Assembly: GCA_963664435.2 (NCBI GenBank) | Contig: CAXXKM010000003.1 | Coordinates: 992,001 to 1,056,000, forward strand | Length of the DNA stretch: 64,000 nucleotides | Reading direction: 5' to 3' | Source of the DNA: Longimicrobiales bacterium | Lineage (GTDB): Bacteria; Gemmatimonadota; Gemmatimonadetes; Longimicrobiales; Gaopeijiaceae | Shown here: piece after piece, positions 1 through 64,000 of the stretch | Position numbering within the stretch: the first letter of the stretch is position 1 | Layout of the letters: every line of letters starts with the position of its first letter | Made by a program: the position numbers and the translations under genes | The notes under the pieces: model-generated | What the model was told of the DNA's origin: nothing | The model's database searches: none | What the model saw: only the letters and a program-made list of their open reading frames with translations

Positions 1-603
1 CAGATCGCGCGCCGCATGGGCACACCCGGCTTCGACTTCCGGAGCGCGAAGGACGTCTTCAACGAGCTGTGCGAGCTCTCTCCCATCTACGCGGGGCTAG
101 ATTGGGACCGCATCGACGCGGGAGAGTATCAGTGGCCCGTTCCCCACAGGGACCATCCGGGCACGCCCATCCTGCACCAGGGGGTTTTCGAGAACGGGCG
201 CGGCATCTTCAAGCTGATCCGCTACCGGGATCCCGCCGAAGTCATCAGCGACGAATTCCCCGTCTGGCTGACAACGGGCCGGCGCCTCCCCAACTACCAC
301 ACCCGCACCCAGACCGGGCGCGCCGCGGGCATCGACTACCTGGCGCCCGGCGAGCGCCTGGAAATCCACCCGGAGGACGTGGAGGACTGGGGGCTCGAGG
401 ATGGCGGCTGGGCCAAGATGACCAGCCCGCGGGGCTGCATGATGGTGAAGGTCGAGGCCAACGCCCGTTCGCCGCGCGGGACCGTCTTCACATCCTTCAG
501 CTTCAACGACGCCCCGGTCAACGTGCTCACGGGCGGGGGCTACGACCCGATCACGGACACGGCCGAGCTGAAGGTATGCCCGGTGAGGGTGGAACGGCCG
601 TAA
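1..603 (+). CDS. Molybdopterin oxidoreductase alpha subunit (formate dehydrogenase-like), C-terminal part; 5' end outside window
   Basis: Frame 1 is open from base 1. WLTTGRRLPNYHTRTQTGR, LEIHPED and TAELKVCPVRV are typical of the molybdopterin dinucleotide-binding domain of Fdh alpha subunits. Confidence 0.85.
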   Translation, partial: QIARRMGTPGFDFRSAKDVFNELCELSPIYAGLDWDRIDAGEYQWPVPHRDHPGTPILHQGVFENGRGIFKLIRYRDPAEVISDEFPVWLTTGRRLPNYHTRTQTGRAAGIDYLAPGERLEIHPEDVEDWGLEDGGWAKMTSPRGCMMVKVEANARSPRGTVFTSFSFNDAPVNVLTGGGYDPITDTAELKVCPVRVERP

Positions 604-691
604 CGCCCCGGACGCCGGATCGGCGCACCAGATCCCTGGATCCCCGGTCGCGCCCTGGCCGCCGCCAGTGGGCGTCCAGGCTCAGGCCAGG

Positions 692-1327
692 CTAGTCCGA
701 TCCGAAGATCCGGTCTCCCGCGTCGCCCAGTCCCGGCAGGATGTATCCGTGCTCGTTCAGCCGGCGGTCCAGAGCGGCCGTAAGGACCGGTACGTCGGGA
801 TGCGCGCGCTCAAGGGCCTGCACGCCCTCCGGGCAGGCCACGAGCACCGCCAGGCGGATGTCGCGGGCGCCGTGTTCCTTGAGCAGGGTTATGGTCGCCG
901 ACGACGATCCGCCCGTGCCCAGCATCGGGTCGACCACGACGAAGCGGCGCCCTTCGGCGCGCGGGACATTGAAGTAGTACTGGACCGGCTGGAGCGTTTC
1001 TTCGTCGCGGTAGAGCCCCACGTGCCCGATGCGCGCGCCCGGCAGGACGATGGTGAAGCCCTCGAGCATCCCCAGCCCGGCGCGCAGGATCGGCACCAGC
1101 ACCACGTCCTGCTCGCGCACCCGAAGGCCGGTGGTTGTCTCCAGCGGGGTCTCGACCTCCACTTCCTCGGTGGGCAGATCGCGCAGGACCTCATAGGCCA
1201 TGAGGGCGCCGATCTCGCGGATCAGGTCCCGGAAGTCATGGTGTCCCGTGCCGTGGTGGCGCAGGCGGGTGACCTTGTCCGCGAGCAGCGGGTGATCGAG
1301 TACCGTGAGGTTGGGCAGCTCGCTCAT
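692..1327 (-). CDS. upp: Uracil phosphoribosyltransferase
   Basis: Motifs VPILRAGLGM, IGHVGLYRDEETL, VVDPMLGTGGS and GYILPGLGDAGDRIFG; GGAGG upstream. Confidence 0.97.
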   Translation of the reverse strand: MSELPNLTVLDHPLLADKVTRLRHHGTGHHDFRDLIREIGALMAYEVLRDLPTEEVEVETPLETTTGLRVREQDVVLVPILRAGLGMLEGFTIVLPGARIGHVGLYRDEETLQPVQYYFNVPRAEGRRFVVVDPMLGTGGSSSATITLLKEHGARDIRLAVLVACPEGVQALERAHPDVPVLTAALDRRLNEHGYILPGLGDAGDRIFGSD

Positions 1328-1343
1328 GGCGCCTCCGGGAACG

Positions 1344-1913
1344 CTACTCCCCGGACAGCTCCGGAAAGCGGTAGACGATGACGCCGCTGCCGGGGGCGTT
1401 GTCGACGTCGACGTAGCCCTGGTCGACCATGTCGCGCAGGCACTTCTCGACCTCTTCGAAGGACTTCCCGGAGGCCATCACCCCCTGGGTGACCGTGAGT
1501 TCGCCGCCCTTCTTCTCCGCGGCCTTGAGCAGCACGAGCTTCAGATCCGCGGGTTCGGGCAGGGTCGCGGGCGGCGCGGAACCGGAGGTGGCGCGGGCAG
1601 CCAGCCGCGGGTGCGGGAGGTAGCCCTTGCGCACGTTGGAATCGCGTATCAGCGCCTTCATGCGGAACAGGTCCACCAATTGGCCGACGCCCGCGAGGCC
1701 GAAGGTCAACAGCCAGAGGATGCCCGTTCCCCACTTGCCCATGTAGATGCGATGGGCCCCGCAGACCCCGGCGAGGCACAGGCACCAGAGTCCGTACCCC
1801 AGGACATCCTTGTATACGGATTCGTAGGCCGCCGGCGCGTCCGGGAGGCTGAGGTTGACGTTCACCGAGATGTCTCTCGGGTCTCGGGCGCCATGCGTTG
1901 AGTTCTGTTCCAT
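1344..1913 (-). CDS. TM2-domain membrane protein with C-terminal winged-helix-like extension
   Basis: TM2 signature GAHRIYMGKWGTGILWLLTFGLAGVGQLVDLF, followed by a soluble C-terminal domain. Confidence 0.8.
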   Translation of the reverse strand: MEQNSTHGARDPRDISVNVNLSLPDAPAAYESVYKDVLGYGLWCLCLAGVCGAHRIYMGKWGTGILWLLTFGLAGVGQLVDLFRMKALIRDSNVRKGYLPHPRLAARATSGSAPPATLPEPADLKLVLLKAAEKKGGELTVTQGVMASGKSFEEVEKCLRDMVDQGYVDVDNAPGSGVIVYRFPELSGE

Positions 1914-2228
1914 CAGCGCTGCTGCGATGTGCGTGTGGGCGTGCAGGAAGGGATCGCGGCCCTGATGAACTGCAACCTCACAGAGAGCGTGCCCCGGCGG
2001 CCATTCAATGTCTCGCGATCACCGGCTCCGGTCCAGCCCCGGTGACCGGGAAGCTCCGCACACGTCCCGGGACGGCACCGGCGCTTCCCTGCTGCCTACG
2101 CACCTGGCGCGGGCAGGTGTCGGGATCGTCCGGGGAAGGTAGTATGAGGTTGCCCTCGAGGTTCCCGGACGACGGTCCGCGGCGCGGATCCCCGGGAAGC
2201 AATCCGCGCAAACCGCCTCTCGCCGCCC

Positions 2229-2615
2229 ATGACCCAACCAGCCCTCTATCAGCTCCTCGATGTGCTGTTGGTCGCCTTCCACACGTCGCTGGTCTGCTTC
2301 AACATGCTCGGGTGGGCGTGGAGAAGGACGCGTCGGCTCCACCTGTTGACCATCGGCGCGACGCTGCTGTTCTGGTTCGGCGCCGGGATGGTGTACGGGT
2401 GGGGATACTGTCCGCTGACGGACTGGCACTGGGACGTGAAGCGGGCGCTGGGAGAGACCTGCCTGCCCGCATCGTGGATCAAGTACCACCTGGACGCGGT
2501 TACGGGCATCGACTGGAATGCGACGCTCGTCGACGCGGTGGTGATGGCCAGCGGGCTGGTTGCGCTCGGACTCTCGGTGGCGCTGAACCTGCGCGACCGG
2601 CGCACGCCCGGATAA
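2229..2615 (+). CDS. DUF2784-family membrane protein
   Basis: Hydrophobic 128 aa protein with GWGYCPLTDWHW motif. Confidence 0.75.
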   Translation: MTQPALYQLLDVLLVAFHTSLVCFNMLGWAWRRTRRLHLLTIGATLLFWFGAGMVYGWGYCPLTDWHWDVKRALGETCLPASWIKYHLDAVTGIDWNATLVDAVVMASGLVALGLSVALNLRDRRTPG

Positions 2616-2778
2616 CGCGAAGCCGCCCGGCTGCCGGAGCCTCCTCGTGCGGGAAGTGCCGGAGCCTCCCTGTTTTGCTACGATAGTGCATGGAGCGGGA
2701 AGCGCGAACCTGGGCATCCCCTCGCACAGCCCAGGTCGGCATACAGGATTCGGACAGGACCACAGACAGGAAGCAGAC

Positions 2779-4248
2779 ATGAACGCTCGCGCCCTCATCA
2801 TCATCACCGCAGTAATGGTCGCCGGGTTGGTGCACGCACCGGTTCAGGCGCAGGACGGCAAGGACATGGTCGCCGCCTTCATCGACGAGAACGCGGGCTC
2901 CTACGCGAGCATCGCCCAGGAGATCTGGGACCTCGCCGAGCTGGGCTATCTGGAGACGGAGAGCTCGGCCCTGCTGGCAAGCACGCTGGACGCCGCCGGC
3001 TTCGAGGTGGAGATGGGAGTCGCGGGCATTCCCACCGCCTTCGTCGCCAGCTACCGCAACGGCGACGGCCCGGTGGTGGGCATTCTGGCGGAATACGACG
3101 CGCTCCCGGGCATCAACCAGGACCGGCGCCCCGAGCGCACCCTCATCCCCGGCAAGCCCCAGGGACACGCCTGCGGGCACCACCTGTTCGGAACGGGTTC
3201 CGCCGCCGCGGGCATTGCCGTGCGCCAGTGGATGGAGGCGACGGGCCAGACCGGAGAGGTGCGCGTCTACGGGACGCCGGCCGAGGAAGGCGGGGCGGGC
3301 AAGGTGTACATGGTGCGGGAGGGGCTCTTCGACGACGTCGACATCATGCTCCACTGGCATCCCGGGGACAGGAACTCCGCGGGCGCGTCGAGCAGCCTGG
3401 CCAACAAGTCCGCCAAGTTCCGCTTCTCGGGCGTGTCCGCGCACGCCGCCGGGGCTCCCGAGCGCGGTCGGTCGGCGCTGGACGGCGTGGAGGCCATGAA
3501 CCACATGGTCAACCTGCTGCGCGAGCACGTCCCGCAGGAGACGCGCATCCATTACGTGATCACCTACGGAGGGGCCGCGCCCAACGTCGTCCCCGACTTC
3601 GCCGAGGTTTTCTACTACGTGCGCAACCCCGACCCCGCCAACGTGCACGCCATCTTCGAGCGGGTGGTGCAGGCGGCGGAGGGCGCCGCACAGGGGACGG
3701 GCACCGGGATGCAGTACGAGATCATCCACGGGCTCTACAACATCCTCATCAACGTGGCGCTGCAGGAGGCGATGCACGCCAACCTGGAGCGGGTCGGGGG
3801 CGTCCACTACAGCGAGCAGGACCGCCGCTTCGCCGAGGCGCTGGCCAGGCACCTCCCCGACGACGCGCTTCCCATCAAGTCGGCGGCGGAGATCCAGCCC
3901 TTCTTCGTGACCGAGGAGGGCACCGGGGGCTCCACCGACGTGGCCGACGTGAGCTGGGCGGTGCCCACCGGCGGGGTGCGAACCGCCACCTGGGTGCCCG
4001 GCACCTCCGCGCACTCGTGGCACGCCATCGCGGCGGGCGGCACGCCCATCGGAGAGAAGGGCATGGTGGTGGCGGCCAAGGCGGTGGCGATGACCGCGAT
4101 CGACGTGTTCACGCGCCCCGACCTGGTGGAGGCGGCGAAGACGGAACACGCCGGCCGCATCCCGGAGGGCTGGGTCTACGAGCCGCTGCTGGGCGACCGC
4201 GACCCGCCGCTCGACTACCGGCTGCCGCCGGGCGGAACCGACAAATAG
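2779..4248 (+). CDS. Exported M20 amidohydrolase (AbgB-like)
   Basis: Motifs EYDALPG, HACGHHL, GTPAEEGG and GGSTDVADVSW; signal peptide after ATG 2779. Confidence 0.9.
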   Translation: MNARALIIITAVMVAGLVHAPVQAQDGKDMVAAFIDENAGSYASIAQEIWDLAELGYLETESSALLASTLDAAGFEVEMGVAGIPTAFVASYRNGDGPVVGILAEYDALPGINQDRRPERTLIPGKPQGHACGHHLFGTGSAAAGIAVRQWMEATGQTGEVRVYGTPAEEGGAGKVYMVREGLFDDVDIMLHWHPGDRNSAGASSSLANKSAKFRFSGVSAHAAGAPERGRSALDGVEAMNHMVNLLREHVPQETRIHYVITYGGAAPNVVPDFAEVFYYVRNPDPANVHAIFERVVQAAEGAAQGTGTGMQYEIIHGLYNILINVALQEAMHANLERVGGVHYSEQDRRFAEALARHLPDDALPIKSAAEIQPFFVTEEGTGGSTDVADVSWAVPTGGVRTATWVPGTSAHSWHAIAAGGTPIGEKGMVVAAKAVAMTAIDVFTRPDLVEAAKTEHAGRIPEGWVYEPLLGDRDPPLDYRLPPGGTDK

Positions 4249-4272
4249 CGCGGGCCGCGCGGACGTCGTCGG

Positions 4273-5418
4273 CTAACCCCCCACCGCGAACTTCTGCACG
4301 CGCCGGCCCGTGGAGGCCTCGCCCACGTAGATGTTGCCCCGTGAGTCCACCGACATGCCGTGCGGCCGTAGGAACTGGCCGACCTGCCGTCCACCGCGGC
4401 CGAACTCGCCCACGACCTCCAGGTCCGAGCGGCGCAGGATCCACACCTTGTGGTTGGTGCCGTCGGCCAGGTAGAGCCACTGCTGCGCGGCGTCCGGCGA
4501 TAGCGCGATGACGAACGCCGACCCGGAGGCGCGCGTCAGCGGGGCGATGGTCTTCTCGGTCACGTAGCTTCCGTCGCGCCGGAACACCTGGATGCGGTTG
4601 CCGCGCCGGTCGGCGACGTAGAGCAGGCCGTCGGCCGAACCGGCCAGGCCGTGCACGGTGGAGAACTGGGGCGGCGGGGGGCTGTCCGGGGTGCGGGCGG
4701 CGTAGTCGTAGGCGGCCTCGTCGTCCGGGGCTTCCCCATAGGCGCCCCAATGCCGCAGATACGCGCCCGTGTCCCCGTCGAAGACGATCACGCGCCGGTT
4801 GCGGTACCCGTCCGCGATGAACACCTCGTTGGTTTCCGGGTCGACCCAGATCCCGGCCGGCCCGCCCAGGAGCGCGGTGTCCGCGCTTCCCCCGTTCACG
4901 TCGTATTCGCCCAGCGTCATGAGGTGCTGCCCGTCGCGCGTGAACTTCATGACCCGATGGTGCCGGTAACTGCCGATCCAGACGTTGCCGTTGTGGTCGA
5001 TGAAGAGCCCGTGCGAGTTGCGCGGGAACTCGGAGACGTCCTGGGTGGCGGGATCGCCCCACCCCTGAACCACGTTGCCCTCCGGGTCGATCTCGAGCAC
5101 GACGGGCGCGGGAACGCAGCACTGGCCGATCGGTGGGTCCTGCACGGCCGCGGTCTCTTCCGGGGTCAGCGTCTCGGGGAGATGCGTGATCCAGACGTGA
5201 TCCCGGTCATCGACGAAGACCGACGTGATCGCGCCGAGGATCCAGTCGTTGGGGAACTCGCGCGGCCAGGAGGGATCGACCTCGAAGGAGGGTGGGCCGT
5301 CTCCGGAGGCGGCCGGACCGGCGGCGGCGGATTCCGCGCCCGGAGCGCCCGACTCGGAACAGGCCAGGGACAGCACCACGAGCGCGATGACGGACGGGCG
5401 CAGGGGAGATCGAGCCAT
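4273..5418 (-). CDS. NHL-repeat beta-propeller lipoprotein (peptidylamidoglycolate lyase-like)
   Basis: Lipobox LSLAC; NHL repeats such as VFIADGYRNRRVIVFD and LYVADRRGNRIQVF. Confidence 0.85.
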   Translation of the reverse strand: MARSPLRPSVIALVVLSLACSESGAPGAESAAAGPAASGDGPPSFEVDPSWPREFPNDWILGAITSVFVDDRDHVWITHLPETLTPEETAAVQDPPIGQCCVPAPVVLEIDPEGNVVQGWGDPATQDVSEFPRNSHGLFIDHNGNVWIGSYRHHRVMKFTRDGQHLMTLGEYDVNGGSADTALLGGPAGIWVDPETNEVFIADGYRNRRVIVFDGDTGAYLRHWGAYGEAPDDEAAYDYAARTPDSPPPPQFSTVHGLAGSADGLLYVADRRGNRIQVFRRDGSYVTEKTIAPLTRASGSAFVIALSPDAAQQWLYLADGTNHKVWILRRSDLEVVGEFGRGGRQVGQFLRPHGMSVDSRGNIYVGEASTGRRVQKFAVGG

Positions 5419-5619
5419 GGTTCCTCCAGTGAGCTGCGGGTCTTGCGTGCGTACGAGCCTGGCCGGCTTCGCGGCACGATGCCGGACTCAGGACAACGTA
5501 CAGGATGAGAGGGTGTCCCGCCCCGTTGGCGCATCTTCGGATCTTCTCCCCTTTCTCCCATCGAACGGCTCGTTTAGGATTGAGCGCGCGTTCTACACCC
5601 CAAACCCCGGAGGAAACCG

Positions 5620-6237
5620 ATGAAGATGCTTCGGCCGCTGTGCTGTCTCGCCCTGGCGCTCGCCTTCGCCACCACCGCTCAGGCTCAGGACAGGCCGCTG
5701 AGCCCCCGCGGAGAGGCCGCCACCCACGTGGGCGGCGCATACAACGCGGAGGGCAGCTTCGAGAATGGTTCGTGGGTCGTCGTCGCCTACGGCCGCCCCA
5801 TCCTGCGCGGCCGGGACCTGTTCGGCTCGGGCGACGAGTACGGCCAGGCGTTCCTGCGGGGCGCGCCGGTGTGGCGCATCGGGGCCGACCAGTCGACCCG
5901 CTTCATGACCGAGACGGACCTGATGTTCGGAGGCGAGCGCCTTCCCGCCGGCGAATACAGCATCTTCGCGGAGCTCAGCGAAGACGAGTGGACCCTCATC
6001 TTCACCACCTGGGGCGTGAAGAATGACTTCCGCGAGGAGAACCCCGACGCGCTGTGGGGGTCCTACGGCTACACGCCGGAGCGCGACGTCCTGCGCACCA
6101 CGATGGACGTGTCGACGATTGCGATGTCCTCCGATCAGCTCACCATCATGTTCACGGATATGACCCAGGAAGGCGGGGTGTTCACGATCTGGTGGGACGA
6201 TCAGGTGGCGACGGTGCCGTTCGCAGTCGCGCGGTAG
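5620..6237 (+). CDS. DUF2911-family exported protein
   Basis: Signal peptide; motifs PLSPRG, YGRPILRGR, VWRIGADQST and LPAGEYSIF; GGAGG RBS. Confidence 0.85.
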   Translation: MKMLRPLCCLALALAFATTAQAQDRPLSPRGEAATHVGGAYNAEGSFENGSWVVVAYGRPILRGRDLFGSGDEYGQAFLRGAPVWRIGADQSTRFMTETDLMFGGERLPAGEYSIFAELSEDEWTLIFTTWGVKNDFREENPDALWGSYGYTPERDVLRTTMDVSTIAMSSDQLTIMFTDMTQEGGVFTIWWDDQVATVPFAVAR

Positions 6238-6399
6238 GGATCGCCGGGCGCGCAGCCGCCCGGAATCGAAAAGGAGACTGAGTTACGGGCGTCCTGACGG
6301 CCGTGCCCTTGTTCACAGCTTGCGCCGACTGCCTTCACCGGACCAGCTTTTCGACATCACGTCGGACAGCTTCCGTGCAAACAGGCAGGTGACGCGGCC

Positions 6400-7941
6400 A
6401 TGAACGCTCAGCAGACGCTTGCGCCCGTTGGGGCGCTGTCCTCCCTGCTCCTCGCCGCAGCGTGCTCGCTCGCGCCGGCGCCATCGGTGCCGGAGCCGGT
6501 CGCCGAGCTTCCCGACAGTTTCGAGGGCGGCGAGGAAGCAGGCGCGTATGAGGCCAGGGAGTGGTGGACCACCTACCAGGATCCGGCGCTCAACACCGTC
6601 ATCGACTCGGTGCTGGCCGCCAACTTCGACCTGGCTGAAGCGGTGGCCCGGGTGCAGCAGGCGCGGGCTCAGGCGGGGATCGCGCGCGCCTCCCTGCTGC
6701 CCTCCATCCAGGCCGGCGCAACCGTCAGCGACACGGACAACCCGTCCAACGCGGGCTTCGGCCAGCAGTTCCGCGAAATCGCGGGCGACCGCCTGCCCGG
6801 GTTCGAGTTCCCCGAGCGCCTCGGAATCGAAACCTGGTCGCTGGGCGTCGACTTCGCCTACGAGCTGGACTTCTGGGGACGCGCCCGCAACGACTCGCGG
6901 GCGGCCGGGCAGGAGTACCTGGCGTCGGAGTCGGATTACCACGCGGCGCGCATCGGCGTGCTGTCCGAGACCATCTCGACCTACTTCGAGATCGCCGATC
7001 TGCGCCGGCGCACGGCCCTCGCGCGCGCGACCGTCGATGTTCTGCTGGAACGGGAGGAACTCGCCGAGACCCGCTACGACCGCGGACTGGTGACATCCTT
7101 CGAGCTCTACCAGGTTCGTCAGGAACTGCGGAACACGCAGGCCGCGCTGCCTCAGCTGGAGAGCCAGCTGGTCAACGCCGAGGGGCGACTGGCCGTCCTG
7201 TTGGGCGGCTTCCGCGCGAAGCTCGACGCGATCCTTCCCGATTCGCTGGCGCCGCTGCCATCGGGCGATCCCGTCTCCGCGGGGGTGCCGGCCGACCTCC
7301 TGGTTCAGCGGCCGGACGTGCGCTCGGCGGGCCTGCGGCTCGAGGCCGCCCGCTTCACCATCGGCGCGCGCCGGGCCGAAATGCTTCCTTCCCTCTCGTT
7401 CTCGGGCACCATCGGCGTGCAGTCGGCGGACGCCGACGGGCTCTTCAACGTCGACCAGTGGTTTCGCAACCTGCTCGGCAACCTCACCGCCCCGATCTTC
7501 CAGGGGGGCCGCATCCGCAGCAACATCGCCGTCGCACACGCCCGCTTCGGCCAGGCGGCCGCCGCCTACGGCCGCACCGTGGTGACGGCGGTTCACGAAG
7601 TGGAAGCGGCGCTGGCGGCGCTCGGCAACGAAGGGCGGCGCCACGACTTCCTCACGTCCCAGCGCGAGGAGGCTCTCGCTTCGGTCGAGCTGCAGTCGCG
7701 CCGCTACGCCGCCGGAGTGGGGGGCTACATCGACTACCTCGATGCGTTACGGGCGCTGCTCGGCGTCGAATCGACCCTCGCCGGCGCTCGGCGCGATCTC
7801 GCCCTGGCGCGCCTGGCGGTACACCGCTCGCTGGGAGGCGACTGGACAGTGCCGCCCGAGGAGCTCGAGGGCCCGCGCATGGTGCCCGCCGCCGATTCCG
7901 AAGGACAAGCCGACCCGCCAACCAACCCAGGGGCAGAATAG
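6400..7941 (+). CDS. RND efflux outer membrane lipoprotein (NodT/OprM family)
   Basis: Lipobox AAAC; motifs YELDFWGR, PADLLVQRPDVRSA and LGGDW. Confidence 0.92.
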   Translation: MNAQQTLAPVGALSSLLLAAACSLAPAPSVPEPVAELPDSFEGGEEAGAYEAREWWTTYQDPALNTVIDSVLAANFDLAEAVARVQQARAQAGIARASLLPSIQAGATVSDTDNPSNAGFGQQFREIAGDRLPGFEFPERLGIETWSLGVDFAYELDFWGRARNDSRAAGQEYLASESDYHAARIGVLSETISTYFEIADLRRRTALARATVDVLLEREELAETRYDRGLVTSFELYQVRQELRNTQAALPQLESQLVNAEGRLAVLLGGFRAKLDAILPDSLAPLPSGDPVSAGVPADLLVQRPDVRSAGLRLEAARFTIGARRAEMLPSLSFSGTIGVQSADADGLFNVDQWFRNLLGNLTAPIFQGGRIRSNIAVAHARFGQAAAAYGRTVVTAVHEVEAALAALGNEGRRHDFLTSQREEALASVELQSRRYAAGVGGYIDYLDALRALLGVESTLAGARRDLALARLAVHRSLGGDWTVPPEELEGPRMVPAADSEGQADPPTNPGAE

Positions 7942-9174
7942 ATGAGTCGCCGCCGCAGTTTTCTGATCGCCGCAGGCATCCTCGGGGGCGCCGTCGTCCT
8001 GGCAGCCATCATGATCGCGCTGCGTCCCGAACCGCCGCTGCGGGAGCCGGGCTCGCAGGCGCCGTTCGTCACGACCGCCCCGGCCACCGCCCGAGAGGGC
8101 GCCATCCCGGTCTACAGCGCGGGCACAGTGCGTCCGCGCGCAGAGATCGACGTGGCCGCGCAGATCAATGGCAAGGTCGCGTCGGTCGCGCCCGCCTTCC
8201 AGAGCGGGGGCCGCATGAGCGCGGGAGCGGTCCTCTTCCGTATCGACGACGCGGACTACCTGAACCGGGTGCAGCAGGCGCGCGCCAACGTCGCCGCGCA
8301 GTTGGTCGCCCTCCTGCAGGCCGAGGAGGAGGCCCGTATCGCGCGCGCCGAGTATGAGGGATTCCTGCGCAGGCGGGGAGACGGCGCTCCCCCGGGCGAG
8401 GCGAGCCCGCTTACGCTCCGGGAGCCGCAGCTGGCCGCCGCGCGGGCCGCGCTGGCGCGGGACAGCGCGTCGCTGGCCGACGCGGAGCTGGCGCTTTCGC
8501 GGACGGAGGTGCGCGCGCCCTTCAGCGGCATCGTCCGGAACGAGGCGGTGGACGTCGGGCAGTTCGTGGCCGCCGGGCAGGGCGTGGGCCGGCTCTACGC
8601 CGACGACGCCGTGGAGGTGGTGGTTCCCCTGTCGGACGCAGATGCGGCGCTCATCCCGGACCTGTGGATGCTGGATGCGGGCGACGGCGATGCCAGCGTC
8701 GAGGCCACGGTGATCGCGGAGTACGGGGAGCGCACCTACGCGTGGTCGGGATACGTGGACCGCGCCGAGGCGGCCCTGGACGAGCAGACACGCACGATCG
8801 ACGTGGTGGTGCGCGTCCCCGACCCGTTCGGGGGCGGCCGGTCGACCACCTCCGGGGGCGACGGCGCGGAAGCGGAGGACGGCGCGGGCGGTCCACCCCT
8901 CCTGGTCGGTCAGTTCGTGGAGGTGCGCATCGCCGGAGCAGCCCCGGAGGGATACTTCACCGTGCCGCGTTCCGCGCTGCGGACCGGCAACGAGATCTGG
9001 GCGCTGCGCCAGGACACCCTGGTCACCATCGTCCCGGTGGGCGTCCTGCAGCGCGCCGACGAACTCGTGTACGTCACCGGCTCGTTGGATAACGGACAGG
9101 CGGTGGTCCTTGGCGGCCTCCAGTTCGCGACCGAGGGCATGGTGGTCCGGACGGGCGCCGACGGCCCCGGATGA
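7942..9174 (+). CDS. RND efflux periplasmic adaptor (MFP)
   Basis: N-terminal anchor; lipoyl/hairpin motif TEVRAPFSGIV; operon context. Confidence 0.92.
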   Translation: MSRRRSFLIAAGILGGAVVLAAIMIALRPEPPLREPGSQAPFVTTAPATAREGAIPVYSAGTVRPRAEIDVAAQINGKVASVAPAFQSGGRMSAGAVLFRIDDADYLNRVQQARANVAAQLVALLQAEEEARIARAEYEGFLRRRGDGAPPGEASPLTLREPQLAAARAALARDSASLADAELALSRTEVRAPFSGIVRNEAVDVGQFVAAGQGVGRLYADDAVEVVVPLSDADAALIPDLWMLDAGDGDASVEATVIAEYGERTYAWSGYVDRAEAALDEQTRTIDVVVRVPDPFGGGRSTTSGGDGAEAEDGAGGPPLLVGQFVEVRIAGAAPEGYFTVPRSALRTGNEIWALRQDTLVTIVPVGVLQRADELVYVTGSLDNGQAVVLGGLQFATEGMVVRTGADGPG

Positions 9175-12100
9175 ACCGCCCCGACGAGCCTTCGCCGGAC
9201 GGGCACTCGTCGAACGACCCTTCGCGGGAGGCGCGCGGCCCCATCGCCTACATGGCCCGCAACGGGGTCGCCGCCAACCTGCTCATGTTCTTCATTCTGG
9301 CCGCCGGTTTCTTCTCCCTGGGCGACCTTGTCCAGGAGGTCTTTCCGGAGATTTCCCTGGACCAGGTCGTCATTTCGGTCCCCTATCCCGGCGCTACGCC
9401 CGAAGAGATCGAAGAGTCGATCCTGCGCAAGATCGAGGAACGGATCGAGGCCGTCGACGACATCAAGGAGGTCCGTTCGACGGCCGCCGAAGGGCGGGGC
9501 TCGGTGGCGGTCGCACTCGAACTGGGCGCGGATATCGGACGGGCGCTCGATGACATCAAGGCGCAGATCGACCGGATCCAGACCTTCCCCGCCGGCGCGG
9601 AGCGCCCCGAGGTCAGCGAGCTGACCAATCGCCAGAGCGTCATCCGCCTGGTGCTGTTCGGCGACGCAGGCGAGCGCACGCTCAAGGAGCTGGCCTACCG
9701 CACCGAAGACGGGCTCTCGGCGCTTCCCGTGGTCTCCTACGTCGAGACGACCGGCATTCGCGACTACGAGATCTCCGTCGAGGTTCCCCAGCATCAGCTG
9801 CGGGCGCTGGGCCTGACCCTCGGGGACATCGCCAACGCGGTGCGGGGCGGGTCCCTCGACCTGTCCGCGGGGAGCATCGATACGCGCGACGAGGAAGTAC
9901 GCATCCGCACCACGGGGCAGAACTACAACCAGCACGACTTCGAGGAGATCATCGTCCTCAGCCGGGCCGACGGCACCGTGGTGCGTCTGGGGGACATCGC
10001 CGAGGTGCGCGACGGCTTCCGCGACGTGGATCTGATCACCCGCTACGAGGGTGCGCCGGCGGTCTATGTGGAGGTCTTCCGGACCTCCGACGAAAAGGTG
10101 CTCGACATCGTCGAGGCCGTCGAGGAGCACCTGCAGGAGGAGGTCATCCCCGCGCTGCCCGCGGGTGTGGGACTCGAGGTCTGGAACAACACCGGACGGA
10201 TCTTCGAGAGCCGCCTCGGGCTGCTGGTGAAGAACGGCCTCATCGGCCTGGCGCTCGTGCTCCTCTCCCTCACCCTGTTCCTGGATCTGCGGCTCGCCTT
10301 CTGGGTGGCGGTCGGAATCGCGGTGTCCTTCGTCGGCACCTTCGCCGTGATGAACTGGCTGGGCGTGTCGATCAACATGATGACGCTCTTCGCCTTCATT
10401 CTCGCCGTCGGGATCGTCGTCGACGACGCCGTGGTGGTGGGCGAGAACATCTACGCCGAGCGGGAGAGGGGCTGGCGCGGGGTGGACGCGTCCATCCGCG
10501 GGACCCGTCGCATTACCGGACCCGTCGTCTTCGCGGTTCTGACCACGGTGGTGGCCTTCTGCCCCCTCTTCTTCGTCCCGAGCACAATGGGGAGGCTCAT
10601 GACCATGCTCCCCATCGTCGTGATCTCCGTCCTCCTGTTCTCGCTCGTCGAATCGCTGCTGGTTCTGCCGAACCACCTCTCTCACCTGCCGCGCCATGTA
10701 ACGCGCCGTCATCGAACCCGGGACCACCTCGTCGCTCGCATCCAGGGGAGCGTGGACCGGACGCTGAAGAGCTTCGTGCGGGGACCCCTCGACCGGTCCC
10801 TGAGGGTCGCCACTGCGCAGCCCGGGCTGGTCATCGCCACCGGCGTCGCGCTCATCATTCTCTCCGTGGCCATGGTGCCGGCGGGCATCATCAGGGTGAA
10901 CTTCATGCCTACGGTGGAAGCGGACCTGGTCACGGCGACGCTTGAGATGCCCGAGGGCACGCCTGCGGGGCGCACCTCCGAAGTGACGGATTACATGGAG
11001 GCGGCCGGGCACCGGGCCATCGCGCGGCTGTCGCCCGAAGATCCGGGATCGCTGCTGGAAGGCGTGAACGTGACGGTGGGCCAGGAGGCCCAACAGATGC
11101 GGCCCATGGGAGCCGGGCCCGAAGCCGATCCGCGCGCCAACCTGGCGGCGGTGGAATTCAAGCTCGTGACCGCCCAGTTCCGTGACGTGTCCGCGGCCGA
11201 CTTCCAGCAGGCGTGGCGGGATGAGCTGGGTCCCCTGCCCGAAGCCAGAGCACTCACCATCACGGCCGAGCTGCTCGACTTCGGACTTCCGGTTCACGTC
11301 GAGCTCTCCCACCCGGATCCCAAGCGTCTGGCATCGGTCGCCGACACCCTGATGGAGCGGCTACGGGCTTTCGAAGGCGTGTTCGACGTGCGGGCGGATC
11401 AGGATCAGGGGCTCAGGGAGATCCAGCTCGATCTGCGGCCGGAAGCCCGCACCATGGGTCTGACCCTCGATGTCGTGGCACGCCAGGTGCGCTCCGCCTT
11501 CTTCGGCAACGAGGCCGTGCGCGTACAGCGGGGCCGCGAGGAGGTGCGCGTGTACGTCCGCCTGCCCGAGGAGGAACGCAACACCATCGCGGACGTGGAG
11601 GAGTACCTGGTGCGCACGCCCATGGGAAGCGAAGTGCCGCTGGGTCGAGTCGCCTCCGTGCGCCTGGGAAGCTCGCCCACCACCATCCGGCGCACGGATG
11701 GCGAACGCGTCATCACGGTCACCGCCGACGTCGACCGCGAGGTGGTCACCGGGCCCGAGGTGACGGACCAGCTTGACGCCTCCGTTCTCCCGGAGCTGGC
11801 AGCCCGCGATCCGGGCCTGTCCCACAGTTTCGGCGGCGAGCAGCAGGAGCAGGTGGATTCGTTCGGCGCCCTCGCCAGCGGGTTCGCCCTGGCCCTGCTG
11901 GCCATCTACGCCCTGCTCGCGATCCCCTTCGGCTCGTACACCAAGCCCCTGATCATCATGGCCGCGATCCCCTTCGGAATCATCGGCGCGATTGCGGGTC
12001 ATCTGCTTCTGGGGCTGCCGATGAGCATGATGTCGTTGTTCGGCGTGATCGGGCTGAGCGGCGTGGTCGTGAACGATTCCCTCGTGATGATCGACTTCAT

Positions 12101-12383
12101 CAACGATCGCCTCCGGCGGGGAATGCCCGGCAGGGAGGCGATCATCGACGGCGCCAAGGCGCGCTTCCGCCCGATCCTGCTTACCTCCGTGACGACCTTC
12201 CTGGGCGTGGCGCCGCTCGTCTTCGAGCGCAGCCTGCAGGCGCAGTTCCTGGTTCCGATGGCGGCTTCGCTGGGATTCGGCATTCTGTTTGCGACGGCAG
12301 TGCTGATGATGATCGTGCCCGCGCTGACCATGGTGCACCACCGGGTGACCGATCGGGGATCGGTCGCTTCTCCTGCCGTCTAG
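9171..12383 (+). CDS. RND efflux permease (AcrB/AcrD/AcrF family)
   Basis: 1070 aa; GIVVDDAVVVGENI and ARFRPILLTSVTT; ATGA overlap with the MFP gene. Confidence 0.95.
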   Translation: MNRPDEPSPDGHSSNDPSREARGPIAYMARNGVAANLLMFFILAAGFFSLGDLVQEVFPEISLDQVVISVPYPGATPEEIEESILRKIEERIEAVDDIKEVRSTAAEGRGSVAVALELGADIGRALDDIKAQIDRIQTFPAGAERPEVSELTNRQSVIRLVLFGDAGERTLKELAYRTEDGLSALPVVSYVETTGIRDYEISVEVPQHQLRALGLTLGDIANAVRGGSLDLSAGSIDTRDEEVRIRTTGQNYNQHDFEEIIVLSRADGTVVRLGDIAEVRDGFRDVDLITRYEGAPAVYVEVFRTSDEKVLDIVEAVEEHLQEEVIPALPAGVGLEVWNNTGRIFESRLGLLVKNGLIGLALVLLSLTLFLDLRLAFWVAVGIAVSFVGTFAVMNWLGVSINMMTLFAFILAVGIVVDDAVVVGENIYAERERGWRGVDASIRGTRRITGPVVFAVLTTVVAFCPLFFVPSTMGRLMTMLPIVVISVLLFSLVESLLVLPNHLSHLPRHVTRRHRTRDHLVARIQGSVDRTLKSFVRGPLDRSLRVATAQPGLVIATGVALIILSVAMVPAGIIRVNFMPTVEADLVTATLEMPEGTPAGRTSEVTDYMEAAGHRAIARLSPEDPGSLLEGVNVTVGQEAQQMRPMGAGPEADPRANLAAVEFKLVTAQFRDVSAADFQQAWRDELGPLPEARALTITAELLDFGLPVHVELSHPDPKRLASVADTLMERLRAFEGVFDVRADQDQGLREIQLDLRPEARTMGLTLDVVARQVRSAFFGNEAVRVQRGREEVRVYVRLPEEERNTIADVEEYLVRTPMGSEVPLGRVASVRLGSSPTTIRRTDGERVITVTADVDREVVTGPEVTDQLDASVLPELAARDPGLSHSFGGEQQEQVDSFGALASGFALALLAIYALLAIPFGSYTKPLIIMAAIPFGIIGAIAGHLLLGLPMSMMSLFGVIGLSGVVVNDSLVMIDFINDRLRRGMPGREAIIDGAKARFRPILLTSVTTFLGVAPLVFERSLQAQFLVPMAASLGFGILFATAVLMMIVPALTMVHHRVTDRGSVASPAV

Positions 12384-14062
12384 GGCCCCTCCCGCGCGCG
12401 CTCGAACTCCGCGGCAAACAGCGCCCAGGCCTCCGGGTCCAGGCGGACATCGGAGGGCGGCGCGTCGACCGGGATGACAAAGCTGTGGGAGGCCGCGTCC
12501 ACTTCGACGGTCACCACCTGGGCGGGAAGCCGATCACGCCCCGTGTAGACCCCGATTTCGAGGGGCATCCGGAACAGTCCCGTCTCCTGCACCTGGCGCA
12601 GGTCCACGCGCACGGTGCCGGCATCGGCGTCGTATCCCCATGAGCCCGCGAAGACCGGATTGCCCCCGTGCCGGAGCCACTGGTCGAAGAAGGGCTGCAG
12701 GTCGTCGCCGGAGGCCTCCTCCATGGCCCTCATGAGGTCGTCGGTGGAGGCGGTGCCGTTCAGGTGGCGGGCATAATAGGTGCGGATGCCCCTCTGGAAG
12801 GCCTCGTCGCCGACCCGCTTCCTGAGCATGTGCAGCACCCAGGCGCCCTTCTGGTAGGTCGCGACGCTGGTCACCCGCGACATGTCCTCGAGGCCGTCGT
12901 GGACAATGCGATAGTCGGGATTCTCCGCGTACCAGGCGTTGACGCGCTCCGCGGCCTGCCGGAGGCCGGTGACGAAGTCGTCCCTGCCGTAGGCGTGCTC
13001 GCGGAAGAGCAGCGTGAAGTAGGTGGCAAATCCCTCGCTCAGCCACACGTCGTCCCACTCGGACTCGGTGACCGCGTTGCCGAACCACTGGTGCGCGATC
13101 TCGTGGATGACGACGTTGCGCCAGCGCACCGGCCTGTCGCCCGTGACCGCGTTCTCGCTGTACATCAGGGCGGTCGCGGCTTCCATGCCCCCGCCGGTTG
13201 CCGGCGAGGTGATGTTGGCAAGCTTCTCGTAGGCGAAGGGGCCCACGTAGTCGTCGAAGAAGGCGAGCACGCGGAGGGTGGGGACCGCGAAGTCGTGGAA
13301 GCCGGCATCGCGGTCGCGCGCGTACACCCAGGTCTGGACCGGCCGGCCGTCGAACTCCCCCAGGTTCTGAACGGCGAAGCGCGCCACGCCGACCACGAAG
13401 AGCCAGGGGGAGATGGGCGCCGACTGCCTCCAGTGGGTGCGGCGCATGCCTCCGGCGAGGTCTGTTTCTTCGACGACAACCCCGTTGGACACCACCTGGT
13501 AGTGCGCCGGCGCTGTGATGACGAATTCACACGCCGCTTTTTCCGCGACATGGTCCACCGTGGGCAGCCAGTTGCGCGCCCGGTTGGGCCAGTTGTCGCT
13601 GAAGAAGGTGCGCTCGCCGTACTTGTTGGGCCCTATGCGGAGGCCGGACGCGGGGGCGCCCCGGTAGCTCACCGTCACCGAATCCCGCTCGCCGGGGCGG
13701 CCTGCCCGGGGCAACCGAACCGTGAGGAGGTCGTTCTCGTGGCGGTACTCGGCGGGACGCCCCGCCGCCCGGACGCCGGTCACCTCCATCCCCTGGCCGT
13801 CGGGCCTCACGCCGATCAGGTCGAGCGGAAGCTCCACGACACCGTCCGCCGTGAAACGGAACCTCACCGTGGCCCGTCCGGTGATCTGGTCGATGTCGTC
13901 GCGGAGCGTCAGCTCGAAGCGGTACGCCTCGATGTCGATGCCGGGGCGTGGGCGCTCGACGACGACCCCGCCATGAGGCTGCTCGGCGACGTGGACCCCG
14001 GGCGCCGTCGTGAGCAGGAGGAGAGCCGGTATCCATGGGAGCGCGAGGAAACTGCGGTGCAT
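12380..14062 (-). CDS. M1 family zinc aminopeptidase, exported
   Basis: GGMEA, HEIAHQWFGN, WLSEGFATY and YQKGAWVLHMLR; signal peptide from ATG 14062. Confidence 0.93.
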   Translation of the reverse strand: MHRSFLALPWIPALLLLTTAPGVHVAEQPHGGVVVERPRPGIDIEAYRFELTLRDDIDQITGRATVRFRFTADGVVELPLDLIGVRPDGQGMEVTGVRAAGRPAEYRHENDLLTVRLPRAGRPGERDSVTVSYRGAPASGLRIGPNKYGERTFFSDNWPNRARNWLPTVDHVAEKAACEFVITAPAHYQVVSNGVVVEETDLAGGMRRTHWRQSAPISPWLFVVGVARFAVQNLGEFDGRPVQTWVYARDRDAGFHDFAVPTLRVLAFFDDYVGPFAYEKLANITSPATGGGMEAATALMYSENAVTGDRPVRWRNVVIHEIAHQWFGNAVTESEWDDVWLSEGFATYFTLLFREHAYGRDDFVTGLRQAAERVNAWYAENPDYRIVHDGLEDMSRVTSVATYQKGAWVLHMLRKRVGDEAFQRGIRTYYARHLNGTASTDDLMRAMEEASGDDLQPFFDQWLRHGGNPVFAGSWGYDADAGTVRVDLRQVQETGLFRMPLEIGVYTGRDRLPAQVVTVEVDAASHSFVIPVDAPPSDVRLDPEAWALFAAEFERAREGP

Positions 14063-14290
14063 TGGGCCTCCAGCGAAACGGACCAGAGAGGAACGCGCGG
14101 TCGTACCGCGACCGTGGAAGACAAACTTGTGGCGAGGCGGTCGTCCCTGCCAGGTATCGCCCTGGGGGACGCCGGTCTCGACGAGGCGAGGAATCCGACG
14201 CGGAGTCCCCGAAGTCCGACGCATCCATCGAAAAGACGCAGGCCCCGGCATCTGCCGAAGTCCCGGGAATTGAAGAAAACACGATTGGGT

Positions 14291-14321
14291 TTGACGCAGC
14301 GTCGCCGGCGGTGCATATATT
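14291..14321 (+). promoter_or_regulatory. Putative sigma70 promoter
   Basis: TTGACG at 14291-14296, then CATATA (17-bp spacer) or TATATT (19-bp spacer), in an AT-richer intergenic tract upstream of the small ORF at 14457. Confidence 0.45.
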
Positions 14322-14456
14322 AGTCTATCCATTGGGGAGACAATACAGCCGTACAAGACGTGACGTGCGAGAAGCCGTGGGGCTCATTTTAAGTACAGCA
14401 GCCGGGCGCTGGAAAGTGCGATGGCGTTTTGGGAATATACAGCCGGATAAATCAGC

Positions 14457-14672
14457 ATGAAGGATCACCGTAGACAACGAGGGAACGTGGCGTCCGCATC
14501 GGACACTCTGTGCGCGGTGTGCGGCAAACCCGTTCCGGTTGCGCGCGGAGGCGCCACCTGCCGCGCCAAGTGCGCCCGGGCCGACCGGGACCGGGAAATG
14601 CGCCGGGAGCGTGCCAGAGCCTCGGCACGAGCCTGGCTCTACGCCCGGCAGCGCAGGACCGATTCGGCGTAA
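14457..14672 (+). CDS. Small Cys4 zinc-finger-like protein (71 aa)
   Basis: CAVCGKPV...TCRAKC followed by an Arg-rich helix; fills an otherwise empty gap downstream of a promoter-like sequence. Confidence 0.55.
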   Translation: MKDHRRQRGNVASASDTLCAVCGKPVPVARGGATCRAKCARADRDREMRRERARASARAWLYARQRRTDSA

Positions 14673-14754
14673 CCTCCCACGGACGCTGCTGCAAGAGCCC
14701 CTTCGCGCCTCGTTCCCAAACCGCTCTGCTGCGCGGGTATGTGAAGGGTGAAGG

Positions 14755-15870
14755 CTATCCCGACCCCGCCTCCCTTCCGAACATCCTTCTCAGCGCGTGC
14801 CCGTCGGCGGAGCACACGCCCCGCTCGGTTACCAGCCCCGTGACCAGCCGGCGAGGCGTTACGTCGAACGCATAGTTGGCGGCCCGAGTACGCTCGGGGG
14901 TGATCCGGACCGTGCGCTCCACTCCCGCTTCATCAACGCCGCGCACCAGCGTCACTTCGTCCGCATCCCGCTCCTCTATGGGGATATCGGCTCCGTCTTC
15001 CGTCTTCCAGTCGATGCTGGGCGAGGGCACCGCAACATAGAAGGGGACGCCGTTGTCGCGGGCGGCGAGCGCCAGGGGATAGGTTCCCACCTTGTTGGCA
15101 ACATCGCCGGAAGCGGCCGTGCGATCGGTGCCCACGATCACGACATCGACTTTCCCGCGACTCAGCAGGTGGCCGGAGGCGCTGTCGGAGACGAGCGTGT
15201 GCGGCACCCCGTGCTGGCCGAGTTCCCACGCGGTGAGACCGGCTCCCTGCAGGCGCGGACGCGTCTCGCGCACCCAGACGTGCAGGTCGAGCCCTTCGTC
15301 GTGTGCCCGGTACATGGGGGCGGTGGCGGTGCCCCAGTCGACGGTCGCCAGCCAGCCCGCATTGCAGTGCGTGAGCACGTTAAGGGGCCGGCCGGGTGCG
15401 CGCGCGCCACCGTACGCGGCCCGGTGGATCTCCCGGAAGATGTCCAGTCCGATGTCGCCGATGCTCCGGTTGATGCGCACATCGTCTTCGCAGAGCGAGT
15501 CGGCAAACCCATAGGCGGCTCGAGCGCGCCGTGGGGGAGGCAGCGACCTAAGCAGGGCTCCGGAGTTCTCGAGCGCCCAGCGCAGGTTGACGGCCGTCGG
15601 GCGGGTCGCCATCAGCCGGCTCACGGAGGCGGCGAGCGATGCGTTCGAGGGATCGGCGCGCATGGCGAGCGCGACCCCGTACGCGGCGGTCGCGCCGATG
15701 AGGGGCGCGCCCCGCACCACCATGCCGTAGATGGCGTGGGCGGCGTCCGCGGCGCTGGTGAGCCGGCGGATTCGGAACCGGTGCGGCAGCAGGGTCTGGT
15801 CGATGACCTGGACATCCGTGCCCTCGCCCTCCGTGAAGATGCTGCGATAGGGAATGCCCCCGACCCTCAC
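14755..15870 (-). CDS. mtnA: S-methyl-5-thioribose-1-phosphate isomerase
   Basis: Motifs VRGAPLIG, TRPTAVNL, LTHCNAGWLATVDWGTA, ETRPRLQGA, GDVANKVGTY and NYAFDVTP. Confidence 0.96.
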   Translation of the reverse strand: MRVGGIPYRSIFTEGEGTDVQVIDQTLLPHRFRIRRLTSAADAAHAIYGMVVRGAPLIGATAAYGVALAMRADPSNASLAASVSRLMATRPTAVNLRWALENSGALLRSLPPPRRARAAYGFADSLCEDDVRINRSIGDIGLDIFREIHRAAYGGARAPGRPLNVLTHCNAGWLATVDWGTATAPMYRAHDEGLDLHVWVRETRPRLQGAGLTAWELGQHGVPHTLVSDSASGHLLSRGKVDVVIVGTDRTAASGDVANKVGTYPLALAARDNGVPFYVAVPSPSIDWKTEDGADIPIEERDADEVTLVRGVDEAGVERTVRITPERTRAANYAFDVTPRRLVTGLVTERGVCSADGHALRRMFGREAGSG

Positions 15871-16343
15871 GGCGCCCCCCGGTCCCGTGGCTCGGTCGCG
15901 CCCGGGGAGGCGGAGCCTGTGCGACCATCCTCGGCCACCGCAACCGGACGGTCCCGCACGCGGTCCACGACGCAGAGAAAGCCGAGCGCCTCTCCGGCGT
16001 CGGCGGAGAAGCGGTGGACATCGCGCGGAGCCACGTACACGACGTCGAGCGCCGAGACCGGCTCCGTGGCCTCGCCCAGGCGCACCGCGCCCCTCCCCTT
16101 CACGATCACGACCGCGTGCCCGTGCTCATGCCGCTCGAGCGACGAATAGCCGTCGGGCGCCACCTCGAAGTACCGCAATTCGAAGCCCAGGCCGGCCTCG
16201 CTGCTTGCCTGACCGGCCCCGAGCAGCGTGTGGCGGGTCACGTCACGGAACCGGGCAAGGCCGTCTTCCCCTTGCTTGTAGCGTCGGGGCTCGATTCCGG
16301 TCCAGTCGCCGGCGCCTCCGCGAATCACCCGAGACCTGCTCAC
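15867..16343 (-). CDS. Cupin, probable methylthioxylulose-5-phosphate methylsulfurylase
   Basis: LRYFEVAPDGYSSLERHEHGHAV...HRF...LGFLCVVD cupin motifs; GTGA overlaps with both the RLP gene and mtnA. Confidence 0.8.
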   Translation of the reverse strand: MSRSRVIRGGAGDWTGIEPRRYKQGEDGLARFRDVTRHTLLGAGQASSEAGLGFELRYFEVAPDGYSSLERHEHGHAVVIVKGRGAVRLGEATEPVSALDVVYVAPRDVHRFSADAGEALGFLCVVDRVRDRPVAVAEDGRTGSASPGATEPRDRGAP

Positions 16344-17506
16344 CGGTTTCCTTCCTCCTGTCGAACTGCCGCTTCCACCAGGCGACGCGCCGCGCCCTCC
16401 AGATCCCGCTGCACCAGGAGGCTTCCGCCGATCAACAGCATGGTGTCCGGCCCGTAGCGGGCGAACCAATGGCCGGCCTCGGCGGCATTCACGCCTCCGG
16501 CAGGCGCGGGAAGAGCACGGCGAAGCGGCACCATGGGCTCCCGCAGGCGTCTGTTGACCGCGTGGCAGGTTTCCTCGGGCCACGAGAAGCGCCCGCCCGC
16601 GTTTACGTACACCACGATGTCGGCGCCCGCAACCCGGTAAAGGGTGCCGAGCAGCACATCCGGGGCAACCCCCTGCGCCCGCCCGGGCGCGGTCTGCGCG
16701 TGCGCGGGGTGGGCCATGACCGCCAGCGCGCGGGGGCCGGCGGCGACACAGCGGAGCGCATCCAGCCCCATCAGGCCCGGGCACAGCACTACGCCGCGGA
16801 GCCCCAGCGCCACGACCCGTTCGAGTCGCTCCTCGAGGGTCTCCAGCGGGCCGGTGACGTTGGGGAAATAGGCGGTGTGTCCTCCCACCGCCGCGTTTGC
16901 GCCCGCGACGGCCTCCGCGATCACCCGCGTGCGCTGGGCGAACGGGGCCGGGCCCTGAACCGCCAGCCCGTGGTCGTCCTTCACCACGTCCACGCCCGCG
17001 CGTGCGAAGGCGGCCGCTTGATGGGCAAGCCCGCCCGCAGGCAGCCCGATCGGCTTGATGGCAGCGCTCACCAGCGGCCGCGCCGGGGCCTTTACCAGGG
17101 AGCGGATGCCCTTGATCCCGAAGCGCGGCCCGGGCAGCGAACGAAGCACGGCCGGCGCAGGCTCGAGCTCCACCAGCCGCACCCCGTCCATGAGCGACAC
17201 GTTGCCGTACGCCACGTTCAGGACCTGGGTGAGCTCCGTCGTGGTGGCGTCCAGCGGGTAGGCGATCCTTGCCAGCCATCCCTCTCCGTGACTCGGCTCG
17301 ATGCGCTCGATGCGGCCGAGCATCCGCGCCTGCAGCCGGTCGCCGCCGACGCCGGGCGGGGCTTCGACCGTCTGCTCGCGCGCGATGGCGCTCGCGAGGG
17401 ACACGGCTTCACCCAGGTGCCCGCAGCTCAGTCGATAGCTGGCTCGAAGGCCGAACGCGCGCACCGGTGCGTCAATCCTCACCCGGCCAGACCGGGTCGC
17501 CGGCAC
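16340..17506 (-). CDS. RuBisCO-like protein (Form IV RLP)
   Basis: EQTVE, YGNVSL, PGPRFGI, AIKPIGL, GVDVVKDDHGL, YFPNVT and PAPAGG; start may be 17506 or 17482. Confidence 0.92.
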   Translation of the reverse strand: MPATRSGRVRIDAPVRAFGLRASYRLSCGHLGEAVSLASAIAREQTVEAPPGVGGDRLQARMLGRIERIEPSHGEGWLARIAYPLDATTTELTQVLNVAYGNVSLMDGVRLVELEPAPAVLRSLPGPRFGIKGIRSLVKAPARPLVSAAIKPIGLPAGGLAHQAAAFARAGVDVVKDDHGLAVQGPAPFAQRTRVIAEAVAGANAAVGGHTAYFPNVTGPLETLEERLERVVALGLRGVVLCPGLMGLDALRCVAAGPRALAVMAHPAHAQTAPGRAQGVAPDVLLGTLYRVAGADIVVYVNAGGRFSWPEETCHAVNRRLREPMVPLRRALPAPAGGVNAAEAGHWFARYGPDTMLLIGGSLLVQRDLEGAARRLVEAAVRQEEGNR

Positions 17507-17509
17507 CCG

Positions 17510-19420
17510 TCATCGGTCCTCAGCCTTCAGCCATCGGGCGAACCACGCTTCCAGCCGCCGGTACATGTCCACCCGGTTCATCGGATCGCGGAAGCCGTGC
17601 GGTTCGCCGGGATAGGAGTGGCTCTCGAACACCTTCCCTTCCCTCTCGAGTATTTGCACGGCCAGCTCATACTGACGGAACGGGGCGCGTACGTCCTCCT
17701 CTCCGTGCATGATCAGGGTTGGCGTGACGATGTCGGGCACGCGCGCCAGCGTATTGCTGACGGCGTAGACGTCGGGCCGCTCCTCGGGTGCGCCCCCGTG
17801 TCCGGTCCTGATGAAGATCCTGCCCAGCCGGTCCGCGTTGGTGTAGGCGTCGGCGAAGTCGTAGATGCCCGCCATGGGCACGGCGGCGTCGAAGGCGTCG
17901 GGCGCGCGGGCGATGGCCGCCATGCTCTGGATGCCCCCGTAGCTGTACCCGTAGATGCCGATCCTGCCGTTGGACCATAGCTGCGCCCGCAGGAAGTCGG
18001 CCGCCGCGGCGGCGTCGAGAGCCTGCCCGTTGGCCCAGTCCTCCACGCCCAGGTCCTGGAACTCCCGCCCGAAGCCGGAGCCGCCCCGGTAGTTGACGGC
18101 CAGCACCACATACCCCAGTTGCGCCAGGTACTGCTCGGTGAGGCTCAGCCCCTTGAGGTAGGAATTGGTGCCGCCTCCATGGACCATGACCAGTGCGGGA
18201 TAGGTCGCAGGGCCGTCTGATGCCGCCGTGCCGTTCTGTTCGGGGAAGCCCGGGGGGCGGAAGAGAAAGCCCTGGATGTAGAGGCCGTCCCAGCTCCGGT
18301 AGCTCACCTCCTCCGCCTCCACCAGCCCCTGCCAGCGGGTCGAGAAATGCGTGAGGCGGCGCGCCGCACCGCCCGCGGCCGGAACGTAGTCCACCTCCGT
18401 ACCGCGAGTCGACGTCGAACGCAGGAAGACGAAGGCGGAGCCGTCCGCGGTCGCGTGGTAGGCGCGGAAGGACCCGCCCATGTTCGTCACCCGCGTGGCA
18501 ACGCCGCCGGCCGCCGGCACCCGCCACAACTCCACCTCGCCCCGCTCGTGATAGGGGAAGAAGAGTTCCGAGCCGTCGGCCGACCAGCTGACGGTGTGGT
18601 TGTGCAGCCAGTCGGTGGCGTGAACCTGCATGGCAACGATCTCCTCCGTGCCCGCTTCCGGGTCGAGGAGGTAGATGTAGGCGAGGTCCTCGTACCAGTA
18701 CTCGTCCTTCGAGGTGCCGAGCAGGGCGATGCGGGATCCGTCCGGCGACCACACCGGCGTGGAGGACGCCATCAGACCGCTGGAGAGCTGCTGCTCGGCG
18801 CCCGTCGCGACCTCCACCACCCGGATGTCGTCCGCCCAGTAGTCGCTCAGGTTCGAGTAGTAGGCGACGCGGGTCCCGTCCGGCGACCAGGCTGGAGCGA
18901 AGCGGAAGTCGTCCGCGGCCATGGAGGCGCGCGTGAGCTGGACCGCCGGGGCGGACCCGTCGGACGGAACGATCCAGATGTCCTGGTGGCCCGAGCGCCC
19001 GCTGTAGAAGGCGATGGTGCCTCCGTCCGGCGACGGCCGCGCGGCCCGCTCGTCGTCCGGGTCGTCGGTGATGCGGGTGGGCTCGCTCGATCCAACTTCC
19101 GCCCGCCACAGGTCCCCGCCGCGCGAGAAGACGATGCCGGACCCGTCGCCGAACCAGACCGGCGACGAGCCCTCCACCCACGGGGCAGGCGCGGGATCGC
19201 CATCCACCGCGACCAGAAAGATACCCGAGAAGTCCGCTGTGCCGGCACTGACCGCGACCCATGCCCCGTCGGGCGAGAGCGCGGCCTGACGGGCGCCCCG
19301 GTTGCGGGTGAAGATGTTCTCCCAGGTGAGAGGGAGTGCCCGGTCTTCGACCTCGGCGACGGGCGCCGCGCACGCAGGCAGCATCAGGACGAAGAGGAAC
19401 GTGCGGGATCCGATGTTCAT
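17510..19420 (-). CDS. S9 family prolyl oligopeptidase with PD40/TolB-like propeller
   Basis: Repeated WSPDG; VHGGG, NYRGGSGFG, nucleophile motif GYSYGG, HGEEDVR and EPHGF. Confidence 0.93.
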   Translation of the reverse strand: MNIGSRTFLFVLMLPACAAPVAEVEDRALPLTWENIFTRNRGARQAALSPDGAWVAVSAGTADFSGIFLVAVDGDPAPAPWVEGSSPVWFGDGSGIVFSRGGDLWRAEVGSSEPTRITDDPDDERAARPSPDGGTIAFYSGRSGHQDIWIVPSDGSAPAVQLTRASMAADDFRFAPAWSPDGTRVAYYSNLSDYWADDIRVVEVATGAEQQLSSGLMASSTPVWSPDGSRIALLGTSKDEYWYEDLAYIYLLDPEAGTEEIVAMQVHATDWLHNHTVSWSADGSELFFPYHERGEVELWRVPAAGGVATRVTNMGGSFRAYHATADGSAFVFLRSTSTRGTEVDYVPAAGGAARRLTHFSTRWQGLVEAEEVSYRSWDGLYIQGFLFRPPGFPEQNGTAASDGPATYPALVMVHGGGTNSYLKGLSLTEQYLAQLGYVVLAVNYRGGSGFGREFQDLGVEDWANGQALDAAAAADFLRAQLWSNGRIGIYGYSYGGIQSMAAIARAPDAFDAAVPMAGIYDFADAYTNADRLGRIFIRTGHGGAPEERPDVYAVSNTLARVPDIVTPTLIMHGEEDVRAPFRQYELAVQILEREGKVFESHSYPGEPHGFRDPMNRVDMYRRLEAWFARWLKAEDR

Positions 19421-19594
19421 GGGCGGTCTCCCGGGTTGGTTGCGCTGGGCGGGCAACCTACAATAGGGGCCTGCGAGCGGCCCGGCATCCGGCGGGGCGC
19501 GAGGGAGACCGCTCTTCCCCGTACCGCCCCCGGCATTCACGGACCACCCTGCCCATTCGCGCGACCCCGAACCACCGCCACCCGGGAGAGATCG

Positions 19595-20416
19595 ATGAGC
19601 GAGCGCACCTCCGACGCGAACCGGGGGAGCGATTCCGCACCCCCCGAGGTCGCGCTTTCCATCCACATCGAGGCCAGCCCCGACACCGTCTGGAGCATCC
19701 TCACCGAGCCGGAGCGCTTCTCGGCCTGGATGGGCGGTCAGGTCTCCTTCGAGACCCGGGTCGGGAGCCCTTACCAGGCCCTGTTCCCGCAATACCGGAT
19801 GGTGCTCGCCGGCGAAGTGCTCGACTTCGATGACCTGCAACGCCGATTCGTGCTCTCCTGGGGCATCGAGTCGGGCCCGCAGGCGGACACAATGCCCGCC
19901 GCCTCGTCGCGGGTGGAGTTCCGGGTGACCGACGGCAAGGGCGGCGCGCACGTCGACGTGCGCCACAGTGGATTCCTCGCCGCCCGAACGGCGCGCGAGC
20001 ACGAGGACGGCTGGCGCTTCCACCTGGGCCGCCTGGCCCTGTCCGCCAACAGAACGGATCTGGCGGCGGGGCTGGCGCGCGCGCTGCCCGCCTGGTGGTC
20101 CGCCTGGAACGAGCCGGACGAAGCGGCCCGCCTCAAGTCGCTGCGCGCCTGCTGCGCGCCCGATCTCGAGTTCCGCGACGACTGGGCGGTGTTGCGCGGC
20201 ATCGAGCGCCTCAGCCTGCACATCGCCAACTGTCACAGCTTCATGCCCGGCTGGCGCATCGAGCCCACCGGCGATGTTCGCGTGTGCCGGGGCGAGGCGC
20301 TGGTGGGATGGCGCTCCTCGGCTCGGGGACAGGGCGCCCAGGAAGGCTTCAACCACGTGCGCGCCGACTACGACGGCACTCTGCGGCGGGTCGCCGGATT
20401 CCAGACCGCGGGTTGA
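19595..20416 (+). CDS. SRPBCC (AHSA1-like) domain fused to a SnoaL/NTF2-like domain
   Basis: IEASPDTVWSILTEPERFSAW...HEDGWRFHL, then AWNEPDEAARLKSLRACCAPDLEFRD. Confidence 0.78.
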   Translation: MSERTSDANRGSDSAPPEVALSIHIEASPDTVWSILTEPERFSAWMGGQVSFETRVGSPYQALFPQYRMVLAGEVLDFDDLQRRFVLSWGIESGPQADTMPAASSRVEFRVTDGKGGAHVDVRHSGFLAARTAREHEDGWRFHLGRLALSANRTDLAAGLARALPAWWSAWNEPDEAARLKSLRACCAPDLEFRDDWAVLRGIERLSLHIANCHSFMPGWRIEPTGDVRVCRGEALVGWRSSARGQGAQEGFNHVRADYDGTLRRVAGFQTAG

Positions 20417-20550
20417 GCGCCAGTGGGGAGCCCGCCTCGTGTGCGCGTCCCCTGCGCACATCCTAGAATGAGGATCGGCACGCGGCGCCACGGCAGTTGA
20501 CCGTCCCGGTACCGTGGCACGGCCGCAGAGGGGCTCGCACGGAGGCGGAT

Positions 20551-21372
20551 ATGCGGCAAGGATCGATCTGCAGGACACGTAGCATTTTCGCCGCACTTGT
20601 CGCGGCCGCCGGTCTCGCGGCGGCACCGCTGGCGGCCCAGGAGGCGCTCGCCTTCTCCGACGGGGAACTCGAGCGCGGGCAACGGCTCTACCAGGCCCAC
20701 TGCGGGCGCTGCCACGGCGTCCTCGGGATGGGCGGCGAGGGACCGGGGCTGGCGGTCAGCCGCCTGCCGCGCGCGCCGGACCACGCAGCCGTCATCGACG
20801 TCATCCGCAATGGAATCCCCGGCACCGGCATGCCGGGCCTGCGCGCCACCGTGCTCCCCGACGAGGAAGCCGCCCTGGTCGCCGCGCACGTCATCTCGCT
20901 ACGCGAGGCGCAGCTCGTCGAGATCCCCGGCGACCCCGAGCGCGGCCGCCGGATCTTCGAGACCACGGGCGTGTGCTACTCGTGCCACATCGTCGAGGGG
21001 CGGGGGGTCGGGATCGGTCCCGAACTGACCGGCATCGGCATGCGCCGGGGTCCCGGGTACCTGCGCGCCTCCCTGGTCGATCCCTCGGCGGAGCTTCCGG
21101 TCTTCCGCTCGGGGGCGCGCAGCGGGTTCGCCCGGTACCTGCCCCTGCGCGCCGTTACCCGCGACGGCACGGTGTACGAGGGCATGCGCGCCAACGAAGA
21201 CGCGTTCACGGTGCAACTCATCACCGGAACGGGTTCGATCGTGTCGCTGCGCAAGGCCGACCTGGCCGAGCTCGAGAAGCGTTTCGGGCACTCACTCATG
21301 CCGGCAACGGCAGGTCTTTCCAGCGAAGACGTCGACAATCTCATCGCATACCTGGCCAGCCTCGGAGGATGA
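20551..21372 (+). CDS. Dihaem c-type cytochrome
   Basis: Signal peptide; CGRCH and CYSCH; GPELTGIG...SLMP tail; GGAGG before ATG 20551. Confidence 0.88.
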   Translation: MRQGSICRTRSIFAALVAAAGLAAAPLAAQEALAFSDGELERGQRLYQAHCGRCHGVLGMGGEGPGLAVSRLPRAPDHAAVIDVIRNGIPGTGMPGLRATVLPDEEAALVAAHVISLREAQLVEIPGDPERGRRIFETTGVCYSCHIVEGRGVGIGPELTGIGMRRGPGYLRASLVDPSAELPVFRSGARSGFARYLPLRAVTRDGTVYEGMRANEDAFTVQLITGTGSIVSLRKADLAELEKRFGHSLMPATAGLSSEDVDNLIAYLASLGG

Positions 21373-23090
21373 GCATGATCCGGTTCGCAGCTATTCGGCC
21401 CGCAAGGCGCCTTGCCGGCCCTGCACTTCTCCGCTCTCGGTGCTCACGCGGATTCATCCACGGACTGCTGGTGTGCGCGATCCTCGTCCCGGGATGCCGG
21501 GCGGACCCGGAAGGCAGCGCCACGGAAGACCCTGCGGCGGACGGCACTCCCGGTCAGACCCACGTTCCCTTCGAGCGCCTCGTCAACGCCGACGCCGAGC
21601 CCCACAACTGGCTGACCTACTCGGGCAACTACGCATCCCACCGCTTTTCGCAACTCGATCAGATCGACCGCTCCAACGTCGGCGACCTCAAGGTGTTGTG
21701 GGCCTATCAGATGGACGACGGAATCATCGAGACGACGCCCCTCGCGGTGGACGGCATCCTGTACGTGACCGAGCCGCCGAGCACGGTGAGTGCCCTGGAT
21801 GCGCGTTCCGGACGCCGTCTCTGGACCTGGTCCCCGGAGATGGGGCCGGACGTGCTGAACATCGGCTTCCCGCGCGTGAACCGGGGGGTCGCGGTGCTTG
21901 ACTCGACGGTGTTCGTAGGAACGCTGAACGCACACCTGGTTGCCCTCGACGCCCGCTCGGGCGCCGTGCGCTGGGACGTCGAAGTCGGCGACAACGCCAT
22001 CGGCTTCTCGCTCACCCTGGCGCCGCTGGTGGTGAAGGACAAGGTAATCGTGGGCGTGTCCGGGGCGGAGGCCGGCGTGCGCGGCTACCTCGACGCCTAC
22101 GACGCCGAAACCGGCGAGCTGGCGTGGCGCACCTACACCATCCCCGCGCCCGGCGAGCCCGGGAGCGAGACCTGGGGCGGCAACAGCTGGGAGACCGGGG
22201 GCGGATCCACCTGGCTCACCGGCTCCTACGATCCCGAACTCGACCTGCTCTACTGGCCCATCGGCAACCCGGCGCCGGATTGGAACGGCGACGTCCGCCC
22301 CGGCGACAACCTCTACACGGACTGCCTGCTCGCCCTCGATCCCGACACCGGGGAGATGATCTGGTATTTCCAGTTCACCCCTCACGACACGCACGACTGG
22401 GACGCCAACCAGATCCAGGTGCTTCTGGACGCCGAATGGGAGGGCGAGCCGCGCAAGCTGGTGGTGACCGCCAACCGGAACGCCTTCTACTACGTCCTCG
22501 ACCGCGAGACGGGGGAGTTCCTCCACGCCAGGGAGTACTCGAAGCAGACCTGGGCGGAGGGCATCGACGAGAACGGGCGCCCGATCGTGATTCCGGGAAC
22601 CGACCCCACCGAGGAGGGTGTGCTCGTCTGGCCCAGCCTGCAGGGTTCGGCCAACTGGTTCAGCCCCAGCTACAGCCCCCGGACCGGGCTCTTCTACCAG
22701 CCCACCCGCATCATGGGAGCGGTCTACTTCAAGGCGGACGTAGAGTACGTGCCCGGACAGCCCTACACGGGCGGGGGCGAGCAGGCGCTGCGGGGCGAGG
22801 AGGCCAGCGGAGCCATCAAGGCGCTCGACGCCCTCACCGGCGAGCTCGTGTGGGAGTTCCCGCTGCTCTCCCCCCCGTGGTCAGGCGCGATGGCGACCGC
22901 AGGCGACCTCGTCTTCGGCGGGGACAACGAAGGCAACATCTTCGCCCTGGCCGCGGAAACCGGCGAGCCCCTGTGGAACTTCCAGTCGGGCGGGGCCGTG
23001 CGCAGCGGCCCGATGTCCTACGAGGTCGATGGCCGGCAGCGCATCGTGAGCTCGGCCGGCGGCACGCTCTTCGTGTTCGGGCTGGACTAG
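21369..23090 (+). CDS. PQQ-dependent dehydrogenase (alcohol dehydrogenase family, no vicinal Cys pair)
   Basis: PQQ propeller with SGAEAGVRG, GNPAPDW and PHDTHDWDANQ; ATGA overlap with the cytochrome gene. Confidence 0.9.
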   Translation: MSMIRFAAIRPARRLAGPALLRSRCSRGFIHGLLVCAILVPGCRADPEGSATEDPAADGTPGQTHVPFERLVNADAEPHNWLTYSGNYASHRFSQLDQIDRSNVGDLKVLWAYQMDDGIIETTPLAVDGILYVTEPPSTVSALDARSGRRLWTWSPEMGPDVLNIGFPRVNRGVAVLDSTVFVGTLNAHLVALDARSGAVRWDVEVGDNAIGFSLTLAPLVVKDKVIVGVSGAEAGVRGYLDAYDAETGELAWRTYTIPAPGEPGSETWGGNSWETGGGSTWLTGSYDPELDLLYWPIGNPAPDWNGDVRPGDNLYTDCLLALDPDTGEMIWYFQFTPHDTHDWDANQIQVLLDAEWEGEPRKLVVTANRNAFYYVLDRETGEFLHAREYSKQTWAEGIDENGRPIVIPGTDPTEEGVLVWPSLQGSANWFSPSYSPRTGLFYQPTRIMGAVYFKADVEYVPGQPYTGGGEQALRGEEASGAIKALDALTGELVWEFPLLSPPWSGAMATAGDLVFGGDNEGNIFALAAETGEPLWNFQSGGAVRSGPMSYEVDGRQRIVSSAGGTLFVFGLD

Positions 23091-23124
23091 CCGCACGCGC
23101 CCCCTCCAGGCGGCGTGATTCGCG

Positions 23125-24228
23125 TTAGCAGGCTCCTCCGGCCCGCAGGGGGCGCGAGGGCACGTAGCGCACCAGGCGCATGCGGTTGACCTCGCCCGCG
23201 TAGATGTTGCCGTCGAAATCGACGCCCAGGAACTCGATCCCCGGCCCCACGTTCACGTCGTGCTGGGGCACGAAGCAGGTCACCCAGGCCTGCTCGGTCC
23301 TCAGGTCGCCGATGCGGATGCCCTTCTCCCAGCCGAAGTTGCTGCGCCAGGGGTCCGGGGGTCCGGTGCGCAGGTCGCCCGACAGCCCGTCGCCGGCATA
23401 CAGGATGTCGTTCCCGTCGATGAAGAGGCCGCTGGGCTTGCCGTAGTGGGTCCAGATGTACAGCAGATTCCCGTCGTCGTCGAAGACCTGGATGCGGCTG
23501 TTGCCGCGGTCGGCGACGTAGACGCGCCCGCGTGAGTCGATCTTGATGTCGTGCGGGTCGCTGAAGCCGCCCGGCTCGCGGCTCTCCGACCCGACGCCGC
23601 CCCCGACGGCCAGCACGAAGCTCCCCTCCCCCGTTAGTTTCACGATGCGGTTGTTGCCGCCCCGGTGCCCATCCGCTACCCAGATGTCCCCGCCGGGCGA
23701 GATCGCCACCCCCGACGGCCCGTTGAAGTGCGTCTCGTCCTCCCCGTGCACTCCCGCCTCCCCGATTCGCATCACCACCTCGCCCTGCCGGGTGAGCCTG
23801 AAGACCTGGTGGCCCATCCCCATGCTCTCGCCCAGTGCGGCGCGCGCATCCCCGTGCGCCCCTCCTTCGCTCACCCACAGGAATCCCTCGTGGTCGAGCG
23901 CGAAGCCGTGCGGGAAGGCGAACAGTCCCGCCCCGAAGCTCTCCACCAGGTTGCCCTCCAGATCGAATTTCAGGATCGGGTCGATGTCGGTGCCGGCGCA
24001 CTGGTTGGCGCCGCAGCGGTCGAGGATCCACAGGTGCTCGCCATCCGGATCCGGGATGACGCCGCTCACGATCCCGAGCGTGCGCCCCTCCGGAAGCTGT
24101 TCCCAGCCCAGCGTGGCCCGGTACGGGTTCGGGGCGCTGGTCTGGGCGACGAGGGCGTCACCGACCCAGCTCGCGGACGCGACAAGAATCAGGGAAGGAA
24201 TCCAGCCCGTTCGCTGTGCTTTACCCAT
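23125..24228 (-). CDS. NHL-repeat exported protein
   Basis: FAFPHGFALD, HFNGPSGVA, FSDPHDIKIDSRGRVYVADRGNSRIQVFD; signal peptide from ATG 24228. Confidence 0.85.
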   Translation of the reverse strand: MGKAQRTGWIPSLILVASASWVGDALVAQTSAPNPYRATLGWEQLPEGRTLGIVSGVIPDPDGEHLWILDRCGANQCAGTDIDPILKFDLEGNLVESFGAGLFAFPHGFALDHEGFLWVSEGGAHGDARAALGESMGMGHQVFRLTRQGEVVMRIGEAGVHGEDETHFNGPSGVAISPGGDIWVADGHRGGNNRIVKLTGEGSFVLAVGGGVGSESREPGGFSDPHDIKIDSRGRVYVADRGNSRIQVFDDDGNLLYIWTHYGKPSGLFIDGNDILYAGDGLSGDLRTGPPDPWRSNFGWEKGIRIGDLRTEQAWVTCFVPQHDVNVGPGIEFLGVDFDGNIYAGEVNRMRLVRYVPSRPLRAGGAC

Positions 24229-24405
24229 TTGGCGTTCCTCCGGTTTGCGTGGCCCTGGGGCGTGATCCTCGGCCGCGTGGTCCTCGGCGGCGATCCGGGG
24301 CAATGTACGCAGCCGGGCGAAAATGCGCCGGAACAGGGAAACCATTATCCCCGCGGGATCGTATCAGACAAGGTTGTCCCGCACCCGATCCCCTCCAGGA
24401 CAGCG

Positions 24406-25764
24406 ATGCCTCCGCAAGCGACCGGCTGGACGCTCCTCCGCTGGACCCTCGTTCTCTCCACGTTCGTTGCGGCGCCCGCGTCCGCCCAGGGCACGGACCG
24501 CATCTGGGGCCGCGTGCACACCACCGAAGGCGAGGTGCATAGCGGGTTCATTCGCTGGGACGAGACCGCAGCCAGCTGGGCCGACATCCTCGAGGCGCGC
24601 AAGGAGCTTCCCGAGGAAAACTATTTCGCGTGGCTGGAGGCCCATGACCGGGAGCGAGCGACGCGAACCATCGAGCTCCGCGGCTATCGCATCACCTGGG
24701 ACGAGGTCGATCCCGACTTTCCAATGGAAGTCCTCTCCGGAGTGCGTTTCGGCCACCTGGATTCGCTGGTCGTGCTCGACGGTGACCATGCGGAAGTGAC
24801 GCTGCGCTCCGGCAGGCGCCTCCGGCTCGAGCCCCGTGGAGGCAGCCGCGGGAGCTCTTCGCCCGATGTTCACGTCGAGGTGCCGCGCGAGATCGAGGTG
24901 GAGGTCGAGTGGGACGAACTGGAACGGGTGGTGTTCTCCACGCCTCCGCCGACCGCATACCCCGCCGCGCGCCGGCTTCACGGGACTGCCGAGGACGGGA
25001 ACGGCAACCGGGTCGCCGGCTACCTCGCCTGGGATCTGGACGAGATTCTCGAGTCCGACGTGCTCAACGGCCGCGAGACGCGCCGCCCCAACGAACGGAG
25101 GATCCGCTTCGAGGAAATCCGCTCGCTTGCGCGCACCGGCCGCGGCACCAGAGTAGAGCTGAGCGCCGGCGGCACGCTGGAGCTCGACGGCGCCAACGAC
25201 GTCGACAGGGGCAATCGCGGACTGCGGATCGCGGATCCCCGGCTGGGCGTGGTGGTGATGCCGTGGGAGCACCTGAAGGCAGTGCGCTTCCACGAGGCCG
25301 GAGACACGGTTGGCGGGGGCGGCGGGACGAACGGCGGGATCCGCGGGACTTTCGGAGAGCGCAGCGGCTTCGACGGTGGACGCCTGCTCGCCGGCACGGT
25401 GGTCACCCATGAGGGCGAGGAACTTCAGGGCCGCCTTCGCTGGGACGCGGACGAGGCGGGCAGCTGGGACATCCTCAACGGAGAGGCCGAAGGGATCGAG
25501 TATGAGATTGAATTCAGCTTCGTCCGGCGGATCGAGCCGGGCGACGAAGACGGAGCCACAGTGACGCTCGCCGACGGGCGCAGGCTGGAGCTCGCCGGTC
25601 CCCGGGATGTGAGCTCGGACAACAAGGGCGTGATGGTGGCGACCGGGGAGAACTCAGGGGCTCCCGGCGGTAGCCCAATCTGGCGCCTGATCCCGTGGGA
25701 CGACATCCGCGAAGTGCGCTTCGACCCCGGCTCGGCGGCACCCGACAGTTCGGAGGGCTCATGA
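24406..25764 (+). CDS. Exported protein of three internal repeats, function unknown
   Basis: Signal peptide (PASA-QG); three copies of G-x(5)-[EN]G-x(4)-G-x(3)-WD-x(7,8)-D[IV]L. Confidence 0.8.
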   Translation: MPPQATGWTLLRWTLVLSTFVAAPASAQGTDRIWGRVHTTEGEVHSGFIRWDETAASWADILEARKELPEENYFAWLEAHDRERATRTIELRGYRITWDEVDPDFPMEVLSGVRFGHLDSLVVLDGDHAEVTLRSGRRLRLEPRGGSRGSSSPDVHVEVPREIEVEVEWDELERVVFSTPPPTAYPAARRLHGTAEDGNGNRVAGYLAWDLDEILESDVLNGRETRRPNERRIRFEEIRSLARTGRGTRVELSAGGTLELDGANDVDRGNRGLRIADPRLGVVVMPWEHLKAVRFHEAGDTVGGGGGTNGGIRGTFGERSGFDGGRLLAGTVVTHEGEELQGRLRWDADEAGSWDILNGEAEGIEYEIEFSFVRRIEPGDEDGATVTLADGRRLELAGPRDVSSDNKGVMVATGENSGAPGGSPIWRLIPWDDIREVRFDPGSAAPDSSEGS

Positions 25765-28193
25765 CGGGGGCGGGGTGGGCCGGCGGCCGGCGGCTGGGCC
25801 GATGCCGCGGGCTTCTTCCAATCGGGATCGTCTGCCTCGGCGTCCTCTCCACACCCCCGCATCCGGTTCGGGCGCAAGAGGCACCTGACGGTGCGCCGCT
25901 CGCCGAAGACGCCTTCGCCGACCCGGACGCGCGAACTCTCTTTCTGGCCGCGCAGGCGAACTGGAGATCCGTAGAGCAGTCGGTTCTGCGCTACCAGGCG
26001 GTCATCCGGCAGCGGATCGCGGCCACCATTCGGGCTCCGCTCAAGGACAGGGTGATCTACCGGGACGAGACCGCGGTACGCGCGTTCTGGGATCATGAAT
26101 ACGACGCGGTGGTGCAGGTTCTGGGCGCGAAGTCGCAGTACCCCGGCTGGTCGACGGCGCGTAGCGAGGGCGACATGGACTGGCTCGACGACCTGGCCTT
26201 CGACGAGCCCTTCGACCCGGGCGGTGACCGACTGTTCTTCGGTGCCACCGAGGCCGAGTTCGAACCCGGCAGCGCCATCGAGCACCCCCTGGCCACGGGC
26301 GCCGACCGCCGCTATCGGTATGCGAGCGGCGACACGCTGACCCTTTCCTTCGCCGACGGACGGCGTCTGCGTACGGTGCAACTGGACGTGATCCCCCGCG
26401 AGGCGGACATCCATCTCATCGTGGGCACGCTCTGGATCGAGCCTGAATCCGGCGCGCTGGTGCGCGCGGTCTACAGGCTGAGCCGCCAGTTCGATTTCCT
26501 GCGCGATCTGCAGGAACTCCAGGAGGAGCAGGAAGCCGGCGCGTTCCGGTTCGTGCCCGGCGTCTTCAAGCCCTGGACCTTCGATCTCTCCATGATCGCG
26601 GTCGATTACAGCCTGTGGGATTTCGAGGTCTGGCTTCCGCACTACATGCGCTTCGAGGGTCAGATCAGCGCCGGCATCGTCAAGTTTCCGTTGGAGATGG
26701 ATGTCTCGTACCAGATGGAGTCGGTGACCACGCGCGCCGACATCGAGCGGGCCGAGGCCGAGGCCGCGGCGCGGGACGCCGAGCGACCCGAACCGGTCGC
26801 GGCCCCGGAACTCACCGAACGGCACTTCGAGACGCGGGCTGAGGCGATGGCCTTCTTGGCGCGACTGCTCTCCGAGGAGGGGGGCGTGGAGTACGAGAGC
26901 GCCGAGGAGAGCGACTTCGCCGCGGAGCGGGACGCGTTCATCATCGCGCCCAGGGAGCGGAGCCTGGTGTTGACCAGCCCGGAACTCCCACCTCCGATCT
27001 GGGACGAGGCGGTGGGCTTTCCATCCGGTGAACAGGTCGGCGATTACTTCGCAAGCCTGGCCGACCTGGCCGCCCCGGATGTGCCCGGGATCCCCTGGGC
27101 GCTGGACTGGGGATGGGGCCGGCCGGGGCTGATCCGCTACAACCGGGTCGAGGGACCCGCCGCCGGGCTCGACTTCAGAAGCGACCTCGCCGGAACGTAC
27201 AGGCTGAACACGAGCGCATTCCTGGGGATCTCGGATCTCGAACCCAAGGCGCGCGTCGAGATCGAACGGGAGACGCTGCGCCGGCGCCTGACGCTCGGGG
27301 TCTACCGCGAGCTCGTCTCCACCAGCCCGCGCGCCGGGCATCTCGGGTTCGGCAATTCGCTGAACGCCGTCTTTCTGGGACGGGACGAGGGAGAGTACTT
27401 CCAGGCCGCGGGCGCCGACCTCACCTGGCGTCCCCCGGCCGTCGCGCGTCAGTGGTTCGAGGCCCGGGCATACGTGGAACGCCAGGAGGCCGCGCGGGCC
27501 CAGGCAGGGTTCGCCCTCTTCCACGTGCTCGACGACAGCTGGGACTTTCGGCCCAACGTGGCCGCCGACCCGGTCGACGAGCTGGGAACGGAGATGCGGC
27601 TGTCGCCGTGGTGGGGGGAAGATCCGCATCTCACCCAGGTCGGGGTCGAACTCTACGGCCAGGCCGCCCGGCGATGGCCTGCTTCCGGGGGCGACGCCGC
27701 CAGCTACGGCCGGGCCAGCGCCGTGCTGCGGGTGGCCGCGCCGCTGTCGGCCCGGAGGTGGCGACTGGGATTCGAGCTCGCCGGCGGGACTACCTTCGGC
27801 GACGCCACCGTGCAGCGGGCCTGGTTCCTGGGGGGCACCCGGTCGCTGCGCGGACACCCGCCGTCGGCGGTCTGGGGACCGTCTTTCGGCCGTGGCCGGG
27901 TGGAGGTCGCGCGCACCCACGACATCGGCACCCTGAGCGTCTTCACCGATGCCGGATGGGCCAGTTACGCGGGTAGCCACCACCGCGAGGACGACGGCCT
28001 CGGCGGGTTCGACCGGGCCGGTCCCGGTTCGGTGGGCACACCAACCCCGGCAACCGACCACGACGGTCTTCTCTTCGGCGTCGGTGTCGGTGCGAGCCTG
28101 TTCGACGGCCTCATGCGCACCGACATCTCCTACGGGCTCAACGGGCCCTCACGCGAGTTCTGGATCGCCTTCTACCTGGACTCGCTGCTCTGA
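25761..28193 (+). CDS. Large putative outer membrane protein (DUF5686-like)
   Basis: Signal peptide; GTLWIEPESG and IRYNRVEG; amphipathic beta-strand C-terminal half; ATGA overlap with the upstream gene. Confidence 0.7.
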   Translation: MTGAGWAGGRRLGRCRGLLPIGIVCLGVLSTPPHPVRAQEAPDGAPLAEDAFADPDARTLFLAAQANWRSVEQSVLRYQAVIRQRIAATIRAPLKDRVIYRDETAVRAFWDHEYDAVVQVLGAKSQYPGWSTARSEGDMDWLDDLAFDEPFDPGGDRLFFGATEAEFEPGSAIEHPLATGADRRYRYASGDTLTLSFADGRRLRTVQLDVIPREADIHLIVGTLWIEPESGALVRAVYRLSRQFDFLRDLQELQEEQEAGAFRFVPGVFKPWTFDLSMIAVDYSLWDFEVWLPHYMRFEGQISAGIVKFPLEMDVSYQMESVTTRADIERAEAEAAARDAERPEPVAAPELTERHFETRAEAMAFLARLLSEEGGVEYESAEESDFAAERDAFIIAPRERSLVLTSPELPPPIWDEAVGFPSGEQVGDYFASLADLAAPDVPGIPWALDWGWGRPGLIRYNRVEGPAAGLDFRSDLAGTYRLNTSAFLGISDLEPKARVEIERETLRRRLTLGVYRELVSTSPRAGHLGFGNSLNAVFLGRDEGEYFQAAGADLTWRPPAVARQWFEARAYVERQEAARAQAGFALFHVLDDSWDFRPNVAADPVDELGTEMRLSPWWGEDPHLTQVGVELYGQAARRWPASGGDAASYGRASAVLRVAAPLSARRWRLGFELAGGTTFGDATVQRAWFLGGTRSLRGHPPSAVWGPSFGRGRVEVARTHDIGTLSVFTDAGWASYAGSHHREDDGLGGFDRAGPGSVGTPTPATDHDGLLFGVGVGASLFDGLMRTDISYGLNGPSREFWIAFYLDSLL

Positions 28194-28216
28194 TTCCCCG
28201 ACGAGGGAAAGCCCGC

Positions 28217-28252
28217 CCGGCATTCAACGCGGATCCAATCCGCGGATGCCGG
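28217..28252. terminator. GC-rich stem-loop between convergent genes
   Basis: CCGGCAT-tcaa-CGCGGAT-cca-ATCCGCG-g-ATGCCGG; no clear U-tract. Confidence 0.45.
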
Positions 28253-28285
28253 AGTTAGCTAAACTAGTTTGACTAACTTAGTTTA
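28253..28285. repeat. AT-rich near-palindromic motif with stops in all six frames (copy 1)
   Basis: AGTTAGCTAAACTAGTTTGACTAACTTAGTTTA; 28253-28268 is the exact reverse complement of 43896-43911. Confidence 0.8.
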
Positions 28286-29290
28286 TCCACTCACGTAGCG
28301 GCAGCGGCCCTGGCGGCAGCGAATCCCGGTCAGCTCCTGGCTCACCCGCTTCAGCCGCGCCCGCGCGCCGGCGTCGTAAGCCTGGTCGTTGGCCCTGGTG
28401 GGACGGAGCCCGCTGAAGTACTGCCCGCTCTCGTAGTCGTCGGAATCCACGAGCTGCATTACGGCGTCCGCGCCCTCGTCGATGGTCGAGCGCGGCTCCA
28501 CGCCCGCCCGGCGCACCATGCCGGTGGGCATGTAGGTCGCCGGATGCAACGAGCCGACCACGATGCCGGTCCCTTCCAGTTCCTCGGCCAGATCGTGGGT
28601 AAACATCACCTGGGCCAGCTTGCTCTGGGCGTAGGCGCGCCGTCCGCTGAAGTCGTTCTCGATCATGACGTCGGTGAAGTCGATCGGCGTCTGCGCCCCC
28701 GATGAGACGTTCACGATGCGCGCCGGCGCGCTGTCCAGCAGCCGCGGCATCAGCATGTGCGTGAGCAGGAAGGTGGAGAGGTAATTGACCTGGAACCGAT
28801 ACTCGTGGCCATCCTCCGTCAGCAGCCTCTCGTCCGGCGCCGACCCGAAACCGGCGTTGTTGATGAGGAGGTCCAGGCGGCCGTAGTCGGCGAGCAGGGT
28901 CTCCGCGAACCGCCGCACGTCCGCGAGCGAGGCCAGGTCGGCGCGGTAGAAGCGGGCATTGCCCGGCCCCTCCGCGTTGATGGCGTCCACCACCTCCGCG
29001 CCGCGTTCCTCGTTGCGCCCGTGCACGATCACGTGATTGCCCCGGGCGCCGAGCCGCAGGGCGAGTTCCCTTCCCAGCCCCGAAGTAGATCCGGTCACCA
29101 GCGCCACCTGCTGATCGGGAGCGGGGACGGCGGGCGCCTGGGCGAAGGCGTGGCTCGGAAACCCGGCCCAGACGGCAACCAGCAAAGGAGCCGCGAACAA
29201 GGTGCAACCGCGCCACGAGGCAGCCTTCACCGGCCTACTCGCAACGTGAGCAGATCGCCAATGTGCCGCCTGCCGCCTGATCCTGATCAT
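28283..29290 (-). CDS. Short-chain dehydrogenase/reductase with N-terminal export signal
   Basis: TGSTSGLG, NNAG, NVSS and catalytic YAQSK; start uncertain. Confidence 0.9.
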   Translation of the reverse strand: MIRIRRQAAHWRSAHVASRPVKAASWRGCTLFAAPLLVAVWAGFPSHAFAQAPAVPAPDQQVALVTGSTSGLGRELALRLGARGNHVIVHGRNEERGAEVVDAINAEGPGNARFYRADLASLADVRRFAETLLADYGRLDLLINNAGFGSAPDERLLTEDGHEYRFQVNYLSTFLLTHMLMPRLLDSAPARIVNVSSGAQTPIDFTDVMIENDFSGRRAYAQSKLAQVMFTHDLAEELEGTGIVVGSLHPATYMPTGMVRRAGVEPRSTIDEGADAVMQLVDSDDYESGQYFSGLRPTRANDQAYDAGARARLKRVSQELTGIRCRQGRCRYVSG

Positions 29291-29461
29291 GACATGCTCT
29301 CCTTCCCAGGGCCGCGTCCTCGACTTGGCAGCAAGTTAGACGCGGTCATCCCGGGGCGACAGAGGCTCACGTTGGAGCCAACCCGTCCCAGGGCGCGAAA
29401 CCGTCCGCAACCCGGGCTCGTACGGGCCGCCGTTCTTCAACTGACAACGGGAGGGGTGGGG

Positions 29462-32140
29462 ATGAAGAGGAATTACATCGGGCATATGCTCGGGATGATG
29501 CTGGCGCTGGCGGGCCCGGGCGCCGGGATCCAGGCGCAGGAACAGGGGTCGGACGCATCACCGGGGGGCGCGCTGGTCGTACCCGGATGCTGTAGCGACG
29601 AGGACGTGCCAATTCTCCCGGCGACGCGCGTCGCCGATGCGGACATTTCGGTCGACGGCCTGATGGGGGAGGCTGCCTGGGGGGCGGCCGCCGTGGCCAC
29701 CAGATTCACCCAGTTCCAGCCCGACGAGGGCCAGCCCGCGAACCAGCGAACCGAGGCTCGCGTCCTTTACGGCGCCACAGCCCTGTTCGTGTTCATGCGG
29801 GCACATGACACCAGCCCGGACGAGATCGCGAGCCAGCTGACGCGCCGCGACCAGCAGTCGTATTCGGATCTGCTGGGCGTGGTCATCGACTCCTACTTCG
29901 ACCGGCGCACGGCCTTCCAGTTCACCGTCAACCCCGACGGCGTGAAACAGGACGTCTACCGGTTCGAGGACACCGGGGAGGACACGGGATGGGACGCGGT
30001 CTGGGACGTCGCGACCGCGCGCGATGAAGCGGGATGGAGCGCCGAGTTCCGCATCCCCTACTCCCAGCTGCGCTTCCGGGATCAGGAGGAGCAGACCTGG
30101 GGCATCAACTTCGTGCGGCATCTCGCGCGCCGGGAGGAACTCTCGGCGTGGGCGCCCACGACCCGCGCCGACGGCGGCATCGTGTCGCGCTTCGGGGAGC
30201 TGCGCGGGCTGCGGGACCTCGATCCGCCGCGGCGGCTGGAAGTCCTGCCGTATTCGCTGGCCAGCCTCAGGCGCGCTCCCGGGGACGAGGCCAATCCCTT
30301 CTATCGTGCGAACGACCGGCTGGCGTCGGTCGGGGCCGACATCAAGTACGGGGTGACCTCCGACATCACTCTGGACGTGACCATCAACCCCGACTTCGGG
30401 CAGGTCGAGGCGGACCCCGCCCAGGTGAACCTCACGGCGTTCGAGACCTTCCTCCCGGAACGCAGGCCGTTCTTCCTTGAAGGCGCGGGCATCTTCAACT
30501 TCGGCATCGCCCTGGGAGACGGGGATGGCGCCAACGAATCGCTGTTCTATTCGCGCAGGATCGGGCGCGCGCCCCAGGGATGGGCGGATCCGCAGGGGGG
30601 GTTCGCGGATGCGGACGACCAGACCACGATCCTGGGCGCCTGGAAGCTCTCCGGCAAAACGGCCGGCGGTTGGTCGATCGGGGCGCTGCACGCGTTGACC
30701 TCCGAAGAGCGTGCTGATGTCGCCCCAGGCACCGGCGACCCGTTCCAGCGGCCGGTCGAGCCGTTCTCCAACCATGGGGTCCTGAGGCTGCAGAAGGACT
30801 TTTCGGAGGGCCGTTCGTCGGTGGGGTTCATCGGCACCACGGTTAATCGGGACAGCGGAGTCGCCGACGACCTGGGGCTGAGGTCCGCGGCCTACACCGG
30901 CGGCGTCGATTTCAGGCACCGCTTCGGGGGTGACGCCTGGCAGCTCGAGGGATACGCCCTCGGCTCCCATGTGCGGGGTTCGCCGGACGCCATCGCCCGG
31001 ACGCAGCGTTCGCCGGCCCGGTACTACCAGCGTCCCGATGCGGGGCATGTGAGCTACGACGCCGAGCGCACCAGCCTGGGAGGAGGCGCGGCCAACTTCG
31101 GGATCATGAAGTTCGCCGGGAGCCCCTGGCGCGTCGGCACCGGATTCCAGACGCGCACGCCCGGCTTCGAGGTCAACGACCTGGGCTACCAGCGCGACGC
31201 CGACTACCTCGTGCACTGGGTCTGGGGCGGGTATCACAACTCCACGCCCCAGGGCCCCTTCCGCAACTGGTTCGTCAACCTCAACGCCTGGAACGTCTGG
31301 AACTACGACCGGGATCGCGCCGGTACCGGAGGCAACGTCAACGTCAACTTCCAGCTCCAGAATTTCTGGCACGGCTACGCGGGGGTAAACCAGGAGCTGG
31401 GGGCCTGGTCCGACGGTCTTCTGCGGGGCGGACCGCTCGTCAGGACCGAAGGGCAGACCAATTTCTGGGCGGGATTCGGCAGCGACGCCCGCAAGCCGGT
31501 CCGGATCAACGTCAACTCATGGGGCAACGTTCGCCCCGAGAGCGATTCGTGGTCCTTTGGCGTTGCGCCCACGCTGCGCGTGCGCCCATCGGGCAGAGCC
31601 ACCTTCAACCTCGGCGTCATGCTCAACCGCAACCTCGACGACCGCCAGTGGGTCCGGCGCATCGACACCGACGCCCCCAACTACCTCTTCGGGCGCATCG
31701 AACAAACCACCGTGGGGCTGACAGCGCGCATGGACTACGCCTTCACGCCCAACCTCTCGTTGCAGGTGTACGCCCAGCCCTTCGTGGGCTCGGGCAGCTA
31801 CGGCGACTTCAAGCGCGTGGCCGACCCGCGCGCGGAGCGCTACGCAGACCGTTTCGAGGCCGTGGAGGTGCTCTCCGAGGACGACCGCTACCTGGCCGAG
31901 CTGGACGGGAGCCCGGTGTCGTTCGGGGATCCGGATTTCAGCTTCAGGCAGTTCCGGTCCAACACGGTCCTCAGGTGGGAGTACTCGCCGGGGTCGGTGC
32001 TCTTCCTCGTCTGGTCCCAGGGCCGCAATCACAGCGCCGACACCGGCCAGTTCGACTTCGACTCGGATCTCGGCGATCTCTTCGGCGTCATGCCGGACAA
32101 CGTCTTCATGGTTAAGCTCAGTTACTGGCTGTCGCGGTAG
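29462..32140 (+). CDS. DUF5916 outer membrane protein with CBM9-like N-terminal domain
   Basis: WSAEFRIPYSQLRF, TINPDFGQVEADP, ERRPFFLEG, LFYSRRIG and terminal KLSYWL. Confidence 0.88.
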   Translation: MKRNYIGHMLGMMLALAGPGAGIQAQEQGSDASPGGALVVPGCCSDEDVPILPATRVADADISVDGLMGEAAWGAAAVATRFTQFQPDEGQPANQRTEARVLYGATALFVFMRAHDTSPDEIASQLTRRDQQSYSDLLGVVIDSYFDRRTAFQFTVNPDGVKQDVYRFEDTGEDTGWDAVWDVATARDEAGWSAEFRIPYSQLRFRDQEEQTWGINFVRHLARREELSAWAPTTRADGGIVSRFGELRGLRDLDPPRRLEVLPYSLASLRRAPGDEANPFYRANDRLASVGADIKYGVTSDITLDVTINPDFGQVEADPAQVNLTAFETFLPERRPFFLEGAGIFNFGIALGDGDGANESLFYSRRIGRAPQGWADPQGGFADADDQTTILGAWKLSGKTAGGWSIGALHALTSEERADVAPGTGDPFQRPVEPFSNHGVLRLQKDFSEGRSSVGFIGTTVNRDSGVADDLGLRSAAYTGGVDFRHRFGGDAWQLEGYALGSHVRGSPDAIARTQRSPARYYQRPDAGHVSYDAERTSLGGGAANFGIMKFAGSPWRVGTGFQTRTPGFEVNDLGYQRDADYLVHWVWGGYHNSTPQGPFRNWFVNLNAWNVWNYDRDRAGTGGNVNVNFQLQNFWHGYAGVNQELGAWSDGLLRGGPLVRTEGQTNFWAGFGSDARKPVRINVNSWGNVRPESDSWSFGVAPTLRVRPSGRATFNLGVMLNRNLDDRQWVRRIDTDAPNYLFGRIEQTTVGLTARMDYAFTPNLSLQVYAQPFVGSGSYGDFKRVADPRAERYADRFEAVEVLSEDDRYLAELDGSPVSFGDPDFSFRQFRSNTVLRWEYSPGSVLFLVWSQGRNHSADTGQFDFDSDLGDLFGVMPDNVFMVKLSYWLSR

Positions 32141-32247
32141 CGGAGGCCGGCCGCGATGGAGGTGGACTCGCGCCCGCGGTACCGAACAACCCTGTAGCGA
32201 GGCCCGCGTCGGGCCTGCATGAGGAACCTGACCAGGATCCGGCGGGC

Positions 32248-32910
32248 ATGTTCTCAAGAAAGACCGCGGCGGAACGGTTCGCCGACCGGCGGGCCAGGAT
32301 GGTCGCCAGGCAATTGCGGCGCAGGAACATCCGGGACGAGGAGGTGCTCGCGGCCATGGGCGAGGTTCGGCGCGAGCACTTCCTTCCCCAGGGGCAGCGC
32401 GTGATGGCCTACCAGGACCGCGCGCTCCCGCTGACGGACGGGCAGACGATGTCCCAGCCCTACATGGTCGCCGCGATGACCGAGGCGCTGGAGCTGTCGC
32501 CCGGCCAGCGCGTGCTCGAAGTAGGCACCGGCAGCGGCTACCAGACCGCGATTCTCGCGCGCCTCGCCGATGAGGTCTTCACCATCGAGCGGCTGCCCGG
32601 GATGGCCGCCGCCGCGCGCGCGCTGCTGCGGGACGCCGAATGCGACAACGTGCGCGTGCGCGTCGGTGACGGCACCCTGGGCTGGCCGGAAAAAGCACCC
32701 TTCGACGCGATCCTGGTCACGGCCGCGGCGCCGGCCACCCCGCCGACGCTGAAAGAACAGCTCCACCCCGACGGCGGGCGCATGGTCATTCCGGTCGGGT
32801 CGCGTCGGATTCAGCAGCTGGTGCGCATTCGGCGCACGCACGCCGGGACGACCACCGAGCGGCTCATGGAGTGCGCGTTCGTGCCGCTGATGGGCGCGGA
32901 GGGCTGGTAG
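32248..32910 (+). CDS. pcm: Protein-L-isoaspartate O-methyltransferase
   Basis: QTMSQPYMVA, VLEVGTGSGYQTA, GDGTLGW, APFDAILVTAAA and FVPL. Confidence 0.96.
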   Translation: MFSRKTAAERFADRRARMVARQLRRRNIRDEEVLAAMGEVRREHFLPQGQRVMAYQDRALPLTDGQTMSQPYMVAAMTEALELSPGQRVLEVGTGSGYQTAILARLADEVFTIERLPGMAAAARALLRDAECDNVRVRVGDGTLGWPEKAPFDAILVTAAAPATPPTLKEQLHPDGGRMVIPVGSRRIQQLVRIRRTHAGTTTERLMECAFVPLMGAEGW

Positions 32911-32976
32911 CGCCGGGGCCTGACGCCCGCGCGGAGTGCGTGGCCGGCGGTGTGGATGCGAACCGGGGCCTGACTG

Positions 32977-33738
32977 CTAGGAACCGGAGGCGCGCAGCCG
33001 CTCCAGGGCCGCCACCTCCGCCCGCGTCAGATCCCGCCACGCCCCGCGGGCGAGACCTTCCAGCCTGATGGGCCCGAAGCGCACGCGCTCGAGCCGCTGC
33101 ACCGGGTGGCCGACCGCCCGGCACATCCGCCGCACCTCCCGCTTGCGTCCTTCGGTCAGGACGAGCTCGAGGACGGAGATGGGCATGCCACGCTCCAGCA
33201 CGCGGGCGCGCCTCGCCCGCGCAAGGCCGTCTCCCAGCTTCACCCCGGACACCATCCGCCTGAGAACATCCCGCGAGGGCGACCCGGCGACCCGCGCCCG
33301 GTATTCGCGCTCGACCCGGTAGCGCGGATGCGCGAGCACGTTTGCCACTCCCCCGTCGTTGGTCAGGAGCAGCAACCCTTCCGCGGCCTGGTCCAGCCGG
33401 CCCACGTGAACGAGCCCCCGCAACGATTCGGGCAGCAGGTCGTAGACGGTGTCGCGGCCCCGGTCGTCGTGCCGGGTCGTGAGAAAACCCGCCGGCTTGT
33501 TCAGCATCACCCAGCGGATCGCGCCCGGCCGCACGCGGACGCCATCGACGCGCACTTCGTCGATTTCCGGGCGCACGCGGGTGCCGAGTTCGGTGGCCGG
33601 CCGCCCGTTCACCCGCACCCGCCCGGACACGATCAGCGTTTCGGCCCGGCGGCGGGATGCGACGCCCGCGCGCGCGATGAATTTCTGAAGTCGCTCGCCT
33701 CGATCCGGCCGGGTGGAGGAACTCGGGACCCCGGTCAC
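32977..33738 (-). CDS. rluB: rRNA pseudouridine synthase (RluB-type, S4 domain)
   Basis: RLQKFIARAGVASRR, HVGRLD and EGRKREVRRM; lies downstream of scpB. Confidence 0.9.
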   Translation of the reverse strand: MTGVPSSSTRPDRGERLQKFIARAGVASRRRAETLIVSGRVRVNGRPATELGTRVRPEIDEVRVDGVRVRPGAIRWVMLNKPAGFLTTRHDDRGRDTVYDLLPESLRGLVHVGRLDQAAEGLLLLTNDGGVANVLAHPRYRVEREYRARVAGSPSRDVLRRMVSGVKLGDGLARARRARVLERGMPISVLELVLTEGRKREVRRMCRAVGHPVQRLERVRFGPIRLEGLARGAWRDLTRAEVAALERLRASGS

Positions 33739-33823
33739 GCTGCGCCGGACCCTCCTCCGGCGGTCATTCCGCGGCCCAGCGTCTGGACTGTCACTCGGCG
33801 CCCCGACATGTCTGGACCGTCAC
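33735..33823 (-). other. Two chained mini-ORFs (33791-33823, 33735-33794) linking the scpB stop to the rluB start
   Basis: Three successive GTGA overlaps; near-identical 16-bp repeat GTCTGGACYGTCACTC at 33781 and 33810. Confidence 0.55.
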
Positions 33824-34407
33824 TCCCCGGCCGTTGGCTCCCCGGCCGGCTCCGACGCCGCCTGCTCGACCTCGAGCGGCCCCGGTTCCCGGAGCACGAC
33901 CGGGAGCTCCGCCGGACGCGGCAGCTCGTCGAGCGCCTGCAGGCCGAAGTGTTCGAGAAAGTGACCGGTAGTCCCGTAGAGGAGGGGTCTCCCGATCCCT
34001 TCGCCGCGGCCCGTGACCTCGATCAGGTCGCGGTCGAGAAGCGTACGGATCACGCCGGCGCAGTTCACCCCCCTGATGTACTCCATCTCGATGCGTCCGA
34101 CGGGCTGACGATAGGCGACGATGGCCAGCGTCTCCAGCGCCGGCCTCGAGAGGCGCGCCGGCCGGGGAACCGTGTCGAATCGCTCCAGGTAGGGAGCGAA
34201 CTCCGGCCGGGTCAGCAGCTGATGCCCGCCGGCGATCTCCATCAGCTGAAAGGAGCGTTCGCCATCGTCATACTCGCGCCGGAGCGCCGCGATGGCCTCG
34301 GCGACCACGTCTTCGTCGAGGCTCTCGTCGGCACGCGCGATCTCTTCCGCGGTCAGCGGGGCATCGCTGGAGAAGAGAATCGCCTCGACCACCTGTGCCG
34401 GATTCAC
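33820..34407 (-). CDS. scpB: SMC-Scp complex subunit ScpB
   Basis: VEAILF, LSRPALETLAIVAYRQP, GRPLLYGTT and FGLQALDELP. Confidence 0.96.
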   Translation of the reverse strand: MNPAQVVEAILFSSDAPLTAEEIARADESLDEDVVAEAIAALRREYDDGERSFQLMEIAGGHQLLTRPEFAPYLERFDTVPRPARLSRPALETLAIVAYRQPVGRIEMEYIRGVNCAGVIRTLLDRDLIEVTGRGEGIGRPLLYGTTGHFLEHFGLQALDELPRPAELPVVLREPGPLEVEQAASEPAGEPTAGE

Positions 34408-35186
34408 GCGGCCTCCTCGCCGGCGTTCTCGGCTTCCGCCGCCGGGGAAGCCCGCCTGTAGAGCCAGAGCTCATCGAAGGGACGGGTCTGGCGCAGGCGG
34501 ATCTGACGGCGGCGGGCGAGCTCCAGCCCGGCCAGCAGCGTCATCACCCCGTGCATGCGCGCGCGCCAGGCACCAACGAGGCGGGAGAACTCGATGCGCC
34601 CGACGCCGCGCAGCCGTTCCCGGATCAGCGCGATCTTCTCCTCCATTGAGACCGGGCGGGTCCCTATCCTGGGGGGCGCCTGCGGACGCGGCAGCTCGAC
34701 CGCGAGCGCGGCCTTCCAGACTTCCTCCCAGGTCGTGTCCAGCGGCGTGTCACGCGGCTCGGGGCGCGGGCGCGGCGGTACGTAGCCCTTCGCCCAGCGG
34801 CGCATCCTGCGCGCCTCCATGACCTCCAGCCGGGACGATATCTCGCGCACCTGCTCGTACTCCAGAAGGCGCCGCACCAGCTCCGCGCGCGGATCCTCGT
34901 CCTCCTCCTCCCTGCGGTGCGGAAGCAGCATGCGCGCCTTGATGCCGATCAGGATGGCGGCCATCTCGACGAACTCTCCGGCACCCTCCAGTTCTTCCGC
35001 CCCGATCCCGCCCACGACATTCAGGAACTGTTCGGTGATGGTGGCGATGGGAATGTCGAAGATGTCGATGTCCTGCTGCCGGATGAGGTGCAGCAGCAGG
35101 TCCAGCGGCCCCTGAAAGCGCTCCAGCGCGACCACGAACAGCTCGCGGCTCTCCCCGGCGCCGGCGTCGAACGGCGTCAGAGCCAC
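34404..35186 (-). CDS. scpA: Segregation/condensation protein A
   Basis: FQGPLDLLLHLIR, IFDIPIATIT, KARMLLP, DPRAELVRRLLEY and LLAGLEL; start approximate (GTG 35186). Confidence 0.94.
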   Translation of the reverse strand: MALTPFDAGAGESRELFVVALERFQGPLDLLLHLIRQQDIDIFDIPIATITEQFLNVVGGIGAEELEGAGEFVEMAAILIGIKARMLLPHRREEEDEDPRAELVRRLLEYEQVREISSRLEVMEARRMRRWAKGYVPPRPRPEPRDTPLDTTWEEVWKAALAVELPRPQAPPRIGTRPVSMEEKIALIRERLRGVGRIEFSRLVGAWRARMHGVMTLLAGLELARRRQIRLRQTRPFDELWLYRRASPAAEAENAGEEAA

Positions 35187-35836
35187 AGGTCGATGAAGTT
35201 CTGGGCCGCTCCCATGAAGAAGCGGACCGGTGCGAGGACGATGGCGAAGAACGGACCCGGGAACAGGAAGAACACGGCGATGAGGATGAGCATGCCGAAG
35301 CGTCCCAAGCGCCGATAGGCCACCCCCAGGCGCGGGGGCAACAGGTGGTAGAGGACGTGCGATCCGTCGAGGGGCGGGATGGGCACCAGGTTGAAGAAGG
35401 CGAGCACCAGGTTGATCAGGATGCCCAGTTCCGCCATGCGCACCGCCACGTCCATGGGCCCGGCCAGCGTGCCGCCGCTCAACTGAGCGGTCTTGACCAG
35501 CAGGGCGGTGAGCAGCGTGAACCCGATCGCCAGGATCAGGTTCGCCGCGATGCCGGCGAGGGACACGCGGATGTCGCCGCGCCTGTAGTTGTGATACTTG
35601 CGGGGGTTGACGGGCACCGGCCTGGCCCAGCCGAAGAGGAACCCGGCGTTCATGAAGTAGAGGCCGAGCGGAACCAGGATCGATCCGATGAGATCGATGT
35701 GCGGCAGCGGGTTGAGCGTGATGCGCCCGAGCCGGTAGGCGGTGTCGTCGCCCTCGCGCAGCGCGACCCAGGCGTGCGCGACCTCGTGGACGATGATGGA
35801 GAGGAGGAGGACCGGAATGAGCAGGAGAATGTCCAT
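35177..35836 (-). CDS. Site-2 protease (M50)
   Basis: HEVAH, GRITLNPLPH and FNLVPIPPLDGS. Confidence 0.94.
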   Translation of the reverse strand: MDILLLIPVLLLSIIVHEVAHAWVALREGDDTAYRLGRITLNPLPHIDLIGSILVPLGLYFMNAGFLFGWARPVPVNPRKYHNYRRGDIRVSLAGIAANLILAIGFTLLTALLVKTAQLSGGTLAGPMDVAVRMAELGILINLVLAFFNLVPIPPLDGSHVLYHLLPPRLGVAYRRLGRFGMLILIAVFFLFPGPFFAIVLAPVRFFMGAAQNFIDLWL

Positions 35837-36004
35837 GGCACCCGGAAGCTACCCGCGGCTGCACCCGACCGCTACCCGGCGGGCTCGCGTCGGAGGCCGG
35901 CGAGGCGAACGGCGCGGGGTTCGCCGGTTCCGGTTGATTCCCGCAGTGGAATTGGGTATCCTCCGCAGCTTGCTGAAGAAGGACCGCACGATCCGAGGAA
36001 CAGG

Positions 36005-36259
36005 ATGCCGAACGTCAAGAGCGCGACAAAGCGCATGAACAAGAGCCGGGAGCAGAACGCCCGCAACCGCGCGAAGCGTTCCCGGCTGCGCACGGCGCTC
36101 AAGCGGGTGCGCGAAGCCGGTGACGCCGAGACCGCACAGGCGCGTTTTCGCGAGGCGCAGGTCCTGCTGGATCGCGCCGCCACGTCCCGTCTGCTGCACC
36201 CGAACACCGCCGCCCGCCTGAAGAGCGCGCTGGCGCGCCGGGTCAACTCCCTGGGGTAG
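36005..36259 (+). CDS. rpsT: 30S ribosomal protein S20
   Basis: MPNVKSATKR...NRAKRSRLRTALK...LHPNTAARLKS; 84 aa, basic. Confidence 0.95.
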   Translation: MPNVKSATKRMNKSREQNARNRAKRSRLRTALKRVREAGDAETAQARFREAQVLLDRAATSRLLHPNTAARLKSALARRVNSLG

Positions 36260-36293
36260 GATGAACTCGCCGGGGTAGGATGAACTCGCCGGG
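36253..36293 (+). repeat. 19-bp tandem duplication over the rpsT stop
   Basis: GGGGTAGGATGAACTCGCC at 36253-36271 and 36272-36290; creates two MNSPG mini-ORFs. Confidence 0.9.
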
Positions 36294-36469
36294 CTGAACG
36301 CCCGGTGCCGCGGGAGCACAGGCCGACCTTCCCCCGGGGTTCCACCTCCCCGGCTTCCTTGCCCCGCCGTCGGCGCCGACCCAAGCTTGTCGGTGCGTTC
36401 GCTACCGGCGATCGGGGCCGTGCCTCACCCTCGGCCACCGGCGCCGCCGACCCGACCCCGGAGGGCGCC

Positions 36470-38194
36470 ATGACCAACTCGCCTGCTCCGTGCGACTGCG
36501 CCGCGCCCGACTTCCCCCCCGGCGCCCGCTACCTCGCCTCTGCCGTCATCCCCATCGTCTGCTCCCTTTTCTTCGCGGCCCCCGCCGCCGCGCAGCAGGA
36601 GTGGCGGCACCACGGAGGCAACCCCGCCGAGACCCGCTACAGCCCCCTCGACCAGATCGATGCCGGCAACGTTGCCGGGCTGGCGGTCGCGTGGAGCTGG
36701 GAGATTCCGAAGACGGGGGCGCGGATCGAAGCAACACCGCTGATCGCCGACGGCGTCCTCTACGGGACGGGGCCGTTCAGCATCGTCTTTGCCCTCGATG
36801 CCGCGACGGGCGCGGAGTTGTGGCGCTGGGACCCCGCCATTCCGACCGAGGACCGGGGCGGGCCGCGGACCTGCTGCGGCGACGTGAACCGGGGCGCGGC
36901 GCTCCACGGCGACAAGGTCATCGTGGGCCTGCTGGACGGGCGGCTGGTCGCGCTCAACCGGACGGACGGGTCGCCGGCGTGGTCGACGCAGACCACCCCT
37001 CCCGGGTCGGACTATACAGTGACGGGCGCGCCGCGGGTGGTCGGCAACACGGTGGTCATCGGCAACGCCGGCGCCGAGTACGGGGTGCGCGGCTACGTCA
37101 CCGCCTACGATGCCGACACGGGGGAGCAGCTTTGGCGCACCTACACCGTCCCCGGCAACCCGGCGGACGGGTTCGAGAGCGACGCCATGCGCGCCGCGGC
37201 CGAGACCTGGACCGGCGAGTGGTGGGTCGTCGGCGGAGGCGGCACGGTATGGGACGGGATGGCCGCCGACCCGGAGGCCGGGCTCCTGTACATCGGCACG
37301 GGCAACGGGTCGCCCTGGAGCCGCGACAACCGCAGCCCCGGCGGCGGCGACAACCTCTACCTCTCCTCGATTCTCGCCCTCGACCCCGCGGACGGCGCTC
37401 TCCGCTGGCACTATCAGACAACCCCCGGCGACGACTGGGACTACACCGCCACCCAGCCGCTCATGCTGCTGGATCTCACCATCGACGGCCGCGAGCGCGA
37501 GGTCATCGTCCAGGCGCCCAAGAACGGGTTCTTCTACGTCATCGACCGGCATACCGGCGAACTCATCTCCGCCGAAGCCTTCGCCGACGACCTCACCTGG
37601 GCCACCCATGTCGATCCGGAAACCGGCCGCCCGGTCGAGACCCCGGACGCGCGCTACGGGACGACCGGCCCGGTCTGGCTGTCGCCCAGCCCCGGGGGCG
37701 CGCACAACTGGAACCCGATGTCGTGGAATCCCGAAACCGGCCTCGTGTATCTCCCCGCCCGGAACGCCGTCTCCTTCTTCGAGAGGGAGGAGGGCTTCGC
37801 GTATACCGCGGGCGTCTGGAACACCGGCACGGTGCGTGGCGCCGACGCCGGCCCCCGCCCCGAGCGGCCGCCGCTGAAGGGCCCTTCGAACCTGCTCCTG
37901 GCCTGGGATCCCGCCGAGAACCGGGAGGTCTGGCGCGTGCCGGCGGAGGGCCGCCACGGCGGGACGGTGTCCAGCGCCGGCGGTCTGGTCTTCTGGGGCA
38001 CCGGCTCGCGGCTGGTCGCGCTCGACGCGCGGACCGGGCGGGAGCTCTGGGAGGCCGAGCTGGACGGCAGCCCCGGCTCCCCGGTCACCTATTCCGCGGG
38101 CGGACGCCAGTACGTGGCGGTCGGCTCCGGGATGTCAAGCGGGAGGAGCCTCCCGCGGATGTGGGCGTTCGCGCTGGAGGAAGGGAGGCGGTAG
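36470..38194 (+). CDS. PQQ-dependent alcohol dehydrogenase (type II-like, no fused cytochrome)
   Basis: CCGDVNRG, NAGAEYGVRG, GNGSPW, WDYTATQ, QAPKNGFFY and GAHNW; no CxxCH. Confidence 0.9.
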   Translation: MTNSPAPCDCAAPDFPPGARYLASAVIPIVCSLFFAAPAAAQQEWRHHGGNPAETRYSPLDQIDAGNVAGLAVAWSWEIPKTGARIEATPLIADGVLYGTGPFSIVFALDAATGAELWRWDPAIPTEDRGGPRTCCGDVNRGAALHGDKVIVGLLDGRLVALNRTDGSPAWSTQTTPPGSDYTVTGAPRVVGNTVVIGNAGAEYGVRGYVTAYDADTGEQLWRTYTVPGNPADGFESDAMRAAAETWTGEWWVVGGGGTVWDGMAADPEAGLLYIGTGNGSPWSRDNRSPGGGDNLYLSSILALDPADGALRWHYQTTPGDDWDYTATQPLMLLDLTIDGREREVIVQAPKNGFFYVIDRHTGELISAEAFADDLTWATHVDPETGRPVETPDARYGTTGPVWLSPSPGGAHNWNPMSWNPETGLVYLPARNAVSFFEREEGFAYTAGVWNTGTVRGADAGPRPERPPLKGPSNLLLAWDPAENREVWRVPAEGRHGGTVSSAGGLVFWGTGSRLVALDARTGRELWEAELDGSPGSPVTYSAGGRQYVAVGSGMSSGRSLPRMWAFALEEGRR

Positions 38195-38196
38195 GC

Positions 38197-39495
38197 CTAC
38201 CCGCTACCCCCCTCCCTCCACACGATCTCCCCGCCGACGATCGTCATCACCGCCTTCCCGGTCAGCTCCAAACCGGCAAACGGGGTGTTGCGGCTCTTTG
38301 AGAGGAAGCGCGACGGGTCCACGGCCCATGCGCGGGCCGGGTCGATGAGGGTCACGTCGGCCACGCTCCCCGGCGCCAGGGTTCCGCCCGGCAGATTGAA
38401 GGCGCGTGCGGGGGCCGGGCTCATGCGTTCGATCGCGGTGGGCAGGTCGATGACGCCCTCACCGACGATATGGGTGAGCACGAGCCCCACCGCAGTCTCC
38501 AGCCCGACGATGCCGAAGGGCGCGTCGTCGAAGGCGGACTCCTTCTCGTCGTAGTGGTGGGGGGCGTGGTCGGTCGCGATCACGTCCAGGGTACCGTCGG
38601 CGAGGCCCGCACGCACGGCCGCCACGTCCGCGCCGGTGCGCAACGGCGGGTTCATCTTCGCGTCGGTGCGATACCCCTCGACCGCCGCCTCGGTGAGAAT
38701 GAGGTGGTGCGGTGAAGCCTCCGCGGTCGCGCGCACCCCGCGCGCCTTCGCCTGCCGGATCGCTTCCACTCCCCAGGCGGTGGAGACGTGCTGGAGGTGG
38801 ATGCGGCCGCCCGTCAGCTCGGCCAGCAGCAGGTCGCGCACGATGTGGATGTCCTCCGACGCGTTGGGCTTGCCCACCAGGCCGAGGCGCGCGGACACGA
38901 GACCCTCGTTCATGCTGCCCTCGCGCGAGAGCCCCAGATCCTCGGGGTGGTCTGCGACCGGAATGCCGAACGGGAGGGCGTACTCGAGCGCCAGCCGCAT
39001 CAGCCCGGAGTCCATGACCGGATGGCCGTCGTCGGTGATGCCGACCGCGCCCGCCGCCACCATCTCCCCGATCTCCGCCAACCTCCTCCCCTCCAGGCCG
39101 GCGGAGATGGCACCCACCGGGTAGACGCGCGCGCCTCCCGCCCGCCTCCCTTCCGCCACCACGAAGCCCACCGAGGCGGGGTCGTCGATGGGCGGGCTGG
39201 TGTTGGGCATGGCGCATACGGAGGTGAAGCCGCCCGCGGCCGCGGCGCGCGCGCCGGTGGCGATGGTCTCCTTGTGCTCCCCGCCCGGTTCGCGCAGGTG
39301 CACGTGCACGTCGATGAGCCCGGGCGCCACCACCATCCCGCGCGCGTCCAGGACCTCCGCGTCGGCGGGGCCCTCCACCTCGCCACAGCATTCGGCCACC
39401 CGCCCGTCGAGCAGGAGCAGGTCGGCGGTGGCGTCCAGACCGGCGGCCGGGTCGATGATCCTCCCTCCGCGAATCCACAGCGGGCGCGGGCTCAT
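38197..39495 (-). CDS. pyrC: Dihydroorotase
   Basis: [29 protein letters not shown] and SRNTPF. Confidence 0.96.
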
Positions 39496-40472
39496 GCCAC
39501 CTCCTCCGCCTTGGCCGCCTCGGCCTTCTCCGGCCGCCCGCCCGCCAGCAGGTAGAGCACGGCCATGCGCACCGCCACCCCGTTGGTGACCTGCTCGAGG
39601 ATCACCGAGTGCGGCCCGTCGGCCACGTCGCTGTCGATCTCCACCCCCCGGTTCATGGGGCCCGGGTGGAGGATGAGGAGCGGCTCGGGCGCCGCCGCCA
39701 GCCGCGCGCGCGAGACCCCCCAGATGCGGTTGTACTCGCGCAGGCTGGGCACGAAGCCGGCTTCCATGCGCTCGAGCTGGAGGCGCAGCACGTTCAGGGC
39801 GTGGGCCCACTCGATCGCCTCCTCGATTCGATGGAAGATGCGCACCCCGAGTTCGCGCATGTGCGGGGGGATAAGCGTCGGTGGGCCGCACACGCCGACC
39901 TCGGCGCCCAGCGTGAGCAGCCCGAAGATGTTGGAGCGCGCCACCCGCGAGTGCCGCACGTCCCCGACGATGCACACCCGCCGGCCGGCGATGGCCCCCA
40001 GATGATCCCGCAGCGTCAGCATGTCCAGCAGCGCCTGGGTAGGGTGCTCGTGGGCGCCGTCGCCTGCGTTGATCACGTTGGAGGGAATGCGCTCCGCGAG
40101 GAACCGGGCCGCGCCCGACGCCCAGTGCCGCATCACCACCATGTCGATCTTCATCGCCTCCAGGTTGCGGGCGGTGTCCACCAGCGTCTCCCCCTTCGCC
40201 ACGGAGGAACGGCTCGCGCCGATGTTGACGGTATCCGCCGCGAGGCGCTTCTCCGCGAACTCGAAGGAGATGCGCGTGCGCGTCGAGGCCTCGAAGAAGA
40301 GGTTGACGATGGTAAGGCCGCGCAGGGTGGGCACCTTCTTGATGCGCCGCTCGGAGATCTCCTTGAACGGCTCCGCGGTGTCGAGGATGCTGGTGATCCG
40401 GCGGGCGCCGAGATGTTCGATGCCGACGAGGTCCTTCCCGAGCCCCGCGGCGGCGGCGGCGGAACGGCTCAC
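39492..40472 (-). CDS. pyrB: Aspartate carbamoyltransferase catalytic subunit
   Basis: [25 protein letters not shown] and [11 protein letters not shown]. Confidence 0.97.
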
Positions 40473-41035
40473 GCCGCCTCCGGCGATGTCGTGACGACAT
40501 CCACGCCGAGCACCCCGTCGATCTCCGGCACCATCACGTCGACGCGCTGATGCGGCAGCACCGTCACCGCCCGGCCGACGATGTCGGGCTGGATGGGCAG
40601 TTCGCGGCCGGCCCTGTCCACCAGGGCGCAGTAGTAGATGCGGGACGCGCGCCCCCAGTCCATCAGCTCGTTCATGGCCGCGCGGGCGGTGCGCCCGGTG
40701 AAGATGACGTCGTCCACGACGACCACCGCCCGGTTGTCGATTCCCCCCGGGGGAAGCTTCGACTCACCGATCACCGGCCTGGGCCCGATCGCCATCAGGT
40801 CGTCGCGGTAGAGGGTGATGTCTATGGACCCTCGCGGAACGCGGACTCCGGCCGCGCGCTCGATCTCGTCCTGCAGCAGGTGCGCGATCTGGACGCCCCG
40901 GCGGTGGATCCCCATCAGCGCGAGGCGCTCCGTCCCCTCGTTGCGCTCCAGGATTTCCCGCGCCATGCGGGCGATCGCTCGTCCCACCGCGTCTTCTCGC
41001 ATGATCGGGATGCGGAACTGATCGGGCATGGTCAC
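40469..41035 (-). CDS. pyrR: PyrR regulator/UPRTase
   Basis: [24 protein letters not shown] and GRELPIQPD. Confidence 0.95.
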
Positions 41036-41080
41036 CGGCGGTGAAGGCGGGGTTCCGTCAGCGTTGCGGGCGCGCGAGGG

Positions 41081-41108
41081 AAGCTAGCGTGCGGGCGCGC
41101 CGACGCAA
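41081..41108 (-). promoter_or_regulatory. Possible sigma70 promoter for pyrRBC
   Basis: TTGCGT-N16-TAGCTT on the minus strand, about 45 nt before pyrR. Confidence 0.35.
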
Positions 41109-41137
41109 ACACCGGGGTGCGCGCCGCCGAGCGGATC

Positions 41138-41566
41138 TCAGTTGTTGCGGGCGCCCGTGTCGATCCACTGCCTGATCACCGCGATCTCCTCGGCGGTGAA
41201 GGGCAGCCTGCCGATGGGCATCGACCGGCCTACGATGCTCGGACGGCCCTCCATCTTGTGAACCAGATAGCTGTTCTCCGCGTCGCCCGGCGTCACGAGA
41301 TCGAGTTCGACCTGCGTGCTGGGCACGTTCACCAGGTTGGCGAAGGACCGGCCCGCCGACAGGTCGAGGCCGGCCTCCGGGTTGGACTGGCCATGGTGGG
41401 AAGCGCAGAACGGAGTGAACACCTGGGTCTGGATGCTGGACAGGGTCGGCATCAGCGTGTCGGTTTCCTCGGGCCCGGTGGCGGAATCGCCCCGGCAGGC
41501 GGCGACACCCAGCATGACGGCGAGCAGGGGGAGGAGAGGCCGCAGACCGCGGTGCGGAGTTGTCAT
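41138..41566 (-). CDS. Lipoprotein, cytochrome-c-like with variant haem motif
   Basis: Lipobox VAAC; IQTQVFTPFCASHHG, GLDL, PGDAENSYL, SMP and IRQWIDTGA resemble planctomycete-type cytochrome c domains. Confidence 0.75.
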   Translation of the reverse strand: MTTPHRGLRPLLPLLAVMLGVAACRGDSATGPEETDTLMPTLSSIQTQVFTPFCASHHGQSNPEAGLDLSAGRSFANLVNVPSTQVELDLVTPGDAENSYLVHKMEGRPSIVGRSMPIGRLPFTAEEIAVIRQWIDTGARNN

Positions 41567-41915
41567 GGTTCGCACGAGGTGGTCCTGTCTTTTCGGGAAT
41601 ACCCGGAGGCCAAAGATACCGGCGCACATTCGCCGACGGCAACGCTCCGATGCGATGGTGGCCGCACTGCAACCGCGCGTGCGAACTGCGAATTCCAGGA
41701 GATGCGGCACTCTGAACGGCAGCCGGGACACTACCGGATCCAGGTGCGGGCGATTCGCCGGTTGGCGATCATCGGCACCCGGAGCGCGAGCCCGGGCTTC
41801 CCGGTCGCCCTGCGTGCGTGGCTGCGATACCTTGCCAACGAACGTGGCGGACCGCTGCGCGCGCGCCTCCGGGCGCCCACACCCGTTCATCTCCCAACCC
41901 TGCCGAGGACTCTCG

Positions 41916-43853
41916 ATGCGGCGCACATCGTACGCTCTCCTGCTCCTCCTGTCCGTCCTCGCCTCCGCCGTCGGCCCACTTGCCGCGCAGGGGGTCGAGG
42001 AGCATCCGGCCGTGGTCATGGGAGGCTTGCCGTTCGTGCTCACCCTTGCGGGCGCGCCCGACGAGTCGAGCTGGTTCGAGGTCCGCGATGCCAGCGGCAC
42101 CCTGCTCCGGTCCGGATCCGTCGACGCAAGCCAGTCGCTGACGGTGCCCGATCTGGTCGTGGAATCGCGGGCGGATCTGCCCCTGGAGGTGCGCGTCGGC
42201 GCGGCCACCGAGACCGTCGCACCCCACTATGCGCCCCCGTGGTACTCCATTGTGCCGCCGCTGGTCGCGATCCTGCTCGCGCTGATCTTCCGCGAGGTGC
42301 TGGCCGCGCTGTTCGCGGGGGTTTGGCTGGGCGCGCTGGCGTACACGGGGTTCAACCCGCTGCTGGCCACCTGGCGCACGGTCGACACCTTCATCGTGCC
42401 CGCGCTGGCCGACGACTCGGGCCAGACGCAGATCGTGGTGTTCTCGCTTCTGCTCGGCGGGATGGTGGGCATCATCGCCCGAAACGGGGGCACGCTCGGC
42501 ATCGTGGAGGCGGTATCGCCGGTCGCCACCACCCCGCGCCGGGGAAAACTCGCCACCTGGCTCGCGGGGCTGACCATCTTCTTCGACGACTACGCCAACA
42601 CCCTCATCGTGGGCACGACCATGCGGCCCATCACCGACCGCCTGCGCATCTCGCGCGAGAAGCTGGCGTACCTGGTCGACTCCACGGCGGCGCCCGTGGC
42701 GGCCATCGTCCCGATCTCGACCTGGGTCGGCTACGAGATCTCGCTCATCGACCAGGGGCTGCAGCTCGCGGCGGAGCAGAATGCGCCCACGAACCCGGAG
42801 CTGGCGGCGTCGCTGGCATCATCGAGCGCCTTCACCGTATTCCTCACCACCATTCCATATCTCTTCTATCCCCTGCTCGCGCTGGTCTTCGTGGCGCTGG
42901 TGAGCTACACCAACCGCGACCTGGGAGAGATGGCCACCGCGGAACGGCGCGCCGCCCGCGGGGAGGGGCTGACGCGGCCCGGTTCGATGCCGGTCACGGA
43001 CACGAGCGACTCCCTCCTGCAGCCGGTCGAGGGTGCGCCCCGCCGCTGGTGGAACGCCGCCCTTCCGGTGATCACGGTTGTCCTCACCGTCCTGATCGGG
43101 TTGTACGTGTCCGGGAGCGCGGTGACCGGCCCGGGCGCGTCGCTGATGGACGTGCTGGGGCAGGCCGACCCGTATGCCACCCTGCTGTGGGGTTCGCTGG
43201 CGGGGTGCCTGGTGGCCATGGCGCTTTCGCTCGCGCAGCGCATCCTCACCCTGCAGGAGACGTTGTCGGCGGTGGTCGCGGGAATGAAGGCGATGATGAC
43301 CGCGATGCTGGTGCTCATCCTGGCGTGGTCTCTGGGCGCGATCACCGGCGAGATCGGGACGGCCGCCTTCCTGGCGCAGCTCCTGGGAGACTCCATTCCC
43401 TTCCAGATGATACCTGCTCTCGTATTCGTCACGGCGGCGGCGATGGCCTTCGCGACCGGGACCTCGTGGGCCACGATGGCCATCCTCATTCCACTGGTGA
43501 TCCCGCTCACCATCACGCTCGGGGGCGGCGTCGGCTTCGACGGAGGCACCGGCCAGGTGGTGCTGCTGGGCGCGACCGCTTCGGTGCTGGCGGGCGCCAT
43601 CTTCGGGGACCACTGCTCGCCCATCTCCGACACGACGGTGTTGTCGTCCACCGCCTCCGGCTGCGATCACGTCGATCACGTGCGCACGCAGCTGCCGTAC
43701 GCCCTGCTGGTGGGTGTCGTGGGCATCCTGCTCGGCAATATCGGCACCGCATACGGTCTGCCGCCCTGGATGGCGCTGCTGCTCGGCGTAGCCGTACTGT
43801 GGGGCGTCCTGCGGTTCTGGGGAAGGTCCACCGAAGCAGAGGCGGCGGGATAG
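41916..43853 (+). CDS. Na+/H+ antiporter NhaC-family transporter
   Basis: FFDDYANTL, SREKLAYLVDSTAAP, ATGTSW and GDHCSPISDTT. Confidence 0.92.
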   Translation: MRRTSYALLLLLSVLASAVGPLAAQGVEEHPAVVMGGLPFVLTLAGAPDESSWFEVRDASGTLLRSGSVDASQSLTVPDLVVESRADLPLEVRVGAATETVAPHYAPPWYSIVPPLVAILLALIFREVLAALFAGVWLGALAYTGFNPLLATWRTVDTFIVPALADDSGQTQIVVFSLLLGGMVGIIARNGGTLGIVEAVSPVATTPRRGKLATWLAGLTIFFDDYANTLIVGTTMRPITDRLRISREKLAYLVDSTAAPVAAIVPISTWVGYEISLIDQGLQLAAEQNAPTNPELAASLASSSAFTVFLTTIPYLFYPLLALVFVALVSYTNRDLGEMATAERRAARGEGLTRPGSMPVTDTSDSLLQPVEGAPRRWWNAALPVITVVLTVLIGLYVSGSAVTGPGASLMDVLGQADPYATLLWGSLAGCLVAMALSLAQRILTLQETLSAVVAGMKAMMTAMLVLILAWSLGAITGEIGTAAFLAQLLGDSIPFQMIPALVFVTAAAMAFATGTSWATMAILIPLVIPLTITLGGGVGFDGGTGQVVLLGATASVLAGAIFGDHCSPISDTTVLSSTASGCDHVDHVRTQLPYALLVGVVGILLGNIGTAYGLPPWMALLLGVAVLWGVLRFWGRSTEAEAAG

Positions 43854-43895
43854 CGGATCGCGGGCTCGAATCGGAGCAGGCTCCGGCGGGATCGG

Positions 43896-43922
43896 ACTAG
43901 TTTAGCTAACTTGACTTAGTCA
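43896..43922. repeat. AT-rich motif with stops in all six frames (copy 2)
   Basis: ACTAGTTTAGCTAACTTGACTTAGTCA; shares an inverted 16-bp core with 28253-28268. Confidence 0.8.
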
Positions 43923-44440
43923 GATATCTGGCGGCGCGCCCTGAAGAATGACCGCAGCAGTTCCCCCGAGGGCTCGGCCAGCACGCCGACCGTCAGCTCG
44001 ACGGAGTGATTGAGACGAGGGTCCTGGACCAGGTTGTGGAGGCTGCCCGCCATCCCCGCCTTGGGGTCGGGGGCGCCGTAGACCAGGCGCGCAACCCGCG
44101 CCAGGACGATCGCGCCGGCGCACTGGGCACAGGGCTCCAGGGTGACGAAAAGGGTTGCGCCGGGGAGGATCCGGAGCCCAAGCCTGCGGGCCGCGGCGCG
44201 CAGCACCACGACTTCCGCGTGCGCCGTTGGGTCCGTATCGGCGCGCGTCCGGTTGTGCCCCTCGGCCACGACGCGGCCATCCATCACCAGCACGGCTCCC
44301 ACCGGCACTTCGGAACGGGCTTCCGCGAGCCGCGCCATCTCCAGGGCACGGGCCATGAACGTGCGGTCTCCGGGCCGGAAGGCGCTCGCCCCCCGGGAAG
44401 AGCGGACAGCCCCTGGACAGCTAGCGGTGCTGCCGGTCAC
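43916..44440 (-). CDS. tadA: tRNA adenosine(34) deaminase
   Basis: EVPVGAV, DPTAHAE, TLEPCAQC, DPRLNH and FFRARR; start uncertain (44356-44539). Confidence 0.93.
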   Translation of the reverse strand: MTGSTASCPGAVRSSRGASAFRPGDRTFMARALEMARLAEARSEVPVGAVLVMDGRVVAEGHNRTRADTDPTAHAEVVVLRAAARRLGLRILPGATLFVTLEPCAQCAGAIVLARVARLVYGAPDPKAGMAGSLHNLVQDPRLNHSVELTVGVLAEPSGELLRSFFRARRQISD

Positions 44441-45152
44441 GCCTCCCGCGTCCTTCGCGCGCATCGGCGATTCGCCGGGAACTTCGGCGCCAGCGGCGGC
44501 CCGGAGGCGGGTCACCGGATGCGTCCGGGCCGGGGCCATCTCCCACGCTCCGCAGGAGGGCCGCCACCCTGCCGGCGACGGCCAGGTCCTCCAAGTGCAT
44601 CGCGGGAATGCCGGGGGCGGCTGATGAACCGGGATGCAGGACTTCGCCGGCCTGGTCGTAGCGGTAGAAACCCGCCCCGTCGGTCAGATGCACGGCCAGA
44701 ACGTCGCCATCGCGGATTTCATGCGCGAGGAGGGGCTGCACCAGCAGGAGATCGCCGTCTCCATATCCCAGCGCGCCGGCCTCGTCGCCCGATATCCTGA
44801 CGAAGAACGAACCCGCCCTGCCGGCCAGGCGGCGGTCGATGGCGTAGGATTGCGCCGACTCCTCCTCCTCGACATCGCCTCGGCGGTGTGGAATCCGCGA
44901 ATGGCAGGGCACCGAGAGAGTCTCGGCGTGCAGGTCGAGGCCAACGATGCGCGCGCCTCGGGAGCGGGACGGGTCGCGCTCCAGGTATCCCTTGGCGGCG
45001 AGTGCCTTGAGGTGTTCGGAGACGGTCTTGGTGCTCTTGATGCCGAATCTCGCCCCGATCTCGCGAACCGACGGTTGATAGGTATGCCGGCGCAGATAGG
45101 ACTCCATGTAGTCCAGTATGCCGCGCTCGATCTCGTTTGGAGGTGGGAGCAT
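44421..45152 (-). CDS. lexA: LexA-family repressor, apparently non-cleavable
   Basis: LexA winged HTH (PSVREIG...HLKALAAKGYLER...SRG); degenerate S24 domain (GDEA, GDLLLV, DGDVL, VAGRV). Confidence 0.75.
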   Translation of the reverse strand: MLPPPNEIERGILDYMESYLRRHTYQPSVREIGARFGIKSTKTVSEHLKALAAKGYLERDPSRSRGARIVGLDLHAETLSVPCHSRIPHRRGDVEEEESAQSYAIDRRLAGRAGSFFVRISGDEAGALGYGDGDLLLVQPLLAHEIRDGDVLAVHLTDGAGFYRYDQAGEVLHPGSSAAPGIPAMHLEDLAVAGRVAALLRSVGDGPGPDASGDPPPGRRWRRSSRRIADAREGRGRRDRQHR

Positions 45153-45475
45153 GGACAGTGTTTCGGCGAGTCCGTCGATTCCGTTGGCTGGTCCGCCGAT
45201 CGACTCCGCGGCCGACCGGAAGGGGAGAAATACTAGGCCGGGCAGGGGTGGAGAGCAAGCACGGAATCCCGTATTGCCATGGCCGCGCCCGCGCCTCCTC
45301 GCCACCTTGTTCCAATCGCGCCGATCGGCAACCCTTCGACCGGATCCGTTCGTCAAAACGTCATGGTGTCAGATCATTGGAGCGTAGTGTGGTGTATGGC
45401 TCTCAGTGAACCTGTCGGCACCCCGAATCCCTCGGGCAACCGCCCATCAGCCAGCGATCTGAAGGAATCCGGCCC

Positions 45476-46678
45476 ATGAGCTTTTCGAAGACGACGCTGG
45501 GAGTCACAACCGTCGTGATCATCGCGGTCTTGCTCGGCGGCGGCATTTATCTGCGGTTGCGCCCGGCTCCCGCGGACGAGGATGCCGCAACCCCCTCCGA
45601 AGCGACGACGCTCGAGGTGCCGGATGCCTCCCTTGCGAGCTTTGCGCGGCGCGCCCAGCCGGTGACCGGTGCGCGCGTGCACCGCGATACGCTCTGGATC
45701 AGGATCACGGCTTCGGGGATGGCGGCCGCGTTCCGTCGCGCCACCCTTGTGGCTCGCGTGGCCGGCCAGGTGCGGGACGTCAGGGTGCGCGAGAACGATC
45801 CGGTCGATTCCGATGCCTTCCTCATCCAGATCGACACCACCGAGTACGCGCTGGCGCTGGCGCGGGCCAACAGCACGCTCACCGGGGCCCAGGCCGACTA
45901 CGAGCAGATCGTGCTCTTCGACGACGAAATCGCCGATCCCGAGGTGCGCGCGGAGCGGGCGCGCGTCGCTCGCTCCCGCAGCGGTCTGGATGATGCCATG
46001 GTGAGCGTTCGCCAGGCGGAGCTGGAACTCTCGTGGACGCGAATCAGCGCTCCCTTCGCGGGCCGGGTCGCCGACCTGCGGGTCGTGCCGGCCCAGTTCG
46101 TGGCCCAGGGCGACGAGTTGGTCACCGTCGTGGAGCTGGACCCCATCAAGGTCGAAGCCCAGGTGCTGGAGGGCGAAATCGGGCTCCTGGAGGAGGGCCG
46201 GCGCGCCACCATGACCTTCGCCGCGTTCCCGGGCGAAACCTTCACCGGCACGGTGGAGACCATCAACCCGGTTATCGACCTCGAGACCCGCTCGGCGCGC
46301 GTGACCGTGTTGCTCCCGAACCCCGGCGGCAGGATCAAACCCGGCATGTACGCGAGCGTATCGCTGGACGCGCAGCACTTCACCGAGCGCATCCTGGTCC
46401 CGCGCTCCGCGGTGCTCGAGCGCGACCGGCGCACCATGCTTTTCGTCTTCAACGAGGAGGAGGGGGAAATCGGCCGCACCGAGTGGCGCTACGTCACCAC
46501 CGGGCTCGAAAACGACCAGGTGGTCGAAATCCTGGAGAACCCGGAGACCTCGATGGTCGATCCCGGAGAGATCGTGCTCGTGGATGGCCACCACTTCCTC
46601 GGGCACGACGCCGCCGTCCAGCTCGCTGAAGGAGACATGCCCGCTGGCGCAGCACCTGCCGCCGGGTCGGAACGATGA
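45476..46678 (+). CDS. RND efflux periplasmic adaptor
   Basis: TRISAPFAGRV, INPVIDLETRS and IKPGMYA. Confidence 0.92.
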   Translation: MSFSKTTLGVTTVVIIAVLLGGGIYLRLRPAPADEDAATPSEATTLEVPDASLASFARRAQPVTGARVHRDTLWIRITASGMAAAFRRATLVARVAGQVRDVRVRENDPVDSDAFLIQIDTTEYALALARANSTLTGAQADYEQIVLFDDEIADPEVRAERARVARSRSGLDDAMVSVRQAELELSWTRISAPFAGRVADLRVVPAQFVAQGDELVTVVELDPIKVEAQVLEGEIGLLEEGRRATMTFAAFPGETFTGTVETINPVIDLETRSARVTVLLPNPGGRIKPGMYASVSLDAQHFTERILVPRSAVLERDRRTMLFVFNEEEGEIGRTEWRYVTTGLENDQVVEILENPETSMVDPGEIVLVDGHHFLGHDAAVQLAEGDMPAGAAPAAGSER

Positions 46679-48045
46679 GCCGCCGTGGGACGCTGTTCCG
46701 GCGCGGCATCCTCGCCGCACTGCTGGCGACGGCTCCGCTAGAAGCACAGGAGCCGCAGGTCCTCTCGCTTGAAGAAGCTCTGGAGCTGGCGAGACAGAAC
46801 AATCCCCTGCTGCGCCAGGCCATCAACGAGCTGGAGCTGACGCCGGCCGGGATGCGGGCGGCGTGGGGGGCCTTCCTGCCGTCTCTCTCTCTGGACTACG
46901 GCACCAGCATGACCCTCAACCGGCGGCTTCAAGCCGAGGATTTCTTCGGCAATCCGATCGCCAACCCGAACGTGGAGTGGGCAACCACTTCCTCGTCGAA
47001 CCAGAGCCTGTCCGTCAACGTCGATCTTTTCGAGGGCGGCAGCCGGTTTCACCAGCGGGGAGCCGAGCGCGCCCGCGGCGTCGCCCGGGAGCGGAGAGTC
47101 GAAGCCGAGTTGACCGACACCTTTGCACGCGTCTCCAACAGCTTCTACGAGACCCTCCGGCAGTCGGACCTTCTGGAACTGGAGCTGGCGATCCTGGAGG
47201 GCAAGCGACTCGATTTCGAAAGCACGCGCAGGCTCTTTGAGCTCGCCGTCAGTACGCAGGTCGACGTGCTGGCCGCGGAGTTGGAAATGCAGCAGCAGGA
47301 GCGAGCGGTTCGCGAGGCGGAAAACGAACACGCCAAGGCCTTGCTCACGTTGCGCGCTGAGATCGCCGCGCCGGCCATGGGCGAATTCACGACCCGCGGC
47401 ACCGCATCGGAACCGTTCGGCCCCGAAGCTCTCGATGAAGCGGCGCTCATCACCCGTGCCTTGGAGCTGAGTCCCCGTCTCCGGCAGCGTCGGGCGGAAG
47501 TGGACGCCGGGCGCGCCACGTTGAGTTCGCAGCGGAGTACGCGCTGGCCGACGGTCCGCCTGGGAACCAGCTTCTACCAGAGCGCCCACGGTCAGGAGTT
47601 TGCGGCCGCCTTCGACCCCTTTTCGCAGAATTCCCGCTACGCCCAGGCGCGGTTGAATCTTTCGATTCCAGTCTTCACGGGCTTCTCCACCGAGCGCAAC
47701 ATCGTCGAAGCCCAGGTTCAGCTGGCCAATGCCGAGGAGCAGATGCGCCAGAACCGCATGGAGATCGAGCGGGATGTGCGCTCCCGCCTCATCGACCTTC
47801 GCGGCGCCTGGGACAGCTACCGGCTGGCGGAACGATCGAGCGAGATCGCGGAAGAGCGCCTCAGGCTGGCGCGGGAGGGATACCGCCTGACAACGGTCAC
47901 CTTCCCCGACCTGCAACTCGCGATCGAGGGAGCGGCCAACGAACGGCGCACCGCGATCAACGCCCGCTACGACTTCGTCGCCGCCCGCATCGCCCTCGAA
48001 CAGGTTGTGGGCGGGCCGCTCGACGGCGGCACCCCGCTTCCCTGA
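46675..48045 (+). CDS. TolC-family outer membrane protein
   Basis: Signal peptide; LSLEEALELARQNNP, AFLPSL and coiled-coil repeats. Confidence 0.9.
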   Translation: MSRRGTLFRRGILAALLATAPLEAQEPQVLSLEEALELARQNNPLLRQAINELELTPAGMRAAWGAFLPSLSLDYGTSMTLNRRLQAEDFFGNPIANPNVEWATTSSSNQSLSVNVDLFEGGSRFHQRGAERARGVARERRVEAELTDTFARVSNSFYETLRQSDLLELELAILEGKRLDFESTRRLFELAVSTQVDVLAAELEMQQQERAVREAENEHAKALLTLRAEIAAPAMGEFTTRGTASEPFGPEALDEAALITRALELSPRLRQRRAEVDAGRATLSSQRSTRWPTVRLGTSFYQSAHGQEFAAAFDPFSQNSRYAQARLNLSIPVFTGFSTERNIVEAQVQLANAEEQMRQNRMEIERDVRSRLIDLRGAWDSYRLAERSSEIAEERLRLAREGYRLTTVTFPDLQLAIEGAANERRTAINARYDFVAARIALEQVVGGPLDGGTPLP

Positions 48046-48110
48046 CGCATGTCGATCCCCGGTCCCCGACGCATGTCGATTCCCGGTCCCTGACGAATGT
48101 CGATTCCCCG
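48040..48110 (+). repeat. About 3 copies of a 24-bp tandem repeat covering the tolC stop and RND start
   Basis: CCCTGACGCATGTCGATCCCCGGT / CCCCGACGCATGTCGATTCCCGGT / CCCTGACGAATGTCGATTCCCCG; contains mini-ORF 48049-48093 (MSIPGPRRMSIPGP). Confidence 0.9.
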
Positions 48111-51100
48111 CATCTCGACTCGGCGGCCCGTCGCCGTGGCCATGCTCTTCCTGGCCATCTCCCTGCTGGGAATCATCTCCTTCCTGCGGCTGCCCATCGA
48201 CCTTCTGCCCGACGTGAGCTACCCGCGCCTGGTGGTCTATACGACCTATCCCGATGTGGCGCCGGCGGAGGTGGAGCGGCTCATCACCGAGCTGGTGGAG
48301 GCCCAGGGGGCGGCGGTGCCGGGGGTCGAGAAGGTGACGTCGGTGTCGCGCGACGGGGTGAGCCTGGTGACGCTGCGCTTCGCCTGGGGCACGGACATGG
48401 ACTTCGCCATGCTCAACGTGCGCGAGCGCGTCGACAACATCCGCGAGTTCCTTCCCGAAACCTCGGAGCGGCCGCGCATCCTGCGCATCGATCCCGAATC
48501 CGAGCCCATCATGGTGCTCTCGGTGGCCGGAGGCACCGACTTGTGGGCGACCAAGGACTTCGTGGAGACGGTCTTCCGGCGCAGGCTGGAGCAGCTCGAC
48601 GGGGTGGCGCAGGCGGCGGTTACGGGCGGGCTTGACCGGGAGATCCAGGTGGAGGTGGATCCCGACCTGCTGCTCTCGTACGGGCTTGAGATGGAGGAAG
48701 TGGCGGTCGCGCTCGCCCGGGCCAACTTCTCCGCCCCGGGAGGATCCATCCTGCGCGGACGCTACCGCTACCCGCTCCGCACCCTGGGCGAGTTCCAGAC
48801 CGTCGACCAGATCGGGCAGGTGGTGGTGGGACGCCAGCAGACCGAGACGGGGGCAGAGCAGGAGAGCGAGGGCGGCTACCGGCTGGTGAGGCTGGACGAC
48901 GTGGCGCGGGTGGTGGACGGATTCGCCGACCGCGAGTCCATCGCGCGCTACAACGGCGCCGAGGCCGTGGGGCTGCTGGTGTACAAGGAGTCCGGTGCGA
49001 ACACGGTGGCGGTGGCCGACCAGATCGAAGGGGCGCTCGGGATCCTGGCGCTCGAGTTTCCCGACATCACCGTGGACATCGCCTACTCCCAGGCGGGGTT
49101 CATCTCCGATTCCATCAGCAACGTCGTGCAGGCCCTGGTGTTCGGAGGCATGCTGGCCTTCCTGGTGCTGTTCTTCTTCCTGCGCGATCCGCGCTACCCC
49201 TTCGCCATTGCGCTCGCGATCCCGATCTCCGTGGTGGGCGCCTTCGCGCTGATGGAGGCGTTCGGGGTCTCGCTGAACATCATGAGCCTGGGGGGGATGG
49301 CGCTCGGGGTGGGCATGCTGGTCGACAACTCCATCATCGTGCTCGAGAACATCTTCCGGCACCGGGAGCAGGGTGTTCCCTCGGTGGAGGCGTCGGCGCT
49401 CGGGGGCGAGGAGGTGCAGGGAGCGATCACGGCTTCGACCCTCACCACCATCTCGGTATTCGGACCGATCATCTACATCGAGGGGGTGGCGGGCGAGCTG
49501 TTCGGCGACCTGTCGCTGGCGGTGGCCTTCTCCCTGCTGGCCAGCCTGCTGGTGGCGCTGACCCTGCTGCCGGGGATGGCGGCGCGCTTCGTGGACCGGA
49601 AAAGGGTGTCCGACCGGCCTGAGCGGGCGAAGCCGGGGCGGCGGCCGGGGCGTCTGGCGAGGATCGGGCGGGCGTGCCTGTGGGTCGTGGCGCTTCCCTT
49701 CCGGCTGATCGCGGGAGCATTCGCGCTGGGACGCGCGCTGGCGGTCTTCTGGTGGGAGGGGGTGGCGGGGGTGTGCGGGCGACTGTTCGGGCCGCTGCTC
49801 ACCGCCTTCGACCGCGGGTTCCAGCGCTTCGCCGACCGCTATCACCAGCTTCTTGAAGTATCGCTCGATCACCGCGGGCGGGTGCTGGCCATCTCCGGGG
49901 CCGCGCTGGCGGCCACGCTGGCGCTCGCGCTCGCCCTGGACCGGGACCTGCTCCCGGACGTCGACCAGGGCGGGTTCCGGGTGCGCCTCGAGCTGCCGGA
50001 GGGGACGGGGTTGCCCGCAACCGCGCTGGCGGTGGAGGAGATCGAACGGGCGCTTCAGGGCGACCCCGGCGTCGAGACCGTCTTTTCCCGCGTGGGCGAG
50101 GACGTGCGCTCCTACATGGAGAGCGAGGAGACCTCGGGCGCGCACACGGGCAACCTCGAAGTGCGCCTGAATCCGGGGAGCGCCACGGGCGAGGTGCTGG
50201 AGCGGGCGCGCGAGGTGGAGGCTCGTTTCCCGCCGGGAACGCTGGCCTTCGAGGCCGGCCAGGCGACCGCGCTGGGCCAGGTGCTGGGTGGTGCCGACGC
50301 CGACATCGCGGTGCGCATCCGGGGTGAAAACCTGGAGGAGAGCTACGCCTACGCCGAGACCGTACGCGAAGAGCTGTCGACGCTGGCGGAGATCGGCAAC
50401 GTGCGGGTGGGCACCGGACGCGGACAGCCCCAGGTCCAGGTCGAGATACTGCGCGACGTGGCTGCGCGCCACAACATCGATCCGCGCCTCATCGCCGAGG
50501 AGATCGAGCGCGCCATGCGCGGCGACCGGGCCACCGAGTTCGTCGACTTCGACCGAAAGATCGACGTGGTGGTCAGGCTGCCCGACGCCCTGCGCTTCTC
50601 CGCCGAGACGCTCGAGACCCTGCAGGTGCGTGGCGTGCCGCTGCGCGAGCTGGTCAACGTCCGCGAAGCGGTGGGCCCGGCGGAGATCCACCGCGAGGAC
50701 CAGGGACGCGTGGTCACCGTCTACGCCGACGTGATCTCCGGCGGCCTCAACCGCGCGATCGCCACGGTGGATCGCGAGCTGGCCATGCTTCCGCCGCCCT
50801 TCAACGTGCGCGTCGACGTCGGCGGCGAGAACGAGGAGATGCGCCGCTCGTTCCGCGACCTCGCCTTCGCCTTCGGGCTCGCGCTGGTGCTCGTGTACAT
50901 GATCCTGGCGGCGCAGTTCGAGTCCTTCAAACATCCGCTGACCATCCTCATTTCGGTGCCGCTCGCGCTGTCGGGCGCGGTGCTGGCGCTCGCGCTTGCC
51001 GGCCAGAGCCTGAACACCATGAGCCTGATCGGGGTGGTCATCCTGGTGGGCATCGTGGTCAACGACGCGATCGTGAAGGTGGAATTCATCAACCAGGCGC

Positions 51101-51402
51101 GGACCCGCGGGTCCGCGCTGCGGGATGCGATTCTGGAAGCCGGGAAGGTGCGCCTGAGACCCATCGTCATGACCACGGTGACCACCGTCTGCGGGCTCAC
51201 GCCGCTGGCGCTGGGCATCGGGCGCGGGGCCGACCTTCGTGCCCCGCTCGCCATCGCGGTGATCGGGGGGCTGGTGGTGGCCACGGCGCTCACCCTCATC
51301 GTCGTGCCGGTGGTGTACTCCGTGGTGGAGAGCGGCCACGCGCGTCTCCGCGGCAAAGCTCGCGCGCCGCGCGCCGCCCGGGCCGCGGAGGTGATCCCGT
51401 GA
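48097..51402 (+). CDS. RND efflux permease 1
   Basis: RRPVAVAM, GMLVDNSIIVLENI and RLRPIVMTT. Confidence 0.95.
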   Translation: MSIPRISTRRPVAVAMLFLAISLLGIISFLRLPIDLLPDVSYPRLVVYTTYPDVAPAEVERLITELVEAQGAAVPGVEKVTSVSRDGVSLVTLRFAWGTDMDFAMLNVRERVDNIREFLPETSERPRILRIDPESEPIMVLSVAGGTDLWATKDFVETVFRRRLEQLDGVAQAAVTGGLDREIQVEVDPDLLLSYGLEMEEVAVALARANFSAPGGSILRGRYRYPLRTLGEFQTVDQIGQVVVGRQQTETGAEQESEGGYRLVRLDDVARVVDGFADRESIARYNGAEAVGLLVYKESGANTVAVADQIEGALGILALEFPDITVDIAYSQAGFISDSISNVVQALVFGGMLAFLVLFFFLRDPRYPFAIALAIPISVVGAFALMEAFGVSLNIMSLGGMALGVGMLVDNSIIVLENIFRHREQGVPSVEASALGGEEVQGAITASTLTTISVFGPIIYIEGVAGELFGDLSLAVAFSLLASLLVALTLLPGMAARFVDRKRVSDRPERAKPGRRPGRLARIGRACLWVVALPFRLIAGAFALGRALAVFWWEGVAGVCGRLFGPLLTAFDRGFQRFADRYHQLLEVSLDHRGRVLAISGAALAATLALALALDRDLLPDVDQGGFRVRLELPEGTGLPATALAVEEIERALQGDPGVETVFSRVGEDVRSYMESEETSGAHTGNLEVRLNPGSATGEVLERAREVEARFPPGTLAFEAGQATALGQVLGGADADIAVRIRGENLEESYAYAETVREELSTLAEIGNVRVGTGRGQPQVQVEILRDVAARHNIDPRLIAEEIERAMRGDRATEFVDFDRKIDVVVRLPDALRFSAETLETLQVRGVPLRELVNVREAVGPAEIHREDQGRVVTVYADVISGGLNRAIATVDRELAMLPPPFNVRVDVGGENEEMRRSFRDLAFAFGLALVLVYMILAAQFESFKHPLTILISVPLALSGAVLALALAGQSLNTMSLIGVVILVGIVVNDAIVKVEFINQARTRGSALRDAILEAGKVRLRPIVMTTVTTVCGLTPLALGIGRGADLRAPLAIAVIGGLVVATALTLIVVPVVYSVVESGHARLRGKARAPRAARAAEVIP

Positions 51403-51467
51403 CCGGCGTCGGCGGCTCCGGGCGGACCGGCGCAATGCCGCGCCCGGCGGTGGAGGTGGCGCGGTGA
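51399..51467 (+). other. 22-codon mini-ORF bridging the two RND permease genes
   Basis: GTGA overlap with the upstream stop (51399-51402) and the downstream start (51464-51467). Confidence 0.5.
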
Positions 51468-54400
51468 TCGGCGGGAGCATCCGCCGCCCCGTGGCGGTGG
51501 CGATGGGCTGCCTCGCCGTCGCGCTCATGGGAGCCAGCGCCTGGCGCAACATCCCCATCGAGCTGCTGCCGGATACCGACCTCCCCAGACTCAACGTGGA
51601 AGCGAGCTGGCGCGGCGCTTCCCCGGAAACGGTCGAGGCCTTCCTCACCTCCCCCATCGAATCCGTGGTCCAGCAGGTCAAGGGGGTGGAAAAGGTCATC
51701 TCCGTTTCCAGGGAAGTACAGGGGATGGGGACGTCCAGCATCGAGGTGCATTTCAGCCGCGAAACGGACATGGACTTCGCGCGGCTGGACCTCTCCGAGC
51801 GCCTCTCGGCCCTGGAGGAGGAGCTGCCACCTGCCGTCGAGCGGGTTCTGGTCCGGCCGTACATCCCTCCCGAATTCGAGTCCCGCGGCCAGCGCGGCTT
51901 CCTGCGCTACACCTATACCGGCCCCTACACGCTGGAGGCGCTCCGCTCCGACCTCGACGACCGGGTGGTCCCGGATCTCTCGCAGATCGAAGGGGTGGCG
52001 CTGGTGCAGGCGAGCGGGGGCCGCGAGCGCCTCATCGAGATCGAACTGAACGAGGACCGGGTCAGCTCGCTCGGGCTCTCGCCGGGCATGGTGAACACCC
52101 GGATCAACGACCTCGACCTGGTACGCGAGGCGGGCGCGATCCGGGCAGGCGGCCAGGAATGGTCGGTAACCATCCAGAACCGCGTCGCGCGCGCCGAGGA
52201 GATCCGGAACACGGTGCTGCTCGAGAACCGCGGCAGCGTGGTGCGGGTCTCGGATGTCGCGGATGTGCGCGACAGCTTCGAGGAGCCCCTGGGCTACAAC
52301 CGCATCAACGGCCGGCCCGCGGTCTCGTTCCTCGTGATCCGCGAGATCGGCGCCAACACGGTGCGCGCGGCGGATGCGGTCAAGGCACGCGTGGCGCAGC
52401 TGGAGCGCGCGGGCCTGGCCGGGACGACCATGCTCCTCGACTACGACGAGAGCGAGGACATCAAGGAGCAGCTCACCGACCTGCGGGCCCGGGCGCTGAT
52501 CTCCGCCTTCGTCATCTTCGCGGTGCTGCTCCTCTTCCTGCGCTCGTTCCGCTCCGCCGGGGTCGTCTTCATGACGATCGCGTTCTCCGTCCTCATCTCC
52601 CTGAACCTGATCTACTTCGGGGGCATGACCCTCAACCTGCTCACCCTGATGGGGCTGGCGATGGGGTTTGGTCTGATCGTGGACAACGCCATCGTGGTTC
52701 TGGAGAGCGTCTTCCGCCGCTGGCAGGCGGGGCGGGATCCGGTGGGCGCCGCGACCGAGGGCACCCGCCAGGTCGTGCTGCCGATCCTCACCTCCACCGC
52801 CACGACCCTCATCGTCTTCGTGCCTTTCGTTTTCCTGCAGGGGGAACTGCGGGTGTTCTATGTGCCGCTGGCGATCGTGGTGGCGCTGACGCTGATGGCG
52901 TCGCTGCTGGTGGCGTTCACCTTCATCCCGGCGCTGGCCGCCCGAGTCCTGCCGCGGGTGCGGATGGAGGAGAGAGCCGGCGCCGCGACCGTGCCCGCGC
53001 CGCTCGCGGAGACCGCCGACGCGCCGGGCCGAGAGGCCGCGCACCCCGGCATGACCGGTGACCGGGCCCAGGGCGCCGAACCCGGGCGTTCACCGTTCCG
53101 GCGCGGGCGCGCGACACCGCTCTACACCCGGATCTACTCGACCGTCATCGGCTTCACCCTGCGCCACGCCTGGCTGGCGGTGACGGCGGCGGTGCTGGCC
53201 TTCGGCGGGTCGTATTACCTCTTCGAGAACCACGTGACCCGCGGGGTGCTCTGGGGCGGGGGCATGGGGCTGGACACCTATGTCCTCATCAACATCGAGC
53301 TGCCGCGCGGCTCCGATCTCGAGCGCACCGACAACCTGGTGCGCTCCTTCGAGGAAAGGCTGGCCGCGATTCCGGAGGTCGAACGCTTCTCGTCGACCGT
53401 GAGAGGCACCTACGGGAGGATCACCATCAACTTCCCGGACTCGCTGGAGAACACCGGCATCCCCATGGCCATCAAGGAGCAGATGTTCAGCTACAGCCTG
53501 GGCTTCACGGGCGCCGAGGTGCGGGTGATCGGAGTCGGCCTGGGATTCTACGGCGGAGGTGGGGGCGCCAGCCCGAACTATTCCATGCAGGTGCTGGGCT
53601 ACAACTACGAGAGGGTGCGCGAGATCGCCGAAGACCTGGGCGACCGGCTCGCGCGCGTGCCGCGGGTGCGCACCATCGACACCAACTCCGCCGGGAGATT
53701 CGTCCGCGAGCGCGCCACCGAGTTCGTGGTCGAAGTCAGGCGGGACCAGCTGGCGCGCCACGACATTTCGGTTCAGGAGCTGGTCGCGCGCATGAACGCG
53801 GCCGTCGCCGGCCAGACCAGCGACGCGCAGCTCAAGATCGGCGGCGACGAGGTGCGCTACGAGGTCAAGCTCGAAGGATATCGCGAGACCGACGTACAGG
53901 AGCTGCTCGAGACCATCATCAGCACCTCCTCCGGCACCGGCATCCGGCTGGGCGACGTGGTCTCGATCGCCCCCGTTGACGTGCTCGCCTGGATCCGCCG
54001 CGAGGACCAGCAGTACGAGCGCACCGTGGCGTACGAGTTCGCGGGCCCGCGCCGGCTGGGCGACCAGTACTACGACGGCATCATCGAGTCCACCGAGCTT
54101 CCGGTGGGATATGTGATCGAGGAGGACCAGGGATTCCGCTGGAGCGAGGAGGACCGCCAGCAGATCTACGCGGTGCTGGCGGTGTCGATTCTCCTCATCT
54201 ACATGGTGACGGCCGCGCTCTTCGAGTCGGTGCGCCTGCCGCTGTGCGTCCTGCTCACGGTGCCGATGGCACTGATCGGCGTCTTCCTGATGTTCTTCTA
54301 CACGGGCGCGTCGTTCACCCGGGAGGCGTACGTGGGGGTCATCATGATGGGCGGGATCGTGGTCAACAACGCCATCCTGCTGGTGGACAACATCAACCGT

Positions 54401-54691
54401 GTCCGGCGCGAGTCCGGGGACGACCTGCACGCCGCCATTCTCGCGGGCACGCTCGAGCGGGTCCGGCCGATCCTGATGACCACGGCCACCACGGTGCTCG
54501 GGCTGCTCCCCCTGGTGCTCTTCTCCGAGACCGCCGACTCCACCATCTGGAACGCGCTCGGTTACGCGCTCATCGGTGGGTTGCTGTCCTCCACGGTCTT
54601 CGTGCTGGCCACCACCCCGGCCATCTACCTGCTCATCGAGGGGCGCCGCGCGCGATCGGGACGGATGGCCGCGCGGGCGCCGGCGGCCTGA
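51464..54691 (+). CDS. RND efflux permease 2
   Basis: RRPVAVAM, GLIVDNAIVVLE and RVRPILMTT. Confidence 0.95.
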   Translation: MIGGSIRRPVAVAMGCLAVALMGASAWRNIPIELLPDTDLPRLNVEASWRGASPETVEAFLTSPIESVVQQVKGVEKVISVSREVQGMGTSSIEVHFSRETDMDFARLDLSERLSALEEELPPAVERVLVRPYIPPEFESRGQRGFLRYTYTGPYTLEALRSDLDDRVVPDLSQIEGVALVQASGGRERLIEIELNEDRVSSLGLSPGMVNTRINDLDLVREAGAIRAGGQEWSVTIQNRVARAEEIRNTVLLENRGSVVRVSDVADVRDSFEEPLGYNRINGRPAVSFLVIREIGANTVRAADAVKARVAQLERAGLAGTTMLLDYDESEDIKEQLTDLRARALISAFVIFAVLLLFLRSFRSAGVVFMTIAFSVLISLNLIYFGGMTLNLLTLMGLAMGFGLIVDNAIVVLESVFRRWQAGRDPVGAATEGTRQVVLPILTSTATTLIVFVPFVFLQGELRVFYVPLAIVVALTLMASLLVAFTFIPALAARVLPRVRMEERAGAATVPAPLAETADAPGREAAHPGMTGDRAQGAEPGRSPFRRGRATPLYTRIYSTVIGFTLRHAWLAVTAAVLAFGGSYYLFENHVTRGVLWGGGMGLDTYVLINIELPRGSDLERTDNLVRSFEERLAAIPEVERFSSTVRGTYGRITINFPDSLENTGIPMAIKEQMFSYSLGFTGAEVRVIGVGLGFYGGGGGASPNYSMQVLGYNYERVREIAEDLGDRLARVPRVRTIDTNSAGRFVRERATEFVVEVRRDQLARHDISVQELVARMNAAVAGQTSDAQLKIGGDEVRYEVKLEGYRETDVQELLETIISTSSGTGIRLGDVVSIAPVDVLAWIRREDQQYERTVAYEFAGPRRLGDQYYDGIIESTELPVGYVIEEDQGFRWSEEDRQQIYAVLAVSILLIYMVTAALFESVRLPLCVLLTVPMALIGVFLMFFYTGASFTREAYVGVIMMGGIVVNNAILLVDNINRVRRESGDDLHAAILAGTLERVRPILMTTATTVLGLLPLVLFSETADSTIWNALGYALIGGLLSSTVFVLATTPAIYLLIEGRRARSGRMAARAPAA

Positions 54692-54694
54692 CCC

Positions 54695-56173
54695 GTGCGC
54701 GTTCGCTTCGCTCCGTCGCCGACGGGGTTTCTGCACGTCGGAGGCGCCCGCACCGCGCTCTTCAACTGGCTGCTCGCGCGCCAGAGCGGCGGGACCTTCG
54801 TACTGCGCATCGAAGACACCGACCGCGCCCGCTCTAGCGCTGCGATGACCGCCGCGATCCGGCGCGGGCTGGAGTGGCTCGGCATCGACTGGGACGAGGG
54901 GCCGTACTTCCAGAGCGACCGGGTGGCGGAGCACACCGCCGCCGGGCGCAAGCTGCTGGCGGCAGGGCGGGCGTACCGCGACTTCTCGACACCCGAGGAG
55001 CTCGCCCGCGACCGCGCCAACATCGCCGCCCTCGCGGGCGAGGCCACTCGGGCGGCCCGGCGGCGGGCGGAGTCGCTGGCGCCCGGGGAAGCCGACGAGC
55101 GCGCGGCGGCGGGCGAATCCCATGCGGTGCGCTTCCTCGTCCCGGAGGGTTCCACCGAATGGGAGGACGCCGTCCACGGCACGATGCGCTTCCGCAACCA
55201 GGACATCGACGACCTCGTCATCCTGCGCGCCGACGACGGCCCGACCTACAACCTCGCGGTGGTATGCGACGACGCTCACGCACGCATCGACATGGTGCTC
55301 CGGGGCGACGACCACTTGTCCAACACGCCCAAGCAGATCCTGCTGGCGCGAGCTCTGGGCTTCCCGGTGCCGCGCTTCGGCCACGTGCCGCTCATCCTCG
55401 GAGGGGACGGCAAGCGTCTTTCGAAGCGCCACGGGGCCACCGATATCGGCGAGTATCGGCGCGACATGCTGCCGGAAGCGATGGTCAACTTCCTTGCCCT
55501 GCTCGGCTGGTCCCCCGGCGACGATCGCGAGGTGATGGACCGGGACGAGATCATCCGGCGATTCTCGCTCGGGCGCATCCTCCGCAAGGGCGCCGTGTTC
55601 GACGCCGACAAGCTCGCCTGGCTGAACGGCCGGCATCTCTCGCGCATGGATCTCGCCCGGCTGGAGGCGCTCGTCAACGCCCGCCTGGCCGACCTGCAGC
55701 AGGCGAACGAGGCGGCGGTCCAGGACCGGCCGGGCTGGTACGAAGGCCTGCTCGACATGCTGCGGGCGCGGGCACGCAGCGTGGACGCGCTGGTCCGCAA
55801 CGTGTTGCTGTACCTGCCCGGCGAGGTCCGGTACGAGCCGGCGGCGGTGCGCAAGCACTGGAAGCGCCCCGCGCAGGCACAGGAGTACCTGGCAGCGCTC
55901 CGGCGGGTTCTGGACGGCTGCGAGTGGCAGCCGGAGCCGCTCGAGCACGCGCTCCGGGGTCTCGCCGAGGATCTCGGCGTCGGGGCGGGGCGCCTGATCC
56001 ACCCGCTGCGGGTTGCGCTCACCGGTCAGGCAGTCAGTCCGGGGATCTTCGACGTGCTGTACTATCTCGGGAAGGACCTCTCCCTCGACCGCATCGACAG
56101 AGCGCTGGAGACGCTCGCCGCGGGGCAGGCGGAGCTGCGGGCAGGGACCCGCGGCCGGGCGGCTCCCGCATGA
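54695..56173 (+). CDS. gltX: Glutamate--tRNA ligase
   Basis: RFAPSPTGFLHVGG, LRIEDTD, RGDDHLSNT, LSKRHG and PLRVALTG. Confidence 0.96.
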   Translation: MRVRFAPSPTGFLHVGGARTALFNWLLARQSGGTFVLRIEDTDRARSSAAMTAAIRRGLEWLGIDWDEGPYFQSDRVAEHTAAGRKLLAAGRAYRDFSTPEELARDRANIAALAGEATRAARRRAESLAPGEADERAAAGESHAVRFLVPEGSTEWEDAVHGTMRFRNQDIDDLVILRADDGPTYNLAVVCDDAHARIDMVLRGDDHLSNTPKQILLARALGFPVPRFGHVPLILGGDGKRLSKRHGATDIGEYRRDMLPEAMVNFLALLGWSPGDDREVMDRDEIIRRFSLGRILRKGAVFDADKLAWLNGRHLSRMDLARLEALVNARLADLQQANEAAVQDRPGWYEGLLDMLRARARSVDALVRNVLLYLPGEVRYEPAAVRKHWKRPAQAQEYLAALRRVLDGCEWQPEPLEHALRGLAEDLGVGAGRLIHPLRVALTGQAVSPGIFDVLYYLGKDLSLDRIDRALETLAAGQAELRAGTRGRAAPA

Positions 56174-56244
56174 AACTCCCGGAAGATCGCGGATGCGGTT
56201 GGGCAGCGCACCGCGACCTGCCCTGGGGCCGGGGAGCCCGGTGA
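56170..56244 (+). other. 24-codon mini-ORF bridging gltX and the next gene
   Basis: ATGA overlap at the gltX stop; GTGATG overlap at the downstream start. Confidence 0.45.
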
Positions 56245-56846
56245 TGCAAGCCGGCGGATCAGCTGGTCATCCGAGGCGGTGCGGCACGGCGATGTGGCAT
56301 CCGGGGCGCCGACGCCGAACGGCGAGGTTCGCCGCCTTCACCGTGACCGTGCTGACCGCCCTCGTTGCCCTCGCGCCCACGGCCCTCGCCGCGCAGCGGG
56401 CCAACCGCAAGGCCGTCGAGGTCATCTTCGACGTGCTCCGGCCGGGCGAACAGCCCACCTTCTTCGCCGAGCAGGTCGGGCGCCCCCCCGGGGCCACGGG
56501 CCGCGCCCTGCTGGACGACGAGAACCGGAGGGCGCTGGAGCAGCTCGGTTACGTCGAAGTCATGGCGGTCGAAGATGTGCTGCTCTGCCCCGAATTCCCT
56601 TCCGCCGAGGGTTGCCGGATCAGGGACGGGGGCGTCCTCTACCAGCTCGTCATGCCCGAACCCATCGCCGGCGGGCGGCTTTCGATGCGCGTGGTCCGCC
56701 TGATCGACGGGGCCGGCACCAACGGGGTGATCCGGCGCGAAGTGTGGGACATCCTGATGGTGCCCGACGCCGAGATGGGATGGCGGGCGGCGCGCACCCG
56801 CCTCGACGCCGCCGGCGACGGCCCGTGGGCGCCGCCGCCGGGTTAG
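56241..56846 (+). CDS. Exported hypothetical protein
   Basis: Signal-like segment (LTALVALAPTALAA-Q), a Cys pair, and GC3-biased codons; start uncertain. Confidence 0.65.
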   Translation: MMQAGGSAGHPRRCGTAMWHPGRRRRTARFAAFTVTVLTALVALAPTALAAQRANRKAVEVIFDVLRPGEQPTFFAEQVGRPPGATGRALLDDENRRALEQLGYVEVMAVEDVLLCPEFPSAEGCRIRDGGVLYQLVMPEPIAGGRLSMRVVRLIDGAGTNGVIRREVWDILMVPDAEMGWRAARTRLDAAGDGPWAPPPG

Positions 56847-56955
56847 TTGGAACCGGCCCCTCTCTCGAAACCCCTCGCCCGCCGATTCCTCCACACCGCA
56901 GGCTCGACGGAGGACGCTCCGGGCCGGTCGCGGCCCTGGGCCGGCCCTTCCTTCC

Positions 56956-58194
56956 TCAGACCCCGGCGCCCGCCTCCTCCTCCACCCCGTACCGCCGCCG
57001 CACGTAGTCGTCCACGATCTCCTTGAACTCGTCGGCCAGGCCTGCGCCCTTGAGCGTGCAGTAGTGGGCTCCGTCCACATAGACCGGGGCCTTGGGTTCC
57101 TCGAAGGTGCCGGGCAGCGAGATGCCGATATCGGCGTGCTTGGACTCGCCGGGACCGTTCACCACGCAGCCCATGACCGCCACGCGCATCTCCTCGACCC
57201 CCGGATGCTGGGACTTCCAGACCGGCATCCGGTCGCGCAGATAGCCCTGGATATCCTCCGCCAGCTCCTGGAAGAAGACGCTGGTGGTGCGCCCACAGCC
57301 CGGACACGAGGTGACCTGGGGCTCGAAGTTGCGGATCTCGAGCGACTGCAGAATCTGCTTCGCGACCCGCACCTCCTCGGTCCGGTCCCCTCCCGGGCGG
57401 GGGGTCAGCGAGACGCGGATGGTGTCGCCGATCCCCTCGAGCAGAAGCGGGGCCAGCCCCGCGGCGCTGGCGACAATGCCCGGAATTCCCATGCCTGCTT
57501 CCGTCAGCCCGAGGTGAAGCGCGTAGTCGCTCAGGGGCGCCAGCTTGCGATAAACGGTCACCAGGTCCTGCACCTTGGAGACCTTGGCGCTTATGACGAT
57601 GCGGTCGTGGCCCAACCCGACCTCCTCGGCAAGCACGGAGGAGCGTATCCCGCTCTCCACCATCGCATCCAGCACCACCTCGCCGGCGTCGCGCGGACGG
57701 GCGCGCTCCGCGTTCTCGTTCATCAGCTCGGTGAGCAGCCGCCGGTCCAGCGAGCCCCAGTTGACGCCGATGCGCACCGGCTTGTCGTATTCGATGGCCA
57801 GCCGGATGATGCTGCTGAAGTTCTCGTCGCGCCGCTTGGCGCCGACGTTGCCGGGGTTGATGCGGTACTTGGCCAAGGCGCGCGCGCACGCGGGCTGCTC
57901 GGCGAGCAGGATGTGCCCGTTGTAGTGAAAGTCGCCTACGATGGGGACCTCCACGCCCTGGTCGCGCAAGCGCGCCACGATCTCGGGGACGGCGCGCGCG
58001 GCCGGATGGTGGTTGACCGTGATGCGCACGAGTTCGCTCCCGGCGGCGGCCAGGGCGGCGACCTGCGCGGCGGTGGCCTCCGCGTCGGCGGTGTCCGTGT
58101 TGGTCATCGACTGCACGACGACCGGGTGATCCCCCCCGACCATCACGCCCCCGACATCCACGGCCGCCGAGGTCCGGCGTTTCACGTAACTCAT
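56956..58194 (-). CDS. ispG: HMBPP synthase
   Basis: [41 protein letters not shown] and [10 protein letters not shown]. Confidence 0.97.
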
Positions 58195-58287
58195 CGCGTT
58201 TCCATGGCTGCGGGTTGTCATTCGCGCTCGATGGTGACAAATCTAGCACCCGGAATCCCTCTCCCTCCACCCACAGCGAGGAAACGA

Positions 58288-58482
58288 ATGTCACAAGTGA
58301 CGATGCGCGTCATCAGGAACGGACCCTGTCGAATCGATGGCGAAATCGAACTCCGAAACGACGCGGGAGACCCCATCGAAACGCGCCCCGGCAAGGCAAC
58401 CTTCCTGTGCCGCTGCGGCGGCTCGGCGAACAAGCCCTTCTGCGACGGAACCCACAAGCGCATCGGCTTCGAGGCGGACTGA
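58288..58482 (+). CDS. CDGSH iron-sulfur domain protein
   Basis: NGP...LCRCGGSANKPFCDGTH; 64 aa. Confidence 0.93.
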   Translation: MSQVTMRVIRNGPCRIDGEIELRNDAGDPIETRPGKATFLCRCGGSANKPFCDGTHKRIGFEAD

Positions 58483-59540
58483 TGAGCCGGGGCGGGCTCG
58501 CGGTGCTGGTGGCACTGGGGGCACTGGCGGTCGCCTGCGGGGATGGATCCGCCCCCGAAGGCTCATCCGCGGCAGACGGAACCGCTGCCGGAGCGGAAAC
58601 CGGCCCGCCCCCGATCGAATCCACGCAGACCGCGACCGGCGACCCCTCCGGCCTCGCGGCGCGCGTGTCAGCCCGGCTGGATGCCCTCCCGGCCCGCACC
58701 TCGCTCTACGCCCGGCATCTGCCCAGCGGTCGCGAGATCGCCATCCGCGCCGACGAGCCGATGAACGCGCTCAGCGTAATCAAGATCCCGGTCATGGTGC
58801 TCGCGTACCGCGACGCGGAGGCGGGCAGGCTCGACCTCGACGAGCGCTACCGCATCCGGTCCGAGGATCTGCGCCGGGGCAGCGGCCTGCTCCAGACCTT
58901 CGCGCCCGAACTGGAGCCGACCTGGCGCGACCTGGTGACCCAGATGATCGTCACCAGCGACAACACCGCCACGGACATCATGATCGCGCGCCTCGGCCGG
59001 GAGCGGGTCAACGAAATGCTGTCGGAGTTCGGGTACGAGCAGACCCGCCTGCGCGCCACCACCGGCGATCTCTTCCGGCGCGTGTGGGTTATGGCCGACC
59101 CCGCCAACGAGGCGCTGTCGCACCGCGAGGTCTTCGAGCGCGGCTTCCCCTCCGACCCGGAGGCATCCGGGCGCACCTTCCGCTTCGAGGGCGACCCGGA
59201 GGAGTGGCTGGGGCGCATCACCGCCCGCGAGATCGCCGGCCTGCTCGCGCAGATCCACAACGGGGAGATGGCGTCGCGCGCGTCGAGCGACGAGATGATC
59301 CGCATCCTGGAGCGCCAGTTCTACAGCACGCGCCTCCCGCGCTACATCCGTTTCCGCGCCTCCGTGGCCCACAAGACAGGCGATTGGCCGCCCTACGCGG
59401 GCAACGATGTCGGGATCATGTACTACGAAGGCGGGCCCACCGTGATCGCGGTCTTCACCAACCAGAACACGGGCGACTTCGTCGAGCTGGAGTCGACGCT
59501 GGGCCGCATCGCCGAGGACCTCGTCAACAGCTGGCGATAG
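58482..59540 (+). CDS. Class A beta-lactamase-like serine hydrolase lipoprotein
   Basis: Lipobox AVAC; SVIK, SDN and KTG motifs; TGATG overlap with the CDGSH gene. Confidence 0.88.
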   Translation: MSRGGLAVLVALGALAVACGDGSAPEGSSAADGTAAGAETGPPPIESTQTATGDPSGLAARVSARLDALPARTSLYARHLPSGREIAIRADEPMNALSVIKIPVMVLAYRDAEAGRLDLDERYRIRSEDLRRGSGLLQTFAPELEPTWRDLVTQMIVTSDNTATDIMIARLGRERVNEMLSEFGYEQTRLRATTGDLFRRVWVMADPANEALSHREVFERGFPSDPEASGRTFRFEGDPEEWLGRITAREIAGLLAQIHNGEMASRASSDEMIRILERQFYSTRLPRYIRFRASVAHKTGDWPPYAGNDVGIMYYEGGPTVIAVFTNQNTGDFVELESTLGRIAEDLVNSWR

Positions 59541-59569
59541 CGGAGCCGCCAACCCTGCGCGACAGGCGT

Positions 59570-59609
59570 ACCCACTACCGGTAGGGGCATCCCACGACCG
59601 GTAGTGGGT
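59570..59609. terminator. Perfect 13-bp inverted repeat (terminator or REP-like)
   Basis: ACCCACTACCGGT-N14-ACCGGTAGTGGGT, downstream of the serine hydrolase. Confidence 0.55.
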
Positions 59610-59644
59610 GTCGGGGCTCATTTGCAGCTGGAAAGCACGCTCCC

Positions 59645-59700
59645 TTGACTCGCCCGGACGCGTCCCCTACTGTTGCATCTGTAGTACATGACTACAACAG
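59645..59700 (+). promoter_or_regulatory. Sigma70 promoter plus palindromic GntR/YtrA-type operator
   Basis: TTGACT-N17-TACTGT; TGTAGT-ACATG-ACTACA at 59680-59696. Confidence 0.75.
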
Positions 59701-59710
59701 TTGAGGCGCC

Positions 59711-60115
59711 ATGAAGATCCGACTCAGCCAGGCCGACGGCAGACCGCTGTACGTCCAGATCATGGACGCGGTGCGCAGCGGTCTCGTTCGGGGAAGCCTT
59801 CGTCCCGAGGATCCGCTCCCGTCGGTGCGCGACCTCTCGTCGAGTCTCCGCGTGAATCCCCGGACCGTATCACAGGCGTATGCGGCGCTCGAGCGCGACG
59901 GCGTGGTACAGGTTCGGCACGGAAAGGGCACGTTCGTTGCGCCGGGGGTGCGGCCGGAAGAGACGGAGCGGCCGCGCCTCGCGCGGGAGGTGGCGAGGCG
60001 GGCCCTGGCCGATGCCTCGCGGAACGGACTCGGGCTGGCCGATCTGATGACGGCGCTGCGGGAGGTGGAAGGTGGAGGCGTTCACGGAGACGGAAGCAAG
60101 GAGGATGGACGATGA
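59711..60115 (+). CDS. GntR (YtrA subfamily) regulator
   Basis: PLYVQI, LPSVRDLS, VNPRTVSQAY and GKGTFV; short C-terminus; precedes an ABC transporter. Confidence 0.92.
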   Translation: MKIRLSQADGRPLYVQIMDAVRSGLVRGSLRPEDPLPSVRDLSSSLRVNPRTVSQAYAALERDGVVQVRHGKGTFVAPGVRPEETERPRLAREVARRALADASRNGLGLADLMTALREVEGGGVHGDGSKEDGR

Positions 60116-61050
60116 CGAACAGGGCGGCGGCGCTTCCCATCGACCTCGGGAATGGCCCATTCGCGGTCTCGACACGAGGGCTGGCCAGGCGGTTCGGCTC
60201 TACCCGGGCTCTGGACGGCCTGGATCTGCAGGTTCCCGAAGGGGCCGTATACGTGCTCGTGGGCCCCAACGGTGCCGGCAAGACCACGCTGATTCGGACC
60301 CTCATGGGTCTCGTGCGATACCAGGCCGGCACGGTCAGCGTCCTGGGGCGGGACCCGTCCGACCGGGGAGCCGAAGTGCGCGCGGGCATCGGCTACGTGC
60401 CGGAGGACTACCGGGTCGGCTACGCCTGGATGACGGTGGGCCGACTGCTGGAGCACCAGGCGGTCTACAACCCATCCTGGGACGCGGAATACGCCCGCGA
60501 ATTGAGGGCCAGGTACGCGATCGATCCCGGACGCAAGTGTCACGCGCTGTCCAAGGGCCAGAGCCGACGCGTGCAGCTCGTCCTCGCGCTGGCGCACAGG
60601 CCGCCGCTGCTCCTGCTGGACGAACCGACGGACGGTCTGGACCACGTGGTGCGCGACGATACCCTGAGCATCCTGAGCGAACACCTCGCCGATTCTCCGA
60701 CCACCGTTGTGATCTCCACGCACAGGGTCTACGAGGTCGAGTCCCTGGTGGATCACGTGGGCGTGCTGTCGGAGGGACGACTCCTGGGCCAGCTGCCGCG
60801 CGACGAATTGTACGGGGGCTTGTTGCGTTACTGGGCGGATGTCCCCGAAGGCTGGAGGGGACCTGGCGAGTTGGCAGGCTGGGTGGTCAAGCGCAGCGAC
60901 GCGGCCCGCGGGATCGAATGGACCGTGTGGGGCGACCGCAACGCCGTTACGCGCGAGCTGTCCCAGGCGGGCGCGGAGGTTCGTGAGGTCGTCCCCTTGT
61001 CGGTGGACGAAGCAGCGGTGGCATTACTCTCCGGAAGGGAGGCAACATGA
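60112..61050 (+). CDS. ABC transporter ATP-binding protein
   Basis: GPNGAGKTT, LSKGQ and LLLLDEPTDGLD. Confidence 0.94.
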   Translation: MTNRAAALPIDLGNGPFAVSTRGLARRFGSTRALDGLDLQVPEGAVYVLVGPNGAGKTTLIRTLMGLVRYQAGTVSVLGRDPSDRGAEVRAGIGYVPEDYRVGYAWMTVGRLLEHQAVYNPSWDAEYARELRARYAIDPGRKCHALSKGQSRRVQLVLALAHRPPLLLLDEPTDGLDHVVRDDTLSILSEHLADSPTTVVISTHRVYEVESLVDHVGVLSEGRLLGQLPRDELYGGLLRYWADVPEGWRGPGELAGWVVKRSDAARGIEWTVWGDRNAVTRELSQAGAEVREVVPLSVDEAAVALLSGREAT

Positions 61051-61931
61051 CGGATTCAATGGCAGGCCGCATACCCGCGATGAAGGCGGTGTGGATCGAA
61101 CAACTTCGCGTGGTCGGGCTCGCCATCCGCCGCGAGGGTGCCCTGGCAGCCCTGGTACTGGGGCTCGGCTCGGTGGCTCTCATTGCCTTCAGCCGAATGC
61201 CGGTCCTGCAGGCAATGCTCGATGCCGAGATGGGCGAGCTCGTCCTGGATCCCGGCGAGCCCCCCTGGGGATTCTTCGCCGTGCTCGCCGGACTGCTCCT
61301 CCCCCTCGTGGTGTGGAAGGGCGAGCGCCGGTTCGGCGACACCCCGCTGTGGTCGCTGCCCGTCGATCACCGGAGGCACGCGCTCCTCAAGGTGGCGGCC
61401 GGATGGGTCTGGCTCCTGGCGATCCTGGGTGTGGCCCTCGGGTGGGTCACGCTCACGACGTTGGCGAGCGGCGGGACCATGGGCGTCGACGAAGTTCGGG
61501 TCCTCATCGTCGATCCGGTTGGAGCCGCCGAGGGCACGCCCGGCGCCACGGAATCGGTGAGCTGGACCACCCCGTGGTGGGAGTGGGCACTCCCCTTCAC
61601 GTCGGCCACCGCCGCCTACCTGCTGGCCAGCACCCTGATGCTCGCCACGGCGCGCCCGCTGTTCTGGGCCGTCGGGCTGTGGGTCGCGGGCGCGGTCTTG
61701 GTGGCCGTCGGCGATAAGTGGGACATCGGCTGGATTCAGCGGACCACCGAGTTCGTTGCCTGGTACGCCGGTGGGGATTCGTTCACACGGGGGATGCAGC
61801 TGCCGATCGGTGGGAGAGAGGTGTGGACGCTCCTGCCGACCATGCAGATGTGGATGGCATCGTCCGCGTTCTGGATCGGCCTGGGGCTGGTGGGAGTGCT
61901 GGGGGCGTCAGGCCGAGCGCGGAATCACTGA
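61047..61931 (+). CDS. Putative ABC permease
   Basis: About 6 TM segments, WSLPV motif, ATGA overlap with the ATPase gene. Confidence 0.75.
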   Translation: MTDSMAGRIPAMKAVWIEQLRVVGLAIRREGALAALVLGLGSVALIAFSRMPVLQAMLDAEMGELVLDPGEPPWGFFAVLAGLLLPLVVWKGERRFGDTPLWSLPVDHRRHALLKVAAGWVWLLAILGVALGWVTLTTLASGGTMGVDEVRVLIVDPVGAAEGTPGATESVSWTTPWWEWALPFTSATAAYLLASTLMLATARPLFWAVGLWVAGAVLVAVGDKWDIGWIQRTTEFVAWYAGGDSFTRGMQLPIGGREVWTLLPTMQMWMASSAFWIGLGLVGVLGASGRARNH

Positions 61932-62770
61932 CCCGGGATCCCTTGCAGCACCTTGCGGACACTCGGGCTCGCATCTCTCAGAAGGCGCTTCCGGTATGCG
62001 TCGCCGTCCGGATCATCCGGGTAGTGCAGGCCGGATCCGGCCGCAAGCAGCATCTCGACCAGCTCCACGTATGCGTCCTGGCGCTCCTCGGCGCCGCCGG
62101 AATACCGGGAACCGTGGACGGCCCAGTGCAAGGGAGAGGATTCGTGAATGTCGTCGAAGACATCGACCGGCGCGCCGGCATCGAGCAGCAGGCGCGCGTT
62201 TCGGGGTTGGCCGAACCAGGCGGACTGATGGAGTGGGGTGCCGGAGTCGAGACCCCTTGCTGTCAGGTCCGCCCCAGCCTGGATCAGCAGCTTCACGGGC
62301 TCCCGGTCGGTGCGGCCGGCTACATCCGCCAGCAGCCGGTCTTCCTCGGGGTTGCCGGTTCGGGCTACGCCAGGATTGTCTTTGAGGATCGCCCGCGCCT
62401 CGTCGAGACGTCCGTTGACGATCGCCACCGCGAAACGGTCGGCTTCGTTCAACCCGGTGTCGGCGCCGCGGTTCACGAGCAGGTTCGCGACTTCGTCAAA
62501 CCCTCTCCTGACGGCGTGCGCGTATGCGGTCTTGCCCCCCGCCGTCCCGGCTTCGATCCCGGCCCCGTGGTCGAGGAGGACGTCTACGGCTCGGAGACGC
62601 CGTCGCCGGGTGGCTACGTGAAGCGGCGTTTCCGCGTACACCCCGCTGCGCACGTTGGGATCGGCCCCCCCGGCGAGCATCCGACGCAGTACCTCGTCGC
62701 CATCCGCCCCGTAATGGAAGTCCAGAAGCCAGAACAGCGCCCGCTCCATCGCCCCCGGCGTTTCGTTCAT
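61925..62770 (-). CDS. Ankyrin-repeat protein
   Basis: ETPLHVA, GKTAYAHA, GTPLHQSA, SPLHWA and LLxAGA repeats. Confidence 0.9.
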   Translation of the reverse strand: MNETPGAMERALFWLLDFHYGADGDEVLRRMLAGGADPNVRSGVYAETPLHVATRRRRLRAVDVLLDHGAGIEAGTAGGKTAYAHAVRRGFDEVANLLVNRGADTGLNEADRFAVAIVNGRLDEARAILKDNPGVARTGNPEEDRLLADVAGRTDREPVKLLIQAGADLTARGLDSGTPLHQSAWFGQPRNARLLLDAGAPVDVFDDIHESSPLHWAVHGSRYSGGAEERQDAYVELVEMLLAAGSGLHYPDDPDGDAYRKRLLRDASPSVRKVLQGIPGQ

Positions 62771-62858
62771 CCGATGGTTCGTCCTCGATGCGATTCCGGG
62801 CCGGACGGGCGCACGCGCGCCGTAGCCCTCACCGCTGCTCGCTGGCCCTGACCCTCAC
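62767..62858 (-). other. Two chained mini-ORFs (62829-62858, 62767-62832) linking the kdgK stop to the ankyrin start
   Basis: GTGA, GTGA and ATGA overlaps; 13-bp repeat CCCTCACCGCTGC at 62826 and 62852. Confidence 0.55.
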
Positions 62859-63892
62859 CGCTGCACGCGACCGCTGCCACCCCCCTTCATCAGCCCCTCG
62901 ACCTCCGTTACGCCCACCCGGTGGAAATCGCCGGGGACCGAGTGCTTCAGGCAGCCGGCCGCCGTCGCGAACTCCAATGCCCGCCGGTCGTCCGCATGGA
63001 TCGCGAGACCGTAGATGAACCCCGCTGCGAACGCATCCCCGGTCCCGACTCGGTCGACGATGTCCGGCACCTCGTATCTGCGGCTGACCATGAAGTTTCG
63101 CCCGTCGTGCAGGCAGGCGCCCCAGGTGTTGTGGTCGGCGCTCCGGCTCTCGCGCAGGGTGATGACCTGCTTCTCCAGGTTCGGAAAGGCGGCCAGCACG
63201 CGCTCGGCCAACACCCGGTAGCGCTCGCGGTCGAGTGCGCCGGCCTCGACATCCACGCTCGACTCGATCCCGAGCGACCGCTGGCAGTCCTCCTCGTTGG
63301 CGATGCCGATCTGCACGTGCTCCACCAGCTCGCGCATCACCTCCGGGGCGGGCCTCCCGTACCTCCAGAGCTTCTTCCGATAGTTGTAGTCGCACGACAC
63401 CGTCACGCCCAGCGTCCGCGCCTGCCGCACCGCCTCCAGGGAGAGCTCGGCGGCCGAGGCGCTGAGCGCCGGCGTGATGCCGGTGATGTGGAACCAGTCC
63501 GCACCCTCGAAGACGGCGTCCCAGTCGAAGTCGCCCGGACGGGCGCTGGCGATGGACGAATTGGCGCGGTCGTAGACCACCCGGCCGGGCCGCTGATTCG
63601 CCCCCGTCTCCAGGTAGTAGATGCCCATGCGCGCACCCTCCCGCCGGATGAGCCGGGTATCCACGCCGAACCGGCGCAGCTCGCCGATGGCCGCGTCGCC
63701 GATCGGGTTGGCGGGCAGGACCGTGCAGAAGGCGGCGTCCAGCCCGAAGTTGGCGAGCGATACCGCCACGTTGCTCTCGGCACCCCCGAAGGTCGCCTCG
63801 AGACGCGGGCTCTGGAGCAGCCGCTCGCGCCCCGGGGCCCGGAGCCGCAGCATGAGTTCGCCGAAGGTCACGATGCGCATCGGTGACGTCAT
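62855..63892 (-). CDS. kdgK: 2-keto-3-deoxygluconate kinase (PfkB family)
   Basis: [34 protein letters not shown] and DRVGTGDAF. Confidence 0.88.
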
Positions 63893-64000
63893 GGTCGTTC
63901 TCCCCGGACGACGGCTGCGGTCCTCGCGGCCTCGTCCCGGATCCGGCCGAAGGCGCCCTGGTCGATCCACGCGGCCGGCGCGAGCCAGGAGCCGCCGCAG
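63889..64000 (-). CDS. eda: KDPG/KHG aldolase, C-terminal fragment (runs off window)
   Basis: CGGSWLAP...[11 protein letters not shown]-terminus; ATGA overlap with kdgK. Confidence 0.7.

What the first reader, a model, noticed from the sequence alone, without database searches (positions are those of the whole stretch)
33735..62858. Recurrent mini-ORF relays that preserve translational coupling across intergenic gaps
Seen: most co-directional gaps of about 50-90 nt in this window are spanned exactly by tiny ORFs whose start overlaps or abuts the upstream stop and whose stop overlaps or abuts the downstream start. Cases are scpB>rluB (2 links), tolC>RND1 (1), RND1>RND2 (1), gltX>hypothetical (1) and kdgK>ankyrin (2), plus two links after rpsT. 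Four sites retain tandem duplications of the junction sequence. Established: -4 RTGA overlaps mediate termination-reinitiation coupling, and they are frequent here. Inference: junction duplications or insertions persist only if ribosomes can be relayed, giving an unannotated class of spacer ORFs and possibly a source of new peptides or tunable expression. Caveat: stops are rare at this GC content, so any one link has an appreciable chance probability.
Basis: partly seen in the sequence, partly recalled or inferred. Interest (0 to 1): 0.75.

Follow-up and report, generated by a model that had tools for sequence, protein, structure and literature searches.

The report
Relay mini-ORFs across expanded gene gaps
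In this bacterium and its relatives, gaps that open between once-overlapping neighbouring genes are spanned more often than chance by tiny throw-away reading frames that likely pass ribosomes on to the next gene, a layout already known from mycobacterial repeats but here made of unrelated local sequence.

Summary
The links are in the sequence. Five of six 50-90-nt gaps in the window are bridged, but genome-wide only 28 of 191 are (17 of 284 after phase shifting), and the rpsT links end 172 nt short of the next gene.

The excess needs a start codon overlapping the stop. For 41-150-nt gaps behind (A/G)TGA stops, 33 of 79 relay and 5 run out of frame through the next start (shifted: 24 and 39 of 108). 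CTGA and TAG/TAA controls show nothing there. In relatives, 13 of 16 junctions that overlap directly elsewhere and keep an RTGA stop are relayed, and length changes stay in frame while the peptides drift at the synonymous rate.

Against: a CTGA control is positive for 10-40-nt gaps; duplications relay almost automatically; mini-ORF starts lack Shine-Dalgarno enrichment; translation was not shown.

Best reading: selection keeps termination-reinitiation coupling and removes run-through frames. It works like mycobacterial MIRUs but is not a repeat family. The scan found this before, in this genome and in others.

The parts
33820..34407 (-). scpB, upstream gene of a two-link relay
   Evidence: PF04079; stop in GTGA context
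33791..33823 (-). mini-ORF link 1 (10 codons); 29-nt unit from a junction duplication seen only in this genome
33735..33794 (-). mini-ORF link 2 (19 codons), ends in a 4-nt overlap with the rluB start; counterpart of the single link in seven relatives
32977..33738 (-). rluB-type pseudouridine synthase, GTG start
   Evidence: PF00849, PF01479; start call
36005..36259 (+). rpsT
   Evidence: PF01649
36261..36297 (+). two 5-codon mini-ORFs from a 19-nt duplication of the rpsT 3' end; not a relay (next gene starts at 36470); one copy fewer in another strain
   Evidence: run X7 lacks 19 nt at 36253
46675..48045 (+). tolC-type outer-membrane efflux protein
   Evidence: PF02321
48049..48093 (+). mini-ORF (14 codons) made of two extra copies of a 24-nt junction unit; 3-nt gaps at both ends
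48097..51402 (+). RND transporter 1
   Evidence: PF00873
51399..51467 (+). mini-ORF (22 codons), 4-nt overlaps at both ends; open in 16 of 18 genomes with unconserved peptide; GGAGGT before its start and before its end
51464..54691 (+). RND transporter 2, GTG start
   Evidence: PF00873
54695..56173 (+). gltX
   Evidence: PF00749, PF19269
56170..56244 (+). mini-ORF (24 codons) from the gltX stop to in-frame GTG 56241 / ATG 56244 of the next gene; direct-capable in 16 of 17 relatives
56241..56846 (+). conserved hypothetical gene; start uncertain (56241, 56244 or 56292)
   Evidence: no Pfam family; orthologues
62855..63892 (-). kdgK-like PfkB kinase
   Evidence: PF00294
62829..62858 (-). mini-ORF link 1 (9 codons) between two copies of a 13-nt repeat of the kdgK end
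62767..62832 (-). mini-ORF link 2 (21 codons), ends in a 4-nt overlap with the ankyrin ATG
61925..62770 (-). ankyrin-repeat gene; follows kdgK only in this genome among those examined
   Evidence: PF12796

Best explanation
Tiny reading frames span many gaps between neighbouring genes from one gene's stop to the next gene's start, and they likely persist because ribosomes that restart at the start codon overlapping the stop are carried to the next gene, whereas gap lengths that would send them out of frame through its start are likely removed by selection. Shown: the frames, their excess over phase-shifted copies, the deficit of run-through frames, dependence on a start codon at the stop, frame-keeping length changes in relatives, and unconstrained peptides. 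Inferred: (1) ribosomes reinitiate at the (A/G)TG inside the stop; (2) they terminate on the downstream start and reinitiate again or open it for a new ribosome; (3) the spacers arise locally by duplication, insertion or a frameshift in a gene end, and collapse again by deletion between the two RTGA ends; (4) the peptide is waste.
For: Genome G000, gaps 41-150 nt, RTGA stops: relay/near/ends upstream/run-through = 33/10/31/5 of 79, against 24/6/39/39 of 108 (shift after the stop; p=7e-7 for run-through, 0.0035 for relay) and 17/3/50/37 of 107 (shift in mid-gap); CTGA stops 18/10/54/39 of 121 and TAG/TAA 24/11/60/55 of 150 match their nulls. RTGA versus CTGA directly: p=8e-6 and 3e-5. Scaling the CTGA fates by the RTGA/CTGA ratio at convergent ends predicts 10/6/31/22, so relays are in absolute excess and run-through in absolute deficit. 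The result stands at three coding-score cut-offs and in 2.39 Mb of eight relatives (31/4/20/4 of 59 against 13/7/34/32 of 86; not independent of G000). Junctions that overlap directly in another genome: 16 of 21 gapped alleles with an RTGA stop relay; 15 of 16 with RTGA at both ends; 13 of 16 junctions against a shifted rate of 8 of 26 (binomial p=5e-5, Fisher p=0.002). RND1>RND2 relays in 16 of 18 genomes at gaps of 61, 70 and 181 nt; scpB>rluB in all 8 gapped genomes at 55, 70, 81 and 130 nt. Mini-ORF changes per codon position 0.22/0.17/0.14 against 0.045/0.035/0.165 in flanking genes. Coupling is nearly lost at about 20 nt distance in E. coli and Haloferax (PMC10666635, passages), so an unbridged gap would uncouple.
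Against: No translation data: the one RNA run holds only relatives at about 90% identity. Mini-ORF starts show no Shine-Dalgarno enrichment (mean score -0.28, n=51, against 0.80 at direct overlaps and -0.39 at unbridged RTGA stops), and downstream genes of relays carry as much SD signal as unbridged ones (0.67 vs 0.64). For 10-40-nt gaps the CTGA control is also positive in G000 (17 of 63 vs 3 of 66). Relay plus near against 'ends upstream' is only borderline under one null (p=0.057) though clear under the other (p=0.0003). No relay excess at 151-300 nt under the after-stop null (9 of 40 vs 16 of 74). Relays are not permanent: of 24 G000 relays with a G014 orthologue 13 are relays, 4 direct, 6 unbridged, 1 unscored. 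About a third to a half of relays are expected by chance, so no single link is proven. Starts come from my own caller; 420 of 1007 gaps of 10-150 nt were set aside because the frame allowed a direct start.
Confidence: 0.6

Rival explanations
1. Damage avoidance only: ribosomes do restart at the overlapped start codon, but the downstream gene initiates on its own; selection just removes frames that run over its start, and relays are what is left.
For: Run-through is the strongest deficit (5 of 79 vs 39 of 108); downstream genes of relays keep normal SD scores; uORFs that overlap the main ORF can repress it (PMC13285730 and PMC11260477, passages).
Against: Frames that end harmlessly upstream are not increased (31 observed, 31 predicted from CTGA), whereas relays are about three times the prediction (33 vs 10); RND1>RND2 and scpB>rluB keep exact overlaps through several length changes.
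Confidence: 0.2
2. By-product without translation: relays arise automatically from tandem duplication of RTGA junctions and from frameshifted gene tails, and persist by descent.
For: Duplications are coupled in 23 of 30 phase-shifted copies too; two of the 13 relayed junctions look by eye like former tails of the upstream gene; third-position G+C is raised in the mini-ORF frame (0.76 vs 0.69 in pseudo-relays, z=3.1); the CTGA control is positive for 10-40-nt gaps; relatives share alleles by descent (tree).
Against: Neutral insertions give relay and broken phase equally, yet the count is 15 of 16; tail frameshifts should give CTGA pseudo-relays too, but 0 of 52 pseudo-relay pairs have a directly overlapping partner against 28 of 119 relay pairs; it cannot explain the run-through deficit below the CTGA baseline; only 9 strict relays of G000 carry an exact repeat of 9 nt or more.
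Confidence: 0.12
3. Spacer translation protects the transcript: ribosomes covering the G+C-rich spacer block Rho loading or RNase attack, and hand-over is secondary.
For: The genome encodes Rho (TIGR00767 over cut-off); relay spacers are G+C-rich (0.71 upstream of the start vs 0.64-0.65); Rho polarity on untranslated RNA is established knowledge (recalled).
Against: Run-through frames would cover the spacer equally well but are depleted; for uPPE2 in M. tuberculosis Rho was excluded as the cause (PMC11260477, passages).
Confidence: 0.05
4. The mini-ORFs are unannotated small proteins or regulatory leader peptides.
For: Some keep their length between genomes (13 equal-length pairs at 11 junctions).
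Against: First and second codon positions change five times faster than in flanking genes (75 of 388 vs 39 of 968, p=9e-18); mean coding score is negative (-0.33); peptides share no family.
Confidence: 0.03

Closest known systems
MIRUs, mycobacterial interspersed repetitive units (Supply et al. 1997, not held; seen through passages of PMC12548453 and PMC4473831)
   Same: Intergenic small ORFs in the direction of the flanking genes whose ends overlap both neighbours, with 4-nt spacing; proposed to let an insertion leave expression intact; chains of several links.
   Different: MIRUs are a dispersed repeat family that appears mobile. The 78 spacers here share no family (4 short all-against-all hits); they arise locally and turn over between species.
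Translational coupling by termination-reinitiation at ATGA/GTGA overlaps (PMC10666635, passages; PMC6728339, search listing only)
   Same: Same 4-nt overlap at each link; 360 of 2446 co-directional pairs here overlap by 4 nt.
   Different: There two real genes overlap; here a disposable ORF is coupled at both ends and restores a short distance across 10-180 nt.
Integron attC short ORFs and ORF-11 (review PMC8876359, passages)
   Same: Short ORF between genes started by reinitiation at the upstream stop; amino-acid sequence matters little.
   Different: Tied to recombination-site hairpins and cassettes; ORF-11 has its own SD. No hairpin excess after the stop here.
Ribosome-delivering uORFs, such as uPPE2 of M. 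tuberculosis and S. meliloti uORFs (PMC11260477, PMC13285730, passages)
   Same: A short ORF ending in an AUGA overlap is needed for the downstream gene; shown by reporters there.
   Different: Those start de novo in a leader with their own SD; these start at the upstream gene's stop and lack SD enrichment.

Membership tests
MIRU | small ORF overlapping both flanking genes, same direction | tested here: met
MIRU | dispersed repeat family of related units | tested here: not met
   78 spacers against each other and against the genome: no family; extra hits are local tandem copies or short low-complexity matches
MIRU | tandem copy-number variation at a locus | tested here: inconclusive
   tolC>RND1 has 0, 1 or 2 extra units across 18 genomes and rpsT varies between strains, but only 15 RTGA junctions of G000 have an exact repeat
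MIRU | no dyad symmetry | tested here: inconclusive
   no excess structure in the 40 nt after relay stops (3 of 33 strongly folded); whole spacers not folded
Termination-reinitiation coupling | stop and start overlap by 4 or 1 nt or lie within a few nt | tested here: met
Termination-reinitiation coupling | downstream output depends on upstream translation and stop position | not testable with these tools
   needs reporters; only the evolutionary footprint was tested
Termination-reinitiation coupling | both ORFs on one transcript | tested here: inconclusive
   the only RNA run holds relatives as contigs that do not span the junctions
Small protein genes | purifying selection on the peptide | tested here: not met
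Leader uORF with own initiation | Shine-Dalgarno signal before the uORF start | tested here: not met
   7 of 51 score above 1, as at convergent RTGA stops; RND1>RND2 is an exception

The most novel reading that the evidence does not exclude
Any start codon that overlaps a stop is used by terminating ribosomes, even without a Shine-Dalgarno signal, often enough that selection polices the reading frame of ordinary intergenic DNA genome-wide: frames that run through the next start are purged, frames that land on it are kept and rebuilt. 'Non-coding' spacers of 40-150 nt are then under a cryptic mod-3 constraint, part of the gene pairs scored as uncoupled by distance are coupled, and new genes (the ankyrin gene behind kdgK) can be wired into an operon by such links; CUG may serve as a weak restart for short gaps.
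Probability: 0.4. Interest if true: 0.62.

Novelty: new variant of a known kind. Interest (0 to 1): 0.42.

Why it matters
Distance between annotated genes is the usual proxy for translational coupling (more than 20 nt is scored as independent in PMC10666635). If these relays work, that proxy misses pairs such as two RND transporter genes 61 nt apart. The RTGA-versus-CTGA run-through test is a sequence-only measure of how often ribosomes restart after a stop and can be run on any genome. It also warns small-protein surveys that ORFs kept in frame and translated may have no peptide function. The layout itself is known (MIRUs), the effect concerns about 5-8% of short gaps, and the organism is uncultured, which limits the score.

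Tried and rejected
Relaxed-overlap nulls (z 6-8) are biased, because the shift itself breaks 1-nt and abutting links; not used, redone with a mid-gap shift. Unit length mod 3 of exact junction repeats shows no bias (6/6/7 for in-frame, broken, relay), and their fates are not above the shifted null: no support from duplications. Starts of relayed genes fold more stably than first genes (-18.3 vs -15.0 kcal/mol), but this vanishes after correcting for G+C (p=0.28): not used. Structure just after the stop does not separate relays from non-relays (p=0.29). SD signal before mini-ORF starts: no enrichment. A mobile repeat family: not found. Assembly indels as the source: window junctions match public contigs without gaps and are shared with relatives; not checked outside 33000-52500 and 54000-64000. 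Hiding of run-through ORFs by the gene caller: removing low-score genes before pairing did not change the result. Expression: RNA run X1 has a 0.05 word share and is another strain or species; no evidence either way. Relative sequence is limited to 2.39 Mb from 8 genomes plus search loci; 437 of 557 orthologous junctions were seen in one relative only. The original MIRU paper is not held. Supplements of the papers were not opened.
Full report
Setting. The window is G000:C3:992001-1056000 of a 4.5-Mb, 68% G+C genome in three contigs with 18 same-genus relatives. Public holders are labelled sponge metagenome; the phylum name Gemmatimonadota comes from earlier scan notes and was not tested. No gene caller was installed, so I wrote one whose start choice uses no information on the upstream gene; it gives 3332 genes and still finds 360 of 2446 co-directional pairs at the 4-nt overlap.

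The observation. Four junctions are strict (A/G)TGA chains, tolC>RND1 abuts with 3-nt gaps, and the rpsT pair stops 172 nt before the next gene. Five of six 50-90-nt gaps in the window are bridged. Contigs of runs X5 and X7 cross the five relay junctions without gaps, and X7 lacks one 19-nt rpsT copy, so they are not assembly errors.

Genome-wide test. For each gap I followed the frame that begins one base before the upstream stop and compared it with copies shifted by one or two bases, either after the stop or in mid-gap. Stops not preceded by A or G served as controls, read from the same position. A first pass gave 78 strict relays of 164 RTGA junctions against 55.3 expected (z=4.9); its relaxed variants were biased and are dropped. 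With a symmetric filter that removes every junction whose downstream gene could start directly (420 of 1007), gaps of 41-150 nt behind RTGA stops give 33 relay, 10 near, 31 ending upstream and 5 running through the next start, of 79; shifted copies give 24/6/39/39 of 108 and 17/3/50/37 of 107. CTGA (18/10/54/39 of 121) and TAG/TAA (24/11/60/55 of 150) equal their nulls; TTGA follows RTGA (2 of 28 run through vs 14 of 45). Scaled from CTGA, the expectation is 10/6/31/22: relays are tripled, run-through is cut to a quarter, harmless early stops are unchanged. The result holds at coding-score cut-offs 20, 40 and 60 and in pooled relatives. For 10-40-nt gaps RTGA is positive (18 of 34 vs 6 of 35) but so is CTGA in G000 (17 of 63 vs 3 of 66; not in the relatives, 8 of 34 vs 8 of 38), which I cannot explain. 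At 151-300 nt none of 40 runs through (10 of 74 shifted) and the relay excess depends on the null. In absolute terms relays are a minority: 51 of 1007 gaps under the strict filter, and 28 of 191 gaps of 50-90 nt under a reader-like rule against 17 of 284.

Relatives at the window's junctions. scpB>rluB: 10 of 18 genomes overlap directly (three with in-frame N-terminal extensions) and 8 have a gap, of 55 (five genomes), 70, 81 or 130 nt; all 8 are bridged (six confirmed by script, two read by eye). RND1>RND2: 16 of 18 genomes have an open mini-ORF with overlaps at both ends (gap 61 in 13, 70 in two, 181 in one, where nearer in-frame starts also exist) and two overlap directly; a second contig of G017 has a 58-nt gap that is open from a TTG. 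The base before the stop always completes a start codon, whereas at convergent ends proline before TGA is CCC in 25 of 34 cases. On a tree of six genes each spacer looks gained once, changed in length in frame several times, and lost again by collapse to the direct overlap, so these are a handful of events, not 8 or 16. tolC>RND1: 12 direct, 5 with one or two extra 24-nt units, 1 with an unbridged 182-nt gap. gltX>hypothetical: direct-capable in 16 of 17 relatives, relaxed relay in one. The ankyrin gene was found in 4 of 18 relatives, always behind a different gene, and in the four relatives where kdgK was read it is followed by other sequence; here it has moved behind kdgK, with a 13-nt repeat forming the first link.

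Relatives at large. In 2.39 Mb from eight genomes I recovered 557 orthologous junctions. Twenty-six overlap directly in at least one genome and are gapped in another (38 distinct alleles). Sixteen alleles are strict relays; 17 have lost the overlapping start, often to TAG; of the 21 that keep it 16 relay, and of the 16 with RTGA at both ends 15 do. By junction it is 13 of 16 against a shifted rate of 8 of 26. When a relay's partner has another gap length and keeps its RTGA stop it is a relay in 36 of 42 pairs, against 3 of 24 for unbridged RTGA junctions; pairs are not independent. Relays also decay: 6 of 24 are unbridged in G014. CTGA pseudo-relays also tend to keep phase (19 of 30 changed pairs), a second sign of the unexplained CTGA signal, but none of their 52 pairs has a directly overlapping partner.

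What the mini-ORFs are not. They are not proteins: over 194 codons at 11 junctions the three positions change at 0.22, 0.17 and 0.14, the flanking synonymous rate. They are not a repeat family. They are mostly not duplications: 15 RTGA junctions have an exact repeat of 9 nt or more, 13 stay coupled, but 23 of 30 shifted copies do too. They have no SD enrichment. Their slightly raised third-position G+C fits a coding origin for some, and two look like former tails of the upstream gene.

Mechanism. Neutral insertions at an RTGA junction give three outcomes equally: in-frame extension, relay, or a frame that runs through the next start. The third is nearly absent, and only where a start codon overlaps the stop. 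That implies the codon is used. Coupling fails beyond about 20 nt in E. coli and Haloferax (PMC10666635, passages), so a relay would restore it. Whether the benefit is hand-over or only avoidance of interference is not settled: the absolute excess of exact relays favours hand-over, the normal SD signal of downstream genes and the borderline after-stop test (p=0.057) leave the other open. Translation was not shown.

Known kinds. MIRUs are described as small ORFs whose ends overlap both neighbours and that let an insertion leave expression intact (PMC12548453 and PMC4473831, passages; the original is not held). Integron attC ORFs and ORF-11 (PMC8876359, passages) and uPPE2 (PMC11260477, passages) give experimental precedent for disposable delivering ORFs; overlapping uORFs can repress (PMC13285730, passages). 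These spacers work like MIRUs but fail the repeat-family test. Eight full-text searches listed no genome-wide phase test of non-repetitive spacers; the library lacks most subscription papers. Earlier notes of this scan report the same thing in this genome and in several others; I had reached the MIRU comparison before reading them, and one note's wording on where a restarting ribosome ends up preceded my run-through test.

Verdict. A real, modest, selection-shaped feature: new variant of a known kind, interest 0.42.

Noticed in passing
genome-wide, gaps of 10-40 nt behind CTGA stops: Frames read from the CTG inside a CTGA stop land on the next start more often than chance in G000 (17 of 63 vs 3 of 66) and tend to keep phase in relatives: CUG reinitiation or an unknown bias.
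   Followed up: partly
window 61925-62770: Ankyrin-repeat gene sits behind kdgK here but behind a different gene, with a shorter N-terminus, in four relatives; a recent translocation.
   Followed up: partly
window 36240-36297: The 3' end of rpsT carries related short repeats in several relatives and differs by one 19-nt unit between strains.
   Followed up: partly
window 59570-59610: An inverted-repeat-like element with the core TACCCACTACCGGTAG follows a gene end; similar copies follow stops at G000:C3 near 1062200 and after kdgK in G001 and G005. Looks like a REP-type family.
   Followed up: no
window 59670-59700: Possible palindromic operator (TGTAGTACATGACTACA) before a small regulator gene and its ABC transporter; GntR label recalled, not tested.
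   Followed up: no
G000:C3:794239-795342: A second rho-like gene below the family cut-off (474 bits) besides the main rho on C1.
   Followed up: no
G000:C1 near 589884 (minus strand): An 18-nt unit containing ATGA is repeated about seven times in a 181-nt gap, in frame.
   Followed up: no
L067/L072 (G008): G008 has expanded both efflux-operon junctions by about 180 nt: unbridged at tolC>RND1, bridged by a 62-codon frame at RND1>RND2.
   Followed up: partly
window 44356-44539: tadA can start inside lexA at an in-frame GTG; the lexA-like protein matched only the DNA-binding domain at the cut-off used.
   Followed up: no
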